The notes under the pieces: generated by a model
Told to the model about the DNA's origin: nothing
Databases searched by the model: none
What the model saw: the letters and a program-made list of their open reading frames with translations, nothing else
Shown here: positions 1 through 64,000 of the stretch, one piece after another
How positions within the stretch are numbered: the stretch's first letter is position 1
Layout of the letters: each line of letters opens with the position of its first letter
Position numbers and translations under genes: made by a program
NCBI GenBank assembly: GCA_001179505.1
Contig: CDMY01000499.1
Location: 62,001-126,000 of the forward strand
Direction: 5' to 3'
DNA length: 64,000 bases
DNA from: Vitrella brassicaformis CCMP3155
Taxonomy: Eukaryota; Protista; Chromerida

Positions 1-779
1 TGTGTCCGTCCCGTCCTCACCGAGCCAGAGTGCGTATGCCTGGTGATGGTGCGCCTGGATGGGCCGTAACCCACATCTCACTGTGTCTACGAACCGCATC
101 AGCCTGTTGCTCTCGAGTCCCTGCTCCCGAAGCTCCTTCCATATGAGCCGCATAGCATAGTCGTTGGCAAACCGCGGTGAGCCACCGGACGCACAGTACA
201 TCTCGTACTCGGGCAAGCGACATATTTTGGGTTCCTTGTCCATGTAGTACACAAGGACGTCCTTGTAGCCATCAACCTCTTCGGGAAAGGGCCCTCTCCA
301 CTTGGGCGGGAAACCACGTGGCGGGCGTTGGTCGAGGTCAAACACACGGTGAAAGGAAAAAGGGTAGCGCCACATCGCCTCTCCGAGTCCCCTCTGGAAA
401 TAAATGCTGAGCACCTGTAACGCACACACACGAGCACAGCAGAGAGGACAGTGATGAATCATTCACTCAATGCCATCCCTCTGATACATCTGCACCATGG
501 CATCTGCAGCAAGTGCTGAAGATCTGCATGAAGAAACAGACAGGCGCACACGTACTGTACCTCAGAGCTGGATGTGATGTTTTGAGGACCCATGCACGTC
601 GTCCGTGATTTGATTGTTTGTGCGCGTCGTATTCGCCAAGCACCGTCCCGGATCGTGCTAGGGCTACAGGCTAAGGGTTTCAAACCCTGGAGCCTGAAAC
701 CCAGTACGCTGACCCTCGAAAACCCTAAACGACAAACCCCACGTTGGCGGTACTTTTCAACCTCATAGCGGGATGGCAT
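1..779 (-). CDS. Hypothetical multi-exon protein, 3' end runs off the window start
   Basis: A minus-strand frame is stop-free from about 415 to position 1 (AQHLFPEGTRRGDVALPFSFHRVFDLDQRPPRGFPPKWRGPFPEEVDGYKDVLVYYMDKEPKICRLPEYEMYCASGG...). The ORF track misses it because it has no stop in the window. It joins in frame through a GTGAAT..TTACAG intron (about 466-416) to the DLQHLLQMPWCRCIRGMALS exon. The start is uncertain. Confidence 0.5.
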
Positions 780-1149
780 TCTCCCGGTGTGCATCTGGGT
801 GATGCTGGCCTATTTTCCTCTGCCAGTGGTCGTGTGGTGCTCCGCCAGTGCCATCCTGCGGGGGGCACACAGTCTCCCGAGCGGCAGCCATGCTTTCATC
901 ATCGTCGGGCCGATGCAGGGTGGAATCATCCGGCGCCGGCAAGGTACATACGTGGATCCGCATCCCGATGCTTGTGTGCGTCAACGAGAAAGCGTGATCA
1001 CACGATGGACGAATGGATTGTGGTGACAAAATATGGCCATATCGCATGGTTTGACTCAGGTCATGCTGGTCAATGATGGTGTGCTTCTGACGCCGGACAA
1101 GGAAAAAACCAGTGTAGGTCAACACGCCGCAAAGGGAAACAGATGCATG

Positions 1150-1778
1150 CGTGTGCGTAGACGGTGTCCTGTGCGGCATTTGCAATACAGGCGATGAGGT
1201 CTCGTGTGCGTCGGCTGCGAAAACACAGCACACAGGTACGTTCTTTATACGGATGTGCAGCGATACAGCCACTGCAGTCAAGCTGACTAGAATCGCATCT
1301 CTTGGTGCTTGTGGTGTGCGCCAGGTCATGAGGGCTGCTGGGGGGGATAGCACGAGTGAGGTCCTCCCTGGAGGCGTCACAAATGCGACCACCACCACAA
1401 GTGCGACCGATCAGACCAAAGGCCCCACCGGTGGGGACACCACAACGTTCCCCAGTCATTGTGGGCGTGCGTGTGGTTCGCTGTCGTTGCAGATATTGCG
1501 ACACCGTTGAGCCAGCTCGTCGGAACCTTACCGAAGTGGAGGAGCAGCTCGTCGCGAGCTTTGCCGCACTGAGGGACGAGATCGCCGAAATGAGGGGCGA
1601 TCGCCAAAATGAGGGGCGAGATCGGAGACGTGATTTACATGCTCGAGGTCACGCAGAGGATCAAGAGTCAGCGTTCTCGCAAGTCCCGATCGAAGAGAAA
1701 GGGGTAACTGCGACCAGCACTCTCGATTCATTCTACGGGGCGTTTGGTTTGCTTCGTAGGGGGGCAGAGGTGGGATGA
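1150..1778 (+). pseudogene. Possible degenerate gene fragment (PHD-like CGIC motif plus coiled-coil exon)
   Basis: LCGICNTGDE near 1170-1200, and an exon after a TTGCAG acceptor near 1490 reading YCDTVEPARRNLTEVEEQLVASFAALRDEIAEMR. Joining them with the visible splice sites gives in-frame stops. Confidence 0.25.
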
Positions 1779-2312
1779 AGATGCTACATGGGTCGAGCTA
1801 GACGGGCTTATATGCGTTGACTCGGCTGACTGCGAGGGCGTGATTGACGGTCTCATGTATGTCGAACACGACAACGCAGATCCAAAACGACCACAGCCAT
1901 AGATCCAAAGGCTGCGGGGAGCGAGATCGGCGCAGTTGGCTAGGTTTTCAGAAGTCCATCTAATGATAGACCCACACAATAATTCATGGATTGAGACATA
2001 ACGTATCCATGTACACATGCACACAGGCAGGGGCACACAGTCAGATGTCACACAGTCAATACGTCTTAGCTTGCAGAAGTTCGACTGCTCCAATGACACG
2101 CTGCACCATTAATGGCTACAGACAGCATCACTCATGTCATGTGAGGGCTCACTTCTCCTCCCATACCCATCCATAGACACATCCATCCCATCGCATTTCG
2201 GTCATCCATCAGTCAAGCAGACCTACTACATATGTTGATCTACGTATATGTCTACGTAGAGAACCAAAAAGGGCCTCGTATACAGATACAGATAGGGAGT
2301 GAGCGACTAATC

Positions 2313-4385
2313 TCATTTACAGCACTTGCCAATCACATGCTTGTACTTGCTCACAAGAGCGTCCCGAATTGCTTCCAGCTTGCCGGACGGGGTGTGCCAG
2401 TAAAAGTCCTTTTGGCACCTTTTTTTGTTGCGCTGGTGCTCCATGTGAACGCGGTCCCTGGCCGAACCGTGTGAGCACCCTGTGTTCTTAAGAGGTGGCT
2501 CCTTGCGCTGTGTCTTGATCACCCGGAGTGCAGCCTTGATGGTCGCCAGCTGGTTCTTACCCCGTGTCGTGAGCTGGGCCAAGTCCTCCTCGGCGAGCTG
2601 GGGCAAGTCCTCCTGGGCCTCCTCGGTATCATCAATGTCAGTCGACTGCGCACCCTCGACGGACCCACCACCCTCCAGAAGCTGCCGTTTGCGCTTGAGA
2701 GCCGCGAGCAGTGCGTCCATGCTGGTGTGGTAGTTGACAGTGCCATAAGTGAACGGAATCTTACACGGCGGGTGTGTTGTGCTCTGGTGGGTCATCCACT
2801 GAAGCGACACGCGGACAGGGAAGAGTTTGTCTGAGAAGTGCGGAATCGCCCTGTGTACGGTTTGTTTACGTGGCGCTTGTGGGCTGCCCTGTGTGGCTCC
2901 AGGAGACGTTCTAAGAAGGCCACGTAGTCCATCGGGACCAACTCATAGAGCTCCGAATCGCCCTTGAAGAGGCCGTATTTCCAGTACTTTGGATCCGACT
3001 TGCCCTTGATCATGCGGTGCTTCCACCAATATGGGTAGACCTGCACATTGGACACCAGAGAACGAACAGGGAGAGTAGAGCCCAGCTCCCCCTGTGGACC
3101 CACAGATGTGACTCACCTCCCATATGACGAACATGAGCTGTCCAGGCGGAAAGCCCAGCGGCTTGGCCTCTTCCTTCCATTCAGCCGTCGTCTGGTCAGT
3201 GCCGTACCTCCGTGCCTCATCCTTGCCCGCCTCTCTGGCCTCCCGCCTGACCTCCCGCTTGCCCGTCCTCCTGATCCAGGCGTTCCCATCAAAGGGTTTG
3301 GTGCGGGATCCGAACGTGCGCTTGTGGGCAGCGGGGAGAGGGATGCTGGTGAGCGGGGAAGGGGGACCGGTCGCGGGTGCGGGTGAGGGAGATGTAGTTG
3401 CAGGGGTGGCCGGGGGGTGGGGTGTGTAGTTTTCAGGGTGCGTGAGATATGCCTCACACGCACCGACGACCAGCTCCCCCGCATCCTCGGGCGAAATGGT
3501 GTCATCTTCCGACGTGATCACATCGAGTGCGGCGACAAGTGCCTCATCAGGGATCAGTTGCGCACCGTCGTCAACAAAATCCTGATCAAGAGCACAGCGG
3601 AGCGAACAACGAGCGTTTGCGAGGGATGGTGAGGTACAGTTACGCGGCACTCACCTGGGGAGGGATGTCTTCGTCATCAAACTGGCAAAGTGACATAAAG
3701 GACAGACGCAGAGCCGGATTTTGCACGTGAGGATCGTTCGTTCTGAGCGAGGAGTACCTGTTCGTCCTCCCCGGCGTCCGCAGGCCCCGCCCCATCGAAA
3801 TCCATGTCCTGATTGGGAGGTGACGCAGCGGCCGCAGCAGCGGCAGATGACGCTGCATCCGGCTTGTGCCTAATGCTCTGCGAGTGAGAATGAGATCAGT
3901 GCGTATGGGAGATTCGTATAAACATCTCGTCACTGACCCTCTTGTCTGGCTGCTCGTGGTTCTCCCGGCCCCGCTTGGGCTCCTTCTCAGACTGCTCGGG
4001 CTCGTGAGCGCGGAAATGGCGATCGATGAGGTTTTGTACTAACGATGACGGGGGAGGTAGGTTGATGGTGGGCGTTGGAAGAGACGGCGCAGAAGCGGCG
4101 GCGGCGGCAGCGGAAGACCTGGGTGCGTTCTTGCCACTCTGCGAGAGAGAATCAGATCAGGGCCTTTTTGAGGGTGACCGCAGATCTCCTTACCACCGCC
4201 CAGCTGGCGTAGGCGTCGCCCAAGGGTCCATCCCAGTCTCCATCGGCCATGTCCTGGGCCTGCAGCTCCCTGGCCACCTCCTCGTCCCGCAGCTCCCGGG
4301 CGAGACGGGCATCCAGGACCTCCGCCTGGCGGGCGTCCTCTGACTCGTCGGTCAGGTCGATGACGGGATTCGCTGGGGTTGACAT
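2313..4385 (-). CDS. Hypothetical protein with N-terminal SIM-like motif (VIDLT), low-complexity middle and a basic/aromatic C-terminal region
   Basis: The ATG at 4385 starts MSTPANPVIDLTDESEDARQ. About 7 exons with GT-AG boundaries link the ORF-track segments 4152-4385, 2943-3650, 2792-3103 and 2313-2810 (...GQLMFVIWE|VYPYWWKHRMIKGKSDPKYWKYGLFKGD...RH|WMTHQS...CQKDFYWHTPSGKLEAIRDAL). The 3' end is uncertain. Confidence 0.6.
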
Positions 4386-4593
4386 CGCTAAGCACTCTCC
4401 GATGGGAGGTCTGCAATAAAAACATACAGGCAGGGACAGAGAATGAAAGGAAAACTGAGGGATCTGTTCCCGCCAGTTGCTGTTACGAGCGGCATGACGA
4501 GACGCCTACCTTGTAGTGGTTCGTATGGCCACAGTTCTCTGGGGTAGGGACGCAAGCTGTGAAACACGAAATGTTGGTTGGATATTATGACAA

Positions 4594-4790
4594 CCGTTGT
4601 CGACAGCGATTTTCTGACCATCATAGGGTGGCACGTGCGTGTCGAGTGGGTGGGTGGGTGGGTGGGTGGGTGGGATGGGGAGACAGGCCGTGTGCATGCT
4701 TCTGTGCATGTGCATGCTGCTAGTTTAGTGCGTGACCTGGACAGGATCCCCTCGGGGTTACAGACACGAGTCTCGTTAAACACAATAACC
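4594..4790 (+). repeat. 197-bp direct repeat, copy 1 (5' end of LINE)
   Basis: Identical to 6800-6996 except one base (G4704 vs A6910). Contains a (GTGG)7 tract. Confidence 0.97.
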
Positions 4791-5411
4791 GCCGTGGCGT
4801 CGTAGCGCAGCGTCGAGCCCACCCCCTCTCACTTTCCCTTCGCAATGGACGCTCCCTCACCCCCCGCACCATCCCCCATGGCTGTTTCCCACGATGACCC
4901 ACCAGCTCGTCGAGCAGCATTACAACAGCGCATCCTCGGCAAGCGGATAGCAGACCTCCCGGCTGACGGGCAGCACATGGCGGGAATGGAGACCGCCATC
5001 AAGCAGCTGGTGATGAACCTTGGAGTTTCGAGCACTTCTCCACAGTTCGATGCCCTCATCAAGGCCAGCATGGCGGGTGCAACGATCGGCTACGATATGG
5101 CCATTCGAGCGATCGCCGACATCGTCCCCGACGCCGTGGCCGACGTCCAGGAGACGACGGCTGACTCCATGCACGTCCTCGATGACGCCGTCAGCCATCT
5201 GGGGCACAAGCACGAGCAGCTGCTCGGCGGTGTCTGCCGAGCAGTTGCTAACATGACCACGGTCGCCATCCACCACGACAGCCGCCTGGACGCCATCGAG
5301 CGGAAGGCGGTTCAAGGGCGACTTCGCATCAAGAATGTGCTGCACCCCAACGACCCTCCCCTCCCCCCCGCCCACCTCAAGGCGCACATCTGCGGCATAC
5401 TGGCCAACGCC

Positions 5412-5711
5412 NNNNNNNNNNNNNNNNNNNNNNNNNNNNNNNNNNNNNNNNNNNNNNNNNNNNNNNNNNNNNNNNNNNNNNNNNNNNNNNNNNNNNNNNN
5501 NNNNNNNNNNNNNNNNNNNNNNNNNNNNNNNNNNNNNNNNNNNNNNNNNNNNNNNNNNNNNNNNNNNNNNNNNNNNNNNNNNNNNNNNNNNNNNNNNNNN
5601 NNNNNNNNNNNNNNNNNNNNNNNNNNNNNNNNNNNNNNNNNNNNNNNNNNNNNNNNNNNNNNNNNNNNNNNNNNNNNNNNNNNNNNNNNNNNNNNNNNNN
5701 NNNNNNNNNNN
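5412..5711. other. Assembly gap (300 N) inside the LINE
   Basis: N run between ORF1 and the ORF2 C-terminus, so the true size is probably several kb. Confidence 1.
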
Positions 5712-6799
5712 CATTCACTCTGTTTGCACGCACATTCGATTTCATGGGCCAGCGTGTCCGGATTAGTCAGATTGGCCCGCTGAGTGCTATCGATACCAAA
5801 CACATGATCACGGCGCATACAAAGGCAGACTTTGCTCGTATTTTGACCGAGCGATGGAATCGTGCTCGGTTGCCTGATATGTGTAACACTCCCTCACTTC
5901 CTCCGCCCCTCTCTCTCTCCGCCGAGGCGATATCCTTACTGCCTTGGCGCACATATGCGTGTGGTCAGACAGCTGTTACTCGTAGGGCCCTCTTTCAGGC
6001 ACGCAAGGAGCTGTTCGTGCCATCCTCTCTGTTCAATCATGCCTTTCTTATAGCATTTCCTCGCTTACATCGTTCATTTCCGTCTCCCTTACGTGACTGC
6101 CCGTGTGACATGGACTCGATTGTGTGTATGGCGCCATATGTGCCTGCTGCTGCGTATATGCATGTGGTGCAGCAAGGGTAAGACTGGCTCCATCGCCTCA
6201 TTCAGCCGTTGCCGTGCTTTCCTTCCTACCTGTCACTGCCGTTTTGTAAGCGCCGTGTTCTGTTTCTTTTTCGTGTGGGCTGCTACCCTTCTGCCATCAT
6301 GGATGGACGCATCCTCGGCCGGCCGCGAGAGGGCAGCGTCTGCCCGTTTTGCTCGCACAGAACTGACTTGCTCGTATCTGCCGTGAGCCTTACTGGGCAA
6401 TCAATCACCCGCCCTCCCATTGAGGATGAGTCTCATGTTTTTGCATCCTGTCCATTGTATCGCTCTCTGCGGGACACTCTGCACACAATTGTCGGCCGGC
6501 ATGGCGTGACTGCCCCTCATGCCTCTAGTTATCGTCTGTGGCGCAGGTCACATCCAATTGTGTTCACTTATTGTGTGCTGCAATCGGACAAACTGCCGGT
6601 GCTTTCTGCAGCGGCCGACTTTCTTCTGTCAGCACAGGCGACACGCACTGAGTGGCTTGCCCTCAACCCATTCTTGCCAGACAGTCAGGCAGGGGAAGAC
6701 GACGAGCTGCTGTACGGACAGCATGTCTTAGATCAGTGGGCGCTCGACGTCGAGCTCTCTGAGTAGCCTCTGGGTGTCTTGCCTATGTCTGGCTGTCAT

Positions 6800-6996
6800 C
6801 CGTTGTCGACAGCGATTTTCTGACCATCATAGGGTGGCACGTGCGTGTCGAGTGGGTGGGTGGGTGGGTGGGTGGGTGGGATGGGGAGACAGGCCGTGTG
6901 CATGCTTCTATGCATGTGCATGCTGCTAGTTTAGTGCGTGACCTGGACAGGATCCCCTCGGGGTTACAGACACGAGTCTCGTTAAACACAATAACC
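6800..6996 (+). repeat. 197-bp direct repeat, copy 2 (LINE 3' UTR)
   Basis: Starts 33 nt after the ORF2 stop at 6766 and is followed by two more AACC units. Matches 4594-4790. Confidence 0.97.
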
Positions 6997-7017
6997 AACC
7001 AACCGTGCGCATGAGCG

Positions 7018-9209
7018 ATGGGTGACAATGCTGACTGTTCGTCGTCATCGGCACAACACACGCCACCACACCCCGGAGAGGTGGAGAGCTGCTGGGGCGT
7101 AGCGCTGCTCCTCGAGAACCGAGAGCGGAACCAGAAGGGAGAGGTACGTGCGTGTGTCAGCAGTGAAGCAGTCAGTGAGGCAGTCAGTGAAGCAATCAGT
7201 GAAGCAATCAGTGAAGCAGTGAAGAAGGAAGCAAAGCGGCCCCGTGGAGTGGGTGTCTACTGTGTTGTGTGGTCTCTGTCTGTGTTCAGAGTTTGCCTCT
7301 TCCAACGTATCGGTGTCTTGGGCGGGCAGCGCGGCTGCCCGATGACATCACGCCAGAGGTGAGCGCCTGCAGCACACACACGTCCATCTGTGCAGGGGAG
7401 GAGCACATTGCTTGCTTGCCTGTCTGTCTGTCTACATCATCAGGCTGCGCACCTGCACCCCGTGCACCACAACACGCAGGCCATGATTTGCATCGGTACA
7501 CAAGGCTGGCTACACACACACAGGTGTGTGCACCTTCACAACAAACCTGCAGGTTCGTTCTTCCGCACCGCGTGCTTCCCCCCCAACTTTGCCGAGGCGG
7601 CCGTGGCTGGGCAGCGGCACGACAATGACGACGACATGGCCGAGCTGGAAGACGAGATGTGAGCAGGGAGGGAAGTGGCACGTGTCTGTGTCTGTGGTTG
7701 GATGGATGTGTGCAAATGATGTGTGTCAGCGATGGCGCGTTGCCCAGCAACAAGCCGATGGGGCTGATGAGATGCGACGGAATCGGCCTGCAAATCGGTA
7801 CGAGTATGCACGTGGGGACTCACACAACATACAGCAGCAAGAGTTAGTCTATCGTGTGCGTGGATGTTTGTGTCTGCCTCCTACAGCTCAGGAGCCCTTT
7901 CCCTCTGCCTATGACGGCATCAGAGGAGACGTCAAAGGTCCGTCCGTCGGCTACAATACACACAGACAGACAGACCGACACACACCACACACATGTAGTT
8001 GTGTTTTCTGTCTCTGTCTGTGTATGTGTGTCTGCAGGGACAGTAGCGAGCGCCCACCTGCCCACGGCACCACCAAATGTCGAGGGAGATGGTGCGCTCA
8101 CAACACACACACACATTTAGCGGTCGGTGTGTATGTGCTGTGCTGTGTTGTTTGTCGGCAGTTTTTATCTCTTCGCTTGAGGACCGGCTGGGCGCGAGCC
8201 TGCCAAAGAGAGAGAAAGAGTGGGGGGACGCAACACAACCACAATCAGACAGGTGAGTGGATGAGGGAGCGACGAGACCGACCTCCTGGTGGTTCGTTCC
8301 TGTGTTGGTTCGTTCAGCGACGCGTTGAGGAGTCCGTGGCATTCGCTGTACGACACCAACGGGGGGGACGGCGTGGGCGGGATGAATGGAAACAATGAGG
8401 TACGTCCGTCCATCCATCCATTCATTGATCCATTCACACGTGTGTGTGTGTGTGTATGTACACAGGACGAAGCTGCACCGCGCGGCACGTCGCCGTTCAA
8501 GGCCTGGTGAGCCACCAACAAGACAGAAAGAGACGCTTTCGCTTTCTCTGTTGATCAATCCGTTATCGCCCACAAACATGTGTGTGGTTGTTACTTTTTT
8601 TCTCTCAGGTACGACAGTGTCCGCGATGACATTCACAAGAGGGGAACCGCCCAGGTGAGCGCAGTGCACCTGCGTCCATGTGGTGGATGGATGGATGGAT
8701 GGCTGGACGACTGCAGGTCGCCCGAGACGCTGCGTCTTTGGTGGCGGATCGGCTGCGGCTGATTATGGAGAGCAGCAAAGACGCCGCCTTCAACATGGGA
8801 CGACCCAAGTAATGATATTCGCACATACTGCTGACCACACGCATTCAGACGCACCCGTGTGTGTGTGTGTGTGCAGGGAGGTGGTGGTCAAGACCTACGA
8901 CAAGACCCGCGTGATATGCGGCAAAATGATGCAGGTACACTGGGGGGAGACGCCCACACAGACACACACACACAGACAGGCAGACAGGCAGACAGGTGTG
9001 GTATATGTGTGTGTGTGGACATTCAGATCACCAAGCACGTCTACGGCTCAGCCGAACGATTATTCGCCCCTGGTACGTGTGAGAAACCACACAACACACA
9101 CACACACACATCCCTGCACACGTGTTGTGTGTGTGTGTGTGTGTGTGCAGCGTTCCCCGTCGGGCTTGACGAGCGGTTCAGACGGCGAGAGGGGCCAGAG
9201 GGCGAGTGA
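7018..9209 (+). CDS. Hypothetical multi-exon protein (about 14-15 exons)
   Basis: Phase-consistent exons MGDNADCSS...NQKGE|SLPLPTYRCLGRAARLPDDITPE|AAHLHPVHHNTQAMICI|GSFFRTACF...|...|YDSVRDDIHKRGTAQ|VARDAASL...|...|AFPVGLDERFRRREGPEGE*, separated by microsatellite-rich GT-AG introns. No family recognised. Confidence 0.65.
7161..7220 (+). repeat. Intronic 12-bp minisatellite, 5 copies (CAGTGAAGCART)
   Basis: Units at 7161, 7173, 7185, 7197 and 7209 read directly from the sequence. Confidence 0.9.
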
Positions 9210-9895
9210 TGATGAAGGTGGCTGGGATGGGGCAGAGTTGGGCGGGCGGGCAGGGAGGCAGCCAGGAAGGATATTTATGCATTATGCATTCTTCATGTGT
9301 GTGTGCACATGGAGGAGGGAGGGGGGAAGGGGCGGATAGGTGTAGAGAGTGCTGGTGAGAGAGCCTTCTTCGTTCCTTGTTGCCCTGCCGTTTTTCAGTA
9401 TTGTTGTGTGTGAGTGTTGTTATCTCATCGTGTCTGTCTCACGGGGCTCGCCCCGTGTTGATGATGTGTGTGCATGCATCGAGACGTCGACGGGGACACA
9501 CAATGTCAAGAGGCCGTGTGTGTGTGCGGACCATGACGGATGAATACGTGCAACAGCGGTTTTGTGTCAGTGCGTAACGCCATCGGTCCACACACACGTA
9601 CACACGCACCCACTTTCACCCACTGCTGTACACACACACAGCAACAAAGCCGAGGCTGCCTGGCACACGAGCACATGCAGAATTATCGTCTCTATCGACT
9701 CTACAACACACCTCTCTGCACCTCTAGCTTTACACCAAGAGAGTGTCCACCCCCCCACCCCCCACCCCCACACACACACACCGTCCCGCCACGCAAGAAT
9801 GCCTAGAATACGTGAGCACACCAACAGACATGCACACACACGCAGACACGCACGTAGAGCTTTTCGTTGGTCGGTGCGGTGTTGGATCCGTTCAA

Positions 9896-10907
9896 TCAAT
9901 CGCCGTTGTCGAAGTGTGGCCAGAAGTCCTTGTGTTCGATGAGCGTGACGTAGAGGTAGTACGCCAGCCAGAACATCAGCAGCCGGAACACCGACGAGTT
10001 CAGGACTATCTGACCACACAAACAAACGGCAAAGAGCCCAAACAGACACATGTGGCACACACACGCGCCCACGTATGCTCACCCTCATTGGTGCCGGCAG
10101 TTTGTAGTTCTTGACCAATCCCGTGAAGGCCATCAGCAGCTTCCGCTGCCACCTGCCACACACACACACACATACACACACATACACACACACACTTCCA
10201 AACCCAGACAGACGAACACACCGACAAGTGCGCCGGCCGCACCTTTCGTCTTGTTTGTCGCCGTCCCTCCGTTTGTCCATTTGTTTGGTGAGTGAGATGA
10301 TCTCCTGGTCGGCCTCGTACCCACGGCTGCGGCCATCCGTCCGCACCGAACGCTCCTCGCCTTCACGCAGGGGTGAATGGGTATACAAGGACAGCACTCA
10401 TCTGTGTGTGTGTGTGCTCACCCAGCAGGCGACCAAATCGCGTCTGTTCTGGCTGCTGTTCTTTGCCTTTGTCTTCTTTCCTGCCTCCAGGCTCCTGCTC
10501 CTGCTGCTGCTGCTCACCGTCCTGCTGTGCGCTGATTGAGTCAGTCAGAGCACCCACACACACACAGACACACACACAGACACACAGACAGACAGGGACT
10601 CTGTGTGGACAGGTACCTGTCCTTGTCTGTCTGCGTTTGCGCACCTGTTGGCCAGCAGCAACCGTCGTCTTCTTCTTCTTTTGAGGACACACGAAGAGGG
10701 ATGAGTCGGCACGGCTGCGCACACACGTCCACACACATCTATCCATCCACGCCATACACACGAGCACACCCCGAGGGTGTGCAATGCAGGCAGGCAGGCA
10801 GCCAGGCCGACCTCTGTGTCTGTGCACGGCAGCTGCAGGGAAAGGCAGACAAGGGACCACAAACACACTGTCAGCCGGACAGCGGCAGATCTGATGTTGA
10901 CCAACAT
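9896..10907 (-). CDS. Small hypothetical membrane protein with signal peptide plus basic segment (possibly plastid-targeted)
   Basis: The ATG at 10907 starts MLVNIRSAAVRLTVCLWSLVCLSLQL, followed by KRRRRRRLLLA. Later exons ...WQRKLLMAFTGLVKNYKLPAPMR|IVLNSSVFRLLMFWLAYYLYVTLIEHKDFWPHFDNGD* give one C-terminal hydrophobic helix. The first junction is ambiguous. Confidence 0.6.
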
Positions 10908-11139
10908 GATGATGGCCGGCGAGCGGCAATGAACAAAGCGATACCGACATCTCCCACACACCTCCGCGCACACCCTCAGCAGCAATAACCAGCCAGGTCA
11001 CAGCTCTGTTGCGAGCTCAGCCTGCACACGCCGGAGAGATCTGCGCGTTCCCGAAAGGCTCGTGAGATTGATGCGGGCGCCTTGCCTTGCAGTGCTGGTC
11101 GGGGTTGTTGCGTGTTTGTGTGCGGTTGAGGTGTGTGAG

Positions 11140-13413
11140 ATGGCGCCTCTCACGAACCGCCGATGGGTGCTGGCGAGAGATGTGAAGGGAAAAACGACGG
11201 AAGGGGACTTCAGGTACACACACAGACACACACACACACACAGGGACGCACGGACATTCACATGAGTGTTGGTGCGGTGTTTGTGCATGCAGGCGCGCGG
11301 ACACTCGTGTGGACGATGCACAGCTGAAAGATGGCGAAGTTATGCTCAAACAGGTGCGCAGTGGATGGATGGATGGACACATTCATCGCCCTGTCTGTGT
11401 GTGCTCGTGTGTGTGTGTGTGTGTGTGTGTGCAGCTGCTCATCTCATTCGACCCCGCCCAACGGACTTGGCTGACGTACGTCCGCACACCCACTACACTC
11501 TCTCTCATACACGACTGTCTGTCTGTCTGTCTGTCTGTGTGTGTGTGTGTGTGTGTGTGGATGCGTGTGTGTGGATGCGTGTGTGTGGATGGGCAGGGAC
11601 AGCAGCTACGTCACCAAGATTAAAGTCGGCGAGGTCATGCGCGCCATTTCATTGTCGCGAGTGGTGGCATCCAAACACCCGGACTGGCAAGCTGGTAGTA
11701 CTCCAGCATGTCTGTGCGGGGGGTTGTGTGCACGTGTGTGTGTGTGTGCGGTGTGTTGATTGCAGGTGACTTGGTTCGGTGCCTGGGTGGGTGGCAGGAC
11801 TATCTGATTATCAGCCCCGATGAGGTCAAGAAGGCCGGTACGTCACGAGTGTGTCTGCAGTAAGGCTGCTTGCGTCGAGAGATACACGCACATCCACACG
11901 ACGTGTGTGTTGTGTGTGTGTGTGTGTGCGTGTGCATGGCAACCAGACGCCATCGCCGACCCGAAGGAGCGGCTCACGCGGCAGTCGGAGCGGCTTGCCA
12001 AAGTAGTGGTACGCATCCACACACACATGGCTTATGTGTGTGTGCCTGTCCTCAAACCGGTACGTCGATTCCACACGTGTATACGTGCAGCTGCCCCCCG
12101 GTGTCCCAATGGAGCTGGGCATTTCGCTGTTTGGTCCGTGAGCCAGTCAGTACCTTCACTCGTTTGTTTTTGTGTGCACACGTGTACCGATCTTCTGTGG
12201 CCTTGTACGGGTACACTTGTGCAGGTGTGACCGGCCTCACTGCCTACGTCGGCCTCGTCAAGGTGCGCACACACATCGATGCACAAGTGCCATGTATACT
12301 GCGCACATGTGCCTGCGTGTCTGTGTGCAGGTGGGTCGCGTCAAGGAAGGCCAGACGGTGCTTGTGTCAGCTGCTGCCGGGGCAACAGGCTCAGTCGTCG
12401 GTAACACACACACACGTATACATGGGCGCACACGTCCGTGTGATCGTCTCTACCCATGTGTGTGGTGTACAGGTCAGCTTGCCAAGGCGTATGGCGCCAA
12501 GACGGTGGTGGGCATCGCTGGCGGACCGGAGAAGTGCAAATTCCTCGTCGAGTACGCCCAACCACATGAATCGGGGCATGGCTGTGCGAATCCGCATGTG
12601 TGACACGTGCGTGTCTCTGCAGGACTCTTGGCTTTGATGCGGCGATAGACTACAAGAGCCAAGAGACAAAGAGGAAGGGGCTCAGGAGGTCGGTAGCTAA
12701 CACTGACACTGACACTCGGCCACATCAATGTGTGTACCTTTTTCATTTGTGCCGCCAGGTGCATAATGGAGAGGTGTCCCGAAGGCGTCGACCTGTTCTT
12801 CGACAACGTCGGCGGCGAAGTAAGTATACCGCATCACATCACATCACATCCCCACCCTCACAGATGCACAGATGTACACGTGGGCATCCCTGTCACCCTG
12901 TCACTTAGACCCTTGAGGCAGGCATATCGTGTCTGCGAGAGTTCGGCACCGTCGTGCTCTGTGGCGCTATCGGCGAATATCAGAAACCCAGCAAAGAGGT
13001 CAAGCATATTATCAAACCTTTCCCCCCAGCCATGTACGTGTGTCTGTCCACGTGTGCAGATCGCAGGCATCCGCAACTACTTTGAGCTGGTCAAGAAGTA
13101 AGTATCACACGACACCACGCCCAATGGTACGTGCAATGCATCCTTCTCGTCACGCAGATCGGCCCGAGTGGAGGGTTTTCTGGTGCCCCGTTTCGCCTCA
13201 AGCTTTGGCGAGGCTGTAGATGAGCTTGGCAGGCTCAGCAAATCGGTACATATGCCTTCGTACATAAAGAGATGCATCGCAGATGTGTGAATGGTCTTGC
13301 AGGGTCAGATCCACCAGGCGCACGACATCCAGGCGGGCTTTGAGAGCCTCCCCAAAACGTTCATACGGCTGTTCGAGGGAAGGAACACCGGGAAACTGCT
13401 CTGCAAGCTGTGA
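11140..13413 (+). CDS. PTGR1: NADPH-dependent alkenal/prostaglandin reductase (PTGR1/CurA-type, zinc-independent MDR family)
   Basis: Spliced motifs MAPLTNRRWVLAR, LLISFDPAQRTW, GVTGLTAYVGL, GQTVLVSAAAGATGSVVGQLAK, GIAGGPEKC, GFDAAIDYK, CPEGVDLFFDNVGGE, VVLCGAISEY and LFEGRNTGKLLCKL*. Confidence 0.95.
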
Positions 13414-14209
13414 TCCAACGGGCCTTCGGACAATCTGCTGCATCAAGGGGCCCTACCGAGACATTGTGTCGGCGTGTTTTTTGGCTTTTCATGAGACATG
13501 CATGACCGGATGAGAGAGACGGTTTTATTGGAGCAGACGAAAGAGATCTGCGGTGTGTCAGAGGGACTGTGAGGCTCTCAGTAGTTTTTCGTGCATTACA
13601 TGAAGGCAGCGAGTCTATCGCCGGGAAGAGGTGAGACCCGATTTGAGACTGCGATCGGGACCCCCAGGCGCCCCCAGGATGTTTCTCATCTCGCGTGTAG
13701 ATGGCTGATATGCATCGTCCCCCCGGCGCACCCGAGCTTGTCCCGGCCGCTCCCCGGCTCTCTGTTGTGCTGCTGCTTGTGGTGACTGTGTGTGCGATTC
13801 CTGTTCGTGGCGTGAAGTTCCATGAAGGTGAGCACACCACAGTCCGTGAAGGCGCAGCATCCTCATTCGGATGGTTGTTTGCATCGATTTCCCATCCATG
13901 TGTCATCGGCAGATAATGCCTTCCCCTTCCCCTTTCCCTCCTCGTTGATGCAACAGGTCAGTGAGGCAGGGACAGGCACATGCAGTGGACGGAGTGGGGA
14001 ATGCCGCAGGCTGAGTCAGACCTGTGTGTGCACTGTGCAAATGCCCTTTAATGATCATGCAGTATGCCCAAAGCTGGCAAAATGCGACCGGTGTCCTCCG
14101 ATCAGCATGTGAGTGTCCAGTGGCTGTGCACACCGATGGAGTGCTCTCTACTGTTCCTTGTATGCTCTCTTCTCAGCAGCGGTGCGGCACACCTATTCCG
14201 TCCGCCACC

Positions 14210-14742
14210 ATGAGCATAGCAGACACAAGAGGGCCTCAAGGGTATACACACACACACACACACACGCACACACACACAGAGAGAGAGAGAGAGGTTCCCA
14301 TATTCCATGGTCCGTCATGCGTATGCAGAATAGGCCTCCGTTGTCACCAAGAATGGAGACGGTGTATGGCTACGCGTCTGATGATGAGCCTACGGAAGAG
14401 CCCCCTACACGCAAGAGGCTCGACAAGAGCAAACTGGCCGTGTTCGAACAGAAGCCCGTTGAGACGGACAAGGAGATGCGGGAACGTATACGCAGAGAAA
14501 ACGCCGAGAGAAAACGGCAGAGCCAACAGAGGAAGGAACAGGAAGACGTGAGGCCTCCGGAACGATGGGTGCTCACTTCCCGACACACATGCATTCACAT
14601 TCACTTCACTGCAGGCTGCGAAGCAGCGTGCTGCGGAATTTAAGCTGAAAAAGGACAGCTTCGAAGCAGACAAGAAGGAGGCACAGAAAGTCACCACCAC
14701 CACCACTAGCGGGAAACAGCCAAGAGGTGCACACCTGCAGGG

Positions 14743-14774
<32 letters not shown>

Positions 14775-17550
14775 GCACAGACAGATATATTCGTGTTGAT
14801 GTGTGATTGGTCAGGACCCAAGCCGCCGATCAAGCCAAAGCCGACGGGCGCAACCAAGTCGACTGTGCCCAGGCCATCCCCCCCTCAGCGCGCAGTCCCT
14901 CCCAGAGTTATCAGGACGGAACTACCGGTCGGACCAAAAGATGGTAAGAACCGCGCCGCCCAGCAGAGACATGCAGACATACTGGCACACACAACACGTC
15001 AACACGGGTATGTCTCCTGCCATGTCTGTGTTCAGACGTGGATTCTGGGGAAGTATCTGTCCGCGAAAGGGCAAAGATGTGGGGCGAACAGAAACCAAAA
15101 ACACGTAGGCACAGATCGTGTATGTGCACTCGCACACGCACACACACACATACACCCACGTTCCCTACATGTCATCGTGTTCAGACGGGCGTCCCCAGGC
15201 TGCACAGCCTGCACGGCCTGCGAGCGCCTACACGCCCCCTGCAGAAGCAGAAGACGAGGACGAGTGGGAAACGGGGGGCGAAATCGAGCAACAAAGTACG
15301 TACGAATCACAGGCTGATGCCCACGTTCATTTGTCCACGGGCGCTGCGTCCACACACAGGGGGAGCTGTACCAGTGTCGAAGGAGGACAAGGAAGCCATC
15401 ATGGCTGGTCTCGCTAAGACCACGCATAAGACCACGCCACAGCAGAAGCAGATCGGGAAACGTGGGAAGGGTAGGACAGAGAGGGACACCCATCACATAG
15501 AGAGGAACTAATGCGTCTGGATGCAGTGGGTGCAGGTGCAGTCACCAAAGAGACCGAAGAGATGCCAGCGGCCCCTGGGCTCGGCAGGCCCGTGGGCAAG
15601 CTCAACAAGGAAGCTCTCAAGAATCTGGTGAACAAACAGGGCGTAATAAATTTCTGTGTCCCACATCCCACAACACGCAACACCGATAAACGTACACGCT
15701 CCATTGCCCGACGGATGGATGTGCGTCTCAGAATATTCCCCTGGGCCCACCTCCCAAAGATATCGGGAAGAAGAAGGCGAAGAAGGCGGAGCCCCCTGCT
15801 CCTCCTGCAGCGCCGCCTGCCGCCCCACCCGTCCAAGTCAAGCCTGGTACACACCAAGCCTTCCACGAACATACATACGTCATGTCACCTCGGGTGGTAT
15901 CCACCTTGTTTGCTCTTTTTGAGGTCAGGTCAGATCCCCCCTCCCCCTCCCCCTCCAATTGGTGGGCCCCTAGGCAAGCCGGGGGTTCCGCCTCCCCCTG
16001 GGCCTCCCCCTCCACCCCGTGGTGGTATTCCAGCCCCCCCAGGGCCCCCGCCACCTCCCCCGCCTCCTGGCGGCCCCCCAACACGTGCCGGAGGAGGAGG
16101 GCCACCAAAGGCACCTCCTGCCGAAGGGCGGGACGGAATGTTGGGTACGTGCCCGTCAAGAGACGTGAATTGGATACAGATACTTTCTGCATGCTGTTTA
16201 CTATGTGTTGAGCAGCTGCCATTAGGGCCCTGAAAAGAGAAGGCGTACCAAAGATACACGAAAAGAGTGAAAACATGTAGACAGACGGCTGGTGTGACTG
16301 CGTGCAGAGTGAAGACGAAGAGGCGGAGAAGCGGTCGCAAATGAAATTCACCGTGAGATACAGAAAGAGAAGAGACACATGTGTACACAGATACACAACC
16401 GGGTGACACGTGTATCAGTGTGTATGCCTTTCACGTGTGTAGGGTCCGCCCACCGTCAAAAAGAAGGTGGAGAAGAAAGAAGAAAAGGGACCTGAGAAGC
16501 AGGAAGACATGATGAAGGACCTGGAGAAGCAGCTCGAAGGGAACGACAGGCCAAAAATGTGACATAAAACTAAGACGGCTACACACAAACTCCCCCCCCC
16601 CCCCCNNNNNNNNNNNNNNNNNNNNNNNNNNNNNNNNNNNNNNNNNNNNNNNNNNNNNNNNNNNNNNNNNNNNNNNNNNNNNNNNNNNNNNNNNNNNNNN
16701 NNNNNNNNNNNNNNNNNNNNNNNNNNNNNNNNNNNNNNNNNNNNNNNNNNNNNNNNNNNNNNNNNNNNNNNNNNNNNNNNNNNNNNNNNNNNNNNNNNNN
16801 NNNNNNNNNNNNNNNNNNNNNNNNNNNNNNNNNNNNNNNNNNNNNNNNNNNNNNNNNNNNNNNNNNNNNNNNNNNNNNNNNNNNNNNNNNNNNNNNNNNN
16901 NNNNNCCCCCCCCCCCCCCCCCCCCCCAACGACCACTCTCTTTGGCACCTCTCACGCAGGCCGCGGAAGCTGCCAAAGAGAAAGGGGAAGAGGCGACAGG
17001 GGCTAAGCAGATGTCCCCTGAAGACATCGAAGCAGAAGAGAGGGCGAAACGCATCGCAGAACACAACGTGCGTACGTGAGGTGGCCATCGACTCACCATA
17101 ACATGCGCACACACATCTCCTTCACGTATGTCTGCAGAGGAAACATGCTGCCGAGATAGCCGAGAGGGAGGCGCGAAAGCGAAAGGAGAAGGAGGAAGAA
17201 GAGGCCAAGAAGCGGGTACATGTACACACATACAACAACAAACGCAGATACAGGAACACACATCAACCCTTCCAGCGATGTTCGCCCACGTGTGTGTGTG
17301 TGTGTGTGTGCGTGTGGTTCAGGAGATCCGTGCGAAGCAAGAGGCGAACCGTGACACCGTCACAGCATCGGATCGCTTCAAGCGCCTCCAGCAGCAACGG
17401 CAGCAGGATGAAGACGAAGACGAAGAGGAGGACGTGAGCACTCTGACAGACACAGAGAGGCATGATGACAGAGACACAGACATGCCTGCTCTCCTGTGGT
17501 GTGCGTCTGTGTGTGTGTTTCTGTGTCAGACGGACGATTGGGACGATTAG
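14210..17550 (+). CDS. Proline-rich protein with WH2-like motif and acidic Trp-containing C-terminus (WASP/SCAR-type VCA, putative Arp2/3 activator)
   Basis: Strong Kozak context (CCGCCACCATG) at 14210. Polyproline exon at about 15932-16145. GRDGML|AAIRALK is WH2-like, and DMMKDLEKQLE and AMFAH|EIRAKQ are central-like helices. Ends DEDEDEEED|TDDWDD*. Gap 16606-16905 lies inside the gene. Confidence 0.6.
16606..16905. other. Assembly gap (300 N) flanked by poly-C
   Basis: N run within the WASP-like gene. Confidence 1.
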
Positions 17551-18878
17551 GACTGACACTTTCGATGGGATGGATCCTTCGATGGAGACCGGTCATGAGC
17601 GGTGACAAATTGAATGCATATGAGGGAGTGAGAGTGTGTTCGTTGGTTGCAATTGGTTTGTCGGTCGATTCATGAATTAGATGATGATCAGCCTTTATTC
17701 ATAGTGCAACAAATACATACACACAAGGCATATGTGTCTCGACTGTACATGAACAGTAGCTGCTAAGGCCTCACTTCTATGACCTCACTTCCATGTGCAC
17801 TTGGGGATGGTCAATTCATCCTTGATTCATCCGCTGCCCACCAACAGCCTCCCTCTTTCGCTCCTTTCTGATGCAAGCTAATCTCGCCGACTCGAAAAAG
17901 CTCGCAAATACAGATTGTTGATTGTCGCAAAGCAGGGCAGGGGGAGGATCACATGTCCTCCTGCACAAGAGCGCTGACATCCGCTGGGCAGAGAACCTTC
18001 GCGAATCGCCATTTTTGACGATTTAAGAGACAGGCGCGTCACATGAGGAGCTGCATGGCCCACGGGAGCTTCTGAGGACAAAGGGGAACAACACGAACGA
18101 CAGCAAGTGAAGATCAGCCCCGCCTGCTTGTGAGAGATTAGCGCTGAGTCACTGACTTAGCGAAGCTGCACAGTGACACGTGTATTGCTCTGGGGCGTTG
18201 TGTGCGTGTCAGAGTGGGAGCACTCGGCTGAGTTAGGCGCCTTGTGGTCACCCTGGTACGCGCGAAGTCGTCTGTGCACAATCCACTGTGTGTGGTGTCA
18301 AATGTCTGTCCTCCTTGCCTTGTCAGGCGTCCCAGCCCTCCCCCTCTCTCCCATCTGCATCTCCTCTTTGTCGTTCTGCCACTGCTACTGCTGCTGGCGG
18401 TAGCTCCTCTCGCCTAGCTTTATCGCGGCCGCCCGAGCTGACCCTCAGCAGCCCACAACCACACACTGACGCACACAAGGCGGCTGTCAAAGAGGTCAGT
18501 GCGATCGACAGACAGATACACGGTCATGTGTGTGTGTGTTTCATTCAGTCGCCGTATCGGTCTTTGAGCGCAGCATCGACTGTGAGTGACTGCGCGTCGT
18601 CCGTCACCGTCTCACCAGTGATTAGCCAGGTGTGTAGCGTACCCATCACCCAGACACACACCCACAACCCCATACCGACTGTATCTGTCACTGTCACTGT
18701 GCATCACAACCACCACCACCACCGGCACCATCATCGCCATTGCCAGTCGGGCGACCCCTTGATCGACCTCGAGAGCAACAGACCTCCTCCCTCCTCCCCG
18801 TCCCCATCCGACTCATCTGCACCCTCTCAGGTCGCACCAGCCTTCACAGCTCTATCGGCGATCCGCGTCAACGGCACC

Positions 18879-25051
<6,173 letters not shown>

Positions 25052-26559
25052 CGGACACCACAGGTGTGCCTCCCTGCATGACGGATGCATCGATATGAGT
25101 GGATGTGTACTCACGGCCTCTATATAACTCTGCGCACGTGTACGTACGTATATACGCACATCAATCATCCATCGATTCATTGAATGCATTGATCCCCATC
25201 CAGCCGTGTGTGTCATGTACCGTACGTGTACATGGAGGAAGGAATAAGGCAATGAATGCAATGCAATGCAGACACGAAAAAGTGTGCGCATCAATTCGTA
25301 TCAGTAAAGGACAGAAATGGGAAAGGGGAGGGGAGGGATGCAGGAGGGGATGCACACAAGACAACCACCGACTGGAGCTCACGTACAGACGTACGTTGAC
25401 ATACTTGAGTGTGCTTTTTGGCCTACATGCGTCTGCTAGGGAGACAAACAACAAGTGCTATGCTGTGTATGTGACTGACAGAGTGAATTCACCGACCCAT
25501 CCCACCCCTCCCCCGTGTGTGTCTGCGTGCATGTGTGTGTGTGTGTGTGTGGCCCCCTATTGCAATGCATGTACTATGGTCTAGTGCCCCCTGAGTGTTT
25601 CTATTCATTCGGTGTCCATCCATCTGATTGCCTTCCTACAGTCATGTTTGTCAAGCCGACCGACTTTTGCATCCGTACGTACGTGTCTGTCTGATGTGCA
25701 ACTTGACTGACCGACCGATTGCAGTGTGCTCTTAACTAGATAGATGCTAATTGAATGAACCCTCTTTGCCAGTCCGTTGTCGCGCCTCCTGAATCTACGG
25801 TCTATTCTTCCTCTACTCCATTCTACGCATTCTACATCCACCGAATACACCATCGTACATGCACACGTGCAGCACTGGATGAGACGCCACAAGGGATGTC
25901 TGTAGTCTAGATAGCATGTCGTGCTGCCGCTATGCTCAGCAGGTACGTGCCGTCTTCTAGGAGGGGCATCGGCCGTATTACCTCTCTACCACACTGAGGA
26001 TGGAGTGTACAGGGCGGGCCAGTGTGTACCTCCCAGTCACCAGCGCCTGCAGTTTGGCCGCCAATCATTCATTCATTTTCTACAATTCTCAGCAGAGACA
26101 AATCATTCACTGCTACACCAATCATTCATTCTCTACAAATTATCTACAATTCGCTATACGAGGGGGCGTTTTACCGGGATATGGCTTGACCTTGGCTGCA
26201 ATCTGATTCCATCTTTCCTGCTGTGGCATACATCGCTATCCGCGCCACCATCCGCATCCACATCCATCGCAGCTCCACCGTCGATATAAGCAGCTGCCGT
26301 AGCAGAAGCAGGGACGCCAGCAGCACTGACGCGGTTGATGGACCAACACGTCTGCATCCATTAAATGGACAGAGACACATCTATACACTCAAGTTGCTAT
26401 ATGTCAGGGGACTGCGTGTTTGCATACCGCTCAGCGACAGGACATTTTGTCGGACTAGCCACACCCGTCCCAGCGATGCCGACATATGGGTGATCGTCGA
26501 TCTATGACAAACAACAGAGAAGTCCACCGGAATGAAATTCGATCAGTCAATTGGATCAG

Positions 26560-29500
26560 TCGTCATGTCTCACCAGTCTGAGACGCAGATACGTGGCCCC
26601 GATATGGTCTCTCTCTGACTCTCCCTCTCCCGGCCCTCAGCGTCGCGCATCTCTGCATCCACGGACGGGGCGGGGAGAGGCGAGGGGGCGTGCTCAGCTG
26701 TGCCGGCACGCGAGCGGGGGCCGGCGGGTCGGTGGAATGCCGGTGGGGGATGTGACGTAGCACCCGAAGCAGCAGCAGCACCAGCACCGCCATGACCACG
26801 TCCTTGGGCCTCCCGACGGCCACCTGAACCGCAGTGGACACAGACACATTACCCACGCACATTCACGCTTTCCCGGCCTCCTCGTGTGTACCGTTGAGGG
26901 CGAGCGCCTGGCGACGTTTGTGATGGCCGTGCGTCCACTCAAGATACAGTTGGAGGAACCGCAAATGCAATCTCTCTGACCGGCGAGAAGAAGATCCCTC
27001 TGCACGCTCTTGAGTGGTGGGCCTTGCGCGAAGGACGCTCTGCAAACCTGCTCCATATGCGTGGGCACCGTGTGTCGTTCCTCCCCTGCTGAACGTTCTG
27101 CTGTGGCGGCGGGCGAGACGCCCAATTGCGCCCGCCTGGCTGGTCGCCACACTATAGTCACAACCGCCTGAGACACACACACACACACACGTACTCATGT
27201 CACTCCACTCGATTATAATTTTCTTGGTAAAGAATCGGCCGGGTACTTGAGTGGTGGGCTTTCGTCATGTGGCGTGAACCCGATAGGGGGGTGTTTGTCG
27301 GCCCAGGGAAGGGTTGGCTTCTCGTCCCACTCCCAAAACGCCTTGCCGTCAGGGGTCTTGATATTGTGAATGCCCCCCCCGCGGCAAAGGATGAGAACCA
27401 GCCGCCTCAGCTGGCATGGCCAGCACGTCTTGGGGGAGGGAATAAACAACGGGCCAGAAGATGGCGTTCTCGTCGTTGTTGTGCTGCTCCATGAGCCGCT
27501 TCTTGCGGGCATGAAACTTGGGGCACTTCTTTGAGTGCCCCTCATCGAGACAATATGCAACCACCTCAGGGGTGTTGCAAGCCACCTGAGTCAACCGGAG
27601 GAGCATGGCATTGAGTGCTTCATGGTGAGGGACTCTCTGCAGACGGTGTACCGTGAAGGCGCCACTTGCATAGCAAGTGCAGCTAAACCTGCACCGGGGC
27701 GCTCCGAATGTATTAACCACAGAAGCGCCCGCACCTTTTGCAGCGCATCACCGGCCTGCAGCGATGACGTGCCCCATCTCCCTCCGCCATTTTGACCTCA
27801 ACTCAGTCGACTCGCACTTGTTCTTGTTGACCTCACCCTCGAACTCTGCGTTGTCCCGACGACGACAGTGAAACCGAATAGGGGTCGAACCAGTGTGCAC
27901 TGCTTTGTATACTTCCAGCATTCTTCGGTTCAAACAATGCTGAGACACCGGAATCTCACGCTGCAGAAAGACACAGACAGACCCAGACAAACAGACAAAA
28001 AGACAAACAAACAAACAAACAAACAGACAGGCCAAGAAACAAAGAGATGCCACAAGCCACCATCTGAAGGACTCGTCCCATCTCTTTGATTACCTTCTCG
28101 CGGTACTCAGTGTTGCCGTCAATACATTGCACCTCAAAGAGCATGACACGCTTCTTTCCCTGCACTCACACCCAAAAAAAATGGGGCGGAAATCGCCAGT
28201 GTACACACAAGCATACGACGATCATGTGTACATCAATCAATGTATTTGCGTCTCGTCGGACGGCTTATACGTTCGGTGTCTGGCGGGGCGAGCTCTTCCT
28301 CCTCCTCCTCGCGGATGACAGTCTCGGGGCTGCCTGCAGCGACCGAGTTGGGCGAATAGTTGTCTATCACAGCATGACTCGGTCTCTTGCACAGCCGCAG
28401 CAAGCCTTGATGAGGGCATTCAACGGGCGAACGCTAGCTTGCCAATCGTCTTGCCCTGCACACGGGAGAAGCAGCATGCAGCACAGAAAAGTGCAGACAG
28501 AAACCAGCTCCGTCCGTTTACCTGCGAAACTCGTCTTGTACACGCTCAGGGACGAGCCGAGCCGGTTCAAGGAATCCAGCAGGGCCCTCTCTAGCGTCTT
28601 GTCGTTCTGCAGATTGAGCCGCAGGGTTTCTGGAGGGACTCACCACGACGAGGACTTACTTTGTTGCTTACGTCAAGGGAGAGAAGTGATAGGGGTTCAC
28701 GAACGCGTCTACAAGTGAGCGCACCTTTGTCTCCTGCACACCTACGGAATGCACAGCTACGAAATGCATGCAGCTCGACGGGGAAAACCAACCTGCATGT
28801 TATGGTCACATCTGCACTTGCCAATCCAGTCTGACCATAAGATGTCTTTTGTTTTCTTACAGCGCTACACCAATGTACGTGGCTGCCGTGTTGTGGCCGT
28901 AGTGACAGAGACACAGAGACACAGCACGACCACAAGATGAAGGAGTCATGTGTCTTTCGTTTGTGTATCTCACCAAGAACGGCCGACATCCCTGCTGGGG
29001 GTGTATTGATAGCAGTTGCGGATGTCGACAGCCGTGTGAGGCAGGTCATTGTCATCCTCACCCAGCGAGATCTGCTCAATCATCACATTCCCACCGCGCG
29101 AAAGAAGGCCGTCCTCCCCCGTCACCGACACAATTTGGCTGATTTCGTCCATGTCGATCTTGGTCGGGTGGGGGAAGTGGCCGGTTGAGGAGAACTGCCA
29201 CACCTCGCACCGGTACTCGTTGACGTTGGACCATGTCGGCTGCCTGTTGATAGTCAAAGTGGTTGAACAAGCTGATGTTGTTGATGAATTCCTGAGTATA
29301 TCCGCGACACAGCTTGACGAATCGGTCAAACTGCGCGCCGTCTCTGCTGCGACTCGATCAACTGGCTCCGTCCTCTACGGGAAGAGAACAGCACAACACA
29401 CACCAGAAGACAGAGAATGGTGTCTCTTCCCAGCCCCGCATCGTCGAGAGTGCACAGCACCGGCTGGGGCCGTTTATTGGAGACACAAATTCCACGAACG

Positions 29501-31200
29501 ACTCGACTGACGACTACAAATATACGGACATTGCACGCACGCCAGCGTATCAAAGATGTATTTACTCGCACCTCTTGCAACGATCCCTAAACAAAGTCGC
29601 CCCTCTCGTACCCCCATCGAGTAAATAACCCATCGTTAGTGATGGTGGCCTGCTTGAACTTCTTGAAGACGGCAAAGTCGTCCATCCAGATGACGGCAAA
29701 GGGATGATCTGGGTTCTCTCTTTAGCTCTTGTACTCAGCGGCCGCCTGTCTGTCGTTGCCCTGGCCGTTGCAGTTCTTGTAGACACACATCATGGGCGTC
29801 GTGCGGCACAGGTTAAGCATGGCCTTCTCGCACAAAGATCCACACACACACATGTCACGTCACCCAAATCTCACCTCATCGTCTGTCATGTTGCGAGTTT
29901 GCTCCTCGCCGTAGGCAGAGTAGAAACACACCGACTGAGTGGACTCGCCATCGTCCGTCTGCACCATTGGTGACCATAGTAGGTGCACAGTCGCCGCATA
30001 CTGAGACAGCACCAGACAGCCACTGCAAGCCATCATTCCTTTGTGTCTCCTTACGTAAGTGCGTGTGTGTGTTTGACCTATGTGATAGTCGTCAAACACA
30101 CCTCGTTGGAGATGGTCTTGATGGAGATGGAGTCGCCGCCCCCTGAACACAACATTCCCCTGCCTGCCTTGCTGTCTTGCCTGCCGCATTAATTGTCTGA
30201 CCTTGCTGAGTAGGTTGGGTCTTTGTCTGGAGTGGTTGACGAGCCTGCCGGACTCCCACGTGTGGCTGTACTGCTCGCTCGTGGCGTCTCCAGGTCATGC
30301 AGTTCCTCTGGCACTTGAAGTAGCACACAGAGGGGCACCACTTTGCGTCCTCCTCTAACACACACACACACACACACACACCGCTACACACACAATACAC
30401 GCATCGCTTTTATCCCCGACNNNNNNNNNNNNNNNNNNNNNNNNNNNNNNNNNNNNNNNNNNNNNNNNNNNNNNNNNNNNNNNNNNNNNNNNNNNNNNNN
30501 NNNNNNNNNNNNNNNNNNNNNNNNNNNNNNNNNNNNNNNNNNNNNNNNNNNNNNNNNNNNNNNNNNNNNNNNNNNNNNNNNNNNNNNNNNNNNNNNNNNN
30601 NNNNNNNNNNNNNNNNNNNNNNNNNNNNNNNNNNNNNNNNNNNNNNNNNNNNNNNNNNNNNNNNNNNNNNNNNNNNNNNNNNNNNNNNNNNNNNNNNNNN
30701 NNNNNNNNNNNNNNNNNNNNCCCCCCCCCCTTCTCCCCTTGCCCACTGGCAACTTTGGCGAGCAGGGCACTGTCGTTCTGCTTGCAGTCGGGCTCCTAGC
30801 AGAACGGCACCCTGCCCTGCTTGCCCGCCATGGCGATGTCCTTGTCCAAAAACTCGCTCGTATACAGACGTGCGCACAGCTGCGCAAACAGCCACAGCCA
30901 CACACACATCCATCCATCCATCCAGCCTACATCTGATGCAGCCATACATCAACTCACCTGCTCTTTGGGTGTCACGCGGTCTTAATCGCGTACCAATCAG
31001 ATCAGAGAGCGGTTCTCGAGTAGACACCTCGACAGCGAACACCTGGATGTTTATTGCTACCCCTACCCACCCACCTTTGCCTTTGCTTTTCCGTTTCCCC
31101 GTGCCTTTGTCTTTCCTATTGCCTTCTCTTTTGGCTCACCCTTCGCCTTTGCTTCCCCCTCGAGCTGGCGGATGCGGGAGAGGACTACCTGACTACCTGA
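26560..31200 (-). pseudogene. Decayed multi-exon gene(s) with a SET8/PR-Set7-like exon
   Basis: Protein-like minus-strand exons with GT-AG borders but in-frame stops (e.g. TGA at 27748-27750 between the same-frame ORFs 27748-28053 and 27349-27720, and TAG in RVPFC*EPDCK near 30795) and frameshifts. Exon 30202-30354 reads CYFKCQRNCMTW/DATSEQYSHTWESGRLVNHSRQRPNLLSK. Confidence 0.6.
30421..30720. other. Assembly gap (300 N)
   Basis: N run immediately upstream (minus strand) of the SET8-like exon. Confidence 1.
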
Positions 31201-31713
31201 CTAACCTGTCTAGCTACAGCTACGGATCGGGAACAATTGCCAGATCAAAGGATTCTTCTAGCAGAACGTCAACGTTCTGCCACCTGCACAAACACGTCCC
31301 CATAACACGAGACACGAGCGGGAATCCTTATCGTAAGGACGGGGGGCGAAGATGGGGTGTGTGAACGCATCATCGGCCATGGCGTATGCATCACGCGCAT
31401 GACTGACCACGTTCGGGTCGCCATAGGGTAGCGGTAGCTCTCATTCCTCTGCGGCCTCGTCTCCTCGTCTTCCGGCCTAGAGCCGAGAACTGCTTGTCGC
31501 AGAGACTTCCGCTACACGCTTAAGTGACCTGAGACACACGTACATGCACACACACACACACCAGCAACACACAACCAGAGAGACATTCAAAGAACCCTGC
31601 GAGTCGCTCGCCTCTCTTGCTCTGCATTCCCCTCCACCCCCCGCCCGCAACACGTACGTCGTCATCTTCAGGGCCGACGTCTTCCTCAGCGTCCATGAGA
31701 GGATCGCTGTGGA

Positions 31714-32160
31714 TTGACAGCGGGATCATATGTAATGTCTCCAGACTCATGTGCCTCACTGTGTGCAGTCGTCGAGGCAAGCGTCCCCCGTGGACGGTTT
31801 TTAATGGCCTTGATCCTCAGGCGAGTGCCGTTGGCCAGTCAAGAGCTGAGGCTGGAGCAGGTGGTTACATACAAGCAGGCCAATCCAATCCTTTCAGACA
31901 TACAAACAATGTCTCATGTCTACCGGTAGCAACTGATGATGTCCCGTCCTGCCACGTATGGTGTGGACGTCTGTGCACACAGTGCACATGAGAGTGGAAT
32001 CCTGATCGGCACCAATGAGACGACGGGTGGGGATGAGGCCGAGGTGATCGACCTCAAAGTGCAGCTCTCCTCGTCCGCAACGCTGGCTGTGCTCGAAATT
32101 GGCCATCAACCTGAGTTTAGATGGATTGAGCCCAATCGGATACGTGACGGGGAGTGCTAG
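31714..32160 (+). pseudogene. Interrupted reading frame of unknown identity
   Basis: ORFs 31714-31929 and 31936-32160 are in the same frame, separated by one TAG, and give about 150 protein-like codons. Confidence 0.35.
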
Positions 32161-32289
32161 TTGTGATGGACAGAGACACACATATACATATACATCAGAT
32201 AATGTACCTGCGTCTGGTCTCCAGGGTGGGCCAGGAATAATCCGTCCACGTGGCTCGCCAGGAGTCTTCTCGGCGACTGACTCTCGTAA

Positions 32290-32830
32290 GTCTCGCCACC
32301 CTTCGAGGACTGATCAAATGCGAGACACATATGTGTCACTATCTATGAGTATGTCTCACGGCCACCTTTGTCTCGGGAGACACACTTTAATCCTTCCCTG
32401 TAGTCGGTTCTGGATAGGGGGCGGCCGAGGCGTCCAATCGCGCCCGCCAGGCTGGTCGCCACACTTTAGGGACAAGCGCCTGAGACACATACACACACAC
32501 ACACACACGCGCACACACGCACACACAACATCCATCCCCTGTCCTTCCCCGTCCAGTGTCCCGATCGGCTGCCCTCTCACCCGATGACACGGTGGATGGC
32601 AACTCGCATCGCCCGTGTATAGTACTCAACGTACTCCCCTAGCGTGGTCGCTAGCCCATGAACACTCGTCGGACGGCATGCAGCCTCGGTGTCTGGCGGG
32701 GCCAGCTCTTCCTCCTTCTCCTCGCGGATGACAGTCTGGGGGCTGCCTGCACCGACCGAGTCGGCCGAAGAGTTGTCCTGAAGCGACCGTGTTACCTGCT
32801 CGATGTGGGGGATGAAGAGGGCTTTTGAAG
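32290..32830 (-). repeat. Internally deleted paralogous copy of the 26.5-28.4 kb pseudogene segments
   Basis: 32430-32500 resembles 27115-27185, 32685-32780 resembles 28270-28365, and 32780-32828 resembles 36224-36272. Confidence 0.85.
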
Positions 32831-32879
32831 ATAGTAACGTAGAAGGATGAAAGACCGGCAGGCTTTGCAGGCCAGCGAT

Positions 32880-33290
32880 CCGTCGTAGCCGTATCTGGTC
32901 TCGGCTTCTCGAACGAGACGCAGTCCCTTGTCGCGCCCGCCTAGTCCATGTGCTGGGCAATGAAGGCTCGTGTGCTCGCGGATCGATACCAACTCGGCTG
33001 CTCCGCCAGCGTGAACCACCCCCTTCAGCGGCGGCAGACGCGTCTTGATCATGCGAGAAGATCGATCTCTGCAGCAAGTTTCAATAGCCCGCATTGGTGG
33101 CATCTCGGAGTGCTCTCATCGCCCTCAGCTCTTCAAGATGCTACATATTCTTCGGCAGAGAGCACGGGGGAATCCAATTGGGAGAATCTGCTTCCCCATC
33201 ATCGTTGTCTTCAGCTGGAAGGACCAGGACTCCCAGTCTTCCATACGTCCGCTAAAGATGGGGTGGCTCATCTTTAAATCGAAGCGGAGT
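32880..33290 (-). mobile_element. Degenerate Ty1/Copia gag-like relic
   Basis: HPIFSGRMEDWESWSFQLKTTM resembles the Copia gag N-terminal P-x-F-x-G...W-x-x-W motif, and downstream DKGLRLVREAETRYG resembles the gag G-x-x-x-W/L-R-x-L-x-x-x-Y segment. Broken by stops. No pol or LTRs seen. Confidence 0.35.
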
Positions 33291-34877
33291 GACGGAAGTT
33301 GTCCAGGGAGCCGCTGATTGGCACCCATGCAGCGATGAAGCCACGAAAGGTCCTGCACAGTAGAGAGACATGCCAATGAAAAAGAAGACAGTCTTACAGC
33401 AGAAAAGGTAGTGAATCGATTAATAGCGACGTACTGTCACTGCAGCCTGTAAGAGTACGTCACTACGACTGCCTTTGAGTGTGCCTTGCCTTTGGCTTTT
33501 GGTCCTGCCTTTGGGGCTGCCTTGGCGGCTGCCTTTGATGGCGCCGACGCGCACCACCGGCTTAATTCGTCAAGCGTCGACGTGAACCGAAAGGTCGGGG
33601 TGCGCGGAATATCCCGTCTCAACTCCCGAAATCGTCGAGGTGTATTGCGCCGGTCCCTTCTCGGTGCTTTCGGTGGAACTCCAGCGCACAACGACCCTCC
33701 ATTCGATGTCGCCGTGTCCCCAGCACCTCCGTTCATAGCCCAACGCCATCTCTGCCGGCACTACAGGCGATCGATGGCGGTGCGAAGAAATCTCTAGATG
33801 TGAATTTCATGCTCTTACTGATTGAGTACTGATTGACGGTCGTCCAGAATTTCGACCAGGCGAAGTGGATGAGTCCGTCGACCAAGACCTCTGTGAGCTG
33901 GACACAAAGTAGACGTCCATTTCGTCTGTGTCTCGAGCAGTTTTGGCTCATGAAGTACCATCTCAGTTGGAGACATCATCAGAGTCGACAGAAACTCGGT
34001 AGAGGGGAAGCCGTCCTCCTCATTGTGTTCGACAAGATACGTAGCCTGATTGTCTTAGAAGAATAGGAATGAAAAGCTCGAGACGCAATTGAAGCGCGTA
34101 CCTGTCTGACTTGGGACGAAGTCAATCGGTTTCGAGCGTGTCTCTTTCAAACGTGTCTCTCTGAAACGCATACACAGGGCAGCACAACCTCTGAGGAAGG
34201 GGAGACCACAGACGCGTTGTTCAACGGAGCCAAGATGTGTGTGCTCATGTTTCCTACCTTGGTTGGCTCTTGTAAGCGTCCACGCCTCATTGCTGGCGAT
34301 ACTATATAAGCGCGCCTCGTTCTTCGCAGCCTCGGCGACGCTCGTGCCCGATGTGCAGCCTGAGGATAGCAAGAGGGTTATACCAATGTGTGTTCCTTTA
34401 TCCTGCCTGTGGCGTGGGTGACGTGTGTGTGTGCACCTATGAAGCTGCCAACCTCGTCAACGCTGAGCAAAGATAACCACGCGCAAACGAACAGGGTTGC
34501 CTTCGTGTGGACACAGAAAGGTGGATGGCTGGTGCAGTTCACTTACGAAGCAATGGATGTCGAAGCGATAGGCAAGACCAGAGGTTTTCCTCTTCTCGTC
34601 CGATGCCGTTGCTGAGCCGGAAGAACCATTTCGGTATCGGCGAGAATGAGGGCCTGGCGAACCTCCACTCCTGACGGCTTGAGGGTCTGCAGTAAGCACA
34701 CACGACAGCAATGACACCTTTTTTTTGCAGTTTCCCTGGTGGATCGCACCTGAAACAGTCTCCCATAGTAGGTCAGCCGGTATGGTAGATATCAGCCCAC
34801 CATCCAAGGCATAAAGAAAATCCGACAATACGATGAAGTGCCACGTTCTGCATTCCGACCTGGGCCTTGAGATGCCC

Positions 34878-35177
34878 NNNNNNNNNNNNNNNNNNNNNNN
34901 NNNNNNNNNNNNNNNNNNNNNNNNNNNNNNNNNNNNNNNNNNNNNNNNNNNNNNNNNNNNNNNNNNNNNNNNNNNNNNNNNNNNNNNNNNNNNNNNNNNN
35001 NNNNNNNNNNNNNNNNNNNNNNNNNNNNNNNNNNNNNNNNNNNNNNNNNNNNNNNNNNNNNNNNNNNNNNNNNNNNNNNNNNNNNNNNNNNNNNNNNNNN
35101 NNNNNNNNNNNNNNNNNNNNNNNNNNNNNNNNNNNNNNNNNNNNNNNNNNNNNNNNNNNNNNNNNNNNNNNNNNNNN
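34878..35177. other. Assembly gap (300 N)
   Basis: N run with a poly-C right flank. Confidence 1.
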
Positions 35178-35271
35178 GGCCCCCCCCCCCCCCCCCCTCC
35201 CCCAAAAAAGGAAAGTCGCCGCTTGGCCACCGGCCACCAGTGATCAAGTGCAGTTGCGTCCACTCCATGTG

Positions 35272-36440
35272 AAGCACAGCCTCTGAGGAAGGGGGGGAAG
35301 AGAAGACGGCCCCATGAGGAAGGCCGTAATGGCCAAGCCTATTCCCTCTCCGCTCAGCAGGTGACGAGATTCCCACCTCCAGCACGTAGAAGAAAAGCCG
35401 TCACCCGGCGAGCCATTCACACACAATCACCAGTGAGCGACAAAATAAAAACGCCGCCATCCCTGCCTCTCAGAGAAGGGAATATCGGGCTTCAGTCACC
35501 ACCCCGTCACTCGAGCTTGGTGACTGTGAGGCGATGGATGACGCCCGAGCTGCCCTTCCCGTTGAGAATACGCGTCAGAGTCGTCCTGCCTGAACACATA
35601 CACACACGCAATACATGATGCTCATGATTGTGATCTCGTCGCCTCACTCAGGCCGCTGCTTTTGATGCCCAGGTCCTCGGCGCCCGTGCACCCATCGCTT
35701 TCACACCACCTTGCCGTTCACCAAGCTGAAAGTCCGAACAGCGGCCGTCCAGTGGCCGCCAGGTCACCAACACGTGGGCATCTCGATGAGCCACGCCTGC
35801 CATTTGGCTTTACGCTATCGTTCGGCCGGAGAGTCGTTTGTATTAGCAGCTGCGCGTAGGTTTCCTTCGAGACGGTATTCGATAGCGTTTCGATAGACGT
35901 AAGTGCCGCCAAAGGGTCAGTTCGTCCCTTTGCCGAGGCTTCCTGCGGGGCAAGCCGCTGCCTTTAAAAGACTTGGCCTTTGATGCGTCAGAGACGCTCG
36001 AGACACGACGTGCAGGGACGCTCAGGTCCTTGGGAGGCTTCGAACCAAGCAGATCTTGGTCGGGACGACGTTTCGCAGGACCACACGGGAAGGAGGATGG
36101 CGACAGCCCATACACACTTCACCTGCTGAGAGATCTAACACAAACCCAACAACAAGAGACCCTCCTTCCATCCTCGGGGTACCTCACGAGAGGCAACCGT
36201 CAACCCGCCACCAGACCGTCTTCCAGAAGCGACCGCGTTACCTGCTCGATGTGGGGGATGAAGAGGGCCCTTGACCATAGTAGCAATTCAGCAGGCTTTA
36301 CGGGCTGCGGACAGCTTAGTCGGTGGCGGCTGTGTCGGCCCCGTGGACAACGGTGTCCGTACGATGAAAAGAACACAGCCCCCACGAGGAAGGCCGTGAT
36401 AGCCGCTATCCCCTCTCCCCTCAGCAGGTGACGGGAGGCC
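35272..36440 (-). repeat. Further dispersed fragments of the local degenerate repeat family
   Basis: 35305-35370 resembles 36375-36438, 34184-34205 resembles 35272-35295, and 36224-36272 resembles 32780-32828. Confidence 0.75.
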
Positions 36441-36834
36441 ATGTCCACGGCAACGAGCGAGGGACTAAGAGGCTGCAATTGACAGGCTGCCATGATGGAG
36501 ATGCGATGGAAAAACCAAAGGCTAGCCTCCTAGATCTCAATACTCTTTTGACCCGCGCTGGCCGCAGGTAAATGCAACTCACCGAAAAAACTCATCGTTG
36601 ATCGCGAACCGATACCGCGGGCCCATATGCGGGCAGCCACCGGGCCGAAGGCACGGGCGCGTGGCCCTAGTAGCTTCAGGTACGCCCAGCCCACCTCATT
36701 CTTCAATGCGACGCCTGTCATCACCTCCATGGCATCTCCATGGACAAAACACATCAGATCCCATCATGATCTCATCGTTTTCTACTCGATCGTTGTCCAT
36801 GTTGATCTGTTTTGTCTGCAGTAGTGAAATTGCG

Positions 36835-39800
36835 ATGGAGGAGGACTTGTCGGGCGACGATGAGGCCGACGTTGGGCGCATGGATCTCGTCAGCGTCAGC
36901 TGCCTCAGCTCTCAAGGCCTGCAGTGCGCATTCTTCAAGGGATCTGCCGAGTCCACCCGGACGCTCGCCGCCAGGCTCATGAGCCGCTCCATCTCTGCCA
37001 GTTTGGTGACAAGGTCGATAGAGGACGAATTCGCAGACCCCTCAGCGCCGTTCGCCATCGTTCACCCCTCGCTGAGCAAGACGATCGTCGTCAGCCTTCT
37101 GTCCATCGCTATCGATGACCCTTTCGCTGCCCGCCCTGACGTGTGGCGATTCGCCAATGGCAAACGTCTGACCCTCTCGCCGTGGCCCTCTCGAGCGGCG
37201 CAGAGCGCGGTGCTTGAGGCCTTGATCAAGGGCGGGGCTGGCGTGGATGGACATGCTCAAGAGGACAATCGCCCCATGAAGGTCGCTGTGGCATCAGCAA
37301 ACAAGGAGGCCACCAATGTAAGAGAAAAGAGGGGCGGGAGAGGGAGAGAAGCCGGCCGGCATTCATACCCGCCCTTCTCTCGTCCTGTCTCGTCTTATCT
37401 GTCTGCAGATGTTGCTCAAGCACAAGGCCCGTGTGCACGGTTTGGAGCTCATCTACCCGCCCAGCAGCGCCGAGCGGCTCCCCCAGCCGTATGCCGCGTC
37501 ACTACTCAAGATATACAGGCAGCTGCTGTTCCACGATCGCAGCCTTGCCACGGAGAGGGACGAGGCGGGATGCACCGCTCTGCACTTGCTGGGGCAGGCC
37601 AGGCTGCATGACGACATGGTGCGGTCGGCCATGCGGCAGATCGCTGAGGCGTCCAAGAACAACAAGATGATCATCTACCCAAACAACAGGAAGGCCAAGG
37701 GACGCGCGAGAGGGGCAGAGGGAGAGGGCTGGACGGTCCGCTCGGTGGCGCGCCGCTGCATTGCGGGGGTCAAGGGTTTCCTCTGGTCGGCGTTTTTCTC
37801 CTGCCTTCTCGCTTTGGCCATCCTCATTCCCATCGTGTACTGCGTCATTCGGGTGCCTTTATGCGTCGTGTGGAGCGTCGTCACCCTCCCCTTCTCGTCT
37901 GCCCGTCATCAAATCGCTGAGGATGTCGCCGAATGCGTCGGTGGCGTGTCGTTCATCGTCGGCAACACTTGGCGCGTGCTGGCCGGCCAGGGCGTCGAAG
38001 TGCCGCAGGATATCTTCGAGCATGTGAGTGGTGACACGGATGACGACGCTGGCGATTCGTGGTTCATCGACAAGTACATAGACCTCCTGGTGGAGCATGG
38101 GCTGTCCCTCATGAATGAGAACGACAGCAGAGACACACCACTGGACTTCGCGGCTCCAGCTGGGTCGCGGGCAGTGGTCGAGCACCTGTGTCGCTCCCTG
38201 ACCCAGAAGGACATCAACCGTGTGCATCCCCGTTATCGGGTGACGGCGCTCGGCGGCGCGGCCATACGGCTGCGGCAGCTCACATACGAGAGCAAGAAGC
38301 ACCCCGCCTCGCGAGAGCACATCAGCGACCTGCAGCACGTGACCCGCACGTTGCTGCAGCACGGCGCGTCTCCCTCTCTGCTGCCGGCCGGCAATGCCAT
38401 GCAGAGACAGGCACAGGGACTAGTCATGGACATACACAGAGAGATGCAGCAGGGACAGAACGGTACGCATGTATGCACCCCAGAGCACCTATCCCATCTA
38501 TCCGTCATGTCCTCAATGTGTCTCTCCTTCTCCATGAGTGCAGTTGCCAAGAGTGCGAGCGCCCAGCCGCCGTCATCTGCTGCCCCGCCTTCACCCTCAC
38601 CCTCACCCTCACCCGTACCGCCACCCGCACCCGCACCCGCACCCCCTCCCCCTCCTCAGCAGACCACCACACGCAGCGCCACGACAAAAGGCGGCCGGAA
38701 GGGAGGCGCCCAGGCCACAACCACCAGCAGCAGCAGCAGCACGGACGAGACACAAGAAGAGCGGGTCAGGCGGCTGACTGAGGAGGTGAGGGCGCTGAGG
38801 ATGCAGGAGGAGCTGCTGCGAGAGGAGGCGAGGGAGAGGGCCGTGAGGGAGAGCAAGGAGAGCAGGAGCAAGAAGGGAGGGGGCAAGAAGGGCAAGGCGG
38901 GTGGTCACGGGTCTGGGGATGGGCGCGCACCTGGGGCCTCCCATACCACTCCTACGGCTGCGGAGCCGTCCACAGCCAAGGCAGATAGGTGAGCAACGCA
39001 CTCACAAAGGGCTGGCCGGTTGTTTGCTCGTCCATGATGTCTGTGTGGCCTCTCTGCCTGCCTGCCTGTCTGTCAGTAATAGTTCGTGTGTTGACGTTGA
39101 GGGGCGTGCCGATGAGGACTCATCCCCGGCAGCTGCGACGCCCGGTGCGGATGATGGCGGCTATGGCAGTGAGGATTTCGCACCATTCGTCACCGTCACT
39201 CACACCAGCAAAAAGAAAAAGAACAAAGCCGACAAACTCGCGTAAGCCTGCGGCAGGAACGATATGCAACCTTCTTGTCTCCCTTGCATTGATGAACGCT
39301 CTTGTGTGTGTGTCTGTGTGTCTGTCTGTCTGTCTGTCTGTGTGTCTGTCTGTCTGTCTGTTATCCTCTCAGGGCAGCGAATGGTGCTTGTGCCAGTCGT
39401 GCTGCGGGCGCTGCCAAGCCACACAACCACCGGTACACAAGGAAAGGGATTGATGGGCGCCACGAAGAGCACCTTATCCATCTGTTGATGTGATGTTTCC
39501 CTTTCCAGCAGTCCGCCCCCTCTCGTCCCCACACATAAGATCGCAGGGTGAGAACACATCAGGGATACGCGGCCTTCAAAGCGGCTGCACGCACTCCATG
39601 TGTCATTGTGTGTTGTCAGATCGTTGGCTAGTTTGTCGACTGGCGACATCGGGAAGGCTCTGCCCACTGCATCGGTGTCCTCGGCCACAGCAGCAGGCGA
39701 CTGGTAGCACCGCCCACCAAAAGCTCATGGCTGCATGGCATGCATCGATGAGAGCTTTCCTGTCATTTGTTTGCAGCACGGGCGAGACGCCTCGGGGGCA

Positions 39801-40416
39801 CAGCACTAGCGGCACGGCTGCACCTTCTTCTGCCAACCCCACGGCGACCGGCATCGAATCGAGGTGCGAGACATGGCAAGGAACGGGTGGAGGGGGGTTC
39901 GCAGGATGCGACGCATTATCCACTGGACCTCCTTGTTTTGGTTGTCGTGTCCAGGTCGCCTGCTGAGGATAGTAAGGACCGTCTCGTCCACCAGCTACAG
40001 CAACAACTGGACGACGCCAGGCGAAAGTGAAATAAACAAACATGAAACACGAACCACGCATGTATGTGGTCTGTCTCTCGTTGTCTGCCAGGCTGGCCAA
40101 GGCCACTGCGGACCAGCAGCCGTCCACTGAGCGCCATCCGGACACCGACTGCATCATATGTGACGGCGACCACGGCAAGGCCACCATCATGATCATCCCC
40201 TGCAGACACATGTGCGTCTGCACCCACTGCTACACACAGTGGAAGGCCAGGCACCAGCAGGAGGTGGCCGCGGCGAGGCAGCGGCAGGCGGCCGGGTCGA
40301 CAGCAGCTCTGCCCAGGTTTGAGTGTCCGTGTTGCCGTGCCGATGTGGTGTTTGCGGGAACCAGGGAGGAGGTGCTCAAGTGGGCTAACCAGCCTTACAA
40401 ATGGCAGCTAGACTGA
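36835..40416 (+). CDS. Ankyrin-repeat protein with hydrophobic insertion, coiled coil and C-terminal C3HC4 RING (putative E3 ligase)
   Basis: The head has WPSRAAQSAVLEALIKGGAGVD, GCTALHLL, DTPLDFAA and TRTLLQHGAS. The last exon has CIICDGDHGKATIMIIPCRHMCVCTHC...FECPCCR. Confidence 0.88.
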
Positions 40417-40806
40417 CGTGAGTGCTCAGGGGTGGGTGAGGGTGTTGGATGCATGAATGGGTGTGACAGTTCTTCATGCCTGTGTGGACGCCGTGTCTGT
40501 TGTGGACGGACGGACGGATGGATGGCTGGAATCGAGTAAGCGAATTGATGTCCATCAGTCGAATCCAGGACACCACAACACACACACACGGATGGACACA
40601 CACGGATGGACGCAGCGTACCATCCTTCATCTATGTGTGTGGTGCTCGGCACAGCTGTGTCGTGCCACATGAGAACTAGAGCTAAACACACTACTCACTG
40701 CTATAAATGGACACTCATGAATACACACATTCACGCACAGACGCACCACCGCCACCATGAACGAAAAGAGCGCCGACAGGAACATCTGTCTGTCTGCCCA
40801 TCATCT

Positions 40807-43800
40807 CTACTCTTGGTGCGGGAAGAGGATGTCGGCGGCCTCGCTCGTGCCCAGCAGCAGCTCACACGACCTCTTCAGCTCGTCCACAATCGCCGCTCTG
40901 GCTCGGCTGCTCCTCGTCAGGGGCACGCACATCGCCATGAGGGAGAGGTCCGATATGTCATGAGACCGCAGCGACCGCGAGTGGTCGATCGCCTCACGCA
41001 TGGCCCTGGCGCCCTCCTCCTCCCGAAAAGTCTCGTAGAAGATGAAGAGACGCAGGGCATGCAGCCTCGATATCATGAGGGTGTCGATGTTCAGCCCCCG
41101 CACCCTCTGCAGCATCTCGTCCACCTCGCGCAGGTCGCTCGCTTTTCGCCAGCTCTTGGAGTTCAGCCGCTGCTCCACTTGCTCGATGACCGACAGGGCG
41201 TGGGGGCTGTACTGGGGCTCGGGCAGCTGATAGTGGCGTGCTATCGCCCTCTCTTCGGACGGGCTGCGATCGAGCTGGTCCCAGTAGGAGACGGTGACCT
41301 CGTTACCGCGGGCGATGGGGCGGACGGCACGAACAATCAGGAGGTCTTCAACACAATACCTGCGCGCATAAGGCAGAACATATGAGCCTGAGCCGTCTCG
41401 ACAGTATCTTCTGGTGAGCGCGCGGCTTACCAGATGGCATTGCGCTTCATGCCGGCGTGGTTCAACAGCGATGGCAAAGGCCACACACCCCCTGCAGGAC
41501 AACACCAAGGGCATACGCACATGAAAAGCCATCCACCCCATCCATCCATCCATCCATTCTTCGTGTGACATTGTATCACCTGACATGAGCATCGGAGGAA
41601 GCGAGCCCTGGATGGAGGTCTCAATGATATCGTCAGGGGTGCGGATGTTGAAGTCCAGCAATCGGCGGAGGTGGCCAGGGTCGCTGTCCATCTGTGCCAC
41701 AGGCGGACCGAACTCCTCCCCGTTGGGAGAGCCCACTACTCGCGGCAGCAGCGGAAACTCCACAGTCAGCCCGAGACACGTCTCGGGGGCGGGAGCGGCC
41801 CTTCTGATGGACTTCCTGTGGGCCATCACCGTGACGGCCGACGGCTGTCCCCTGCCGGGCGGCAGACAGCACAGCTGAGAGACCAGCCGAGGGTGCCAAA
41901 CGTCACACTGCGAGGCCAGCCGTGCCACCAGCCGCTCGTCGAATCGCCCACTGTCTTGCGACGATGCCCGCTCCACCACGACGGCCTTCTGAACGGTCAG
42001 CAGCTGCCCCACCCGGACATTTGCTGTGGCAATGAGGGCCGGCTGGCTGTCGGGGGCGGGGGGACTGAAACCGACTGGCCCGACGTACTCAGCCACGTCG
42101 ATGGGCGTGGTCCTGCCGAGCTGTCTGTTCTGGGCACTGCCCATTGCTTGTCGGTAGATGGCCGCCCAGTCATAGTTGCCGGTGGCGTTGGCCGCATGGG
42201 TGCGGATGCGCCGCTGCAGTGTGGTGATGTCTGCCGCCATCTGACCCTCCAGCTCCTGGCAGACACACACATACAGGCACACCACTTTCCCCTCTCTGTC
42301 TCACGAGTGTCCCATTGCCAGCTTACGTGATTGGTCAGCGCCTGGACGACGGCATCGGCCGCGTCGAAGAGCCGCTCCGCCAGCAGCCCCTGGCCCAGCC
42401 GAATGAGGGTCTTCTGCTGGATGACACTCAGCTGCTGGCAGGGCCCCTTTAGGCAGCTCAGATGAAATGCCGCGGTGGCACAGCCGACGGCGTCCGGCCC
42501 TCCCTCCTTGATGAGCTTCGGCTGGAGCAGACACGCAGCCGCGTTGCTCAGCAGTGCCACGAGGGNNNNNNNNNNNNNNNNNNNNNNNNNNNNNNNNNNN
42601 NNNNNNNNNNNNNNNNNNNNNNNNNNNNNNNNNNNNNNNNNNNNNNNNNNNNNNNNNNNNNNNNNNNNNNNNNNNNNNNNNNNNNNNNNNNNNNNNNNNN
42701 NNNNNNNNNNNNNNNNNNNNNNNNNNNNNNNNNNNNNNNNNNNNNNNNNNNNNNNNNNNNNNNNNNNNNNNNNNNNNNNNNNNNNNNNNNNNNNNNNNNN
42801 NNNNNNNNNNNNNNNNNNNNNNNNNNNNNNNNNNNNNNNNNNNNNNNNNNNNNNNNNNNNNNNNNTGCCACGAGGGTCGACACGTCAGCGGCCGCCAAAC
42901 CAGCGGTGAAGACGTCACGCGCATCGGCAAATCTCTCGCCGTCCTGCAGCTGCTCTCCCTCCGTCAACGCATCCGTCACTTGCTGCGGTGCGTCGACGAC
43001 CGGCTGGTCTGTCGAGCACAGCTGCGTCATGGCGTCCGTCATGAGTGCCGCGATCGCTCCTTTCGATGGCAGATCGACGTCTTGGTCATCATCGTTGTAA
43101 GCTGCACCGGTGAGCTGCGCGATGAGGGGCTTGTAGACAATCTCAGCAGTGTGCTGGAGGATGGCATACTTGGTGCCTGGCTCGATGGAGTGTGGGGGCG
43201 GGAGGATGCGGAGGGCGGTGGTGACGTCGATGAAGGCAGCGAGGTAGCTGTCGAGCACAATCAGGCACTGGGAGCGGCGAATGAGCAGCTCAGCAATGGT
43301 CTCACGCTCCATGCGGATGCCCTGACACCATAAAGAGAGACAACAGCAGGAAGCCGTGTACATCGACGGCTCAGACGTGACAGTTATTGTGTGTGTGGGC
43401 CACCTTGAGATACGAGCGGTAGGCGTCGAGATACTTGTCGGCCTTGAACAGAGCATTGCCAGCGCTCTTCCATCTCTCGGCAGTGGACGGCACAGACGCA
43501 GAGGCAGATGAGCTCGCAGCAGCAGAGGCCGGAGGAGCAGCACTCCTGCGAAGAGAAAAGCAGCCACAGACAGCGATATAAGACGTCAGAATGATGGTGG
43601 CGCTGTGCATCACGTCGATCGAGTGTGTCTGGCACACGTGTCGGCATTTGACGAAGAGGGCTGCTGAGGACCTTTATCGAGCTGAGCTGACGACGGACTG
43701 CATACACCACAGACAGAGCACGTTATACGACGTTCGTTCATGAGCCCCCACCGTCGTCTTCCTCACCTGGCGGATGCAGCATTGGACGACCGTCTCTCTG

Positions 43801-45039
43801 AGCGCATCTCTCGCTGCGCGTCAATCACGAGGCTCCGGAGGAAGCGCTGATGAGGGCCGGCTGTGGGCATCTGGTCGATGGAAGCGCCATGCTCTAGCAG
43901 CACGCGGACGACGCGCCTCTGCCGTCTGATGGCTTCTTCCGGCGCCCCATCACTAAGCTGCTTACTGAGCAGGGTCCCAGCTGCCATCAGCAGAGACCGC
44001 CCGTTGGCCTGCGTCGATCCCAGACGCTCACACAGCCACTCCACCACTACCGGCGTGGCATTTAATGCCGCGCACTGAAGTGGCGTCATACCGTCCTCGT
44101 TGACCGCATTGAGGTCAGCACCGAAGTCGACCACCAGCTTCAGATATCGGCGCACAAATCTAGCCGACAGCATCGTTGCGGCCTCGTCACTCAGGGCCAT
44201 GCTGTGCAGAACAGTCCCATGACCCTGAAGCTGCTCGCCATGCCTCCCGGTGCGGTAGGACAGGATCCGCTCTGTCGCCAGTGTCCGGTCGTGTGTGAGC
44301 ATGCGGTGGTAGACATCGAGCAGGGCGTCCTCGTACTCGCGACTCGGCTCGTCTGGGAAGGCGCCTGGGAGCACCAGCGCACCAACGCCTCTATGCGCAC
44401 CATGGCGGATCAGCACCTCAGCTGCTGCCACATTGGCATATGCAGTGGCGACTCTGATGGGCCGGACGGGGGGCGTAACACGGATGTGGTCCAATGTCTC
44501 GTTCACATCTGCTCCAGCTTCGATGAGGGCCTCGAGCACGGCTGCTTGGAGCTCGCGAGAGGGCCACCGAGGGAGGTGAAGCGTGTGCACAGCAGACTGG
44601 AGTTCGCCTCGGCGGCTGCCGAATCGCCAAAAAGGCACAGCGCTGTTGGTTGGGTCGTCAATGGCGTAGAAGAGCACCGGCACCGCCGAGAGTGGTCCCG
44701 CACCAATCACCCTCAGCGCGACTCCCACTGTGGCATCAGCCTCATCGTCACCTTCACCGCCACCTCCACACAGACGAGTGACATCACCAGCCGAATTGAA
44801 GGTCCGACACATGACTCCACACACGAGTTGTCGGCTGCGAGTGAGGCCTCGGCTGTCACACTCCAGCGCCATGACGGCGAGCCCCTGCGGCTCCAGCAGC
44901 TCCCTCAAACCGCTCTCGCATGGAAGCTCCTCCCCCCACTGCGCAGGCGCAGACGAAAAACACACACACGTAAGGTGGGATGCAATCACTCGCGCACATT
45001 TTCCAGCTGTTTCCTTTCGCTCCGCACCTGACTAGCCAT
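40807..45039 (-). CDS. Ankyrin-TPR-SET domain protein, copy A (SMYD-like methyltransferase fold)
   Basis: The 12-nt first exon MASQ (45039-45028) is followed by the ANK exon 44938 to about 43770 and a linker exon. Then come TPR segments (AERWKSAGNALFKADKYLDAYRSYLK; LLSNAAACLL) and SET motifs GVWPLPSLLNHAGMKRNAIW and LLIVRAVRPIARGNEVTVSYWD. All junctions checked between the ANK and TPR parts are in frame. Confidence 0.85.
42566..42865. other. Assembly gap (300 N), probably spurious
   Basis: Both flanks share the 11-mer TGCCACGAGGG. Confidence 1.
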
Positions 45040-45221
45040 CAGTTCTGACGTGCGTCAAGAACCTCGCCAAACACTGTAGCCAGAAACAACGAGTCGCGTA
45101 TCAAAGCAACGGAGGCCTTTTCCGCTGTCACCTGCTAGACGACGGCGATAAGACTGCTAGCGGGCGTGAAGAGGCAGCCGCCACCCGACGTCCTCCAGAT
45201 AAGTCAGACGTCGACAACAAC

Positions 45222-45352
45222 TGCACACCAGAGAGACAAAGACAGAGAGTTCTTCCGCAGGTATCGCCTTTTCTCCTTGGTGTTGCCTTCGGTGCAGTGG
45301 CTGACCTGTGTAAGCCGTCCTAGAAGCCCTCGAGGTCACGGCTTCGCCTCAG
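45222..45352 (-). promoter_or_regulatory. Putative 5' UTR exon/intron of gene A, homologous to that of gene C
   Basis: ACACAG|GTCAGCCA donor near 45305 and TGTGCAG acceptor near 45222. The 29 bp at 45283-45311 match 54260-54288 at 26 of 29 positions. Confidence 0.55.
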
Positions 45353-46206
45353 ATCTACCACAAATTCGGCGTCAGAGTTGGTTCTACGACAATCACAGAT
45401 CAAAGATACCTTCACTGCCAACGAGCAACCTGGTAGCGAAAGCGCCGAGGCTGAGCCGTTCGACGAACGCGAGCTTTTCTGCCGATCGGAATGCCGACAA
45501 AACCGCGTGCATGAGACTAGGGATGGGCCTGCGGTTCGCATTCGCTGCACCACGACGTGACGGCGTTGAAAAATGAGGAATAGATCTATCAGCTGACGAC
45601 GGAACAACGCAGTGGTGCATGCCCGCTGTGACTTTCATAGTAGGTTTCTGTCTTGGTTCATGGGTGCGTCAGTGATCGCACCTTCTTTTCCATGCTGGTG
45701 TTCCCATCCAATCTCTGGCAGGGGGAAGGCATTCTTCGATTCGATTCGTATGCAACGTCCGCACACCACAACGAGTCACACGTCCATCCACTCGCACAAA
45801 CACAGAGGGAGAGAGCAAAAGAGAGAAAAGGCAGTCGATATTCTCTCTGCTGGCAACAAACAGGAGAGAGTGGAAGGGGCAGAAGTCGCCTCACTCAGCC
45901 AGTCGTCCACCCCATCGTCTGTGTCTGTCTACGTCCATCTGCCCACTACAGCGAACGTCTCGCACGATGTCGGCAAATCCTACAGGGAAACAAACGTACA
46001 CACACACATGAAAGCCGACGTGTGTGTGGTCTGCACAGACGTGGGATGTCTGTCTGCCTGACTGCGTCTTCAAGTGGAGCGAAGAGAAGACAGGCATCTC
46101 ATGTGTGTGGATGGATGGATGTGGAGGCCCATCGATACAAAAAATGGCGAGAGAGAGAGAGAGAGAGAGACAGCCATCCACCCAGCCATCCGGGTGTCAT
46201 CGGCAC

Positions 46207-46248
46207 AATGGAGGACCCAGAAGAAGGAATGGAGGACCCAGAAGAAGG
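46207..46248 (+). repeat. 21-bp perfect tandem duplication
   Basis: AATGGAGGACCCAGAAGAAGG occurs twice. Confidence 0.9.
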
Positions 46249-47324
46249 TCATCCACACATCCATCCACATCCACCCCTCCATATGACACTGACTGCTCAG
46301 ACATAACACAGGCAGTGAGAGCCAAAAGGGGCTCGTGTGTGTGTGTGTGTGTGTGTGTCAGTGCGTCGGGGTCACCACACACGCACGCACGCAGGGAGGC
46401 AGGCAGCAAGGTGGGCCGGTCAAAAACCACGCACATCCATCTGATGGCGGGCACTCAGGCAAACAAGTGCACAAACAGGGCAATGTGGATGCAGCGGGCG
46501 GCAGTGAATGACCTCCATCCATCCATCCATCCATTGCCCTCCCCATCCCAGCTTTGTTGTATAGCTAGCGAAGCCTTTTGGTGCAGACCAAGGGCCACAC
46601 ATACCGATATATACAGATACCCATAGGACAAATACACACACACATGGATGAATGGAACACAAGAGGAGACAGAATCGATGAGGAAGAACATACGGTACTC
46701 TACGTCAGGCCATCTTGGTGCCTGGCTGGCTTCGCCCCTCCTTCCATACAGTGAGATGCTGCCGTTCAGGCAAGCCGCCACTTGGACAGAGAGGGAGAGG
46801 GAGAGAGAGGGAGCCATCGCTCGACTCTGTGCCGGCCACAAGAAAAAGCAAGGGGCTTACAAGCATCGTGTGTCCCTCCAGCCGATAGATCTATAGCTAG
46901 ATAAAGAGAGAGATATGCAAGTGTACACACACACGTGTTCGTCGGTTGGCCCGTCACGACACCTTCAGCGGCGCCCCGGCTTGCTTGCCATGTGATCGTT
47001 GTTGAGCCGCATCCATGAGGCTCAGACGAGGCACACATGGCGGGCCAGCGCGCGACGGATGAGTCAGTCAGTGACGTCAGACACAGCTGTACACACCAAT
47101 GAGTACGAACACTTGACGCACACGAACACCACGCACACACTCACACTCACACACACGCACGCACTCCCCTGCCCTGCCCGATCCGAGGGCGAGAAAGGAA
47201 GGCACCTCTCACACACATCCACACATACGTCCATCCATCCATCGATCCACGAGTGCATGGTGCGGTGGCAGTGTTTGTGTGTGCGATAGAGGCGAGCTGT
47301 GCCCGTCTGTCTGTCAGTCTGTCA

Positions 47325-47355
<31 letters not shown>

Positions 47356-47360
47356 AACCA

Positions 47361-50300
47361 TCATCTACTCGACGACAAGCGCGGGCAGAGGATGTGGAAC
47401 GCCTCGGCCGTCCCGAAGATGACCTCACAGGACTTTTTGATTTCGGTCAGCGCCTCCTCCCGGTCGCTGGCCGAAATCAAAAGGTCCTGTGGAGAGGAGA
47501 GTACTACTGCCAGCTGGCCGATGTCATGGATATCGTAGGATAGCAGTGCACGAGAGGTGGCGACCGACTCGCGAGTCGCCGCCACCGCCTCCGTCACTCG
47601 CCCCGCCGCGAACAGACAGGGCGACCGATATGCCAGCAGCTTCGCGACCAAGATGGTGCGGACATTCAGGCGGCGCACTTGCTGCAGCATCTCGTCCACC
47701 TCACGCAAGGTCTCCTCTCCTGGGTCGGGCTTCTCCTGCATCATCTGCAGCCGCTTCTCCACCTGCTCGATGACCTTCACCGTAAGTGGGCTGTAGGGGT
47801 TGGGCGAATCGGGAAGGTCGAAGCGCCTCGCCAGCAACCTCTCGGCAGCCAGGGTGGTGAAGAGTGGGTCCCAGTAGGAGACGGTGACCTCGTTGCCGCG
47901 GGCGATCGGCCGGACAGCACGGACGACAATCAAATCCCCCTCCTCGAGGATATACCTGCGCGCATCAGGCAGCACAAATGAGCCTGAGCCGTCTCGACAG
48001 TGCCATTCGCGTGGGCCTGGGGCTTACCAGATGGCATTGCGGCTCAGTCCGCCGTGGCTCAATAGCGATGCCAACGGCCACACACCCCCTGCATAGCAAA
48101 GTCATTTCAAACACAGTCCTCTGTCGGCAGCTCTCATTGTTTGTTTCTCACTTGACGCTTTCAGACAGGCGACACCCATGCCTCGCAGGGAATTCTCGGC
48201 GCCGATGTCATAAGCAATGTGGGTCTTGAAGTCCAGTAATCGGCGGAGGTGGTCAGGGGCGCTGTCGATCTGTGTCACGGGAGGACCGAACTCCTCCCCG
48301 GTGGCCGACCATATGAACCGCGGCACCAGGGGAAAGTAGGCTGGAGGCAGCTCTAGACATGTCTCGGGGGCTGGAGGCCCCCCTATGGCGGACGGCTGTC
48401 CCCTGCTGGGCGGCAGACAGCACAGCTGAGAGACCAGCCGAGGGTGCCAAACGTCACACTGCGAGGCCAGCCGTGCCACCAGCCGCTCGTCGAATCGCCC
48501 ACTGTCTTGCGACGATGCCCGCTCCACCACGACGGGCCTCTGGACAATAAGGAGCTGCCCCGGCTGGACATCCTGTGTGGCGACGACGCTCGGCTGGCTG
48601 TCGGGGGCGGGGGGACTGAAACCGACTGGCCCGACGTACTCGCCAACGTCGATGAGCGTGGTCCTGCCGAGCTGTCTGTTCTGCGCACTGCCCATTGCTT
48701 GTCGGTAGATGGCCGCCCAGTCATAGTCGCCCCGAGCGTTGGCCGCGTGGGTGCGGATGCGCCGCTGCAGCGTGGTGACATCTGCCGCCATCTGACCCTC
48801 CAGACCCTGACGGACACACACACAGGGGTCATCTGACTCCCCTTTCTGTCTCATGAGTGTCCCATTGCCAGCTTACGTGATTGGTCAGCGCCTGGACGAC
48901 GGCATCGGCAGCGTCGAACAGCCGCTCCGCCAGCAGCCCCTGGCCCAGCCGAATCAGCGTCTTCTGCTGGATGGCACTCAGCTGCTGGCAGGGCCCCTTT
49001 AGGCAGCTCAGATGAAATGCGGCGGCCGCACAGCCGACGGCGTCCGGCCCTCCCTCCTTGACGAGCTTCGGCTGGAGCAGACACGCAGCCGCATTGCTCA
49101 GCAGTGCCACCAGGGTCGACACGTCAGCGGCCGCCAGACCAGCGGTGAAGACGCCACGCGCATCGGCGTAGCTCTCGACACCCTGCAGCGCCGCGCCCTC
49201 CGTGAGCGCATCCGTCACTTGCTGCGGTGCCTGGACGACCGGCCGATCTGTCGAGCAGAGCTGCACCATGGCGTCCGTCATGAGTGCCGCGATCGCTCCT
49301 TTCGATGGCAGATCGACGTCCTGGTCATCATCGTTGTAAGCTGCACCGGTGAGCTGCGCGATGAGGGGCTTGTAGACAATCATGGCGATCTCCTGGAGGA
49401 TGGCATACTTGGTGCCTGGCTCGATGGAGTGTGGGGGCAGGAGGATGCGCAGGGCGGCCGTGACGTCGATGAAGGCACTGAGGTAGCTCTCCAGCCCGAT
49501 GAGGCACTGGGAGCGGCGAATGAGCAGCTCAGCGAGGTACTCACGCTCCGCTCGGATGCCCTGACACCACACAGACATCACAGCAGGAAGCCGTGTGCAT
49601 CGACGGGGCAGATGTGACAGTTATTGTGTGCGTGGGCCACCTTGAGATACGAGCGGTAAGCGTCGAGATACTTGTCGGCCAAAAACAGAGCATTGCCAGT
49701 GCTCTTCCATCTCTCGGCAGTGGACGGCACAGACGCAGAGGCACTCGCAGCAGGTGCTGCAGCAGCAGCACTCCTGCAAACAGGAGAGCAGCCACAGACA
49801 GTGATATACGACGTCAGAATGATGGTGGCGCTGTCCATCGTCTCAATCGAGTGTGTACGGCTCACGTGTCGGCACTTGACGAAGAGGGCTGACGGGCGTC
49901 CTCGTCGATCGGAGCACCTGACCGGCTGCACACACCACGGCCATAGAGAGCAACCAGTGAGGCATTCGTCAGCCGCCAGTATGGATCTTGTCTACTTACC
50001 TTGTGGATGGAGCAGTGGAGGGCACTGACGGCCCACTCGGGTCAGAGCCACCCGCACCCTTCGCCGCAGACTGCTGCATCCCTTGCTGGATCTCCAGCAC
50101 TAGGTTGCGCGCGTATTGCCAGCTGGAGTTGTCATTGGGCAGGAGGCCGATGTCCGCACCATATCGCAACAGCGTGCGGATGATCTGCCTCTGCCGGTCG
50201 ATCTTCTCGGGTGGGGTTCCCTCTTCGCTGAGCTGCTCCGCGAGGCGATGCGCCGCCGCACCCAGTGCCGTCCTCACCAGAGCCTCAGCACTGTTGTCCT

Positions 50301-51512
50301 CGCTGTTGATCTCGTCGGGCCCGAGCCGCTGACACAGCCACTCGACCACTGGGGGGCCACCAAAGTACGCAGCCATTCTGAGGGGCGAGTTCCCATCATC
50401 GGTTCTGGCATCGAGGGAGGCACCATTGGCCGCCAGCAAGTCGAGATAGCCGCGCATGAAGGCTGCCGACAAGCCGGGCGGGGCCTGAGAGGCACGGTGC
50501 ATGGCCGTGAACCCAGAGAAGCGGCCGCTCGCCAGTGTCGGTTCGTACTCGAACAGCCGACGATAGACTTCGAGCAGGGCTGTCTCGTATGCAGGCGTGG
50601 GATGTGACGGCGCTGCATTTCTGGGGACGAAGCTAATCGCCAGGGCCGAGGATATTCTTCTCGCCCCATCCGACGTCTTGACCAGCGGGGCACCATCCCC
50701 TTCATCCCGCACAGCCGCCCCACTCTCGAGCAGCACCTCGGTCGCCGTGACGTTGGCCATCATGTGGGCCACATTGAGGGGACGGAGGTATGGCGCGCCC
50801 TCATTCACGTCAGCACCGCACTTGACGAGCGCCTCCAGGACATCACGCTGCACTCGGCGAGAGGGCCAGGTGGGGAGCTTGAGGTGCTGGGTCACAGCCG
50901 ACCAGAGGGCAGGATGGCTGTCGAACTCGTCGTCCACTGCGAGCCACAGCACACTCACACGGGCTGGCCGGAGGAGCTGGATCAGTTGCTTCCCTTCACC
51001 GTTCAGAACCGTCACTGGCTGCCTGCTGAATCTGATAGCTGTCTGGGCATCAGCCCCTCTCTCACGACACAGCCGCCATACCTCGCCACCTGTGAGGGTG
51101 CGGCACATGGTCCGACACAGCAGCTCTCGAGATCCATCGGTACTGGTGGCCGTGGGTGCCTCGCAATAGATGTCGAACCTCGCCAGAGAGAAACCTTGCT
51201 GCCCCAACAGACTCTCCACTTGCTCCAAATGAGAAGCGCCGACCCCATTCTGAGCCGCCTGATTATATGGACAGTGAATCGATCCCACATACACACTGAG
51301 TCTCATTCTTCGCAGATCGCGTACCCCCTTGCTGCCTCGTCGCTTCAGGTTTGTCGAGGCCCCAGCAGCGTCAGACGGACGTGTATCCCCGACTTGCGCA
51401 CTGACAATAAGCGAAAACAATAAGGCAATTCCCCCGTTGTTTGTGATTGTGGCGTGTGATTGTGGCGCGTGGCTTACAGAAAGGGCCCGGCAGATGATGA
51501 TGAGGATGCCAT
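47361..51512 (-). CDS. Ankyrin-TPR-SET domain protein, copy B
   Basis: First exon MASSSSSAGPF(L) (51512-51478, GTAAGC donor), ANK exon 51400 to about 50001, then TPR/SET exons closely matching copy A. SET motifs GVWPLASLLSHGGLSRNAIW and DLIVVRAVRPIARGNEVTVSYWD. Confidence 0.85.
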
Positions 51513-51516
51513 GGTG

Positions 51517-54150
51517 TCAACCAGAAGACTGAGAGTCAACAGGACACCATGGCCATGGCATTGCTGCCTCCCCGCGACTGTCTTCCACTGCGCACCTGTG
51601 TGCCCTGGTCGGTGACTCGGACGTCTCTCCATCCATCGCCTGAGACGGCATCCACATGCCGGCAGACTGCCTGTGCCGTCGGCTGCCTCGCCGACCCCCT
51701 GTGATGCCCTCATCTGCCAGCCGCCCAACGCCCCCTGCTGCCTCCGTCTCTTGTGGCTGGTTGCTACTGGTGGTGGTGGTGGTGGTGTTGATGGGCGTGT
51801 TCTTGCCCAGTGGACCATCGTGTGCTGAGGGCGGGAGGGGGGGCGGGGCGGCCGATGAGGATGATGAGGTGCTCGCGCACGCCGCAGCGCCAGACTGGCC
51901 AGAACAGACAGAAAGGCACACAAAGGAAGGATATGCAGCCGCTGCACAGCACGTGTCTATCGGTTCACCTGGCTGCTATGAGTGTCTGGGAGTGCGAGAA
52001 GACCGCCGCCCGCCGATGTGGACCGATTGGAGGCATCCTGAAGCAGACGGGCCCGAGTTTCGGCGGCCTCTTTGATGATGAGCCGCTGGTGCTCCGACAG
52101 GCCGCCCAGCAGGATGGCAAACATGCTGATGCACGCCTCGGTCACCTCCTCGAAGCCCACTGCCCCAGCCCACACGACGGGCAGGTCAGCCGAGCCGAAT
52201 GCACCGTGAGGTTCCAGGCTAAGACCCACACGCTCGCTACCGGCGGAACCGCAGGTAGCCTGAGATGCCGCCCTCAGCTGCCGCAATGCGAAGCGCTCCT
52301 CGGGTTGGCGGGGACGAATAAGATCTGAGAGCTGTGTGTCAGTCTTGATGAGTGCCAGAGTGACGGTCAGTGCGGTGGTGAGAGGGACGGGGCGGTGGGG
52401 TTGGGGTGGTGCGTGGGGTAAAGCTACGCCGCGAGCAGCTCGCTCGTTGGCCACAGAATCTGTCACACACAGAGAAGAAAGACAGATGTACACGTGTGGA
52501 CGTGCTGCCCTTCCCTTGCCCGCCTGCATGGCCGCCTGTTTGCATACCTGCGATTTGCCGCAAGAAGGCCTGCATCCTCTTGCCGGGGTCTATGGGGTCT
52601 GTCGGACGAACAAGCTCCGCCCACACAGGTGAGGCCACCAGGCCATCCACCACGGCCCGCCCAGCTGACAGTGCCGTCTGCAGTGCCGTGTCTGTCGCGG
52701 CAGCCGCCCACTGAGTGTGGTGCAGGCCGGTGATCTCGAAGACAAAGCCGATCGTGTCCATCGAACCACCAGGAAAGGACGCTTTCTTGACCACACTGAC
52801 GTTGGTCGACTCGACCTTCTTGCTCTCCTTCTTGGCCATTGTCTTGGCTGTCTGTGCCGCCTGCTTGACTTCTGCCGAGAGCTGCTGCTGCTGCTGCTGC
52901 TGTGGGGCGGAGGGGGGAGGGCACTCGATGATGGACGGAAGGCAGCGGGGCGAGGGGGATGAGGAGGGAGGCCGTTGGGACATCTCTCGCTGTATGTCCG
53001 ACACCAAGCTGCGTGCTTGCTGGGTCTCCAGCACTAGGTTGTGAGTGCGCATGTGGTCAGGGGACGCACCATGCTGAAGCAGCAGGCGGACGACCTGCTT
53101 CAGTCTGTCGATCTCGTCCGGGCGCTTCTCGTTCAGCATATAACTAAGGTGCACGCCCGCGAGTTCAATTGGCAAGAGATCCTGCCCATTTCTCTTGTTG
53201 ATCTCCTCCCTCACAAGCCGCTCGCACAGCCACTCCACCGCACTCGGTGCACCCGCCATGACGGCGAAATCAAGGGGCGTGACGCTTTTTGCACCCTTGG
53301 CGGTGAGGGAGGCGCCGTGTTGGGCCAGCAGGTCTAGGTACGAGCGCATGAACTCCGACGGCAGTGACCGCGACGCCGCCATGTGCATGGGGGTGGCCCC
53401 GCTGTCCTTGAGCTGCTCAGTCGCCAGTGTCCGGTCGTGGTCGAACAGCCGGCGATAGACGTCGAGGAGGGAGCTGTAATACTGTGGGCCGGGGGATGGG
53501 GGAAGGGCACTTCGAGGCGGGAGGTAGCCCAGCTGCAGGCCGCGCACAGCCGCCTTAGCCTTGAGCAGCACCTCCACAGCCGTCGGGTTGGCGCAATCGC
53601 GTGCCCACGCGAGGGGTGCCAGGTTGCCGCGGTTCACGTCTGCCCCATTGGCGATGAGCGCCTCGAGCACCTTCCGCTGTGTCTCACGAGATGGCCAGGG
53701 AAAGAGGCGGAGCTCCTTGTCGTTCACATTCAAGACACATACAGGGCTGTCGACCCCGTCAATGGCGATGGTGAGCAAGCCGTAGGGCTCCACTTGATCG
53801 CCCTCTTTGGCCACGCTAATGTTCATGTCAGCATCAGCTCCTTTCTCATGGCAAAGCCTTGCGATTTGGGAGTCTGGCTCGGGTGCGCGGCACATGATGA
53901 CGGACGCCAGCCGGCGGTTCGCGGGGCTGTTGCGCTCACTGCCATCCCTGCCGCTGATCGTGGTGAGAGAGAAGACCTGCAGACTGAGCGGGGCATCAAG
54001 TTGCCGCTCGTACGATCGCCCCTCGTCAGTCTGAATGGACAAAGCAAACAGACGAGGAAGAGATCTCCCCTTTTCCTTTTCCTCCTTCCCACTGACCTGG
54101 CTGGACGGCGGCATGCGATCTGCCGACGAATGAGAGGCGGCAGCCGCCAT
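51517..54150 (-). CDS. Ankyrin-repeat protein with unrecognised C-terminal domain (gene C)
   Basis: ORF 52339-54150 has the family ANK head (WPSRETQRKVLEALIANGADVN, GATPMHMAA, VTPLDFAV). It splices in frame (ATCGCAG|GTATGC) to DSVANERAARG...VTEACISMFAILLGG and a low-complexity last exon ending at TGA 51519-51517. Confidence 0.8.
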
Positions 54151-54199
54151 CTCACGCCCACCAAAGCCAATCAGTCACTCCAGCCATCCTACCATCCAC

Positions 54200-54330
54200 C
54201 TGCACAACACAGATAGAGAGGGCTGTTTGTGCGTTGCTTTGCCTTTGTTTCCCCCTGCTTTGCATTCGGTCCGGTGGCTGACCTGTGTGAGGCCTCCCGC
54301 CTCCCTCGACGGCCGGGCTTCGCCTCTGGC
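54200..54330 (-). promoter_or_regulatory. Putative 5' UTR exon/intron of gene C
   Basis: ACACAG|GTCAGCCA donor near 54282 and TGTGCAG acceptor near 54200, ahead of the ATG at 54150. Homologous to the element upstream of gene A. Confidence 0.55.
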
Positions 54331-54572
54331 CGGCTCTCCAGCGCTCGTCGATGAGTGAATCAACGCTGAAGGACCAGCAGCTACACCACAGCCGGACTCC
54401 AGGCCACCACAGCACTATACACTCCTCCAATCCTCCTTTCTGACTCACAAAGGTGCGAGCTTGAAAGAATTTCAGCTCGCACTGGATGCAGATCGGAAGA
54501 CCACACACAGACAACAGTGCGTTGCTAGGCCGTGGCACGGAGAGATCACCGCCTTGTTTCAAAATTGCCTCG

Positions 54573-55381
54573 ATGGCTTTGGCTCGGGCCTCTGTCGCTC
54601 TCCGAGGCGTCCGCCGGCCTGTGGCGGCATCGGCCTCGCAGTCGTGTGTGGGGTGGTCAGACGGCGGCAGGCGACACTACAACAAGCCGTTCAAGTCGTA
54701 CTGGGAGTACAAGCCCATGGACAATAGGCCTTTGGAAACGGTAGGCTCGAGGAGTGATGGACACCTCACACACGCAGCCCGATGGATGCTCTCTGTGTGT
54801 TTGTCAATTGCCGTCCCGTGTGCTGTGTGTTGCTCAGTGGGAGGAGGTTGAGATGAATCGTCCGAGGAATCCTTCGGTCAACGAGGGCTACGCGCGGCCG
54901 ACCAAGGCGCCCACGCAGTTTGAGCTCACTCGCGAACAGTTCCACCAATTCATGAGGGGTACGTCGGCGGATGGGTAGCGGCGGTCATGGCTCACCGTGT
55001 GCGTTGTGTGTGTGTGTGTGTGTGCAGGTACGCCCAAGGCGTTCAGTCCTCGTCTGAAGGGGAATCTGACGGCGATCGGTTTGGTCATGTTTATGGCTTT
55101 TGAGATGGCCTTCACCTTTTACCAAATGCGGCCCGACGACTTCGAGTGGGTCGAAGACGAACGGTGCGCACACCAGCTCACCTCCACACATACATGGATG
55201 GATGGATCGATGGATGGATGGACGCCATCGTGTATGTGTGTGCAGGAAGCGCCTCGAGGCCGCCCGCAAGAAGCTCGACCGCATTCTTGCGGAGCAGGCC
55301 AAGCAGCAGGCCGAGGCGAAAGCCGAACTGGAGAGCTCTGACGCGCCGCGGCTGCCGCTACGGGCGGCAGGTGACGACTGA
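54573..55381 (+). CDS. Mitochondrial single-TM protein, COA3/CCDC56-like (cytochrome c oxidase assembly)
   Basis: The N-terminus is Arg/Ala-rich like a presequence (MALARASVALRGVRRPV). RLKGNLTAIGLVMFMAFEMAFTFYQMRPDDFEWVEDE followed by a coiled coil resembles the Coa3 N..G-TM-TFY..-DDF pattern. 4 exons. Confidence 0.5.
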
Positions 55382-55662
55382 CGAACTGCCGGGAGGGGGG
55401 GGGTGTTTCGACAAGTGGCTGGCGGCGAGTGGGGTCGGGTTTTGCGATTGAGTGTGCCTCTTGGACGGACGGATGGGTGCACGGACGCCGATTTGAAGCG
55501 TCATTTATGTGTGTGCGCGTAGTAGCGATGCAGTCAGTGCTGCATCTGATGTGGCCGACGTGACCGTATTCGATTACCTCCAAATGACTTGAGCATTCAT
55601 TCACTCATGAACAGTCAGCTAGTCTGCATACACGGGGGAATCCCCCTCCCTCCCTCCCTCCC

Positions 55663-56730
55663 TCATCCCACTACCGTCCCTCTGTTGATGACGTCATCCG
55701 CCAAGTCGAAGTGGCTCAGCACGGCACTCCAGCGGGGCATCGACTGCGGGAAGCGGTCGACCAGCGGCTGAGACCGGTCGCCAAGAGACCGCTCGGTCGT
55801 CCACAGATTGATATAGCCCCAGCTCTCCTCCAGAAATGCAGCGACCCTGTCGTTGGGCCGGAAGCCGCTCACAATCACACGACGACGATCTTCTGGGTTG
55901 GCATAATTGAGATTGCCGAAGTCGAAGCGGAAGTCCACAGCGATGCCCTGCTGCTCGCTGATGCCCTCTGTCAGCAGACGGCGATAGCGGGGGTCCCCAC
56001 GGTCGATGTGTGCATTCAGCACATGCCTGTGGCCCACCCCCTCCTGATGGTGCCACCGCTCGAGCAGCGTGAGCACCAAGGACGAGGCGAATGAGCGGTA
56101 GAGGTAGTCGGCCCGGCGGGTAACGGGATCAGTTGTCTTGTAGCCGCTGCGATAGGGATAGTTGGCCGGCAGGTCACTCAACGGCAGCACACGGAACGAC
56201 TCATTTCCGATCCGATAAGCATCGTTGTTGGCTCGCTGAAGCTGCAGGCTCGTCCCCTGGTAGGTGAGGCGGTGGCCGATGGTCTTGTAAACGGCCATGG
56301 CGAGGGGCAGCTGGTGGAGGGCTGCTGGGGTGGGCAGTGCATCAGCCGACAGCCGCAAGGGCAGAGTGGCAGTGGGTGTGAGCAGATAGATGGTGGCCAG
56401 CCGAATGAACCGCCCCATCCCCCGCCACTCGTCGCCACTGCCCTGCTCCAGCAGATAAACCACCTTCAAGCCGTCCTCCAGACCACCGACATCGAAGACC
56501 AGGACGTCGTCAAGCTCCAGACGACCAATGGCCTCCTCTATGCGCTGCTCGACGAGTGTCAGTGCGGTGCTGTCCTCGGCCTGCGGCAATCTGTGGATGC
56601 ATTGACGGAGTCTGGCGCGTCTGGCGGGGTGGGGTGACATGGCCATGTCTGCCGCCCTGGTGATGGCAAGGTCGGGCAGAGAGGGGACTGCCGGAGGGGC
56701 GGCGGGGGGCCGGGGAGTGGTGGGGGGCAT
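55663..56730 (-). CDS. Intronless 355-aa hypothetical protein
   Basis: Single uninterrupted ATG-initiated ORF with globular composition and no microsatellite introns. No family recognised from sequence alone. Confidence 0.8.
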   Translation of the reverse strand: MPPTTPRPPAAPPAVPSLPDLAITRAADMAMSPHPARRARLRQCIHRLPQAEDSTALTLVEQRIEEAIGRLELDDVLVFDVGGLEDGLKVVYLLEQGSGDEWRGMGRFIRLATIYLLTPTATLPLRLSADALPTPAALHQLPLAMAVYKTIGHRLTYQGTSLQLQRANNDAYRIGNESFRVLPLSDLPANYPYRSGYKTTDPVTRRADYLYRSFASSLVLTLLERWHHQEGVGHRHVLNAHIDRGDPRYRRLLTEGISEQQGIAVDFRFDFGNLNYANPEDRRRVIVSGFRPNDRVAAFLEESWGYINLWTTERSLGDRSQPLVDRFPQSMPRWSAVLSHFDLADDVINRGTVVG

Positions 56731-57199
56731 GTGATGCGACGACGACGCCTTCGGTGGGTGAGAGATCTGAATGAATCAAAAGAGGAAGGACATACAAACG
56801 AGGAAATGGCAATCAGTCAGTCAGACGAGTGCCATGGCAGGGCGGGATGCTCTGCTTACCTCAGCCAGACACCGTCACAGCAGAGAGGCGGGGGGAGTGA
56901 GCCGTGGTGAATGAGTGGCTCTGCAGACACACAGCACAAGCGTCATGCAGCACCTGCCAGACTGACTGACCCGCCACGAGGGATGCTTAGCTCGCACGGG
57001 GGGCCCGTCCTTTTTGTTTCGGAGGAACTTGAAGGGAGGACCCATACCGAAACACCATAATTGCATCCGGTGCTCAGATGAGAATACGGGTGAACGCTAT
57101 GTCGGAGTGGACACGAAATGACACCCCGTCTTCTCATGTCTTTTCTGCGGGGATGCCGGCCGGTGTGTGCAGTACAAGTAGTTGATTTGTTCACTGACG

Positions 57200-60100
57200 A
57201 TGTCGGCCGCCTGCTCCCAGTTTACTGAGAGGAAGAGTTGCTTGAAGAGTTATGTCTTCGACAGCACCAATCCTGCCACTACGGAGCTGGCGACCATGAT
57301 TGCTTGCCGAACTCTAACTTCGACGGAGGATGTCGCTCGTCTCGTCGCGGCAGGAGCGGATAGCAAGGCGGACCTCTATATTATCTTCGGCTCTGACGAC
57401 AAGAAGCTTGTCAACTTGCTGTCTTTGGCCATCGATAGTGAGAACTTCACCAATCCTGTCTTTTGGCATGATGACAAGCAGCTGAACCTCCCAATTTGGC
57501 CCTCTCGCGAGCTGCAACGGGTGGTGCTCGAGGCGCTCATCGCCTATGGAGCAGACGTGAATGGCGGCAGAGCTGAGCCCCATCCCCTTGTGGCGGCTGT
57601 CCTGTTTGCAAACATGACGGCTCTCGAGGTGTTGCTCAGCGCTGGGACGGCGACACGGGGGCTGCGACTAGCCAGGCTCCCACCTCTACCAGAACGCCGT
57701 CCAGGGATCACTCTACAAAAGCCGAGCCGACAGTACGAGACCGCTCTGCTGTCTGTATATCGCCGATTGATGGAGCATGACCCGGCACTCGCCCACGAAC
57801 AGCTCAGTGACGGAATGCTCTCCATGCACTCGGCAGCTGCAGCGAATGCGTCGTTTCTACTCTCGCCAGAGTTCATAGGGGACTATCTGGACATACTGGC
57901 CGCTTACGGCGCGTCTCCCACCGCGAAGAGCGCCCAGGGATTCACGGCACTCCACTGCAACACGATTAAGGGTGCATCGTCTGTAGTAAGATGGCTGTGC
58001 GAAAAGCTGGGGCCTGAGGAGGTCGCGAAGGAGACATCAGAAGATGGTACTTTGGCAGCCGCCGGCGTTCATCTCAATGAGCTGCTGAGACAGAAGGCCT
58101 CTCCCAATGTGATCAACCGACACAAGCAGGCGATCCGTATTCTGCTTGCCCACGGTGCATCCATCGCATCACTCCCGACAGGCACACCAAAGGCGCACCA
58201 CGTGCGTAGGCTGTTACAAGACATCCAAGAAGAGATGCAGCCGCCGGCGAGTGACGCAGCACAGCAACAATATCAAGGGGGGAGAGATGCGGTAACGACG
58301 ATTCGGAAGACTTACCCGCAGCCCGCTCAGATGGAGGAGAAGATATCGTCTTCCTTGGAGAACTGTATCATTGTCCATCAAGGCCGGAACAGCCCGACCC
58401 TTCCCACGATTTTAGTCACTAGGGAACTCGCAATCAAGATCACAAATCGAAGCCTCACATCAGCCGACGACGTGGCGCGTCTCGTCGGAGGAGGGGCCGA
58501 TGTTACAGCGGGTGTCAGTCTTCGTGTCGACTCTGAGTCGTCCTACGGACCCGTTAGTTTGCTCACTGCTGCCGTCAAAAATACCTACACGTCTGTTGAT
58601 GTGTGGAGAGACGCGAGTGGGGAGATGATAGAAGAAGTGGTGAAGGACTTGAAGCTGCCTGCGTGGGAATCCCGTGAGACACAGCGGGCAGTCGTTGAGG
58701 CCCTGATCGCTGCTGGAGCTGACATCGACGGTGGATCGTTTGAGCATAGTGGGCCCATTCATGACGCCTGCCGGTATGCCAACGTGATGGTTGTTGATGC
58801 CTTGCTGACGGCTGGCGCGGCGACAGTCGGGATGCGCTTGGCTTCTCTCCCAGCATCTAATGAAGGCATTCCCTCCCAGCCGAGCCGTGAATACGAGGAT
58901 GCTCTGCTAGACGTCTATCGCCGAGTGCTTAATTGTAACCCCTCCCTCGCCAGCGAGCAGGACGAGAACGGTGTCACTCCTATGCACAGCGCGGCGCTGG
59001 AGAGGGTGTCGCTTTCACTCTCATGCGACTTCATGCGCCTCTATCTGGACCTGTTAGCTGCGCACGGCGCCCCGCTTACCACGAGAAACGCACGGGGAGA
59101 AAGCCCACTTGACATCGCTGTGGCTGAGGGAACTCCGGATGTTGTCGAGTGGCTATGTGGCAAGCTGGGGCCTGAGGAAATCAACAGGAAGGATCCCACC
59201 GGGGCCAAATGGCCAATGTACACCGCGATCGGCAGCCTTTATATGGGGCTGAGAGACAAGGCCCCGCTCGAGGAGATAGACAGAGCCAAGCAAGTGATCC
59301 GCACGCTCCTGGAACATGGTGCATCAGTTGACACTTTCCCCACCAAGACGGCATTGCAGCGCCGCGTTCGCAGCTACGTCCTGGAGATCCAACAAGACAT
59401 CTGCAAAGGGAGCCACACACAGCAGCAAGAGATTGAAGCTGTAACGGCCGCCAAGATCGCCGAGGAGCTCATAGCTGAGGAGGCGAAAGAGAAGGCCAAG
59501 AAGGCCAAAAAGGGCGGTGGGAAGGGCAGCAAGACCGGCAGCGGGACCCAGCCTGCATCTGCTCGGCGAGTTCCGGTGTGTGAGGGGGTTGGTCAAGACA
59601 AGGAGCTGTCGGTGCCGTCCGTATCATCAGACAGCAAGTCGGCAGGCATACTTACAAACGATGGCCTTACAAACGATGGCGAGACAGACGAGTGGCCGCT
59701 TCCCACTTCATCTGCCGATCCTCAAAGGTAAGCGCATGCACACACAGTGAAGACGCTCTATTGGCGTGGGTACTCTCTCTCGGTCTGTGCTGTCTGTCTG
59801 AAGCGTGTGCACTGGTGTCCCTTCATCATCGTGTAGTGTTGCATCTGCTGTGCCTGCCCCCGCCACTCCCATGGCCGAGGCCAGCGATGGCGAGTTCATA
59901 CCCGTGGTCTGCAGAAAGAAGAACAAGAAGAAAGACAACAAACAGCAACGACAGCCGCTTGTCGCCACATGCCAGGAGCCGTACAACCAAAGACAGATAC
60001 TCAAGTAATTTGAGGCCCATTGATGCTCTGGCTGGCCACTGTATGCGTCTTGTCTCCCCTCTGTGTTTTGCGCCATGCAGGACTGATGGTGTTGCCACCT

Positions 60101-61151
60101 CCTCGTCTGGCGGCACTGGCCTAGACACGCCCACGCCAGCACAATCGCGCAGACACCGGTACACACGCGCACAGATGGGCGTGTTCCCAGCTCGGCTGCC
60201 ATCGTGTCCGTGTCATGTCTGCTTTAGCGGCCCACCGCCCCTCGTCCCGACGTATGTACGGCCGTCGGTCAGCCCTTCTGCATTGCCTCCCCGACCACAG
60301 CATGCCCCTCCCCCCGCACCTGCGCGTCCGCTCGGCCCATCTGCATTGGCCCGTCAAATGCAGTGTCCCCCTCCTGCGGCTCCTGTCAGCCCACTCGATT
60401 CATCTTTGCGTCATAATGCAGATCAGGCACCAACACCGACCACCCACAAGAACAGCGGCAGCAGCAGCCATGTGCCAGTGTCGCCCCCTGCTTTCTCGGC
60501 CTTGGCCTCTTCGGTCGCCTGTCAGCCATTCCCATCGGCTACTACCGGTTTGCCTCGATGCGGAACAGAGAGGGACACGATTGCCGCTCCTGCTGTTGCT
60601 GGTTCGGCGAGTGACAGCGAGCGTCTGGTGGACCAACTATGTCGGCAGCTTGAGAAGACACAGCTGGCTGCCAGACAGAGGGAAGAAAAGGCCAAAGAGG
60701 AAAAGGATGCGCTGATACGGCAGCTGCAAGAGACACAATGGAAGTGAGCCAATTGACGCACGTATCAAGCGGGCCTGTCGTACACGATGTCCATGTGTCT
60801 CATGCTGTTTTATGCAGGCTTGCTCAGGCGAAGACTCAACAGCAGATGGAGCAGCACAGCTCACCATCATCGGGCAGCGGCGCCCCTCTGGCCAGTGCAG
60901 CGGACGATGGCGAACATTTGAAGTGTGACGTGTGCATGGACAAGGACAAGAACACTCTACTCATCCCATGTGTAAGCACACCTGCACCCACAGAGATGCC
61001 CCCATGTCTCCGTTGATCGTGTGTGTGTGTGCAGCGTCATTTGTGTCTGTGTGGTGATTGTGCTGGTCGGCTGATGAGCGGCCCTTTGGCAAAGCGGCTG
61101 TGCCCGAGATGCCGACAGCCGATCACAGACACACAGGAGGTCTTCGTGTGA
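57200..61151 (+). CDS. Double ankyrin-module protein with coiled coil and C-terminal C3HC4 RING (putative E3 ligase)
   Basis: The 2.5-kb first exon has two ANK modules (WPSRELQRVVLEALIAYGADVN; WESRETQRAVVEALIAAGADID). The tail exons end LKCDVCMDKDKNTLLIPC|RHLCLCGDC...LCPRCRQPITDTQEVFV*. Confidence 0.9.
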
Positions 61152-61777
61152 GTGAGCAGAGGGAGGGTTAGGCGAAAAGGAACATGACGGGTAGACAGTA
61201 GGAGAATAGCGATGCGGCATCGGACATGCTCTTGGCTGCTTTTGTGTCTGAGAGGTCTGCATATGAAGTTCTAAAGGATGGTCGCAAGGGAAAGGCAAGA
61301 CATATGTCAGTGCCAATTCTGACAATCATCGATGGATCATCTCTCACTCGCCGTCTGGGAGCTGCCCCACCTCTCTCTTTGTGTGCACCCTCAAGGCAGC
61401 ACCTCACGAGCAACACAGAATCCCGATCGCTTTCACCACAAGTGCGCTGCTTGTTCAGAGCCAATGCGACCCAAAAGGTCGGGCGGGCCAGAAAAACACA
61501 CACAGCACACGCAAGCGGCCGCCACATGAATGGAAAGTACACACACGCACCCGGCCGGCCGGCCGGCATTATACACACACATAGCTCAAAAAAGAAAGAA
61601 TCCATCTTCTCCCTCCTTGTTAGCCGTTAGCCACGATTGTCACCTTTACCCTGTCTGTCTGCCTGTCCATCTGCCCCGCCCTCAAAACAACCCAGCAATC
61701 ACACTCCCCCCAGCACACACTCCCCCCCCACAAACACGCACACGTCCCTTCCTCCCTCCCTCCCTCCCTCCCTGCCT

Positions 61778-64000
61778 TTAGCCAGTGGTGATCCTCAAGA
61801 GCGGCACTGGTCGTGGAAGGATGATTGGCTCGGTGCGTACAAGTGTCAGCTTGCCGGTGGCCTTGTCGCGCAAGTAAGTGTTGTTCTGGACGTGGAAGCC
61901 GGTGACGAGCTGCCGGTGGACGACGGGCCGCTCTGCACGTCGAGTGGGCTCGGCAGCGGGCGGTTGGCGCGTGACGATGAGGGGACGGACGCTGCCTGGT
62001 TTGGCGGCCGGGGGCGTATTCCGTGCCAAAGTCGGGGCGACGGCGGTTGTGGGTGCGGGTGCGGGTGCGGGTGTCTGTGTGTGTGGGCCGGGGGCGGCAC
62101 ACAGCTGACGGCCTCCTCGGAAGATGGCGGCGATGGGCCGTGTGGGCCTGTGGGCGGCACTCATGTGAGGCGGCATTGGCGTGGCTGTGGGCACCTTAAG
62201 GTGGTGCGCGGGAGGGGGAGGGGGAGGGAAGTGAGAGGCATGTCCGTGATGGAGTGGCACGGCCAGCGGGTGGGCCATGAGGTGGTGGGCGGGCGGCTGG
62301 TGACTCGGAGGCGCCAGCAAGGCGAGAGCTGGTGGCGGGCTCGGGGTGCCGTGCTGCCGTCTCGTTTCTCCGACCTCAACACGCACATCCGCACTCAAAT
62401 GGTGGCGGTCCTCCTCCGAGTCGAGGTCGGGCCAGTCGTCGTCGTCAGGGCTCAGCTCTAATGCAAACTGATGCAGAGCGTCACGCACCTGCACACAATC
62501 ACACAATCACAATCACACAACGAGACATGGATGCACTGAGTGAAGTGCAGTGCAGTGCAGCGCAGCAGGGGCTGTGTGTGGGTGTGTGTGGCGCATGTAC
62601 TCACTCCGTTGGCAGCGTCTCTCGGGAATGTCGCTGACTCGTCGTGGAACTGCTGGATGAGCTCGACCAGATCGTGGGGCACTGCTGCATCGCTGCAGCA
62701 CCTCAGCAGAGTGCGCGTGGCGCACCACACATCACGGCCCATGTCCAGTACACGCGGACCCTGCCACACACACACACACACACACACACAAAACACAACA
62801 CAACACCATAGTGAATCAGTGCATTGTCTCCATGTATGTGGACGCACTTACATCTTCCTGTGGCGCGACGACCTGCCCCAGTGGCTGTCCGGGTGGGCGG
62901 CCGTGGCGCCCCGCCGCTGGGTCTCTCCTCAGCCTGTCGAGGTCGATGAGGACCGGCTCGTATGCTCCGTCAGCCGACTGGCGCAGACCAATGTTACTCC
63001 CCTGCAGAGACAACCAACCAACCAACCAGCGGACACACAGCACATGACAGCATATGACATCACACGACATCACATCACATGTGTGTGGCTGATATACACA
63101 CATTAACTACATAAGCGCGTCTGTCTGTGTCACACACAGTCTGTGCGTTGCTCTCCGTTGGCTCACTTACGTGTATGTCTCCGTGGACCAGCAAGTCGTC
63201 TTGGAGCTGCCCCAGAGCCGCACACAGGCCGTCGCCGATCTGCTTGAGCGCGAGCATGGCCTCGCGGGGCCGCCGGTGGGACAGGTCGACCTCCTGCAGC
63301 GTCACTGCATCATATCAACGCAGACACACACACAACACGCAGAGAGAGAGAGAGAGAGACGAGGATTGGTTTCGCCATGCACATGCAGGCAAGGGCAACT
63401 GACTTGCCTGCCTGCCTGCCTAACTGGCTCATCCATTCAGTTCATTGGCTGCTTACAGTCGATCCACTCCATGCGATAGGCCGTGAGGCGCTCGCCGTTG
63501 GGGCCGGGGATGTGGTAGACGTCGTGGACGTTGACGATGTTGCGGTGGGACCTGCCGTGTCGGCGGCAGCTGGCCAGCCACAGATCGTTGCCCGTGTGGA
63601 CGTACTCGCCCGCCTGACACAGGACAGCACAAACAGAGAGACAGTGACAGAATCAACGAGGCTGCCCGCATGCGTACCGGCGTGGCGCAGTCGTGGCCTT
63701 CATGCAGTATCTTGACGGCCACTCGACGGCCGCCCTCGTCCGTCATCGCCACGACACTGCCGAACCGACCCACACGCACAGGCTCACGGCCGTCAAGCCG
63801 CAGACTGCACTCCCTCTCCAGCCAACCCTGGTCAGTCAAAAGACGCCGACACACTCAGGGAAGGGTCACTTCCGCATGTGCAGCTAACTGTGAGTGACTC
63901 ACCGTGGCCACGGCTATGTCCCTCTCTCGCAGCTCTTCGGCGGCTTTGGCGTTGGCAGGGGCACCTCTGTCGGCCTGCATGACACCGTAACAGTCCATCA
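61778..64000 (-). CDS. Divergent protein kinase with Pro/His-rich C-terminal tail (5' end may lie outside the window)
   Basis: Spliced motifs VGRFGSV (Gly loop), VAVK, HRNIVNVHDVY, AYRMEWID, LVHGDIH|GSN (catalytic loop), VLIDLD (DFG equivalent) and DVW. Confidence 0.8.

What the first reader, a model, noticed from the sequence alone, without database searches (positions are those of the whole stretch)
36835..61151. Modular cluster: one ankyrin 'head' family spliced to interchangeable enzymatic tails (RING, TPR-SET, unknown)
Seen: six copies of the same roughly 350-aa module occur in five genes within 24 kb. The shared pattern is (M/A)CR..., W(P/E)SR..Q..VLEALI..GA.V, LL.VY.R...D..LA.E, Y+DLL...GA, PL..A...VVE(W/H)LC..L and R.LL.HGA. 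Each copy sits in a very long exon (one is split by a single intron) in an otherwise intron-dense genome. The heads are strongly diverged from each other. The multi-exon tails are RING (36.8 kb and 57.2 kb genes), TPR+SET (A, B) or an unknown domain (C). Established: RING domains are ubiquitin E3s, SET domains are lysine methyltransferases, and ankyrin repeats are substrate-binding scaffolds. Inference: this is a domain-shuffling system in which variable recognition heads are coupled to ubiquitin- or methyl-writing effectors, resembling innate-immune or effector repertoires. The long intron-poor head exon may spread as a mobile or retroposed cassette.
Basis: partly seen in the sequence, partly recalled or inferred. 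Interest (0 to 1): 0.8.

Follow-up and report, generated by a model that had tools for sequence, protein, structure and literature searches.

The report
Ankyrin heads joined to enzyme tails
The alga Vitrella brassicaformis has a private family of at least 125, perhaps about 300, ankyrin "gripping" modules, each in one long exon; this cluster holds six of them joined to ubiquitin-ligase or methyltransferase tails, but the combinations are few, old and mostly copied whole rather than freely swapped.

Summary
Six homologous ~320-aa modules (35-43% identical) lie at 36.9-59.5 kb. The one folded, head C, is a complete ankyrin solenoid (pLDDT 91). Two public transcripts show heads spliced to tails: gene A (ANK-TPR-SET) and the 57 kb gene (ANK-ANK-RING). 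The transcript of gene A also crosses the N gap, whose flanks overlap by 11 nt, so the gap is an artefact and the frame is continuous.

- The genome (Vitrella brassicaformis) holds at least 125 heads. Most carry an orphan 210-aa C-terminal extension in the same exon.
- There are four tail types: that extension, RING tail, TPR-SET and a "C linker".
- The head tree nearly matches tail type (5 changes, minimum 4). Architectures are therefore stable and spread by whole-gene or block duplication.
- Gene A is the one clear mismatch: head dS is 1.28 against gene B, tail dS 0.18.
- The "unknown tail" of gene C is a recurrent linker. It probably runs on into gene B, which would make four genes rather than five.
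- Retroposition is not supported: copies keep a 5' intron and have no poly-A tail.

Binding-face segments reach pN/pS of about 1-1.25; framework helices stay near 0.4. This scan has already noted other fast-evolving ankyrin families elsewhere in this genome. Targets are unknown.

The parts
36627..40413 (+). Gene 1 (annotated CEM18267.1): ankyrin head + RING tail
   Evidence: Protein P0032 maps here exon by exon. Head profile matches lie at 36967-37425 and 37352-38494 in two frames. The annotated intron is 37321-37405. No transcript was found for this gene.
40150..40413 (+). RING finger of gene 1 (C3HC4, with a long insert before the last Cys pair)
   Evidence: PF13920 scores 31.7 bits against a cut-off of 27. 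The C..C...C.H..C..C motif starts at 40150, and the last CxxC is visible.
40526..45455 (-). Gene A: ANK-TPR-SET, 10 exons, supported by a transcript
   Evidence: Transcript contig L051 matches at 98-100% as exons 45455-45306, 45223-45132, 45076-45028, 44941-43767, 43700-43613, 43545-43403, 43323-42318, 42258-41579, 41494-41428 and 41360-40526.
43767..44941 (-). Head exon of gene A (single 1175-nt exon)
   Evidence: Its best relative anywhere in the genome is only 45-48% identical.
42566..42865 (.). Spurious assembly gap inside a TPR exon of gene A
   Evidence: The flanks repeat the same 11 nt and align contiguously to paralogue B. Transcript L051 crosses the gap with an 11-nt overlap.
41428..41494 (-). 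67-nt micro-exon that encodes the SET 'NH' motif of gene A
   Evidence: It is an exon in L051. The encoded motif reads ...LLNHAG... in A and ...LLSHGG... in B.
47364..51530 (-). Gene B: ANK-TPR-SET (second half of annotated model CEM18269.1)
   Evidence: Exons of P0015 were mapped. The head exon is 51258-50002. The tail is 78-86% identical in DNA to the tail of A, introns included.
51598..54033 (-). Gene C: ankyrin head (52945-53907) + 'C linker'; first half of CEM18269.1
   Evidence: The linker recurs after heads L008, L013 and L023 and after L006.
57265..61692 (+). 57 kb gene: two ankyrin heads in one exon + RING tail, 6 exons, supported by a transcript
   Evidence: Transcript contig L031 matches as exons 57265-59727, 59801-60005, 60078-60158, 60227-60744, 60812-60971 and 61035-61692. 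The heads lie at 57290-58273 and 58430-59434.
60812..61148 (+). RING finger of the 57 kb gene, split by an intron
   Evidence: PF13920 hits in frames 60654-61013 (16.4 bits) and 61017-61148 (29.3 bits). The transcript ORF P0001 carries PF13920.

Best explanation
This is a local cluster of a large ankyrin gene family that appears to be private to Vitrella. The shared ~320-aa head is a complete ankyrin-repeat solenoid, that is, a protein-binding scaffold, and it is almost always encoded in one exon. In most of the at least 125 scored copies the head is followed in the same exon by an orphan 210-aa extension. In a smaller subfamily of about 22 heads, which includes all six here, the head is spliced instead to one of three multi-exon C-terminal parts: a RING tail (a probable single-chain E3 ubiquitin ligase), a TPR plus SMYD/AKMT-like SET tail (a probable lysine methyltransferase or a degenerate relative), or a linker that leads to a second head.

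The inferred mechanism is that the head selects a target protein and the tail marks it. The architectures arose a few times and then spread by duplication of whole genes and gene blocks at the DNA level. Heads drift fast at the usual ankyrin binding face. Gene A is the one visible recombinant: an old head carrying a tail that is young relative to its neighbour B.
For: Six heads are present. The AlphaFold model of head C has pLDDT 91.4, and its best structural matches are DARPins, FEM1B, tankyrase ARCs and the EHMT1 ankyrin domain.

Family size. The head profile gives 125 scored matches among 327 candidates, almost all without stop codons. The orphan extension gives 153 matches. All 20 family members I looked up are Vitrella proteins, apart from one unnamed environmental contig.

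RNA links heads to tails. RING is confirmed. A profile of the SET tail hits SMYD3 at E 1.5e-5 and Toxoplasma AKMT at 6.8e-4. Pfam SET matches 4 of 9 tails and TPR_2 matches 2 of 9.

The head tree is nearly congruent with tail type. The RING tails are homologous along their whole length and lie downstream of at least 10 heads of this subfamily. The block [C-type head + linker][head + TPR-SET] recurs at four places, and a fifth copy has lost the second head.

Gene A versus B: head dS 1.28, tail dS 0.18, introns about 85% identical. pN/pS is 0.35-0.48 in framework helices and reaches 1.05-1.25 in two TPLH-like segments.
Against: No enzymatic activity or target is known. The SET domain is below Pfam's cut-off, lacks the post-SET cysteines, and in gene B has Ser in place of the Asn of the NH motif. 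The AlphaFold model of the SET part failed (pLDDT below 50 over residues 1-255).

Tail assignment for most loci rests on coordinate proximity, not on RNA. Only 123 of 327 head candidates were scored, and the tree covers 29 heads, so more architectures may exist. Some heads of the main type carry RING tails. Whole-head omega of 0.5-0.8 could reflect relaxed constraint rather than adaptive change.
Confidence: 0.7

Rival explanations
1. This is an active domain-shuffling repertoire. Head exons are exchanged among tails, or inserted as cassettes, often enough to generate new head-effector combinations, as in immune-type receptor families.
For: Gene A combines an old head with a tail as young as the B/L007/L009 burst, and the switch lies in or near the intron after the head exon. 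TPR-SET tails also occur behind non-ankyrin N-termini in at least 4 genes. One paralogue differs by the presence or absence of the second head. One environmental contig has a whole family gene where the Vitrella genome has an empty site.
Against: The head tree needs only 5 label changes against a minimum of 4. The AU test does not reject placing head A with the other SET-linked heads (p 0.155). The head that is absent in the C292 paralogue is an internal deletion that left both exon edges, so it is a loss and not a cassette insertion. Tail gene conversion between neighbours A and B explains gene A equally well.
Confidence: 0.15
2. The head, or the whole one-exon gene, spreads as a retroposed or transposon-borne unit, which would explain its lack of introns and its copy number.
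For: Heads are free of introns in more than 120 copies. Similarity between main-type copies ends about 100-450 nt upstream and 3-90 nt downstream of the ORF in most pairs. A filled site can be compared with an empty site: L055 against C677.
Against: Main-type copies keep a short 5' intron with GT-AG ends, and a transcript confirms it. One copy even starts inside that intron. There is no poly-A tail, target-site duplication or terminal repeat, and no transposase or reverse transcriptase in the unit. Nearly all copies have intact ORFs with omega below 1. The genome paper reports only 1.5 Mb of transposable elements in Vitrella (PMC4501334).
Confidence: 0.08
3. The heads and tails are unrelated neighbouring genes that gene models have joined wrongly.
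For: The annotated model CEM18269.1 merges C and B, while the paralogous pairs elsewhere are annotated as separate genes. Transcript contig L052 retains introns.
Against: Two independent transcript contigs carry uninterrupted ORFs across the head-tail junction: 1067 aa for gene A and 1071 aa for the 57 kb gene.
Confidence: 0.05

Closest known systems
Ankyrin-RING E3 ligases (plant XB3/XBAT family, animal Mind bomb); comparison from my own knowledge
   Same: An N-terminal ankyrin-repeat domain is followed by a C-terminal C3HC4 RING of the PF13920 type. The ankyrin part is thought to choose the substrate.
   Different: No sequence relationship beyond the generic domains was found. The head here is a Vitrella-specific solenoid of fixed length in one exon. 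The tail has its own conserved motifs and a coiled coil before the RING. Two heads can precede one RING.
G9a/GLP (EHMT1/2): ankyrin repeats + SET methyltransferase
   Same: An ankyrin domain and a SET domain sit in one chain. The EHMT1 ankyrin domain is among the structural matches of the head.
   Different: The SET domain here is of the SMYD/AKMT type, not the SUV39 type. It has no pre-SET or post-SET zinc clusters, and a TPR region lies between the head and the SET domain.
SMYD3 and Toxoplasma apical complex lysine methyltransferase (AKMT)
   Same: They are the best matches of the tail profile among solved structures (E 1.5e-5 and 6.8e-4). They share a split SET core followed by a helical, TPR-like C-terminal domain. 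That domain is the only confident part of the model.
   Different: No MYND finger was detected. The post-SET cysteines are absent (alignment). The NH motif is altered in gene B. The N-terminal ankyrin head and TPR region have no counterpart.
FEM1B and tankyrase ARC domains (ankyrin substrate receptors)
   Same: They match the head over its whole length as ankyrin solenoids (TM 0.46-0.55). In those proteins the ankyrin groove binds short peptide motifs of substrates.
   Different: Sequence identity is 15-22%. Those proteins work within cullin complexes or with a PARP domain, not with a RING or SET domain in the same chain.
Other fast-evolving ankyrin families of Vitrella noted earlier in this scan (kinase-ankyrin, exon-per-repeat ankyrins)
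   Same: They are in the same genome, are large private ankyrin families, and show faster change at the binding face.
   Different: Those families have one repeat per exon, or kinase partners. Here the whole solenoid is one exon and the partners are RING, TPR-SET or an orphan domain. I did not test whether any of them is the same family.

Membership tests
Ankyrin repeat proteins | Pfam ankyrin models above the gathering score | tested here: met
   Ank_2, Ank_4 and Ank lie above their cut-offs in five of six heads, e.g. Ank_2 at 61.5 bits against 27.3. The head of gene 1 is below the cut-off.
Ankyrin repeat proteins | Helix-turn-helix solenoid fold over the whole module | tested here: met
   The AlphaFold model of head C has pLDDT 91.4 and pTM 0.88. 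All top Foldseek matches are ankyrin solenoids at probability 1.00.
RING finger E3 ligases (zf-C3HC4_3) | Pfam PF13920 above its cut-off, with all eight zinc ligands | tested here: met
   Gene 1 scores 31.7 bits (cut-off 27). The 57 kb gene has the domain split over two exons (16.4 + 29.3 bits). The Cys/His pattern is visible.
RING finger E3 ligases (zf-C3HC4_3) | E2-dependent ubiquitin ligase activity | not testable with these tools
   This needs an in vitro ubiquitination assay.
SET-domain lysine methyltransferases | Pfam SET (PF00856) above its gathering score of 22.4 bits | tested here: not met
   Tail of B in P0015: 20.8 bits. Tail of A: 17.9 bits. Four of nine family tails match at E <= 0.01, best 1.1e-4. 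UniProt names P0015 and P0019 'SET domain-containing'.
SET-domain lysine methyltransferases | Profile similarity to a solved SET enzyme | tested here: met
   The family profile hits SMYD3 at E 1.5e-5 (27.7 bits) and AKMT at E 6.8e-4.
SET-domain lysine methyltransferases | NH(S/C) cofactor motif and the conserved Tyr of the E-L-x-x-x-Y strand | tested here: inconclusive
   Gene A has NH and gene B has SH. The Tyr in '...EVTVSY' is present in both.
SET-domain lysine methyltransferases | SET fold | tested here: inconclusive
   In the AlphaFold model of the tail the SET part has pLDDT below 50. Only the helical C-terminal domain is confident.
SMYD subfamily | MYND zinc finger inserted in the SET domain, and a post-SET Cys cluster | tested here: not met
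   No MYND hit in Pfam. The SMYD3 post-SET cysteines align to non-Cys residues.
TPR repeat proteins | Pfam TPR models above their cut-offs in the window's tails | tested here: inconclusive
   There is no TPR hit in the exons of A or B. TPR_2 matches 2 of 9 family tails (best E 4.8e-6). Matches to the CNS1 and CHIP TPR domains are weak (E 0.04-0.8).
Processed retrogenes / retroposed cassettes | Loss of all parental introns, a poly-A tail and target-site duplications | tested here: not met
   Copies keep a 5' intron. No poly-A or duplication is seen at the ends of the unit.
Innate-immune-type receptor repertoires (NLR-like) | A variable recognition domain joined to a signalling or oligomerisation module such as NACHT or NB-ARC | tested here: not met
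   Only RING, SET and TPR were found with the heads; no such module appears in any Pfam scan. Variable binding-face segments do exist.

The most novel reading that the evidence does not exclude
The family of at least 125, perhaps about 300, heads is a diversifying recognition repertoire. Each head would have been selected to grip a different partner (for example proteins of bacteria, viruses or the coral host) and to deliver a ubiquitin mark, a methyl mark or the action of the orphan extension. New copies would be seeded by a still unknown DNA-level mechanism that moves gene-sized units, as the one filled-versus-empty site hints.
Probability: 0.12. Interest if true: 0.7.

Novelty: new variant of a known kind. 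Interest (0 to 1): 0.42.

Why it matters
Ankyrin+RING and ankyrin+SET proteins are known kinds, so the mechanism is not new in principle. Four things are new here.
- One Vitrella-specific ankyrin solenoid of fixed length, kept in a single exon in an otherwise intron-rich genome, has reached at least 125 and possibly about 300 copies. It is neither described nor named in the genome paper (PMC4501334 has no mention of ankyrin in its main text).
- The same head occurs with four different C-terminal parts, one of them an orphan domain with at least 153 copies.
- Head-tail splicing is documented by RNA for two genes.
- There is one dated case of a gene with an old head and a young tail.

The family offers a natural set of ankyrin binders with E3 or methyltransferase tails, in a free-living relative of apicomplexan parasites, on which target recognition could be tested.

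For the scan, the result is also a caution. The apparent "interchangeable" diversity in one window came from three old subfamilies lying side by side.

Tried and rejected
- **Metagenome scan with the head alignment.** It returned only generic ankyrin proteins at 22-29% identity (short segments up to about 50%) and no family members.
- **Word-based protein searches.** They were swamped by generic ankyrin candidates. They returned few family members and no transcript for genes B, C or 1, so the C-B junction stays unresolved.
- **AlphaFold model of the SET-plus-C-terminal tail from a 9-row alignment.** The SET part has pLDDT below 50. I therefore ran no fold search on it, and it says nothing about the fold.
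- **Atlas search of the orphan extension.** No match above TM 0.31 and feature scores of 0.80-0.82, which is chance level.
- **Pfam on the C linker, on ORF 55663-56730 and on the non-ankyrin N-termini of other TPR-SET genes.** Nothing was found.
- **AU test forcing head A into the SET-head clade.** p = 0.155, so the tree alone does not prove that head A is foreign. The dS contrast carries that argument.
- **My alignment A5 of C linkers.** One row was mis-sliced (L013), so the 'ct' profile hits that overlap heads are artefacts and were ignored.
- **Joined exon models.** Every spliced protein I used (P0001, P0015, P0019, P0032, P0162 and others) was returned as such by the tools, and window exons were searched one by one by reference.
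Full report
**What is there.** The window is G000:C499:62001-126000 of a 72,700,666-bp assembly in 1064 scaffolds. That matches the published Vitrella brassicaformis CCMP3155 assembly exactly (PMC4501334), and database proteins name that organism.

A motif scan and a profile search find exactly six copies of one module in the window and none elsewhere in it. They lie at 36967-38494(+), 43766-44824(-), 49999-51120(-), 52945-53907(-), 57290-58273(+) and 58430-59434(+). The copies are 33-43% identical to each other.

Pfam recognises ankyrin repeats only in the C-terminal half. An AlphaFold model of head C, built from 29 family heads, is confident (pLDDT 91.4, pTM 0.88). It matches ankyrin solenoids over its whole length: DARPins, FEM1B, tankyrase ARCs, ankyrin-B and the EHMT1 ankyrin domain. 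The head is therefore one complete, divergent ankyrin solenoid.

**The gap.** The N run at 42566-42865 lies inside a tail exon of gene A. Its two flanks end and begin with the same 11 nt, and they align without interruption to the ungapped paralogue B. A transcript contig crosses the gap, and its two matches overlap by those 11 nt. The gap is a scaffolding artefact and the reading frame is continuous.

**Head-tail junctions.** Two public transcriptome contigs settle this for two genes.
- L051 (JGI 3300017148) is gene A at 98-100% identity. It has ten exons from 45455 to 40526. The head is one 1175-nt exon (44941-43767), and the ORF is an uninterrupted 1067 aa running from head to SET tail.
- L031 (JGI 3300017297) is the 57 kb gene. 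It has six exons: a 2.46-kb first exon holding both heads, then five short exons ending in the RING.

Genes 1, B and C rest on annotated models only (CEM18267.1 and CEM18269.1). Spliced proteins were used only as the tools returned them.

**The tails.** The RING is solid in both genes (PF13920). Four RING tails compared are homologous along their whole length. They share a short proline motif, a coiled coil and then the RING, and they fall into two subtypes.

The A and B tails are paralogues, and their domain assignments are weaker.
- Pfam SET stays just under its cut-off (20.8 and 17.9 bits against 22.4).
- A profile of nine family tails hits SMYD3 at E 1.5e-5 and the Toxoplasma apical complex methyltransferase AKMT at 6.8e-4.
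- 4 of 9 tails hit SET and 2 of 9 hit TPR_2.
- The NH motif sits in a 67-nt micro-exon that RNA confirms. Gene A has NH and gene B has SH; the strand tyrosine is kept in both.
- The post-SET cysteines are missing.
- A fold model of the SET part failed.

I therefore read the tail as a SMYD/AKMT-like SET domain of uncertain activity, preceded by a TPR-like region.

The "unknown tail" of gene C is not a one-off. The same linker follows heads L008, L013 and L023 and L006.

**The family.** A profile of five heads gives 125 scored matches among 327 candidates across the genome, and nearly all lie in open frames without stops. Most sit in ORFs of 570-620 aa in which the head is followed by a 210-aa extension. 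That extension is 77-92% identical between sampled copies, while their heads are 62-76% identical. It has at least 153 genomic matches and no detectable relative or fold match.

All 20 family proteins I looked up are Vitrella proteins or Vitrella transcriptome ORFs, except one unnamed ENA contig. The genome paper does not mention ankyrin in its main text.

**Are the tails interchangeable?** I built a maximum-likelihood tree of 29 heads: five of the window's six plus 24 from elsewhere. The split head of gene 1 and the partial head L020 were left out.
- It separates the extension-bearing clade (100/100) from a subfamily that holds the five window heads in the tree (100/100).
- Within that subfamily, the heads in front of TPR-SET tails (B, L007, L009, L010) form a clade (100/100).
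- The heads followed by the C linker (C, L006, L008, L013) form another clade (100/99).
- RING-linked heads form three clades in an unresolved backbone.

The tail labels need 5 changes where 4 is the minimum. Coordinates place RING-tail exons 0.3-2 kb downstream of at least 10 heads of this subfamily. TPR-SET exons lie downstream of five to six heads.

The block [C-type head + linker][head + TPR-SET] recurs at C499:272-279 kb, C292:66-74 kb and C356:322-329 kb as well as in this window. A fifth copy lies at C292:53-60 kb. Architectures are therefore few and stable, and they spread by duplication of genes and blocks.

**The exception, gene A.**
- The tails of A and B match at 86.5% and 78.5% DNA identity, introns included. 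The match starts inside the intron after the head exon, and the head exons give no nucleotide match at all.
- Synonymous divergence is 1.28 between the heads and 0.18 in a tail exon. The shared introns are about 85% identical.
- The tail value equals the head divergence among B, L007 and L009 (dS 0.15-0.21).
- Head A has no relative closer than 45-48%, and it branches outside the rest of the subfamily (97/93).
- An AU test does not exclude placing it with the SET-linked heads (p 0.155).

Either a young tail copy was joined to an old head, or neighbour B converted the tail of an old ANK-TPR-SET gene. I cannot separate these two readings.

**C and B: one gene or two?** The annotated model fuses them into a 1954-aa protein.
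- Evidence for two genes: the frame of C stops 4 nt before an ATG that opens "MAS...", like the start of gene A and of paralogue P0019. This fits the first-stage note s1-205625.
- Evidence for one gene: transcript L052, from the C292:53-60 kb paralogue, splices the last linker exon to that small exon and runs on into the TPR-SET exons, with some introns retained.

In that C292 paralogue the second head has been removed by an internal deletion. Both exon edges remain, so the change is a loss and not a cassette insertion. A double-head gene would also parallel the 57 kb gene. No RNA from this locus decides the question.

**Mobile or retroposed?**
- Main-type copies share only the gene itself plus about 100-450 nt upstream and, in most pairs, 3-90 nt downstream.
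- They keep a short GT-AG intron just upstream of or inside the start of the ORF. A transcript confirms it for one copy.
- There is no poly-A tail.
- One environmental contig (L055, ENA ERZ893784) has flanks 84-89% identical to two segments of C677 that lie 46 nt apart. Between those flanks it holds a 2.07-kb unit carrying a family gene. The junctions show no target-site duplication or terminal repeat, and the copy starts inside the 5' intron.

This is a gene-sized insertion or deletion at the DNA level. It is not a processed retrocopy, and the mechanism is unknown.

**Selection.** Whole-head dN/dS in close pairs is 0.39-0.83. Across nine independent pairs, pN/pS is 0.35-0.48 in the conserved second helices of the repeats. 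It is 0.75-1.25 in the segments between them, with the two highest values (1.05 and 1.25) over the TPLH-like turns that form the usual ankyrin binding face. This fits fast change of the binding surface but does not prove positive selection.

**Verdict.** Relative to known families it is a new variant of the known ankyrin-plus-enzyme kind, and it lies inside a very large, undescribed, lineage-specific family.

Noticed in passing
window 57583-57599: Transcript contig L031 lacks 17 nt that the genome has here, inside the first head. This breaks the frame in the transcript, so the called ORF starts later. The genome version keeps the conserved head sequence. It may be an allele, an assembly error or a rare variant.
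   Followed up: partly
window ~41195-41200: Transcript contig L051 has a 7-nt tandem duplication relative to the genome in the last exon of gene A. It shifts the frame and replaces the helical C-terminal domain with an unrelated tail in the transcript ORF (P0162).
   Followed up: partly
window 37652-38032: The head of gene 1 carries an in-frame insert of about 127 aa with a long hydrophobic stretch between two repeats; the other five heads lack it. The annotated model removes only 27 aa of it.
   Followed up: no
window 55663-56730 (-): A 355-aa ORF lies between gene C and the 57 kb gene. It has no Pfam match and is unrelated to the head family.
   Followed up: no
L021-L030 and about 150 further places in G000 (e.g. 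C674:25979-26614): An orphan 210-aa C-terminal extension follows most heads of the family. It has at least 153 genomic matches, is 77-92% identical between sampled copies, and has no Pfam, Atlas or fold relative.
   Followed up: partly
L055 (ENA ERZ893784 k147_2428487) versus G000:C677:77711-79789: An environmental contig from a close relative (flanks 84-89% identical) holds a 2.07-kb family gene at a site that is empty in V. brassicaformis, where only 46 nt of unrelated filler are present. There is no target-site duplication.
   Followed up: partly
L052:1-306 and G000:C292:60008-60328: The first 306 nt of this transcript contig match at least 10 contigs at 91-94% identity. They are either a dispersed repeat at the 5' end or a chimeric assembly.
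   Followed up: no
G000:C1040 (three places), C176, C333, C271, C499:149.7-152.2 kb: More divergent TPR-SET genes (39-48% identical to the B tail) have no ankyrin head. Their 390-510-aa N-termini have no Pfam match (P0164, P0165, P0167-P0169). For the closer copy at C499:149.7-152.2 kb no head was listed upstream.
   Followed up: partly
G000:C292:56070-56513 (transcript L052:2855-2989): This paralogue of the C-B block has lost the body of its second head by an internal deletion of about 1.3 kb. The deletion keeps both exon edges and leaves the upstream ORF open into the TPR-SET exons.
   Followed up: yes
G000:C278:82845-87516, C896:163-3791: In two places a RING-tail match lies upstream of a head on the same strand; one of them is in a 1560-aa open frame. 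This may be a further architecture.
   Followed up: no

What the first reader, a model, noticed from the sequence alone, without database searches (positions are those of the whole stretch)
40807..45039. ANK-TPR-SET fusion whose SET domain has lost all zinc ligands
Seen: in-frame splicing (...AASA(S)|PSSAQ...ADT|SAAPP) links the ANK exon to the TPR and SET exons, which the ORF track shows as separate. The SET signature reads LLNHAGMKRN instead of NHSCxPN. After VTVSYWD the sequence runs ...ARHYQLPEP with no CxC...C post-SET motif. Established: in SMYD/SUV39-type SETs, the Cys of NHSC and three post-SET Cys bind one Zn that shapes the active site, while SET7/9 and SET8 work without it. Inference: losing both sets of ligands together points to a distinct Zn-free SET subfamily with an ANK targeting arm, possibly acting on non-histone substrates. 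I do not know of a named ANK-TPR-SET architecture in this order.
Basis: partly seen in the sequence, partly recalled or inferred. Interest (0 to 1): 0.7.

Follow-up and report, generated by a model that had tools for sequence, protein, structure and literature searches.

The report
Zinc-less SMYD-like ANK-TPR-SET gene
This is a real, expressed 1127-residue gene of the alga Vitrella brassicaformis that joins an ankyrin head and TPR repeats to a SMYD-like SET methyltransferase fold; the SET fold has lost its zinc-binding cysteines and belongs to a family of about 13 copies seen only in this species, and whether it still methylates anything is open.

Summary
A spliced transcript contig (L001) matches the minus strand from 45455 to 40526 in 11 blocks, with GT-AG at all 10 introns. 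It links the ANK exon, a linker micro-exon, the TPR exons and the three SET exons in one mRNA. The N gap (42566-42865) is false. An 11-mer is duplicated on both sides, the cDNA crosses it with locus-specific bases, and at least 9 paralogs are contiguous there, so the frame is kept. The genome encodes 1127 aa. The public model CEM18268.1 (1114 aa, "uncharacterized") already fuses the domains but drops 13 aa at the gap.

The C-terminal half is a SMYD-type SET plus a helical CTD (Z about 18 to SMYD2/3, 17 to Toxoplasma AKMT). It has no MYND finger. All four ligands of the SMYD3 post-SET zinc site are replaced, in ours and in all ten family members aligned. The nearest outgroups, TPR-SET proteins of a kind common in fungi and plants, keep GRGL, NHSCxPN and CxCxxC.

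The family has about 13 loci, and sequence search found it only in Vitrella. The ANK head marks one subclade. GxG is lost in nine of ten members, the Asn of NH varies, and the catalytic Tyr is Phe in two paralogs. Catalytic competence is therefore doubtful.

Verdict: a new variant of a known kind, of moderate interest. The scan had already noted the ankyrin-head modularity (s1-205555, s1-242768).

The parts
45306..45455 (-). 5' UTR exon a. The transcript contig starts at 45455, so the true 5' end may lie further upstream.
   Evidence: L001 nt 1-150 match at 100%, with a GT donor.
45132..45220 (-). 5' UTR exon b.
   Evidence: L001 matches at 100%, with AG and GT borders.
45028..45073 (-). Exon with the start codon (ATG at 45039-45037, reading MASQ).
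   Evidence: L001 matches at 100%. In-frame stops lie upstream of the ATG in the cDNA.
43767..44938 (-). Ankyrin-head exon of about 390 aa. Pfam ANK repeats fall at 43874-44143.
   Evidence: Ank_4 scores 41.6 bits and Ank_2 33.1 bits, both over cut-off. L001 matches at 100% over 1175 nt. The exon belongs to a family with more than 110 matches in this genome.
43614..43697 (-). Linker micro-exon of 28 codons (S)PSSAQ...ADTCARHTRS(T). It is Ser/Pro-rich and probably disordered.
   Evidence: L001 matches at 100% with GT-AG borders. The homologous linker is present in the public models of paralogs B, D and F.
43404..43545 (-). First TPR exon, carrying the motif WKSAGNALF...YRSYLK.
   Evidence: L001 matches at 100%. 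The predicted structure places helices H5-35 here. The exon is conserved in 12 paralogs.
42327..43321 (-). One long TPR exon that the false gap interrupts in the assembly. Real sequence is 43321-42866 joined to 42554-42327.
   Evidence: The cDNA is continuous across the join. The paralogs are contiguous there. The TPR fold scores Z 14-16 to Sec72, Tom70, CHIP and Cns1.
42555..42865 (.). Assembly artefact: 300 N (42566-42865) plus a duplicated 11-mer (42555-42565, a second copy of 42866-42876). True distance is zero, nothing is missing and the frame is kept.
41580..42255 (-). Exon covering the capping helices, SET-N and the SET insertion. The degenerate motif I, PDSQPAL, is at 42034-42054 where outgroups have GRGL. 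DFNIR is at 41641-41655.
   Evidence: L001 matches at 99.85%. Alignments A1 and A2. Predicted strands E320-355.
41431..41491 (-). Micro-exon of 61 nt with the SAM-binding signature LLNHAGMKRNAIW. The NH codons are at 41457-41462.
   Evidence: L001 matches at 100%. It aligns to SMYD3 LLNHSCDPN.
40807..41359 (-). Last exon: SET-C with the catalytic-position Tyr (VTVSYWD, 41278-41298), the cysteine-free post-SET replacement ARHYQLPEP (41215-41241), the helical CTD, and the stop codon at 40807-40809. The 3' UTR runs at least to 40526.
   Evidence: The ORF is intact. L001 matches at 100% except for a 120-nt stretch that comes from paralog E. The CTD aligns with the SMYD TPR-like CTD.

Best explanation
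Shown:
- Window 45455-40526 (minus strand) is one expressed gene of 11 exons in Vitrella brassicaformis. It encodes 1127 aa.
- The domain order is an ankyrin-repeat head, a Ser/Pro linker, a TPR region of about 250 aa whose nearest solved folds are Hsp70/Hsp90 co-chaperone TPRs, then a SMYD-like module.
- The SMYD-like module is a split SET domain and a helical TPR-like CTD. It has no MYND finger and no post-SET zinc site.
- The gene belongs to a family of about 13 loci found only in Vitrella by sequence search. The family descends from the widespread MYND-less TPR-SET lineage, whose other sampled members keep GRGL, NHSCxPN and CxCxxC.
- All ten family members aligned lack the four zinc ligands, so the loss most simply dates to the base of the family.
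- The ANK head, itself from a family with more than 110 matches in the genome, marks one subclade.

Inferred:
- The conserved [Y/W/F/H]-x-[L/I/V]-Pro turn takes over the structural role of the zinc knuckle.
- Motif I is eroded, the Asn of NH drifts freely among paralogs, two paralogs have Tyr replaced by Phe, and a basic residue probably sits at the lysine-channel Phe position.
- From this I judge it somewhat more likely (about 55%) that this protein no longer works as a canonical SAM-dependent lysine methyltransferase. On that reading it uses the SET-CTD cleft, the TPRs and the ANK head as a multivalent protein-binding scaffold, or has a re-purposed active site.
For: - Transcript and exon structure.
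- Public full-length model P0050.
- Gap closure.
- SMYD-like fold: PDB profile hits SMYD3 at E 5e-18 (A1) and 7e-5 (Vitrella-only A2), and AKMT at 1.7e-4. Foldseek gives probability 1.0 to SMYD3 and SMYD2 for our own TPR+SET model. VIA gives Z 18.3 over about 300 residues for the paralog D SET+CTD model.
- Closest structural clusters are TPR+SET proteins of fungi and plants, TM 0.73-0.76.
- Zinc ligands: SMYD3 uses Cys208, Cys261, Cys263 and Cys266 (PMC3105404). The aligned positions here are non-Cys in all ten family members.
- Family restricted to Vitrella: 12 hits at E<1e-3 in 1.84 billion representatives (names).
- Tree: the family is monophyletic at 100/100 and the ANK clade has 100/99 support.
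- Motif erosion. The SMYD3 mutants Y239F and F183A are inactive.
- Still under selection: dN/dS is 0.14-0.54 with no stops.
Against: - This copy does keep Asn-His, the catalytic-position Tyr, the Tyr257-equivalent aromatic and the Asn181-equivalent.
- His, RNAxW and the SET core are invariant across paralogs.
- In SMYD3 the contacts from the GxG strand to the cofactor are main-chain contacts, so side-chain loss there need not abolish SAM binding.
- Zinc-free SET enzymes exist (SET7/9, SET8, LSMT, SETD3, SETD6).
- The Phe183-to-Arg mapping rests on motif position and predicted secondary structure. HMMER placed that segment differently.
- Both AF2 models have pLDDT below 50 in the SET insertion.
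- No biochemical data exist.
Confidence: 0.55

Rival explanations
1. This is an active, zinc-independent SMYD-like protein lysine methyltransferase. A proline-rich turn replaces the zinc knuckle. The ANK head and the TPRs recruit non-histone substrates, and paralogs with different heads methylate different targets.
For: - NH, the catalytic Tyr, the aromatic at the Tyr257 position and Asn at the Asn181 position are all present in this copy.
- The predicted SET+CTD superposes on SMYD2 and SMYD3 over the whole length.
- Purifying selection acts on the gene.
- The basal paralog P0008 keeps GRG and NH and passes the Pfam SET cut-off at 34.2 bits while also lacking the cysteines. A zinc-less but otherwise canonical state therefore existed.
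- SMYD3 GxG contacts are main-chain contacts.
Against: - The Asn of NH is S, S, S, A, Q, R, R, R in eight of ten family members. In the tree our Asn sits inside a clade of Ser-bearing copies, so it may be a chance single-base reversion.
- Tyr is Phe in two paralogs.
- Phe259 is replaced by Leu, and Phe183 probably by Arg or His. The SMYD3 mutant F183A is inactive and F259A is substantially impaired.
- Pfam SET scores only 16.9 bits on this protein.
Confidence: 0.35
2. This copy is a decaying or redundant member of a recent gene-family expansion. It is transcribed but on its way to becoming a pseudogene.
For: - The family contains broken members. Paralog E has a 7-nt duplication that shifts the frame in the last exon, and paralog G has an in-frame TGA.
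- dN/dS reaches 0.54.
Against: - The 1127-codon ORF is intact across 8 coding exons with correct GT-AG splicing.
- dN/dS is below 1 in every exon.
- The transcript was recovered with both UTRs.
Confidence: 0.06
3. There are two genes, an ANK gene and a TPR-SET gene, and the annotation and a chimeric transcript assembly merged them wrongly.
For: - L001 is demonstrably chimeric with paralogs in two short stretches, cDNA 2217-2286 and about 3241-3360.
- The neighbouring public model P0001 fuses what may be two genes.
Against: - The ANK exon, the micro-exon and TPR exons 1 and 2 are 100%, 100%, 100% and 99.8% identical to this locus, with exact GT-AG junctions. ANK paralogs are only about 35-45% identical, so cross-assembly there is implausible.
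- The same ANK-linker-TPR order, with 350-600 nt spacing, recurs in paralogs B, C, D and F and in their independent models.
- No stop or start signal separates the parts.
Confidence: 0.03

Closest known systems
SMYD family lysine methyltransferases (SMYD3, SMYD2, SMYD1; PDB 3mek, 3tg4, 3n71)
   Same: - Split SET domain followed by a helical TPR-like C-terminal domain that closes over the substrate cleft.
- Best sequence-profile hits in the PDB.
- Best structural hits in the PDB, Z about 18.
- The NH motif, the catalytic-position Tyr and the Tyr257-equivalent are present in this copy.
   Different: - No MYND zinc finger inside the SET domain.
- All four post-SET zinc ligands (Cys208, 261, 263, 266 in SMYD3) are replaced.
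- GxG is replaced by SQP.
- A long N-terminal extension of ANK plus TPR is added.
MYND-less TPR-SET proteins of fungi, plants and uncultured eukaryotes (ESM Atlas clusters with PF00856 plus TPR_1/TPR_2, e.g. 'putative methyltransferase FGSG_00040'; P0011, P0012, Elasticomyces P0046/P0047)
   Same: - Same order: TPR, a conserved G-x-YDW helix, SET, then CTD.
- The only non-Vitrella SET-domain sequence hits.
- Best structural cluster matches, TM 0.73-0.76 over about 375 residues.
   Different: - The sequenced outgroups aligned here (P0011, P0012 and relatives, P0046/P0047) keep GRGL, NHSCxPN and the CxCxxC post-SET, and none of those models shows an ankyrin head. The ESM Atlas clusters were compared by Pfam content only.
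- The Vitrella proteins have extra N-terminal TPRs and a helical insertion.
Toxoplasma gondii apical complex lysine methyltransferase AKMT (PDB 6fnd)
   Same: - SMYD-like SET plus CTD without MYND, from a related lineage. The apicomplexan-chromerid kinship is from my own knowledge.
- Z 17.1, rmsd 4.4 over 288 residues.
- Profile E-value 1.7e-4.
   Different: - The Vitrella family is not its orthologue. It is closer in sequence to the TPR-SET group.
- It carries N-terminal TPR and ANK arms.
- I did not check the zinc ligands of AKMT.
SMYD4 (TPR + SET/MYND + CTD)
   Same: N-terminal TPR repeats stand in front of a SMYD-type SET-CTD (rows 7-8).
   Different: SMYD4 has MYND and, by my own knowledge, the Cys-rich post-SET. 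It has no ANK.
G9a/GLP (EHMT2/EHMT1), the known ANK + SET methyltransferases
   Same: Ankyrin repeats lie N-terminal to a SET domain in one polypeptide (my own knowledge, not tested here).
   Different: Those are SUV39-type SETs with zinc-rich pre-SET and post-SET and no TPR or CTD. The SET here is SMYD-type, so the ANK-SET combination arose independently.

Membership tests
SET domain (Pfam PF00856) | Score over the Pfam gathering cut-off (22.4 bits) | tested here: not met
   The full-length public product P0050 scores 16.9 bits, and the exons alone reach E 0.17 at best. Paralog P0008 scores 34.2 bits and outgroups P0011 and P0012 score 23.3 and 37.1 bits, all over the cut-off.
SET domain (Pfam PF00856) | SET fold as judged by predicted structure against solved SET enzymes | tested here: met
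   Our own TPR+SET model (pLDDT 73.8) gives Foldseek probability 1.00 to SMYD3 and SMYD2, E 2e-4. The paralog D SET+CTD model (pLDDT 76.2) gives E 1e-9 and VIA Z 18.3 with about 300 residues aligned.
SET domain (Pfam PF00856) | SAM-binding and catalytic signature: GxG, NH, and Tyr of ELxF/YDY | tested here: inconclusive
   NH (41457-41462) and Tyr (in VTVSYWD) are present. GxG is replaced by SQP. Among paralogs Asn varies in 8 of 10 and Tyr is Phe in 2 of 10.
SMYD subfamily | MYND zinc finger inserted in the SET domain | tested here: not met
   No zf-MYND hit appears in P0050 or any paralog. The insertion has no C6HC pattern.
SMYD subfamily | Cys-rich post-SET zinc site (SMYD3 Cys208, Cys261, Cys263, Cys266; PMC3105404) | tested here: not met
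   The aligned positions read NHAG and HYQLPEPQY. No Cys is present in any of the ten family members.
SMYD subfamily | Helical TPR-like C-terminal domain packed against SET | tested here: met
   In the paralog D model, seven helices from H287 to H413 have pLDDT 84-97 and align to SMYD2 and SMYD3 through chain residue 429/417. Our last exon is 82% identical to that paralog.
MYND-less TPR-SET family (fungi, plants, protists) | Architecture TPR, then SET, then CTD, with sequence and structure similarity | tested here: met
   phmmer gives E 2.7e-6 and 4.6e-4 to P0011 and P0012. The shared motifs TG.YDW and DVAEYVGP appear in alignment A1. TM is 0.73-0.76 to TPR+SET clusters.
MYND-less TPR-SET family (fungi, plants, protists) | Canonical GRGL, NHSCxPN and CxCxxC motifs, as kept by all outgroup members sampled | tested here: not met
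   Alignment A1.
Hsp70/Hsp90-binding carboxylate-clamp TPR domains | Three-TPR fold similar to Hop, CHIP, Sec72 or Tom70 | tested here: inconclusive
   Z is 13-16 with 120-130 residues aligned and 21-26% identity. The tool's own note puts helical repeats at about 13-14 by chance. The Vitrella-only profile hits Cns1 at E 1.4e-3.
Hsp70/Hsp90-binding carboxylate-clamp TPR domains | Five clamp residues (Lys, Asn, Asn, Lys, Arg) | tested here: inconclusive
   By motif position, WKSAGN (Lys, Asn), LLSNAA (Asn) and QQKTLIR (Lys, Arg) are conserved in the family. They lie in different TPR triplets, separated by an insertion. No residue-level superposition was available.
Ankyrin repeat proteins | Pfam ANK models over cut-off | tested here: met
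   Ank_4 scores 41.6 bits, Ank_3 34.5, Ank 32.9 and Ank_2 33.1 on the exon.
G9a/GLP-type ANK-SET methyltransferases | SUV39-type SET with pre-SET and post-SET zinc clusters | tested here: not met
   The best PDB matches are SMYD, AKMT, SETD6 and SETD3, not SUV39-type, and no Cys clusters are present.

The most novel reading that the evidence does not exclude
The Vitrella family is a zinc-independent offshoot of the SMYD-like methyltransferases whose active site has been re-tooled. A Pro turn stands in place of the zinc knuckle and a conserved Arg or His in place of the lysine-channel Phe. On this reading it modifies something other than a lysine, or a lysine in an acidic context, and it is aimed at different clients by swappable heads (ANK in one clade, other helical arms in others). 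That would make it a natural experiment in modular retargeting of a SET enzyme.
Probability: 0.15. Interest if true: 0.65.

Novelty: new variant of a known kind. Interest (0 to 1): 0.38.

Why it matters
In SMYD-type and SUV39-type SET enzymes the post-SET zinc site is held to shape the cofactor pocket and the lysine channel. Here a whole expressed gene family under selection has replaced all four ligands with a conserved proline turn while keeping the SMYD-like SET-CTD architecture.

If any member is active, it shows how that fold can do without zinc. If none is, the family is a clear case of a SET pseudoenzyme radiation with exchangeable targeting heads.

Practically, the work closes an assembly gap and restores 13 residues to the public protein model. 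It gives a family assignment to about a dozen Vitrella proteins now labelled uncharacterized or only SET domain-containing. It also shows that a transcriptome contig for this gene is a paralog chimera.

Tried and rejected
- Pfam run exon by exon gave nothing for TPR or SET. The SET domain is split over three exons.
- The genome-wide PF00856 scan did not list this locus.
- The look-up of encoding contigs found no record for P0001, because own-genome records are withheld.
- The ESM Atlas feature search on P0050 returned only ankyrin clusters with scores below 0.9, which is uninformative.
- Paper searches for Vitrella plus SET or ankyrin, and for AKMT plus SMYD, found nothing on this family. FGSG_00040 appears only in a gene-cluster survey.
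Exons were searched by reference, and full-length analyses used the public records P0050 and P0014 by id.
- Rejected: P0014's odd C-terminal tail as an isoform. It is a 7-nt duplication imported from paralog E by chimeric assembly.
- Rejected: comparison with SET7/9 or LSMT as the nearest class. SMYD and AKMT rank clearly above SETD3 and SETD6.
- A direct ANK-to-TPR splice that skips the micro-exon would also be in frame, but no evidence for it was seen.


Full report
**What is there.** The window is eukaryotic (GC about 57%, short GT-AG introns). Names attached to homologues identify it as Vitrella brassicaformis CCMP3155. The assembly has 72.7 Mb in 1064 contigs, and the window is C499:62001-126000.

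**The gap, tested first.**
- The N run 42566-42865 is flanked on both sides by the same 11-mer, TGCCACGAGGG. Removing the Ns and one copy of the 11-mer gives ...DVSTLVA|LLSNAAAC... in frame.
- In paralog B inside this window, the homologous sequence is one uninterrupted ORF (48829-49581) that reads ...STLVALLSNAAACLLQ....
- In at least eight further paralogs the two flanks abut exactly.
- Transcript contig L001 (JGI 3300017148, 3945 nt) crosses the join with the 11-mer once. It is identical to this locus for 216 nt before and 77 nt after the join, including three positions where paralog B differs.
- The gap is therefore an unrecognised 11-nt contig overlap, and nothing is missing.
- The public protein model P0050 (CEM18268.1, UniProt A0A0G4FUI9, 1114 aa) treated the gap as an intron and so lacks 13 residues, VALLSNAAACLLQ.

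**Gene model.**
- L001 aligns to the window in 11 blocks with GT-AG at all ten junctions.
- The exons are 45455-45306 and 45220-45132 (UTR), 45073-45028 (ATG at 45039, with in-frame stops upstream in the cDNA), 44938-43767 (ANK), 43697-43614 (linker micro-exon), 43545-43404, 43321-42866 joined to 42554-42327 (one exon), 42255-41580, 41491-41431 and 41359-40807.
- The coding sequence adds up to 3381 nt, or 1127 aa.
Its second donor is 24 nt too early, since the cDNA reads ...ADTCARHTRST|SAAPP.
- L001 is not a clean copy. A 70-nt stretch of the long TPR exon carries 7 mismatches. About 120 nt of the last exon are identical to paralog E, including a 7-nt duplication that shifts the frame. This explains the aberrant tail of its product P0014. 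The genomic last exon is intact and the rest of the cDNA, 3' UTR included, matches it at 100%.
- I did not build or submit a joined spliced sequence. Exons were searched by reference, and whole-protein analyses used the public records P0050 and P0014 by id.

**Domains.**
- Pfam sees ankyrin repeats over cut-off. It sees SET only at 16.9 bits on the full product and no TPR, which explains the label "uncharacterized protein".
- A phmmer scan of 1.84 billion representatives, with the 482-residue open frame 42255-40810 (SET-N and last exons, read through two stop-free introns), found only 12 proteins at E<1e-3. Nine are Vitrella paralogs. One is an unrelated cysteine-repeat protein. Two are MYND-less TPR-SET proteins, P0011 and P0012, whose own relatives include Elasticomyces (fungal) proteins with SET+TPR.
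- A profile of the family hits SMYD3 at E 5e-18 with outgroups and 7e-5 with Vitrella only. It also hits Toxoplasma AKMT at 1.7e-4, and its N-terminal part hits the TPR co-chaperone Cns1.
- AlphaFold models were built for our TPR+SET (pLDDT 73.8) and for paralog D SET+CTD (pLDDT 76.2). Paralog D was used because our own complete C-terminus has no single reference.
- The TPR part of our model scores Z 14-16 to Sec72, Tom70, CHIP, Cns1 and Sti1.
- Over the whole SET+CTD, the paralog D model scores Z 18.3 to SMYD2, 18.0 to SMYD3, 17.1 to AKMT and 16.6 to SMYD1.
- The nearest ESM Atlas structure clusters are TPR+SET proteins of Mucoromycota, Ascomycota and Streptophyta (TM 0.73-0.76). SMYD and SMYD4 follow.

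**The zinc ligands.**
- HMMER aligns LLNHSCDP-N and QYCFECDCF of SMYD3 with LLNHAGMKRN and RHYQLPEPQY here.
- All ten Vitrella family members aligned lack all four cysteines. Instead they share [Y/W/F/H]-x-[L/I/V]-P.
- All outgroups keep NHSCxPN and CxCxxC.
- In a maximum-likelihood tree the Vitrella family is monophyletic at 100/100, so one loss at its base is the simplest account.

- Motif I, GRGL, survives only in the early-branching paralog P0008. Ours reads DSQPAL.
- The Asn of NH is S, S, S, A, Q, R, R, R in eight of ten members. Ours has Asn, but it is nested among Ser-bearing copies and one base change apart.
- The catalytic-position Tyr is Phe in two paralogs.
- Phe259 of SMYD3 corresponds to Leu/Val/Ile here.
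- By motif position and predicted secondary structure, the NSF strand of SMYD3 (Asn181 to Phe183) corresponds to N-I-R here, with Arg or His in the whole family.
- In SMYD3, Y239F and F183A abolish activity, while the GxG-strand contacts to the cofactor are main-chain contacts.
- The Phe183 mapping is an inference. HMMER placed that segment differently, and the region has low pLDDT.

**The family.**
- Six-frame searches find about 13 loci, four of them on this contig and one (B) in this window at 47361-51420.
- Paralogs A, B, C, D and F have an ANK exon 350-600 nt upstream on the same strand, and perhaps E does too at 2.2 kb.
- The models of A, B, D and F form one clade with 100/99 support. 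Paralog C was not in the tree.
- The other paralogs carry unrelated N-terminal arms of 290-550 residues without a Pfam match.
- The ANK exon itself belongs to a family with more than 110 matches in the genome.
- Pairwise dN/dS between A and B, C, D and F is 0.14-0.54, so the coding sequence is under moderate constraint.
- Divergence is mosaic. dS is 0.13-0.30 in the central exons but 0.9-1.4 in the ANK exon and the last exon, which points to gene conversion or recombination among paralogs.

**How it most likely works.**
- Shown: one expressed protein with an ANK head, a co-chaperone-like TPR region and a SMYD-like SET-CTD without MYND or zinc ligands.
- Inferred: the proline turn substitutes structurally for the zinc knuckle.
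- On function the evidence is split. I put about 55% on a SET fold that no longer acts as a canonical lysine methyltransferase, being either a scaffold or substrate-trap or a re-tooled site. I put about 35% on an active zinc-free enzyme, and the rest on decay or a mis-modelled gene.
- The TPR similarity to Hsp70/Hsp90-binding clamps is suggestive, given the known SMYD-Hsp90 link (titles). However, the clamp residues are only partly traceable, so I leave that as a lead.

**Novelty.** The fused gene model is public but unnamed. TPR-SET is a common architecture. The zinc-less, MYND-less, motif-eroded SMYD-like module with an ankyrin head, expanded to about 13 copies, was found only in Vitrella at the sensitivity used. 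I class it as a new variant of a known kind. The scan's earlier notes s1-205555 (ankyrin heads with interchangeable tails in this window) and s1-242768 (a multi-ANK TPR-SET gene elsewhere in the genome) agree with this picture.

**Limits.**
- The alignments behind both AF2 models are shallow (19 and 26 rows).
- There is no residue-level structural superposition and no architecture database.
- The single-sequence library scan could miss very distant ANK-TPR-SET proteins.

Noticed in passing
window 47361-51420 (-), extending to 54150: Paralog B has the same exon plan as our gene (ANK, linker, TPR, SET). The public model P0001 (1954 aa) fuses it with the upstream ANK gene at 52339-54150 through a poorly conserved middle part. 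That fusion may be an over-merge.
   Followed up: partly
window 42555-42865; public protein CEM18268.1 / A0A0G4FUI9: The deposited protein model splices over the false gap and lacks 13 residues (VALLSNAAACLLQ) of a conserved TPR helix.
   Followed up: yes
L004:2113-2319 (G000:C292, paralog E) and L001:3241-3360: Paralog E carries a 7-nt tandem duplication (GCATGCC) in its last exon that shifts the frame. Exactly this stretch is embedded in transcript contig L001. That contig is therefore a paralog chimera, and paralog E is itself transcribed.
   Followed up: yes
window 40810-44938 versus 47382-51219, L002, L005: Divergence between paralogs is mosaic. dS is 0.13-0.30 in the TPR and SET-N exons but 0.9-1.4 in the ANK exon and the last exon. 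Our last exon is closest to paralog D, while our central exons are closest to B and C. This suggests gene conversion or exon-level recombination.
   Followed up: partly
window 36874-38479 (+) and 40042-40416 (+): Another member of the ankyrin-head family lies on the plus strand. It is followed by an ORF with a RING-like Cys/His pattern (CIICDG...CRHMCVCTHC) that converges on the 3' end of our gene.
   Followed up: no
window 52951-54006 (-), 57284-58240 (+), 58418-59401 (+); genome-wide: The roughly 380-residue ankyrin head is a very large family in this genome (113 matches at E<=1e-3, with 106 of 269 candidates scored). Most copies sit in ORFs of 570-650 aa.
   Followed up: partly
window 16606-16905, 30421-30720, 34878-35177: Three of the window's four other 300-N gaps abut poly-C runs, and 5412-5711 does not. 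None of the four shows a unique-sequence overlap like the one at 42566-42865.
   Followed up: yes
L006 (G000:C499:150056-152242, paralog G): This paralog has an in-frame TGA in the SET-N exon and no ANK exon within 3.8 kb upstream. It is possibly a pseudogene.
   Followed up: no

What the first reader, a model, noticed from the sequence alone, without database searches (positions are those of the whole stretch)
51401..51595. Gene C stop is 4 nt from the gene B ATG, and an in-frame splice can fuse the two genes
Seen (minus strand): gene C's last exon ends TGA (51519-51517), then CACC, then the ATG of gene B's first exon (51512, Kozak-like context, GTAAGC donor at 51477). Separately, a donor CACAG|GTGCGC at 51595 inside C's last exon is phase 2, as is B's acceptor TTGTCAG|T at 51401. 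A 195-nt intron would therefore give one ANK-X-ANK-TPR-SET protein. There is no room for a 3' UTR, polyA site or promoter between the two ORFs. Inference: this could be a bicistronic transcript with termination-reinitiation or leaky scanning, an alternatively spliced fusion, or a B promoter embedded in C's coding exon. Any of these is unusual for a nuclear gene pair.
Basis: partly seen in the sequence, partly recalled or inferred. Interest (0 to 1): 0.75.

Follow-up and report, generated by a model that had tools for sequence, protein, structure and literature searches.

The report
One spliced gene, not two
The "stop codon 4 bases before a start codon" lies inside a 51-base micro-exon of one already annotated 1954-residue ankyrin-ankyrin-TPR-SET gene of the alga Vitrella brassicaformis, so the TGA is read out of frame, the ATG is an internal methionine, and the case is ordinary.

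Summary
The split into "gene C" and "gene B" does not hold.

- **Public model:** CEM18269.1 (P0009, 1954 aa, Vitrella brassicaformis CCMP3155) maps exactly onto the minus strand as 13 exons, with 12 GT-AG introns of 63-92 nt.
- **Junction:** the donor at 51595 joins an acceptor at 51529 (67-nt intron). A 51-nt micro-exon (51528-51478) follows, then the 77-nt intron 51477-51401. The protein reads ...RAHS-LLVDTMASSSSSAGPFL-AQVGDTR.... TGA is read as GTT GAC ACC and the ATG is an internal Met.
- **Paralogues:** three other loci in the genome keep the frame open across this junction, each by different arithmetic. One has no TGA and no first intron, so the frame is continuous. One has no ATG. In one the TGA is out of frame even without splicing.
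- **Indels:** against the nearest paralogue they come in multiples of 3 in the exons but not in the introns.
- **The 195-nt intron:** it is in frame only because the micro-exon is 51 = 3x17 nt. No annotated paralogue uses it.
- **The motif:** TGANNNNATG occurs at chance frequency in the window.
- **Not available:** direct junction reads could not be obtained.

The scan had already described a related broken three-ankyrin copy on other DNA of this genome (s1-242768).

The parts
47361..54114 (-). Coding span of one gene, from ATG at 54114 to stop TGA at 47363-47361. It has 13 exons and 5862 coding nt = 1954 codons. Public protein CEM18269.1 / UniRef100_A0A0G4FTQ0.
   Evidence: P0009 matches the frame translations of the window exactly, block by block. 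All 12 introns are GT-AG and 63-92 nt long. Exon lengths sum to 5862 nt. Identity of P0009.
52548..54030 (-).
   Evidence: Pfam Ank families match. It is 38% identical to the second module.
51969..52459 (-). Exon 3: X region with no family assignment.
   Evidence: Exact block aa 501-664 of P0009. No Pfam hit.
51596..51894 (-).
   Evidence: Block aa 665-763. Indels against paralogue L022 are +6, +9 and -3, all multiples of 3.
51529..51595 (-). Intron A, 67 nt, CACAG|GTGCGC ... CTCTCAG|T. It shifts the reading frame by +1.
   Evidence: Two 1-nt indels against L022. The homologous intron is 69 nt in L022 and 70 nt in L023, and is absent from L021.
51478..51528 (-). Exon 5: 51-nt micro-exon that completes Ser764 and encodes LLVDTMASSSSSAGPFL. 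It contains both the 'TGA' and the 'ATG'.
   Evidence: It is 92% identical to L022 with no indel. The residues upstream of the Met are conserved in the paralogues.
51517..51519 (-). The 'TGA', read out of frame as part of GTT GAC ACC (Val-Asp-Thr).
51510..51512 (-). The 'ATG', which is internal Met770 of the 1954-aa protein.
   Evidence: It is replaced by AAT (Asn) in paralogue L023.
51401..51477 (-). Intron B, 77 nt, TTTCT|GTAAGC ... TTGTCAG|T.
   Evidence: The GTAAGCC donor is conserved in all four loci.
51325..51400 (-). Exon 6, 76 nt (AQVGDTR...RRGSKG).
51259..51324 (-). Intron C, 66 nt, in frame and free of stops, so a plain ORF scan reads straight through it.
   Evidence: It carries a +17-nt indel against L022. 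It is spliced out in the public models P0009 and P0008.
50000..51258 (-).
47364..49925 (-). Exons 8-13: TPR-like region and SET-like domain.
   Evidence: The Pfam SET hit is weak (E 5.5e-4, 20.8 bits against a cut-off of 22.4).
54454..54481 (.). Two copies of AGCTCGCA, one on each strand, about 340 nt upstream of the start codon, in the gap facing a plus-strand ORF.
   Evidence: An earlier unchecked note (s1-205606) calls this a Vitrella promoter word. There is no copy near 51400-52000.

Best explanation
Window 54114-47361 (minus strand) is one nuclear gene of Vitrella brassicaformis CCMP3155. It has 13 exons and encodes a 1954-residue protein with two paralogous ankyrin modules, an unassigned X region, a TPR-like region and a weak SET-like domain. 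At the place in question, exon 4 ends at 51596. A 67-nt intron (51595-51529) is removed, a 51-nt micro-exon (51528-51478) is included, and a 77-nt intron (51477-51401) is removed. In the mature message the TGA is read as GTT GAC ACC and the ATG is Met770, an internal residue. There is no intergenic spacer, so no 3' UTR, polyA site or promoter is needed there.

Shown: the exact mapping of the public protein, the splice-site letters, and frame conservation across four paralogous loci. Inferred: that the mRNA made in the cell uses these junctions, because no junction reads could be obtained here.
For: 1. P0009 (CEM18269.1, 1954 aa) was the top hit of the representative search, with the 'gene B' ankyrin exon at residues 807-1225. 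Its sequence reads ...ESPTRAHSLLVDTMASSSSSAGPFLAQVGDTR....
2. P0009 matches the window exactly in 13 blocks. All 12 introns are GT-AG with CAG acceptors and are 63-92 nt long. The exons sum to 5862 nt = 1954 codons.
3. The whole C+B unit recurs at three other loci at 66-85% DNA identity.
4. L021 has an 8-nt deletion that removes the 51595-type donor. Its frame runs without interruption through ...HSLLSPFAAASSHGPSTMSSSSAAWPSS to the GTAAGCC donor. It has no TGA and carries an 18-nt in-frame insertion upstream of the ATG. Its public model P0154 is also fused, at 1989 aa.
5. L023 has a 70-nt intron A that shifts the frame correctly, and its micro-exon reads SPLDDTNPSSSPSAGLF with no ATG. The public model P0010 uses it.
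6. L022 has a 69-nt intron A. The TGA there is not in the upstream frame whether or not the intron is spliced. The public model P0008 reads SAHS-PLVDTMASSSSSAAPFL-APVAD.
7. Against L022, indels are multiples of 3 in exon 4 (+6, +9, -3), the micro-exon (none) and exon 6 (+3). They are +1, +1 in intron A, -17 and +1 in the intron before it, and +17 in intron C.
8. The genome paper states that the models came from Augustus with strand-specific RNA-seq used as intron evidence (PMC4501334).
Against: No transcript or junction read for this locus could be examined. Records of the window's own genome are withheld from the contig look-up. No MMETSP peptide clusters with P0009, and none turned up in the length ranges searched. 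The public model is therefore a prediction whose RNA support at this particular intron is unverified.

L022 and W are nearly identical around the micro-exon, so they count as one witness. Minor isoforms (micro-exon skipping, retention of intron A) are not excluded.
Confidence: 0.9

Rival explanations
1. There are two separate genes, or two cistrons on one RNA. Gene C ends at TGA 51519-51517 because intron A is not removed. Gene B starts 4 nt later at ATG 51512 by termination-reinitiation, leaky scanning or an internal promoter.
For: In the window the unspliced exon-4 frame does reach this TGA. The ATG sits in a CACCATGG context. In L023 the unspliced frame also ends at the homologous TGA.
Against: The arrangement is not conserved. 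L021 has no TGA and a single continuous frame through the ATG. L023 has no ATG. In L022 the TGA is out of frame. The stretch 51595-51529 carries two 1-nt indels against L022, so it is not under coding constraint. The residues upstream of the ATG (S-P/L-L-V/D-D-T) are conserved in the ATG's frame. The motif occurs at chance frequency. No AGCTCGCA word lies near the junction (a weak argument). From general knowledge, reinitiation after an upstream ORF of about 760 codons is inefficient without special signals.
Confidence: 0.03
2. It is one gene, but the main junction is the reader's 195-nt intron (51595>51400), which skips the micro-exon and gives ...RAHSAQVGDTR....
For: The GT and AG letters are present and both sites are phase 2, so the frame is kept. 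The micro-exon is 51 nt (3n), so it could act as a cassette exon.
Against: A 195-nt intron is more than twice the longest of the gene's 12 introns (63-92 nt). None of the four public paralogue models skips the micro-exon. In L021 the micro-exon is fused to exon 4 and cannot be skipped by this donor. The micro-exon is the best-conserved segment against L022, at 47/51 identical with no indel.
Confidence: 0.04
3. Retention of intron A is a regulated event that produces a truncated ANK-X protein ending at TGA 51519-51517 (or a transcript destined for decay) alongside the full-length protein.
For: Retention puts the TGA in frame in the window and in L023. Short introns are commonly retained at some level (general knowledge).
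Against: Retention would keep the full frame open in L022, and the intron no longer exists in L021. A conserved retention-to-stop switch is therefore not supported. No transcript data are available.
Confidence: 0.03

Closest known systems
Public gene model CEM18269.1 / UniRef100_A0A0G4FTQ0 ('SET domain-containing protein', Vitrella brassicaformis CCMP3155, 1954 aa)
   Same: It is this locus. The protein maps exactly onto window 54114-47364 on the minus strand, including the micro-exon.
   Different: Nothing differs. The only gap is that I could not check the RNA-seq hints behind the model at this intron.
Short internal exons (micro-exons) flanked by short introns in intron-rich protist genes
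   Same: A 51-nt exon sits between 67-nt and 77-nt GT-AG introns. Its length is a multiple of 3, so skipping it would also keep the frame.
   Different: No evidence here of regulated inclusion. In one paralogue (L021) the upstream intron has become coding sequence.
Termination-reinitiation and closely spaced stop/start cistrons (calicivirus TURBS, influenza B M1/BM2 UAAUG; named from general knowledge)
   Same: Only the appearance: a stop triplet a few bases before an ATG.
   Different: Here the stop is not in the reading frame of the spliced message. The pair is not conserved in paralogues, and the upstream frame continues into the downstream one.
   Same: The second half of this protein has the same ANK-TPR-SET layout as the neighbouring gene at 40807-45039. 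Fifteen matches (about 13 loci) to its SET-like exon lie in the genome.
   Different: This copy and three paralogues carry an additional upstream ankyrin module plus the X region. The SET hit is below Pfam's cut-off.

Membership tests
Single spliced gene (public model CEM18269.1) | The protein maps colinearly and exactly onto the DNA, with canonical splice sites at every break. | tested here: met
   13 exact blocks. 12 GT-AG introns of 63-92 nt. 5862 nt = 1954 codons.
Single spliced gene (public model CEM18269.1) | The reading frame across the junction is conserved in diverged paralogues. | tested here: met
   The frame is open in all four loci by different arithmetic: introns of 67, 69 and 70 nt, or none. 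All four public models cross the junction.
Single spliced gene (public model CEM18269.1) | Indels come in multiples of 3 in exons but not in introns. | tested here: met
   W against L022: exon 4 +6, +9, -3; micro-exon none; exon 6 +3. Intron A +1, +1; intron C +17.
Single spliced gene (public model CEM18269.1) | Transcript reads span both junctions. | not testable with these tools
   Own-genome records are withheld. No MMETSP peptide was found for this locus. The genome paper says RNA-seq intron hints were used genome-wide.
Bicistronic pair with termination-reinitiation | The stop codon of the upstream ORF is in frame in the mature mRNA. | tested here: not met
   It is in frame only if intron A is retained. 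In the spliced model TGA is read as GTT GAC ACC.
Bicistronic pair with termination-reinitiation | The stop/start arrangement is conserved in relatives. | tested here: not met
   L021 has no TGA, L023 has no ATG, and in L022 the TGA is out of frame.
195-nt intron (micro-exon skipping) as the junction | GT..AG with compatible phases. | tested here: met
195-nt intron (micro-exon skipping) as the junction | Intron size typical for the gene, and used in related models. | tested here: not met
   195 nt against 63-92 nt. Used in 0 of 4 public paralogue models.
Ankyrin-repeat protein (Pfam PF12796, PF00023, PF13637) | Score above Pfam's gathering cut-off. | tested here: met
   Ank_2 55.8 bits against 27.3. 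The best-scoring stretches fall in two regions, 212-297 and 1078-1128. PDB ankyrin and DARPin hits.
SET-domain methyltransferase (Pfam PF00856) | Score above Pfam's gathering cut-off. | tested here: inconclusive
   20.8 bits against a cut-off of 22.4, E 5.5e-4, residues 1592-1784. Catalytic residues were not examined here.

The most novel reading that the evidence does not exclude
In the window copy only, a fraction of transcripts keeps intron A, so ribosomes end an ANK-X protein at TGA 51519-51517 and some reinitiate 4 nt later at the CACCATGG Met. One mRNA would then yield separate ANK-X and ANK-TPR-SET proteins beside the full-length fusion. A milder variant is that the internal Met is the fossil start codon of a once separate ANK-TPR-SET gene. 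The neighbouring single-module paralogue starts MASQ in a 12-nt first coding exon.
Probability: 0.03. Interest if true: 0.55.

Novelty: already known. Interest (0 to 1): 0.08.

Why it matters
It matters little biologically, because it clears a false lead. The apparent 4-nt gap between two nuclear genes comes from reading open frames past a splice donor and missing a short acceptor. The locus is one gene that the public annotation already holds.

The case is a useful caution for ORF-based reading of intron-rich protist DNA. Three things misled here. Exon frames often stay open for tens of codons past their donors (1-69 codons in this gene, and through two whole introns). Two introns are in frame and stop-free, so ORFs run through them. 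A 51-nt exon can carry both a 'stop' and a 'start' in other frames.

The one point of mild evolutionary interest is that the 67-nt intron is coding sequence in one paralogue.

Tried and rejected
- **Word search with the 'gene B' ankyrin ORF (474 aa):** no hit. The public protein (1954 aa) lies outside the tool's length range, so this blank meant nothing.
- **Word search with the 'gene C' ORF (603 aa):** it found only paralogues and one MMETSP peptide, not the window's own protein. This was the first hint that the public model is longer than 1055 aa.
- **Cluster look-up for transcript-derived members of P0009, P0010 and P0008:** each cluster has a single member.
- **MMETSP peptide P0002:** it maps at 100% identity to another locus, C292:58290-59288. 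The transcriptome strain therefore matches the genome, but it gives nothing for this junction.
- **PDB sequence search:** ankyrin hits only.
- **Promoter word AGCTCGCA, from an earlier unchecked note:** present upstream of the gene and absent near the junction. With 7 matches against 3 expected this is a weak argument, and I use it only as such.
- **Ancestral start codon idea:** the neighbouring paralogue begins MASQ, but three residues cannot carry that claim, so I rejected it as unsupported.
- **Joined spliced model:** I did not build or search one of my own. Exons were searched by reference, and the only full-length proteins used were the public records returned by the tools (P0009, P0154, P0010, P0008). 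Exon boundaries were set by matching P0009 to the frame translations, with a check of a few codons across each intron.
Full report
**Observation**

- TGA is at 51519-51517, CACC follows, and ATG is at 51512-51510.
- GTAAGC starts at 51477.
- CACAG|GTGCGC has its G at 51595.
- TTGTCAG| ends at 51401.

The three-frame view confirms that the frame before 51595 and the frame after 51401 are the same. A 195-nt intron would therefore be in frame. The two large ankyrin ORFs are paralogues at 38% identity, and both have Pfam ankyrin hits.

**Organism and context**

I verified this. The window is contig C499:62001-126000 of a 72.7-Mb, 1064-contig genome. All protein relatives carry the name Vitrella brassicaformis CCMP3155.

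The ankyrin module is a large family, with at least 98 matches in the genome. The pair 'C-like module followed by B-like module' recurs at three other places on the same strand and in the same order. I fetched them as L021 (C499:271500-281499), L022 (C292:65500-75499) and L023 (C356:321200-331199, used as its reverse complement). BLASTN shows the whole 6.8-kb unit is duplicated at 66-85% identity.

A public model on the L022 paralogue (P0008, 771 aa) reads ...SPTSAHS-PLVDTMASSSSSAAPFL-APVADASPS.... In that model the donor homologous to 51595 is joined to an acceptor CTCAG| that lies just upstream of TGGTTGACACCATGG.

The same acceptor exists in the window, with its AG at 51530-51529. This gives the following structure:
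- a 67-nt intron at 51595-51529
- a 51-nt exon at 51528-51478, read in the frame of the ATG (S LLVDTMASSSSSAGPFL)
- the 77-nt intron at 51477-51401

In that frame the 'TGA' is GTT GAC ACC.

**The window's own public protein**

The word search could not see the window's own protein because of its length filter, so I ran the representative search with the 'gene B' ankyrin ORF.
- The top hit is P0009, 1954 aa, with the query at residues 807-1225.
- Its sequence holds both ankyrin modules and reads ...ESPTRAHSLLVDTMASSSSSAGPFLAQVGDTRPSDAAGASTNLKRRGSKGAAQNGVGASHLEQ....
- It is CEM18269.1 / UniRef100_A0A0G4FTQ0, 'SET domain-containing protein'.
- It matches the frame translations of the window exactly in 13 blocks.
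- The 12 gaps resolve to GT-AG introns of 66, 88, 74, 67, 77, 66, 74, 92, 80, 70, 63 and 72 nt.
- The exons sum to 5862 nt = 1954 codons, followed by TGA at 47363-47361.

'Gene C' and 'gene B' are therefore exons 1-4 and 5-13 of one annotated gene. The ATG is Met770.

[quoted passage not shown] Whether this particular intron had such a hint I could not check.

**Independent test with the paralogues**

If C and B were separate genes, nothing would keep their frames joined. All four loci do keep them joined, each by different arithmetic.

| Locus | Intron A | Frame change across intron A | TGA | ATG in micro-exon | Public model |
|---|---|---|---|---|---|
| Window | 67 nt | f0 to f1 (intron B then returns it to f0) | in frame only if intron A is unspliced | present | P0009, 1954 aa |
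| L022 | 69 nt | none | in neither the spliced nor the unspliced upstream frame | present | P0008, 771 aa |
| L021 | none (8-nt deletion removed the donor) | one open frame throughout | absent | present | P0154, 1989 aa |
| L023 | 70 nt (CCCAG\|GTCAGC ... CTCAG\|) | f1 to f2 | in frame only if unspliced | absent (AAT, Asn) | P0010, 1246 aa |

Further details per locus:
- **L021.** The upstream exon runs in one open frame through ...ESPTAARSSWATRGRGVHSLLSPFAAASSHGPSTMSSSSAAWPSS to the conserved GTAAGCC donor. It has an 18-nt in-frame insertion upstream of the ATG. Its public model reads exactly this.
- **L023.** The micro-exon reads SPLDDTNPSSSPSAGLF. The public model starts further upstream and uses the intron and the micro-exon.
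- **All loci.** The protein alignment shows the residues before the Met (H/P-S-L/P-L-V/D/S..D/S-T) aligned in all four.

**Indel signature**

In the DNA alignment, scored by feature, the window against L022 shows:
- Exons: exon 4 has +6, +9 and -3; the micro-exon has none; exon 6 has +3. All are multiples of 3.
- Introns: intron A has +1 and +1; the preceding intron has -17 and +1; intron C has +17.

The micro-exon, including the part upstream of the ATG, behaves as coding. L022 is nearly identical to the window around the micro-exon, so it is not an independent witness for the TGA/ATG letters themselves. L021 and L023 are.

**Chance**

TGANNNNATG occurs 42 times in the window against 45.9 +/- 7.0 in shuffles. 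Reading past donors in the exon's frame gives open stretches of 1-69 codons in this gene, and two whole introns (66 nt each) are stop-free and in frame. An exon-4 read-through of 26 codons that ends 10 nt inside the next exon is therefore unremarkable.

**Promoter check**

An earlier unchecked note says AGCTCGCA marks Vitrella transcription starts. The word occurs on both strands at 54454-54481, about 340 nt upstream of the start codon, and nowhere near 51400-52000. With 7 matches against 3 expected in the window, this is only a weak pointer. It agrees with one start site upstream of exon 1.

**Rivals**

- **Bicistron, reinitiation or internal promoter.** This needs a stop in frame and a conserved stop/start pair, and both fail in the paralogues.
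- **The 195-nt intron as the main junction.** It is in frame but 2.1 times longer than any intron of the gene. No paralogue model uses it, and it is impossible in L021.
- **Regulated retention of intron A.** It would give a stop in the window and in L023, but not in L022, and the intron is gone in L021.

None of these can be excluded as a minor isoform without RNA data.

**Function of the protein**

This was not the question, so only briefly. Pfam's best ankyrin stretches fall in two regions (212-297 and 1078-1128). The SET hit is below threshold (20.8 bits against 22.4). PDB hits are ankyrin and DARPin only.

**Limits**

- No transcript evidence for this junction could be obtained.
- I built and searched no joined spliced model of my own. 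Exons were searched by reference and the full-length proteins were public records returned by the tools.

**Verdict**

The letters are real, but the feature is not a gene boundary. This is one already annotated gene with a 51-nt micro-exon, which is ordinary.

Noticed in passing
L021:3720-3775 (G000:C499:275219-275274) against window 51595-51529: The 67-nt intron A of the window is coding sequence in paralogue L021. An 8-nt deletion removed the donor, and further indels (+1, -18, and +18 in the micro-exon) keep one open frame, which the public model P0154 reads through. With L023 as the more distant copy still holding the intron, this looks like an intron turned into exon after duplication.
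   Followed up: partly
L022 (G000:C292:65500-75499): This colinear ANK-X-ANK-TPR-SET unit is split in the public annotation into three proteins: P0001 (436 aa), P0008 (771 aa) and P0007 (935 aa). The tail of P0001 is in the other frame of the CAG/poly-Q tract compared with the window. The locus also carries an insert of about 1 kb holding a second X-like copy (VDTIGFDF...). It is either a broken copy or contains assembly errors.
   Followed up: partly
window 54096-54031 and 51324-51259: Two annotated introns are exactly 66 nt, in frame and free of stops.
   Followed up: yes
window 54454-54461 (-) and 54474-54481 (+): AGCTCGCA sits on both strands 20 nt apart, in the gap between this gene and a plus-strand ORF that starts near 54486.
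   Followed up: partly
window 57275-59401 (+): Two ankyrin modules of the same family lie in one 849-aa open frame. A public 842-aa RING-type domain-containing protein (P0004) on this contig is a relative, but I did not map it to this ORF. Tandem ankyrin heads in one protein are therefore not peculiar to the gene studied.
   Followed up: no
G000:C292:54565-59288 (-): The MMETSP transcript peptide P0002 (358 aa) maps at 100% identity over residues 1-333 to a C-like ankyrin module about 3 kb upstream of a SET-like exon, with no B-like ankyrin module found between them. This may be a family member with only the C-type head, and it is expressed.
   Followed up: no
window, within ORF 42548-43567 (-): A run of N (an assembly gap, seen as X in the ORF translation) interrupts the TPR-like part of the neighbouring ANK-TPR-SET gene.
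   Followed up: no
window 45039-44950 (-): The neighbouring single-module ANK-TPR-SET gene appears to start with a 12-nt first coding exon, ATG GCT AGT CAG|GTGCGG (MASQ), followed by a short intron. This recalls the MAS... of the micro-exon, but it is too short to argue homology.
   Followed up: partly
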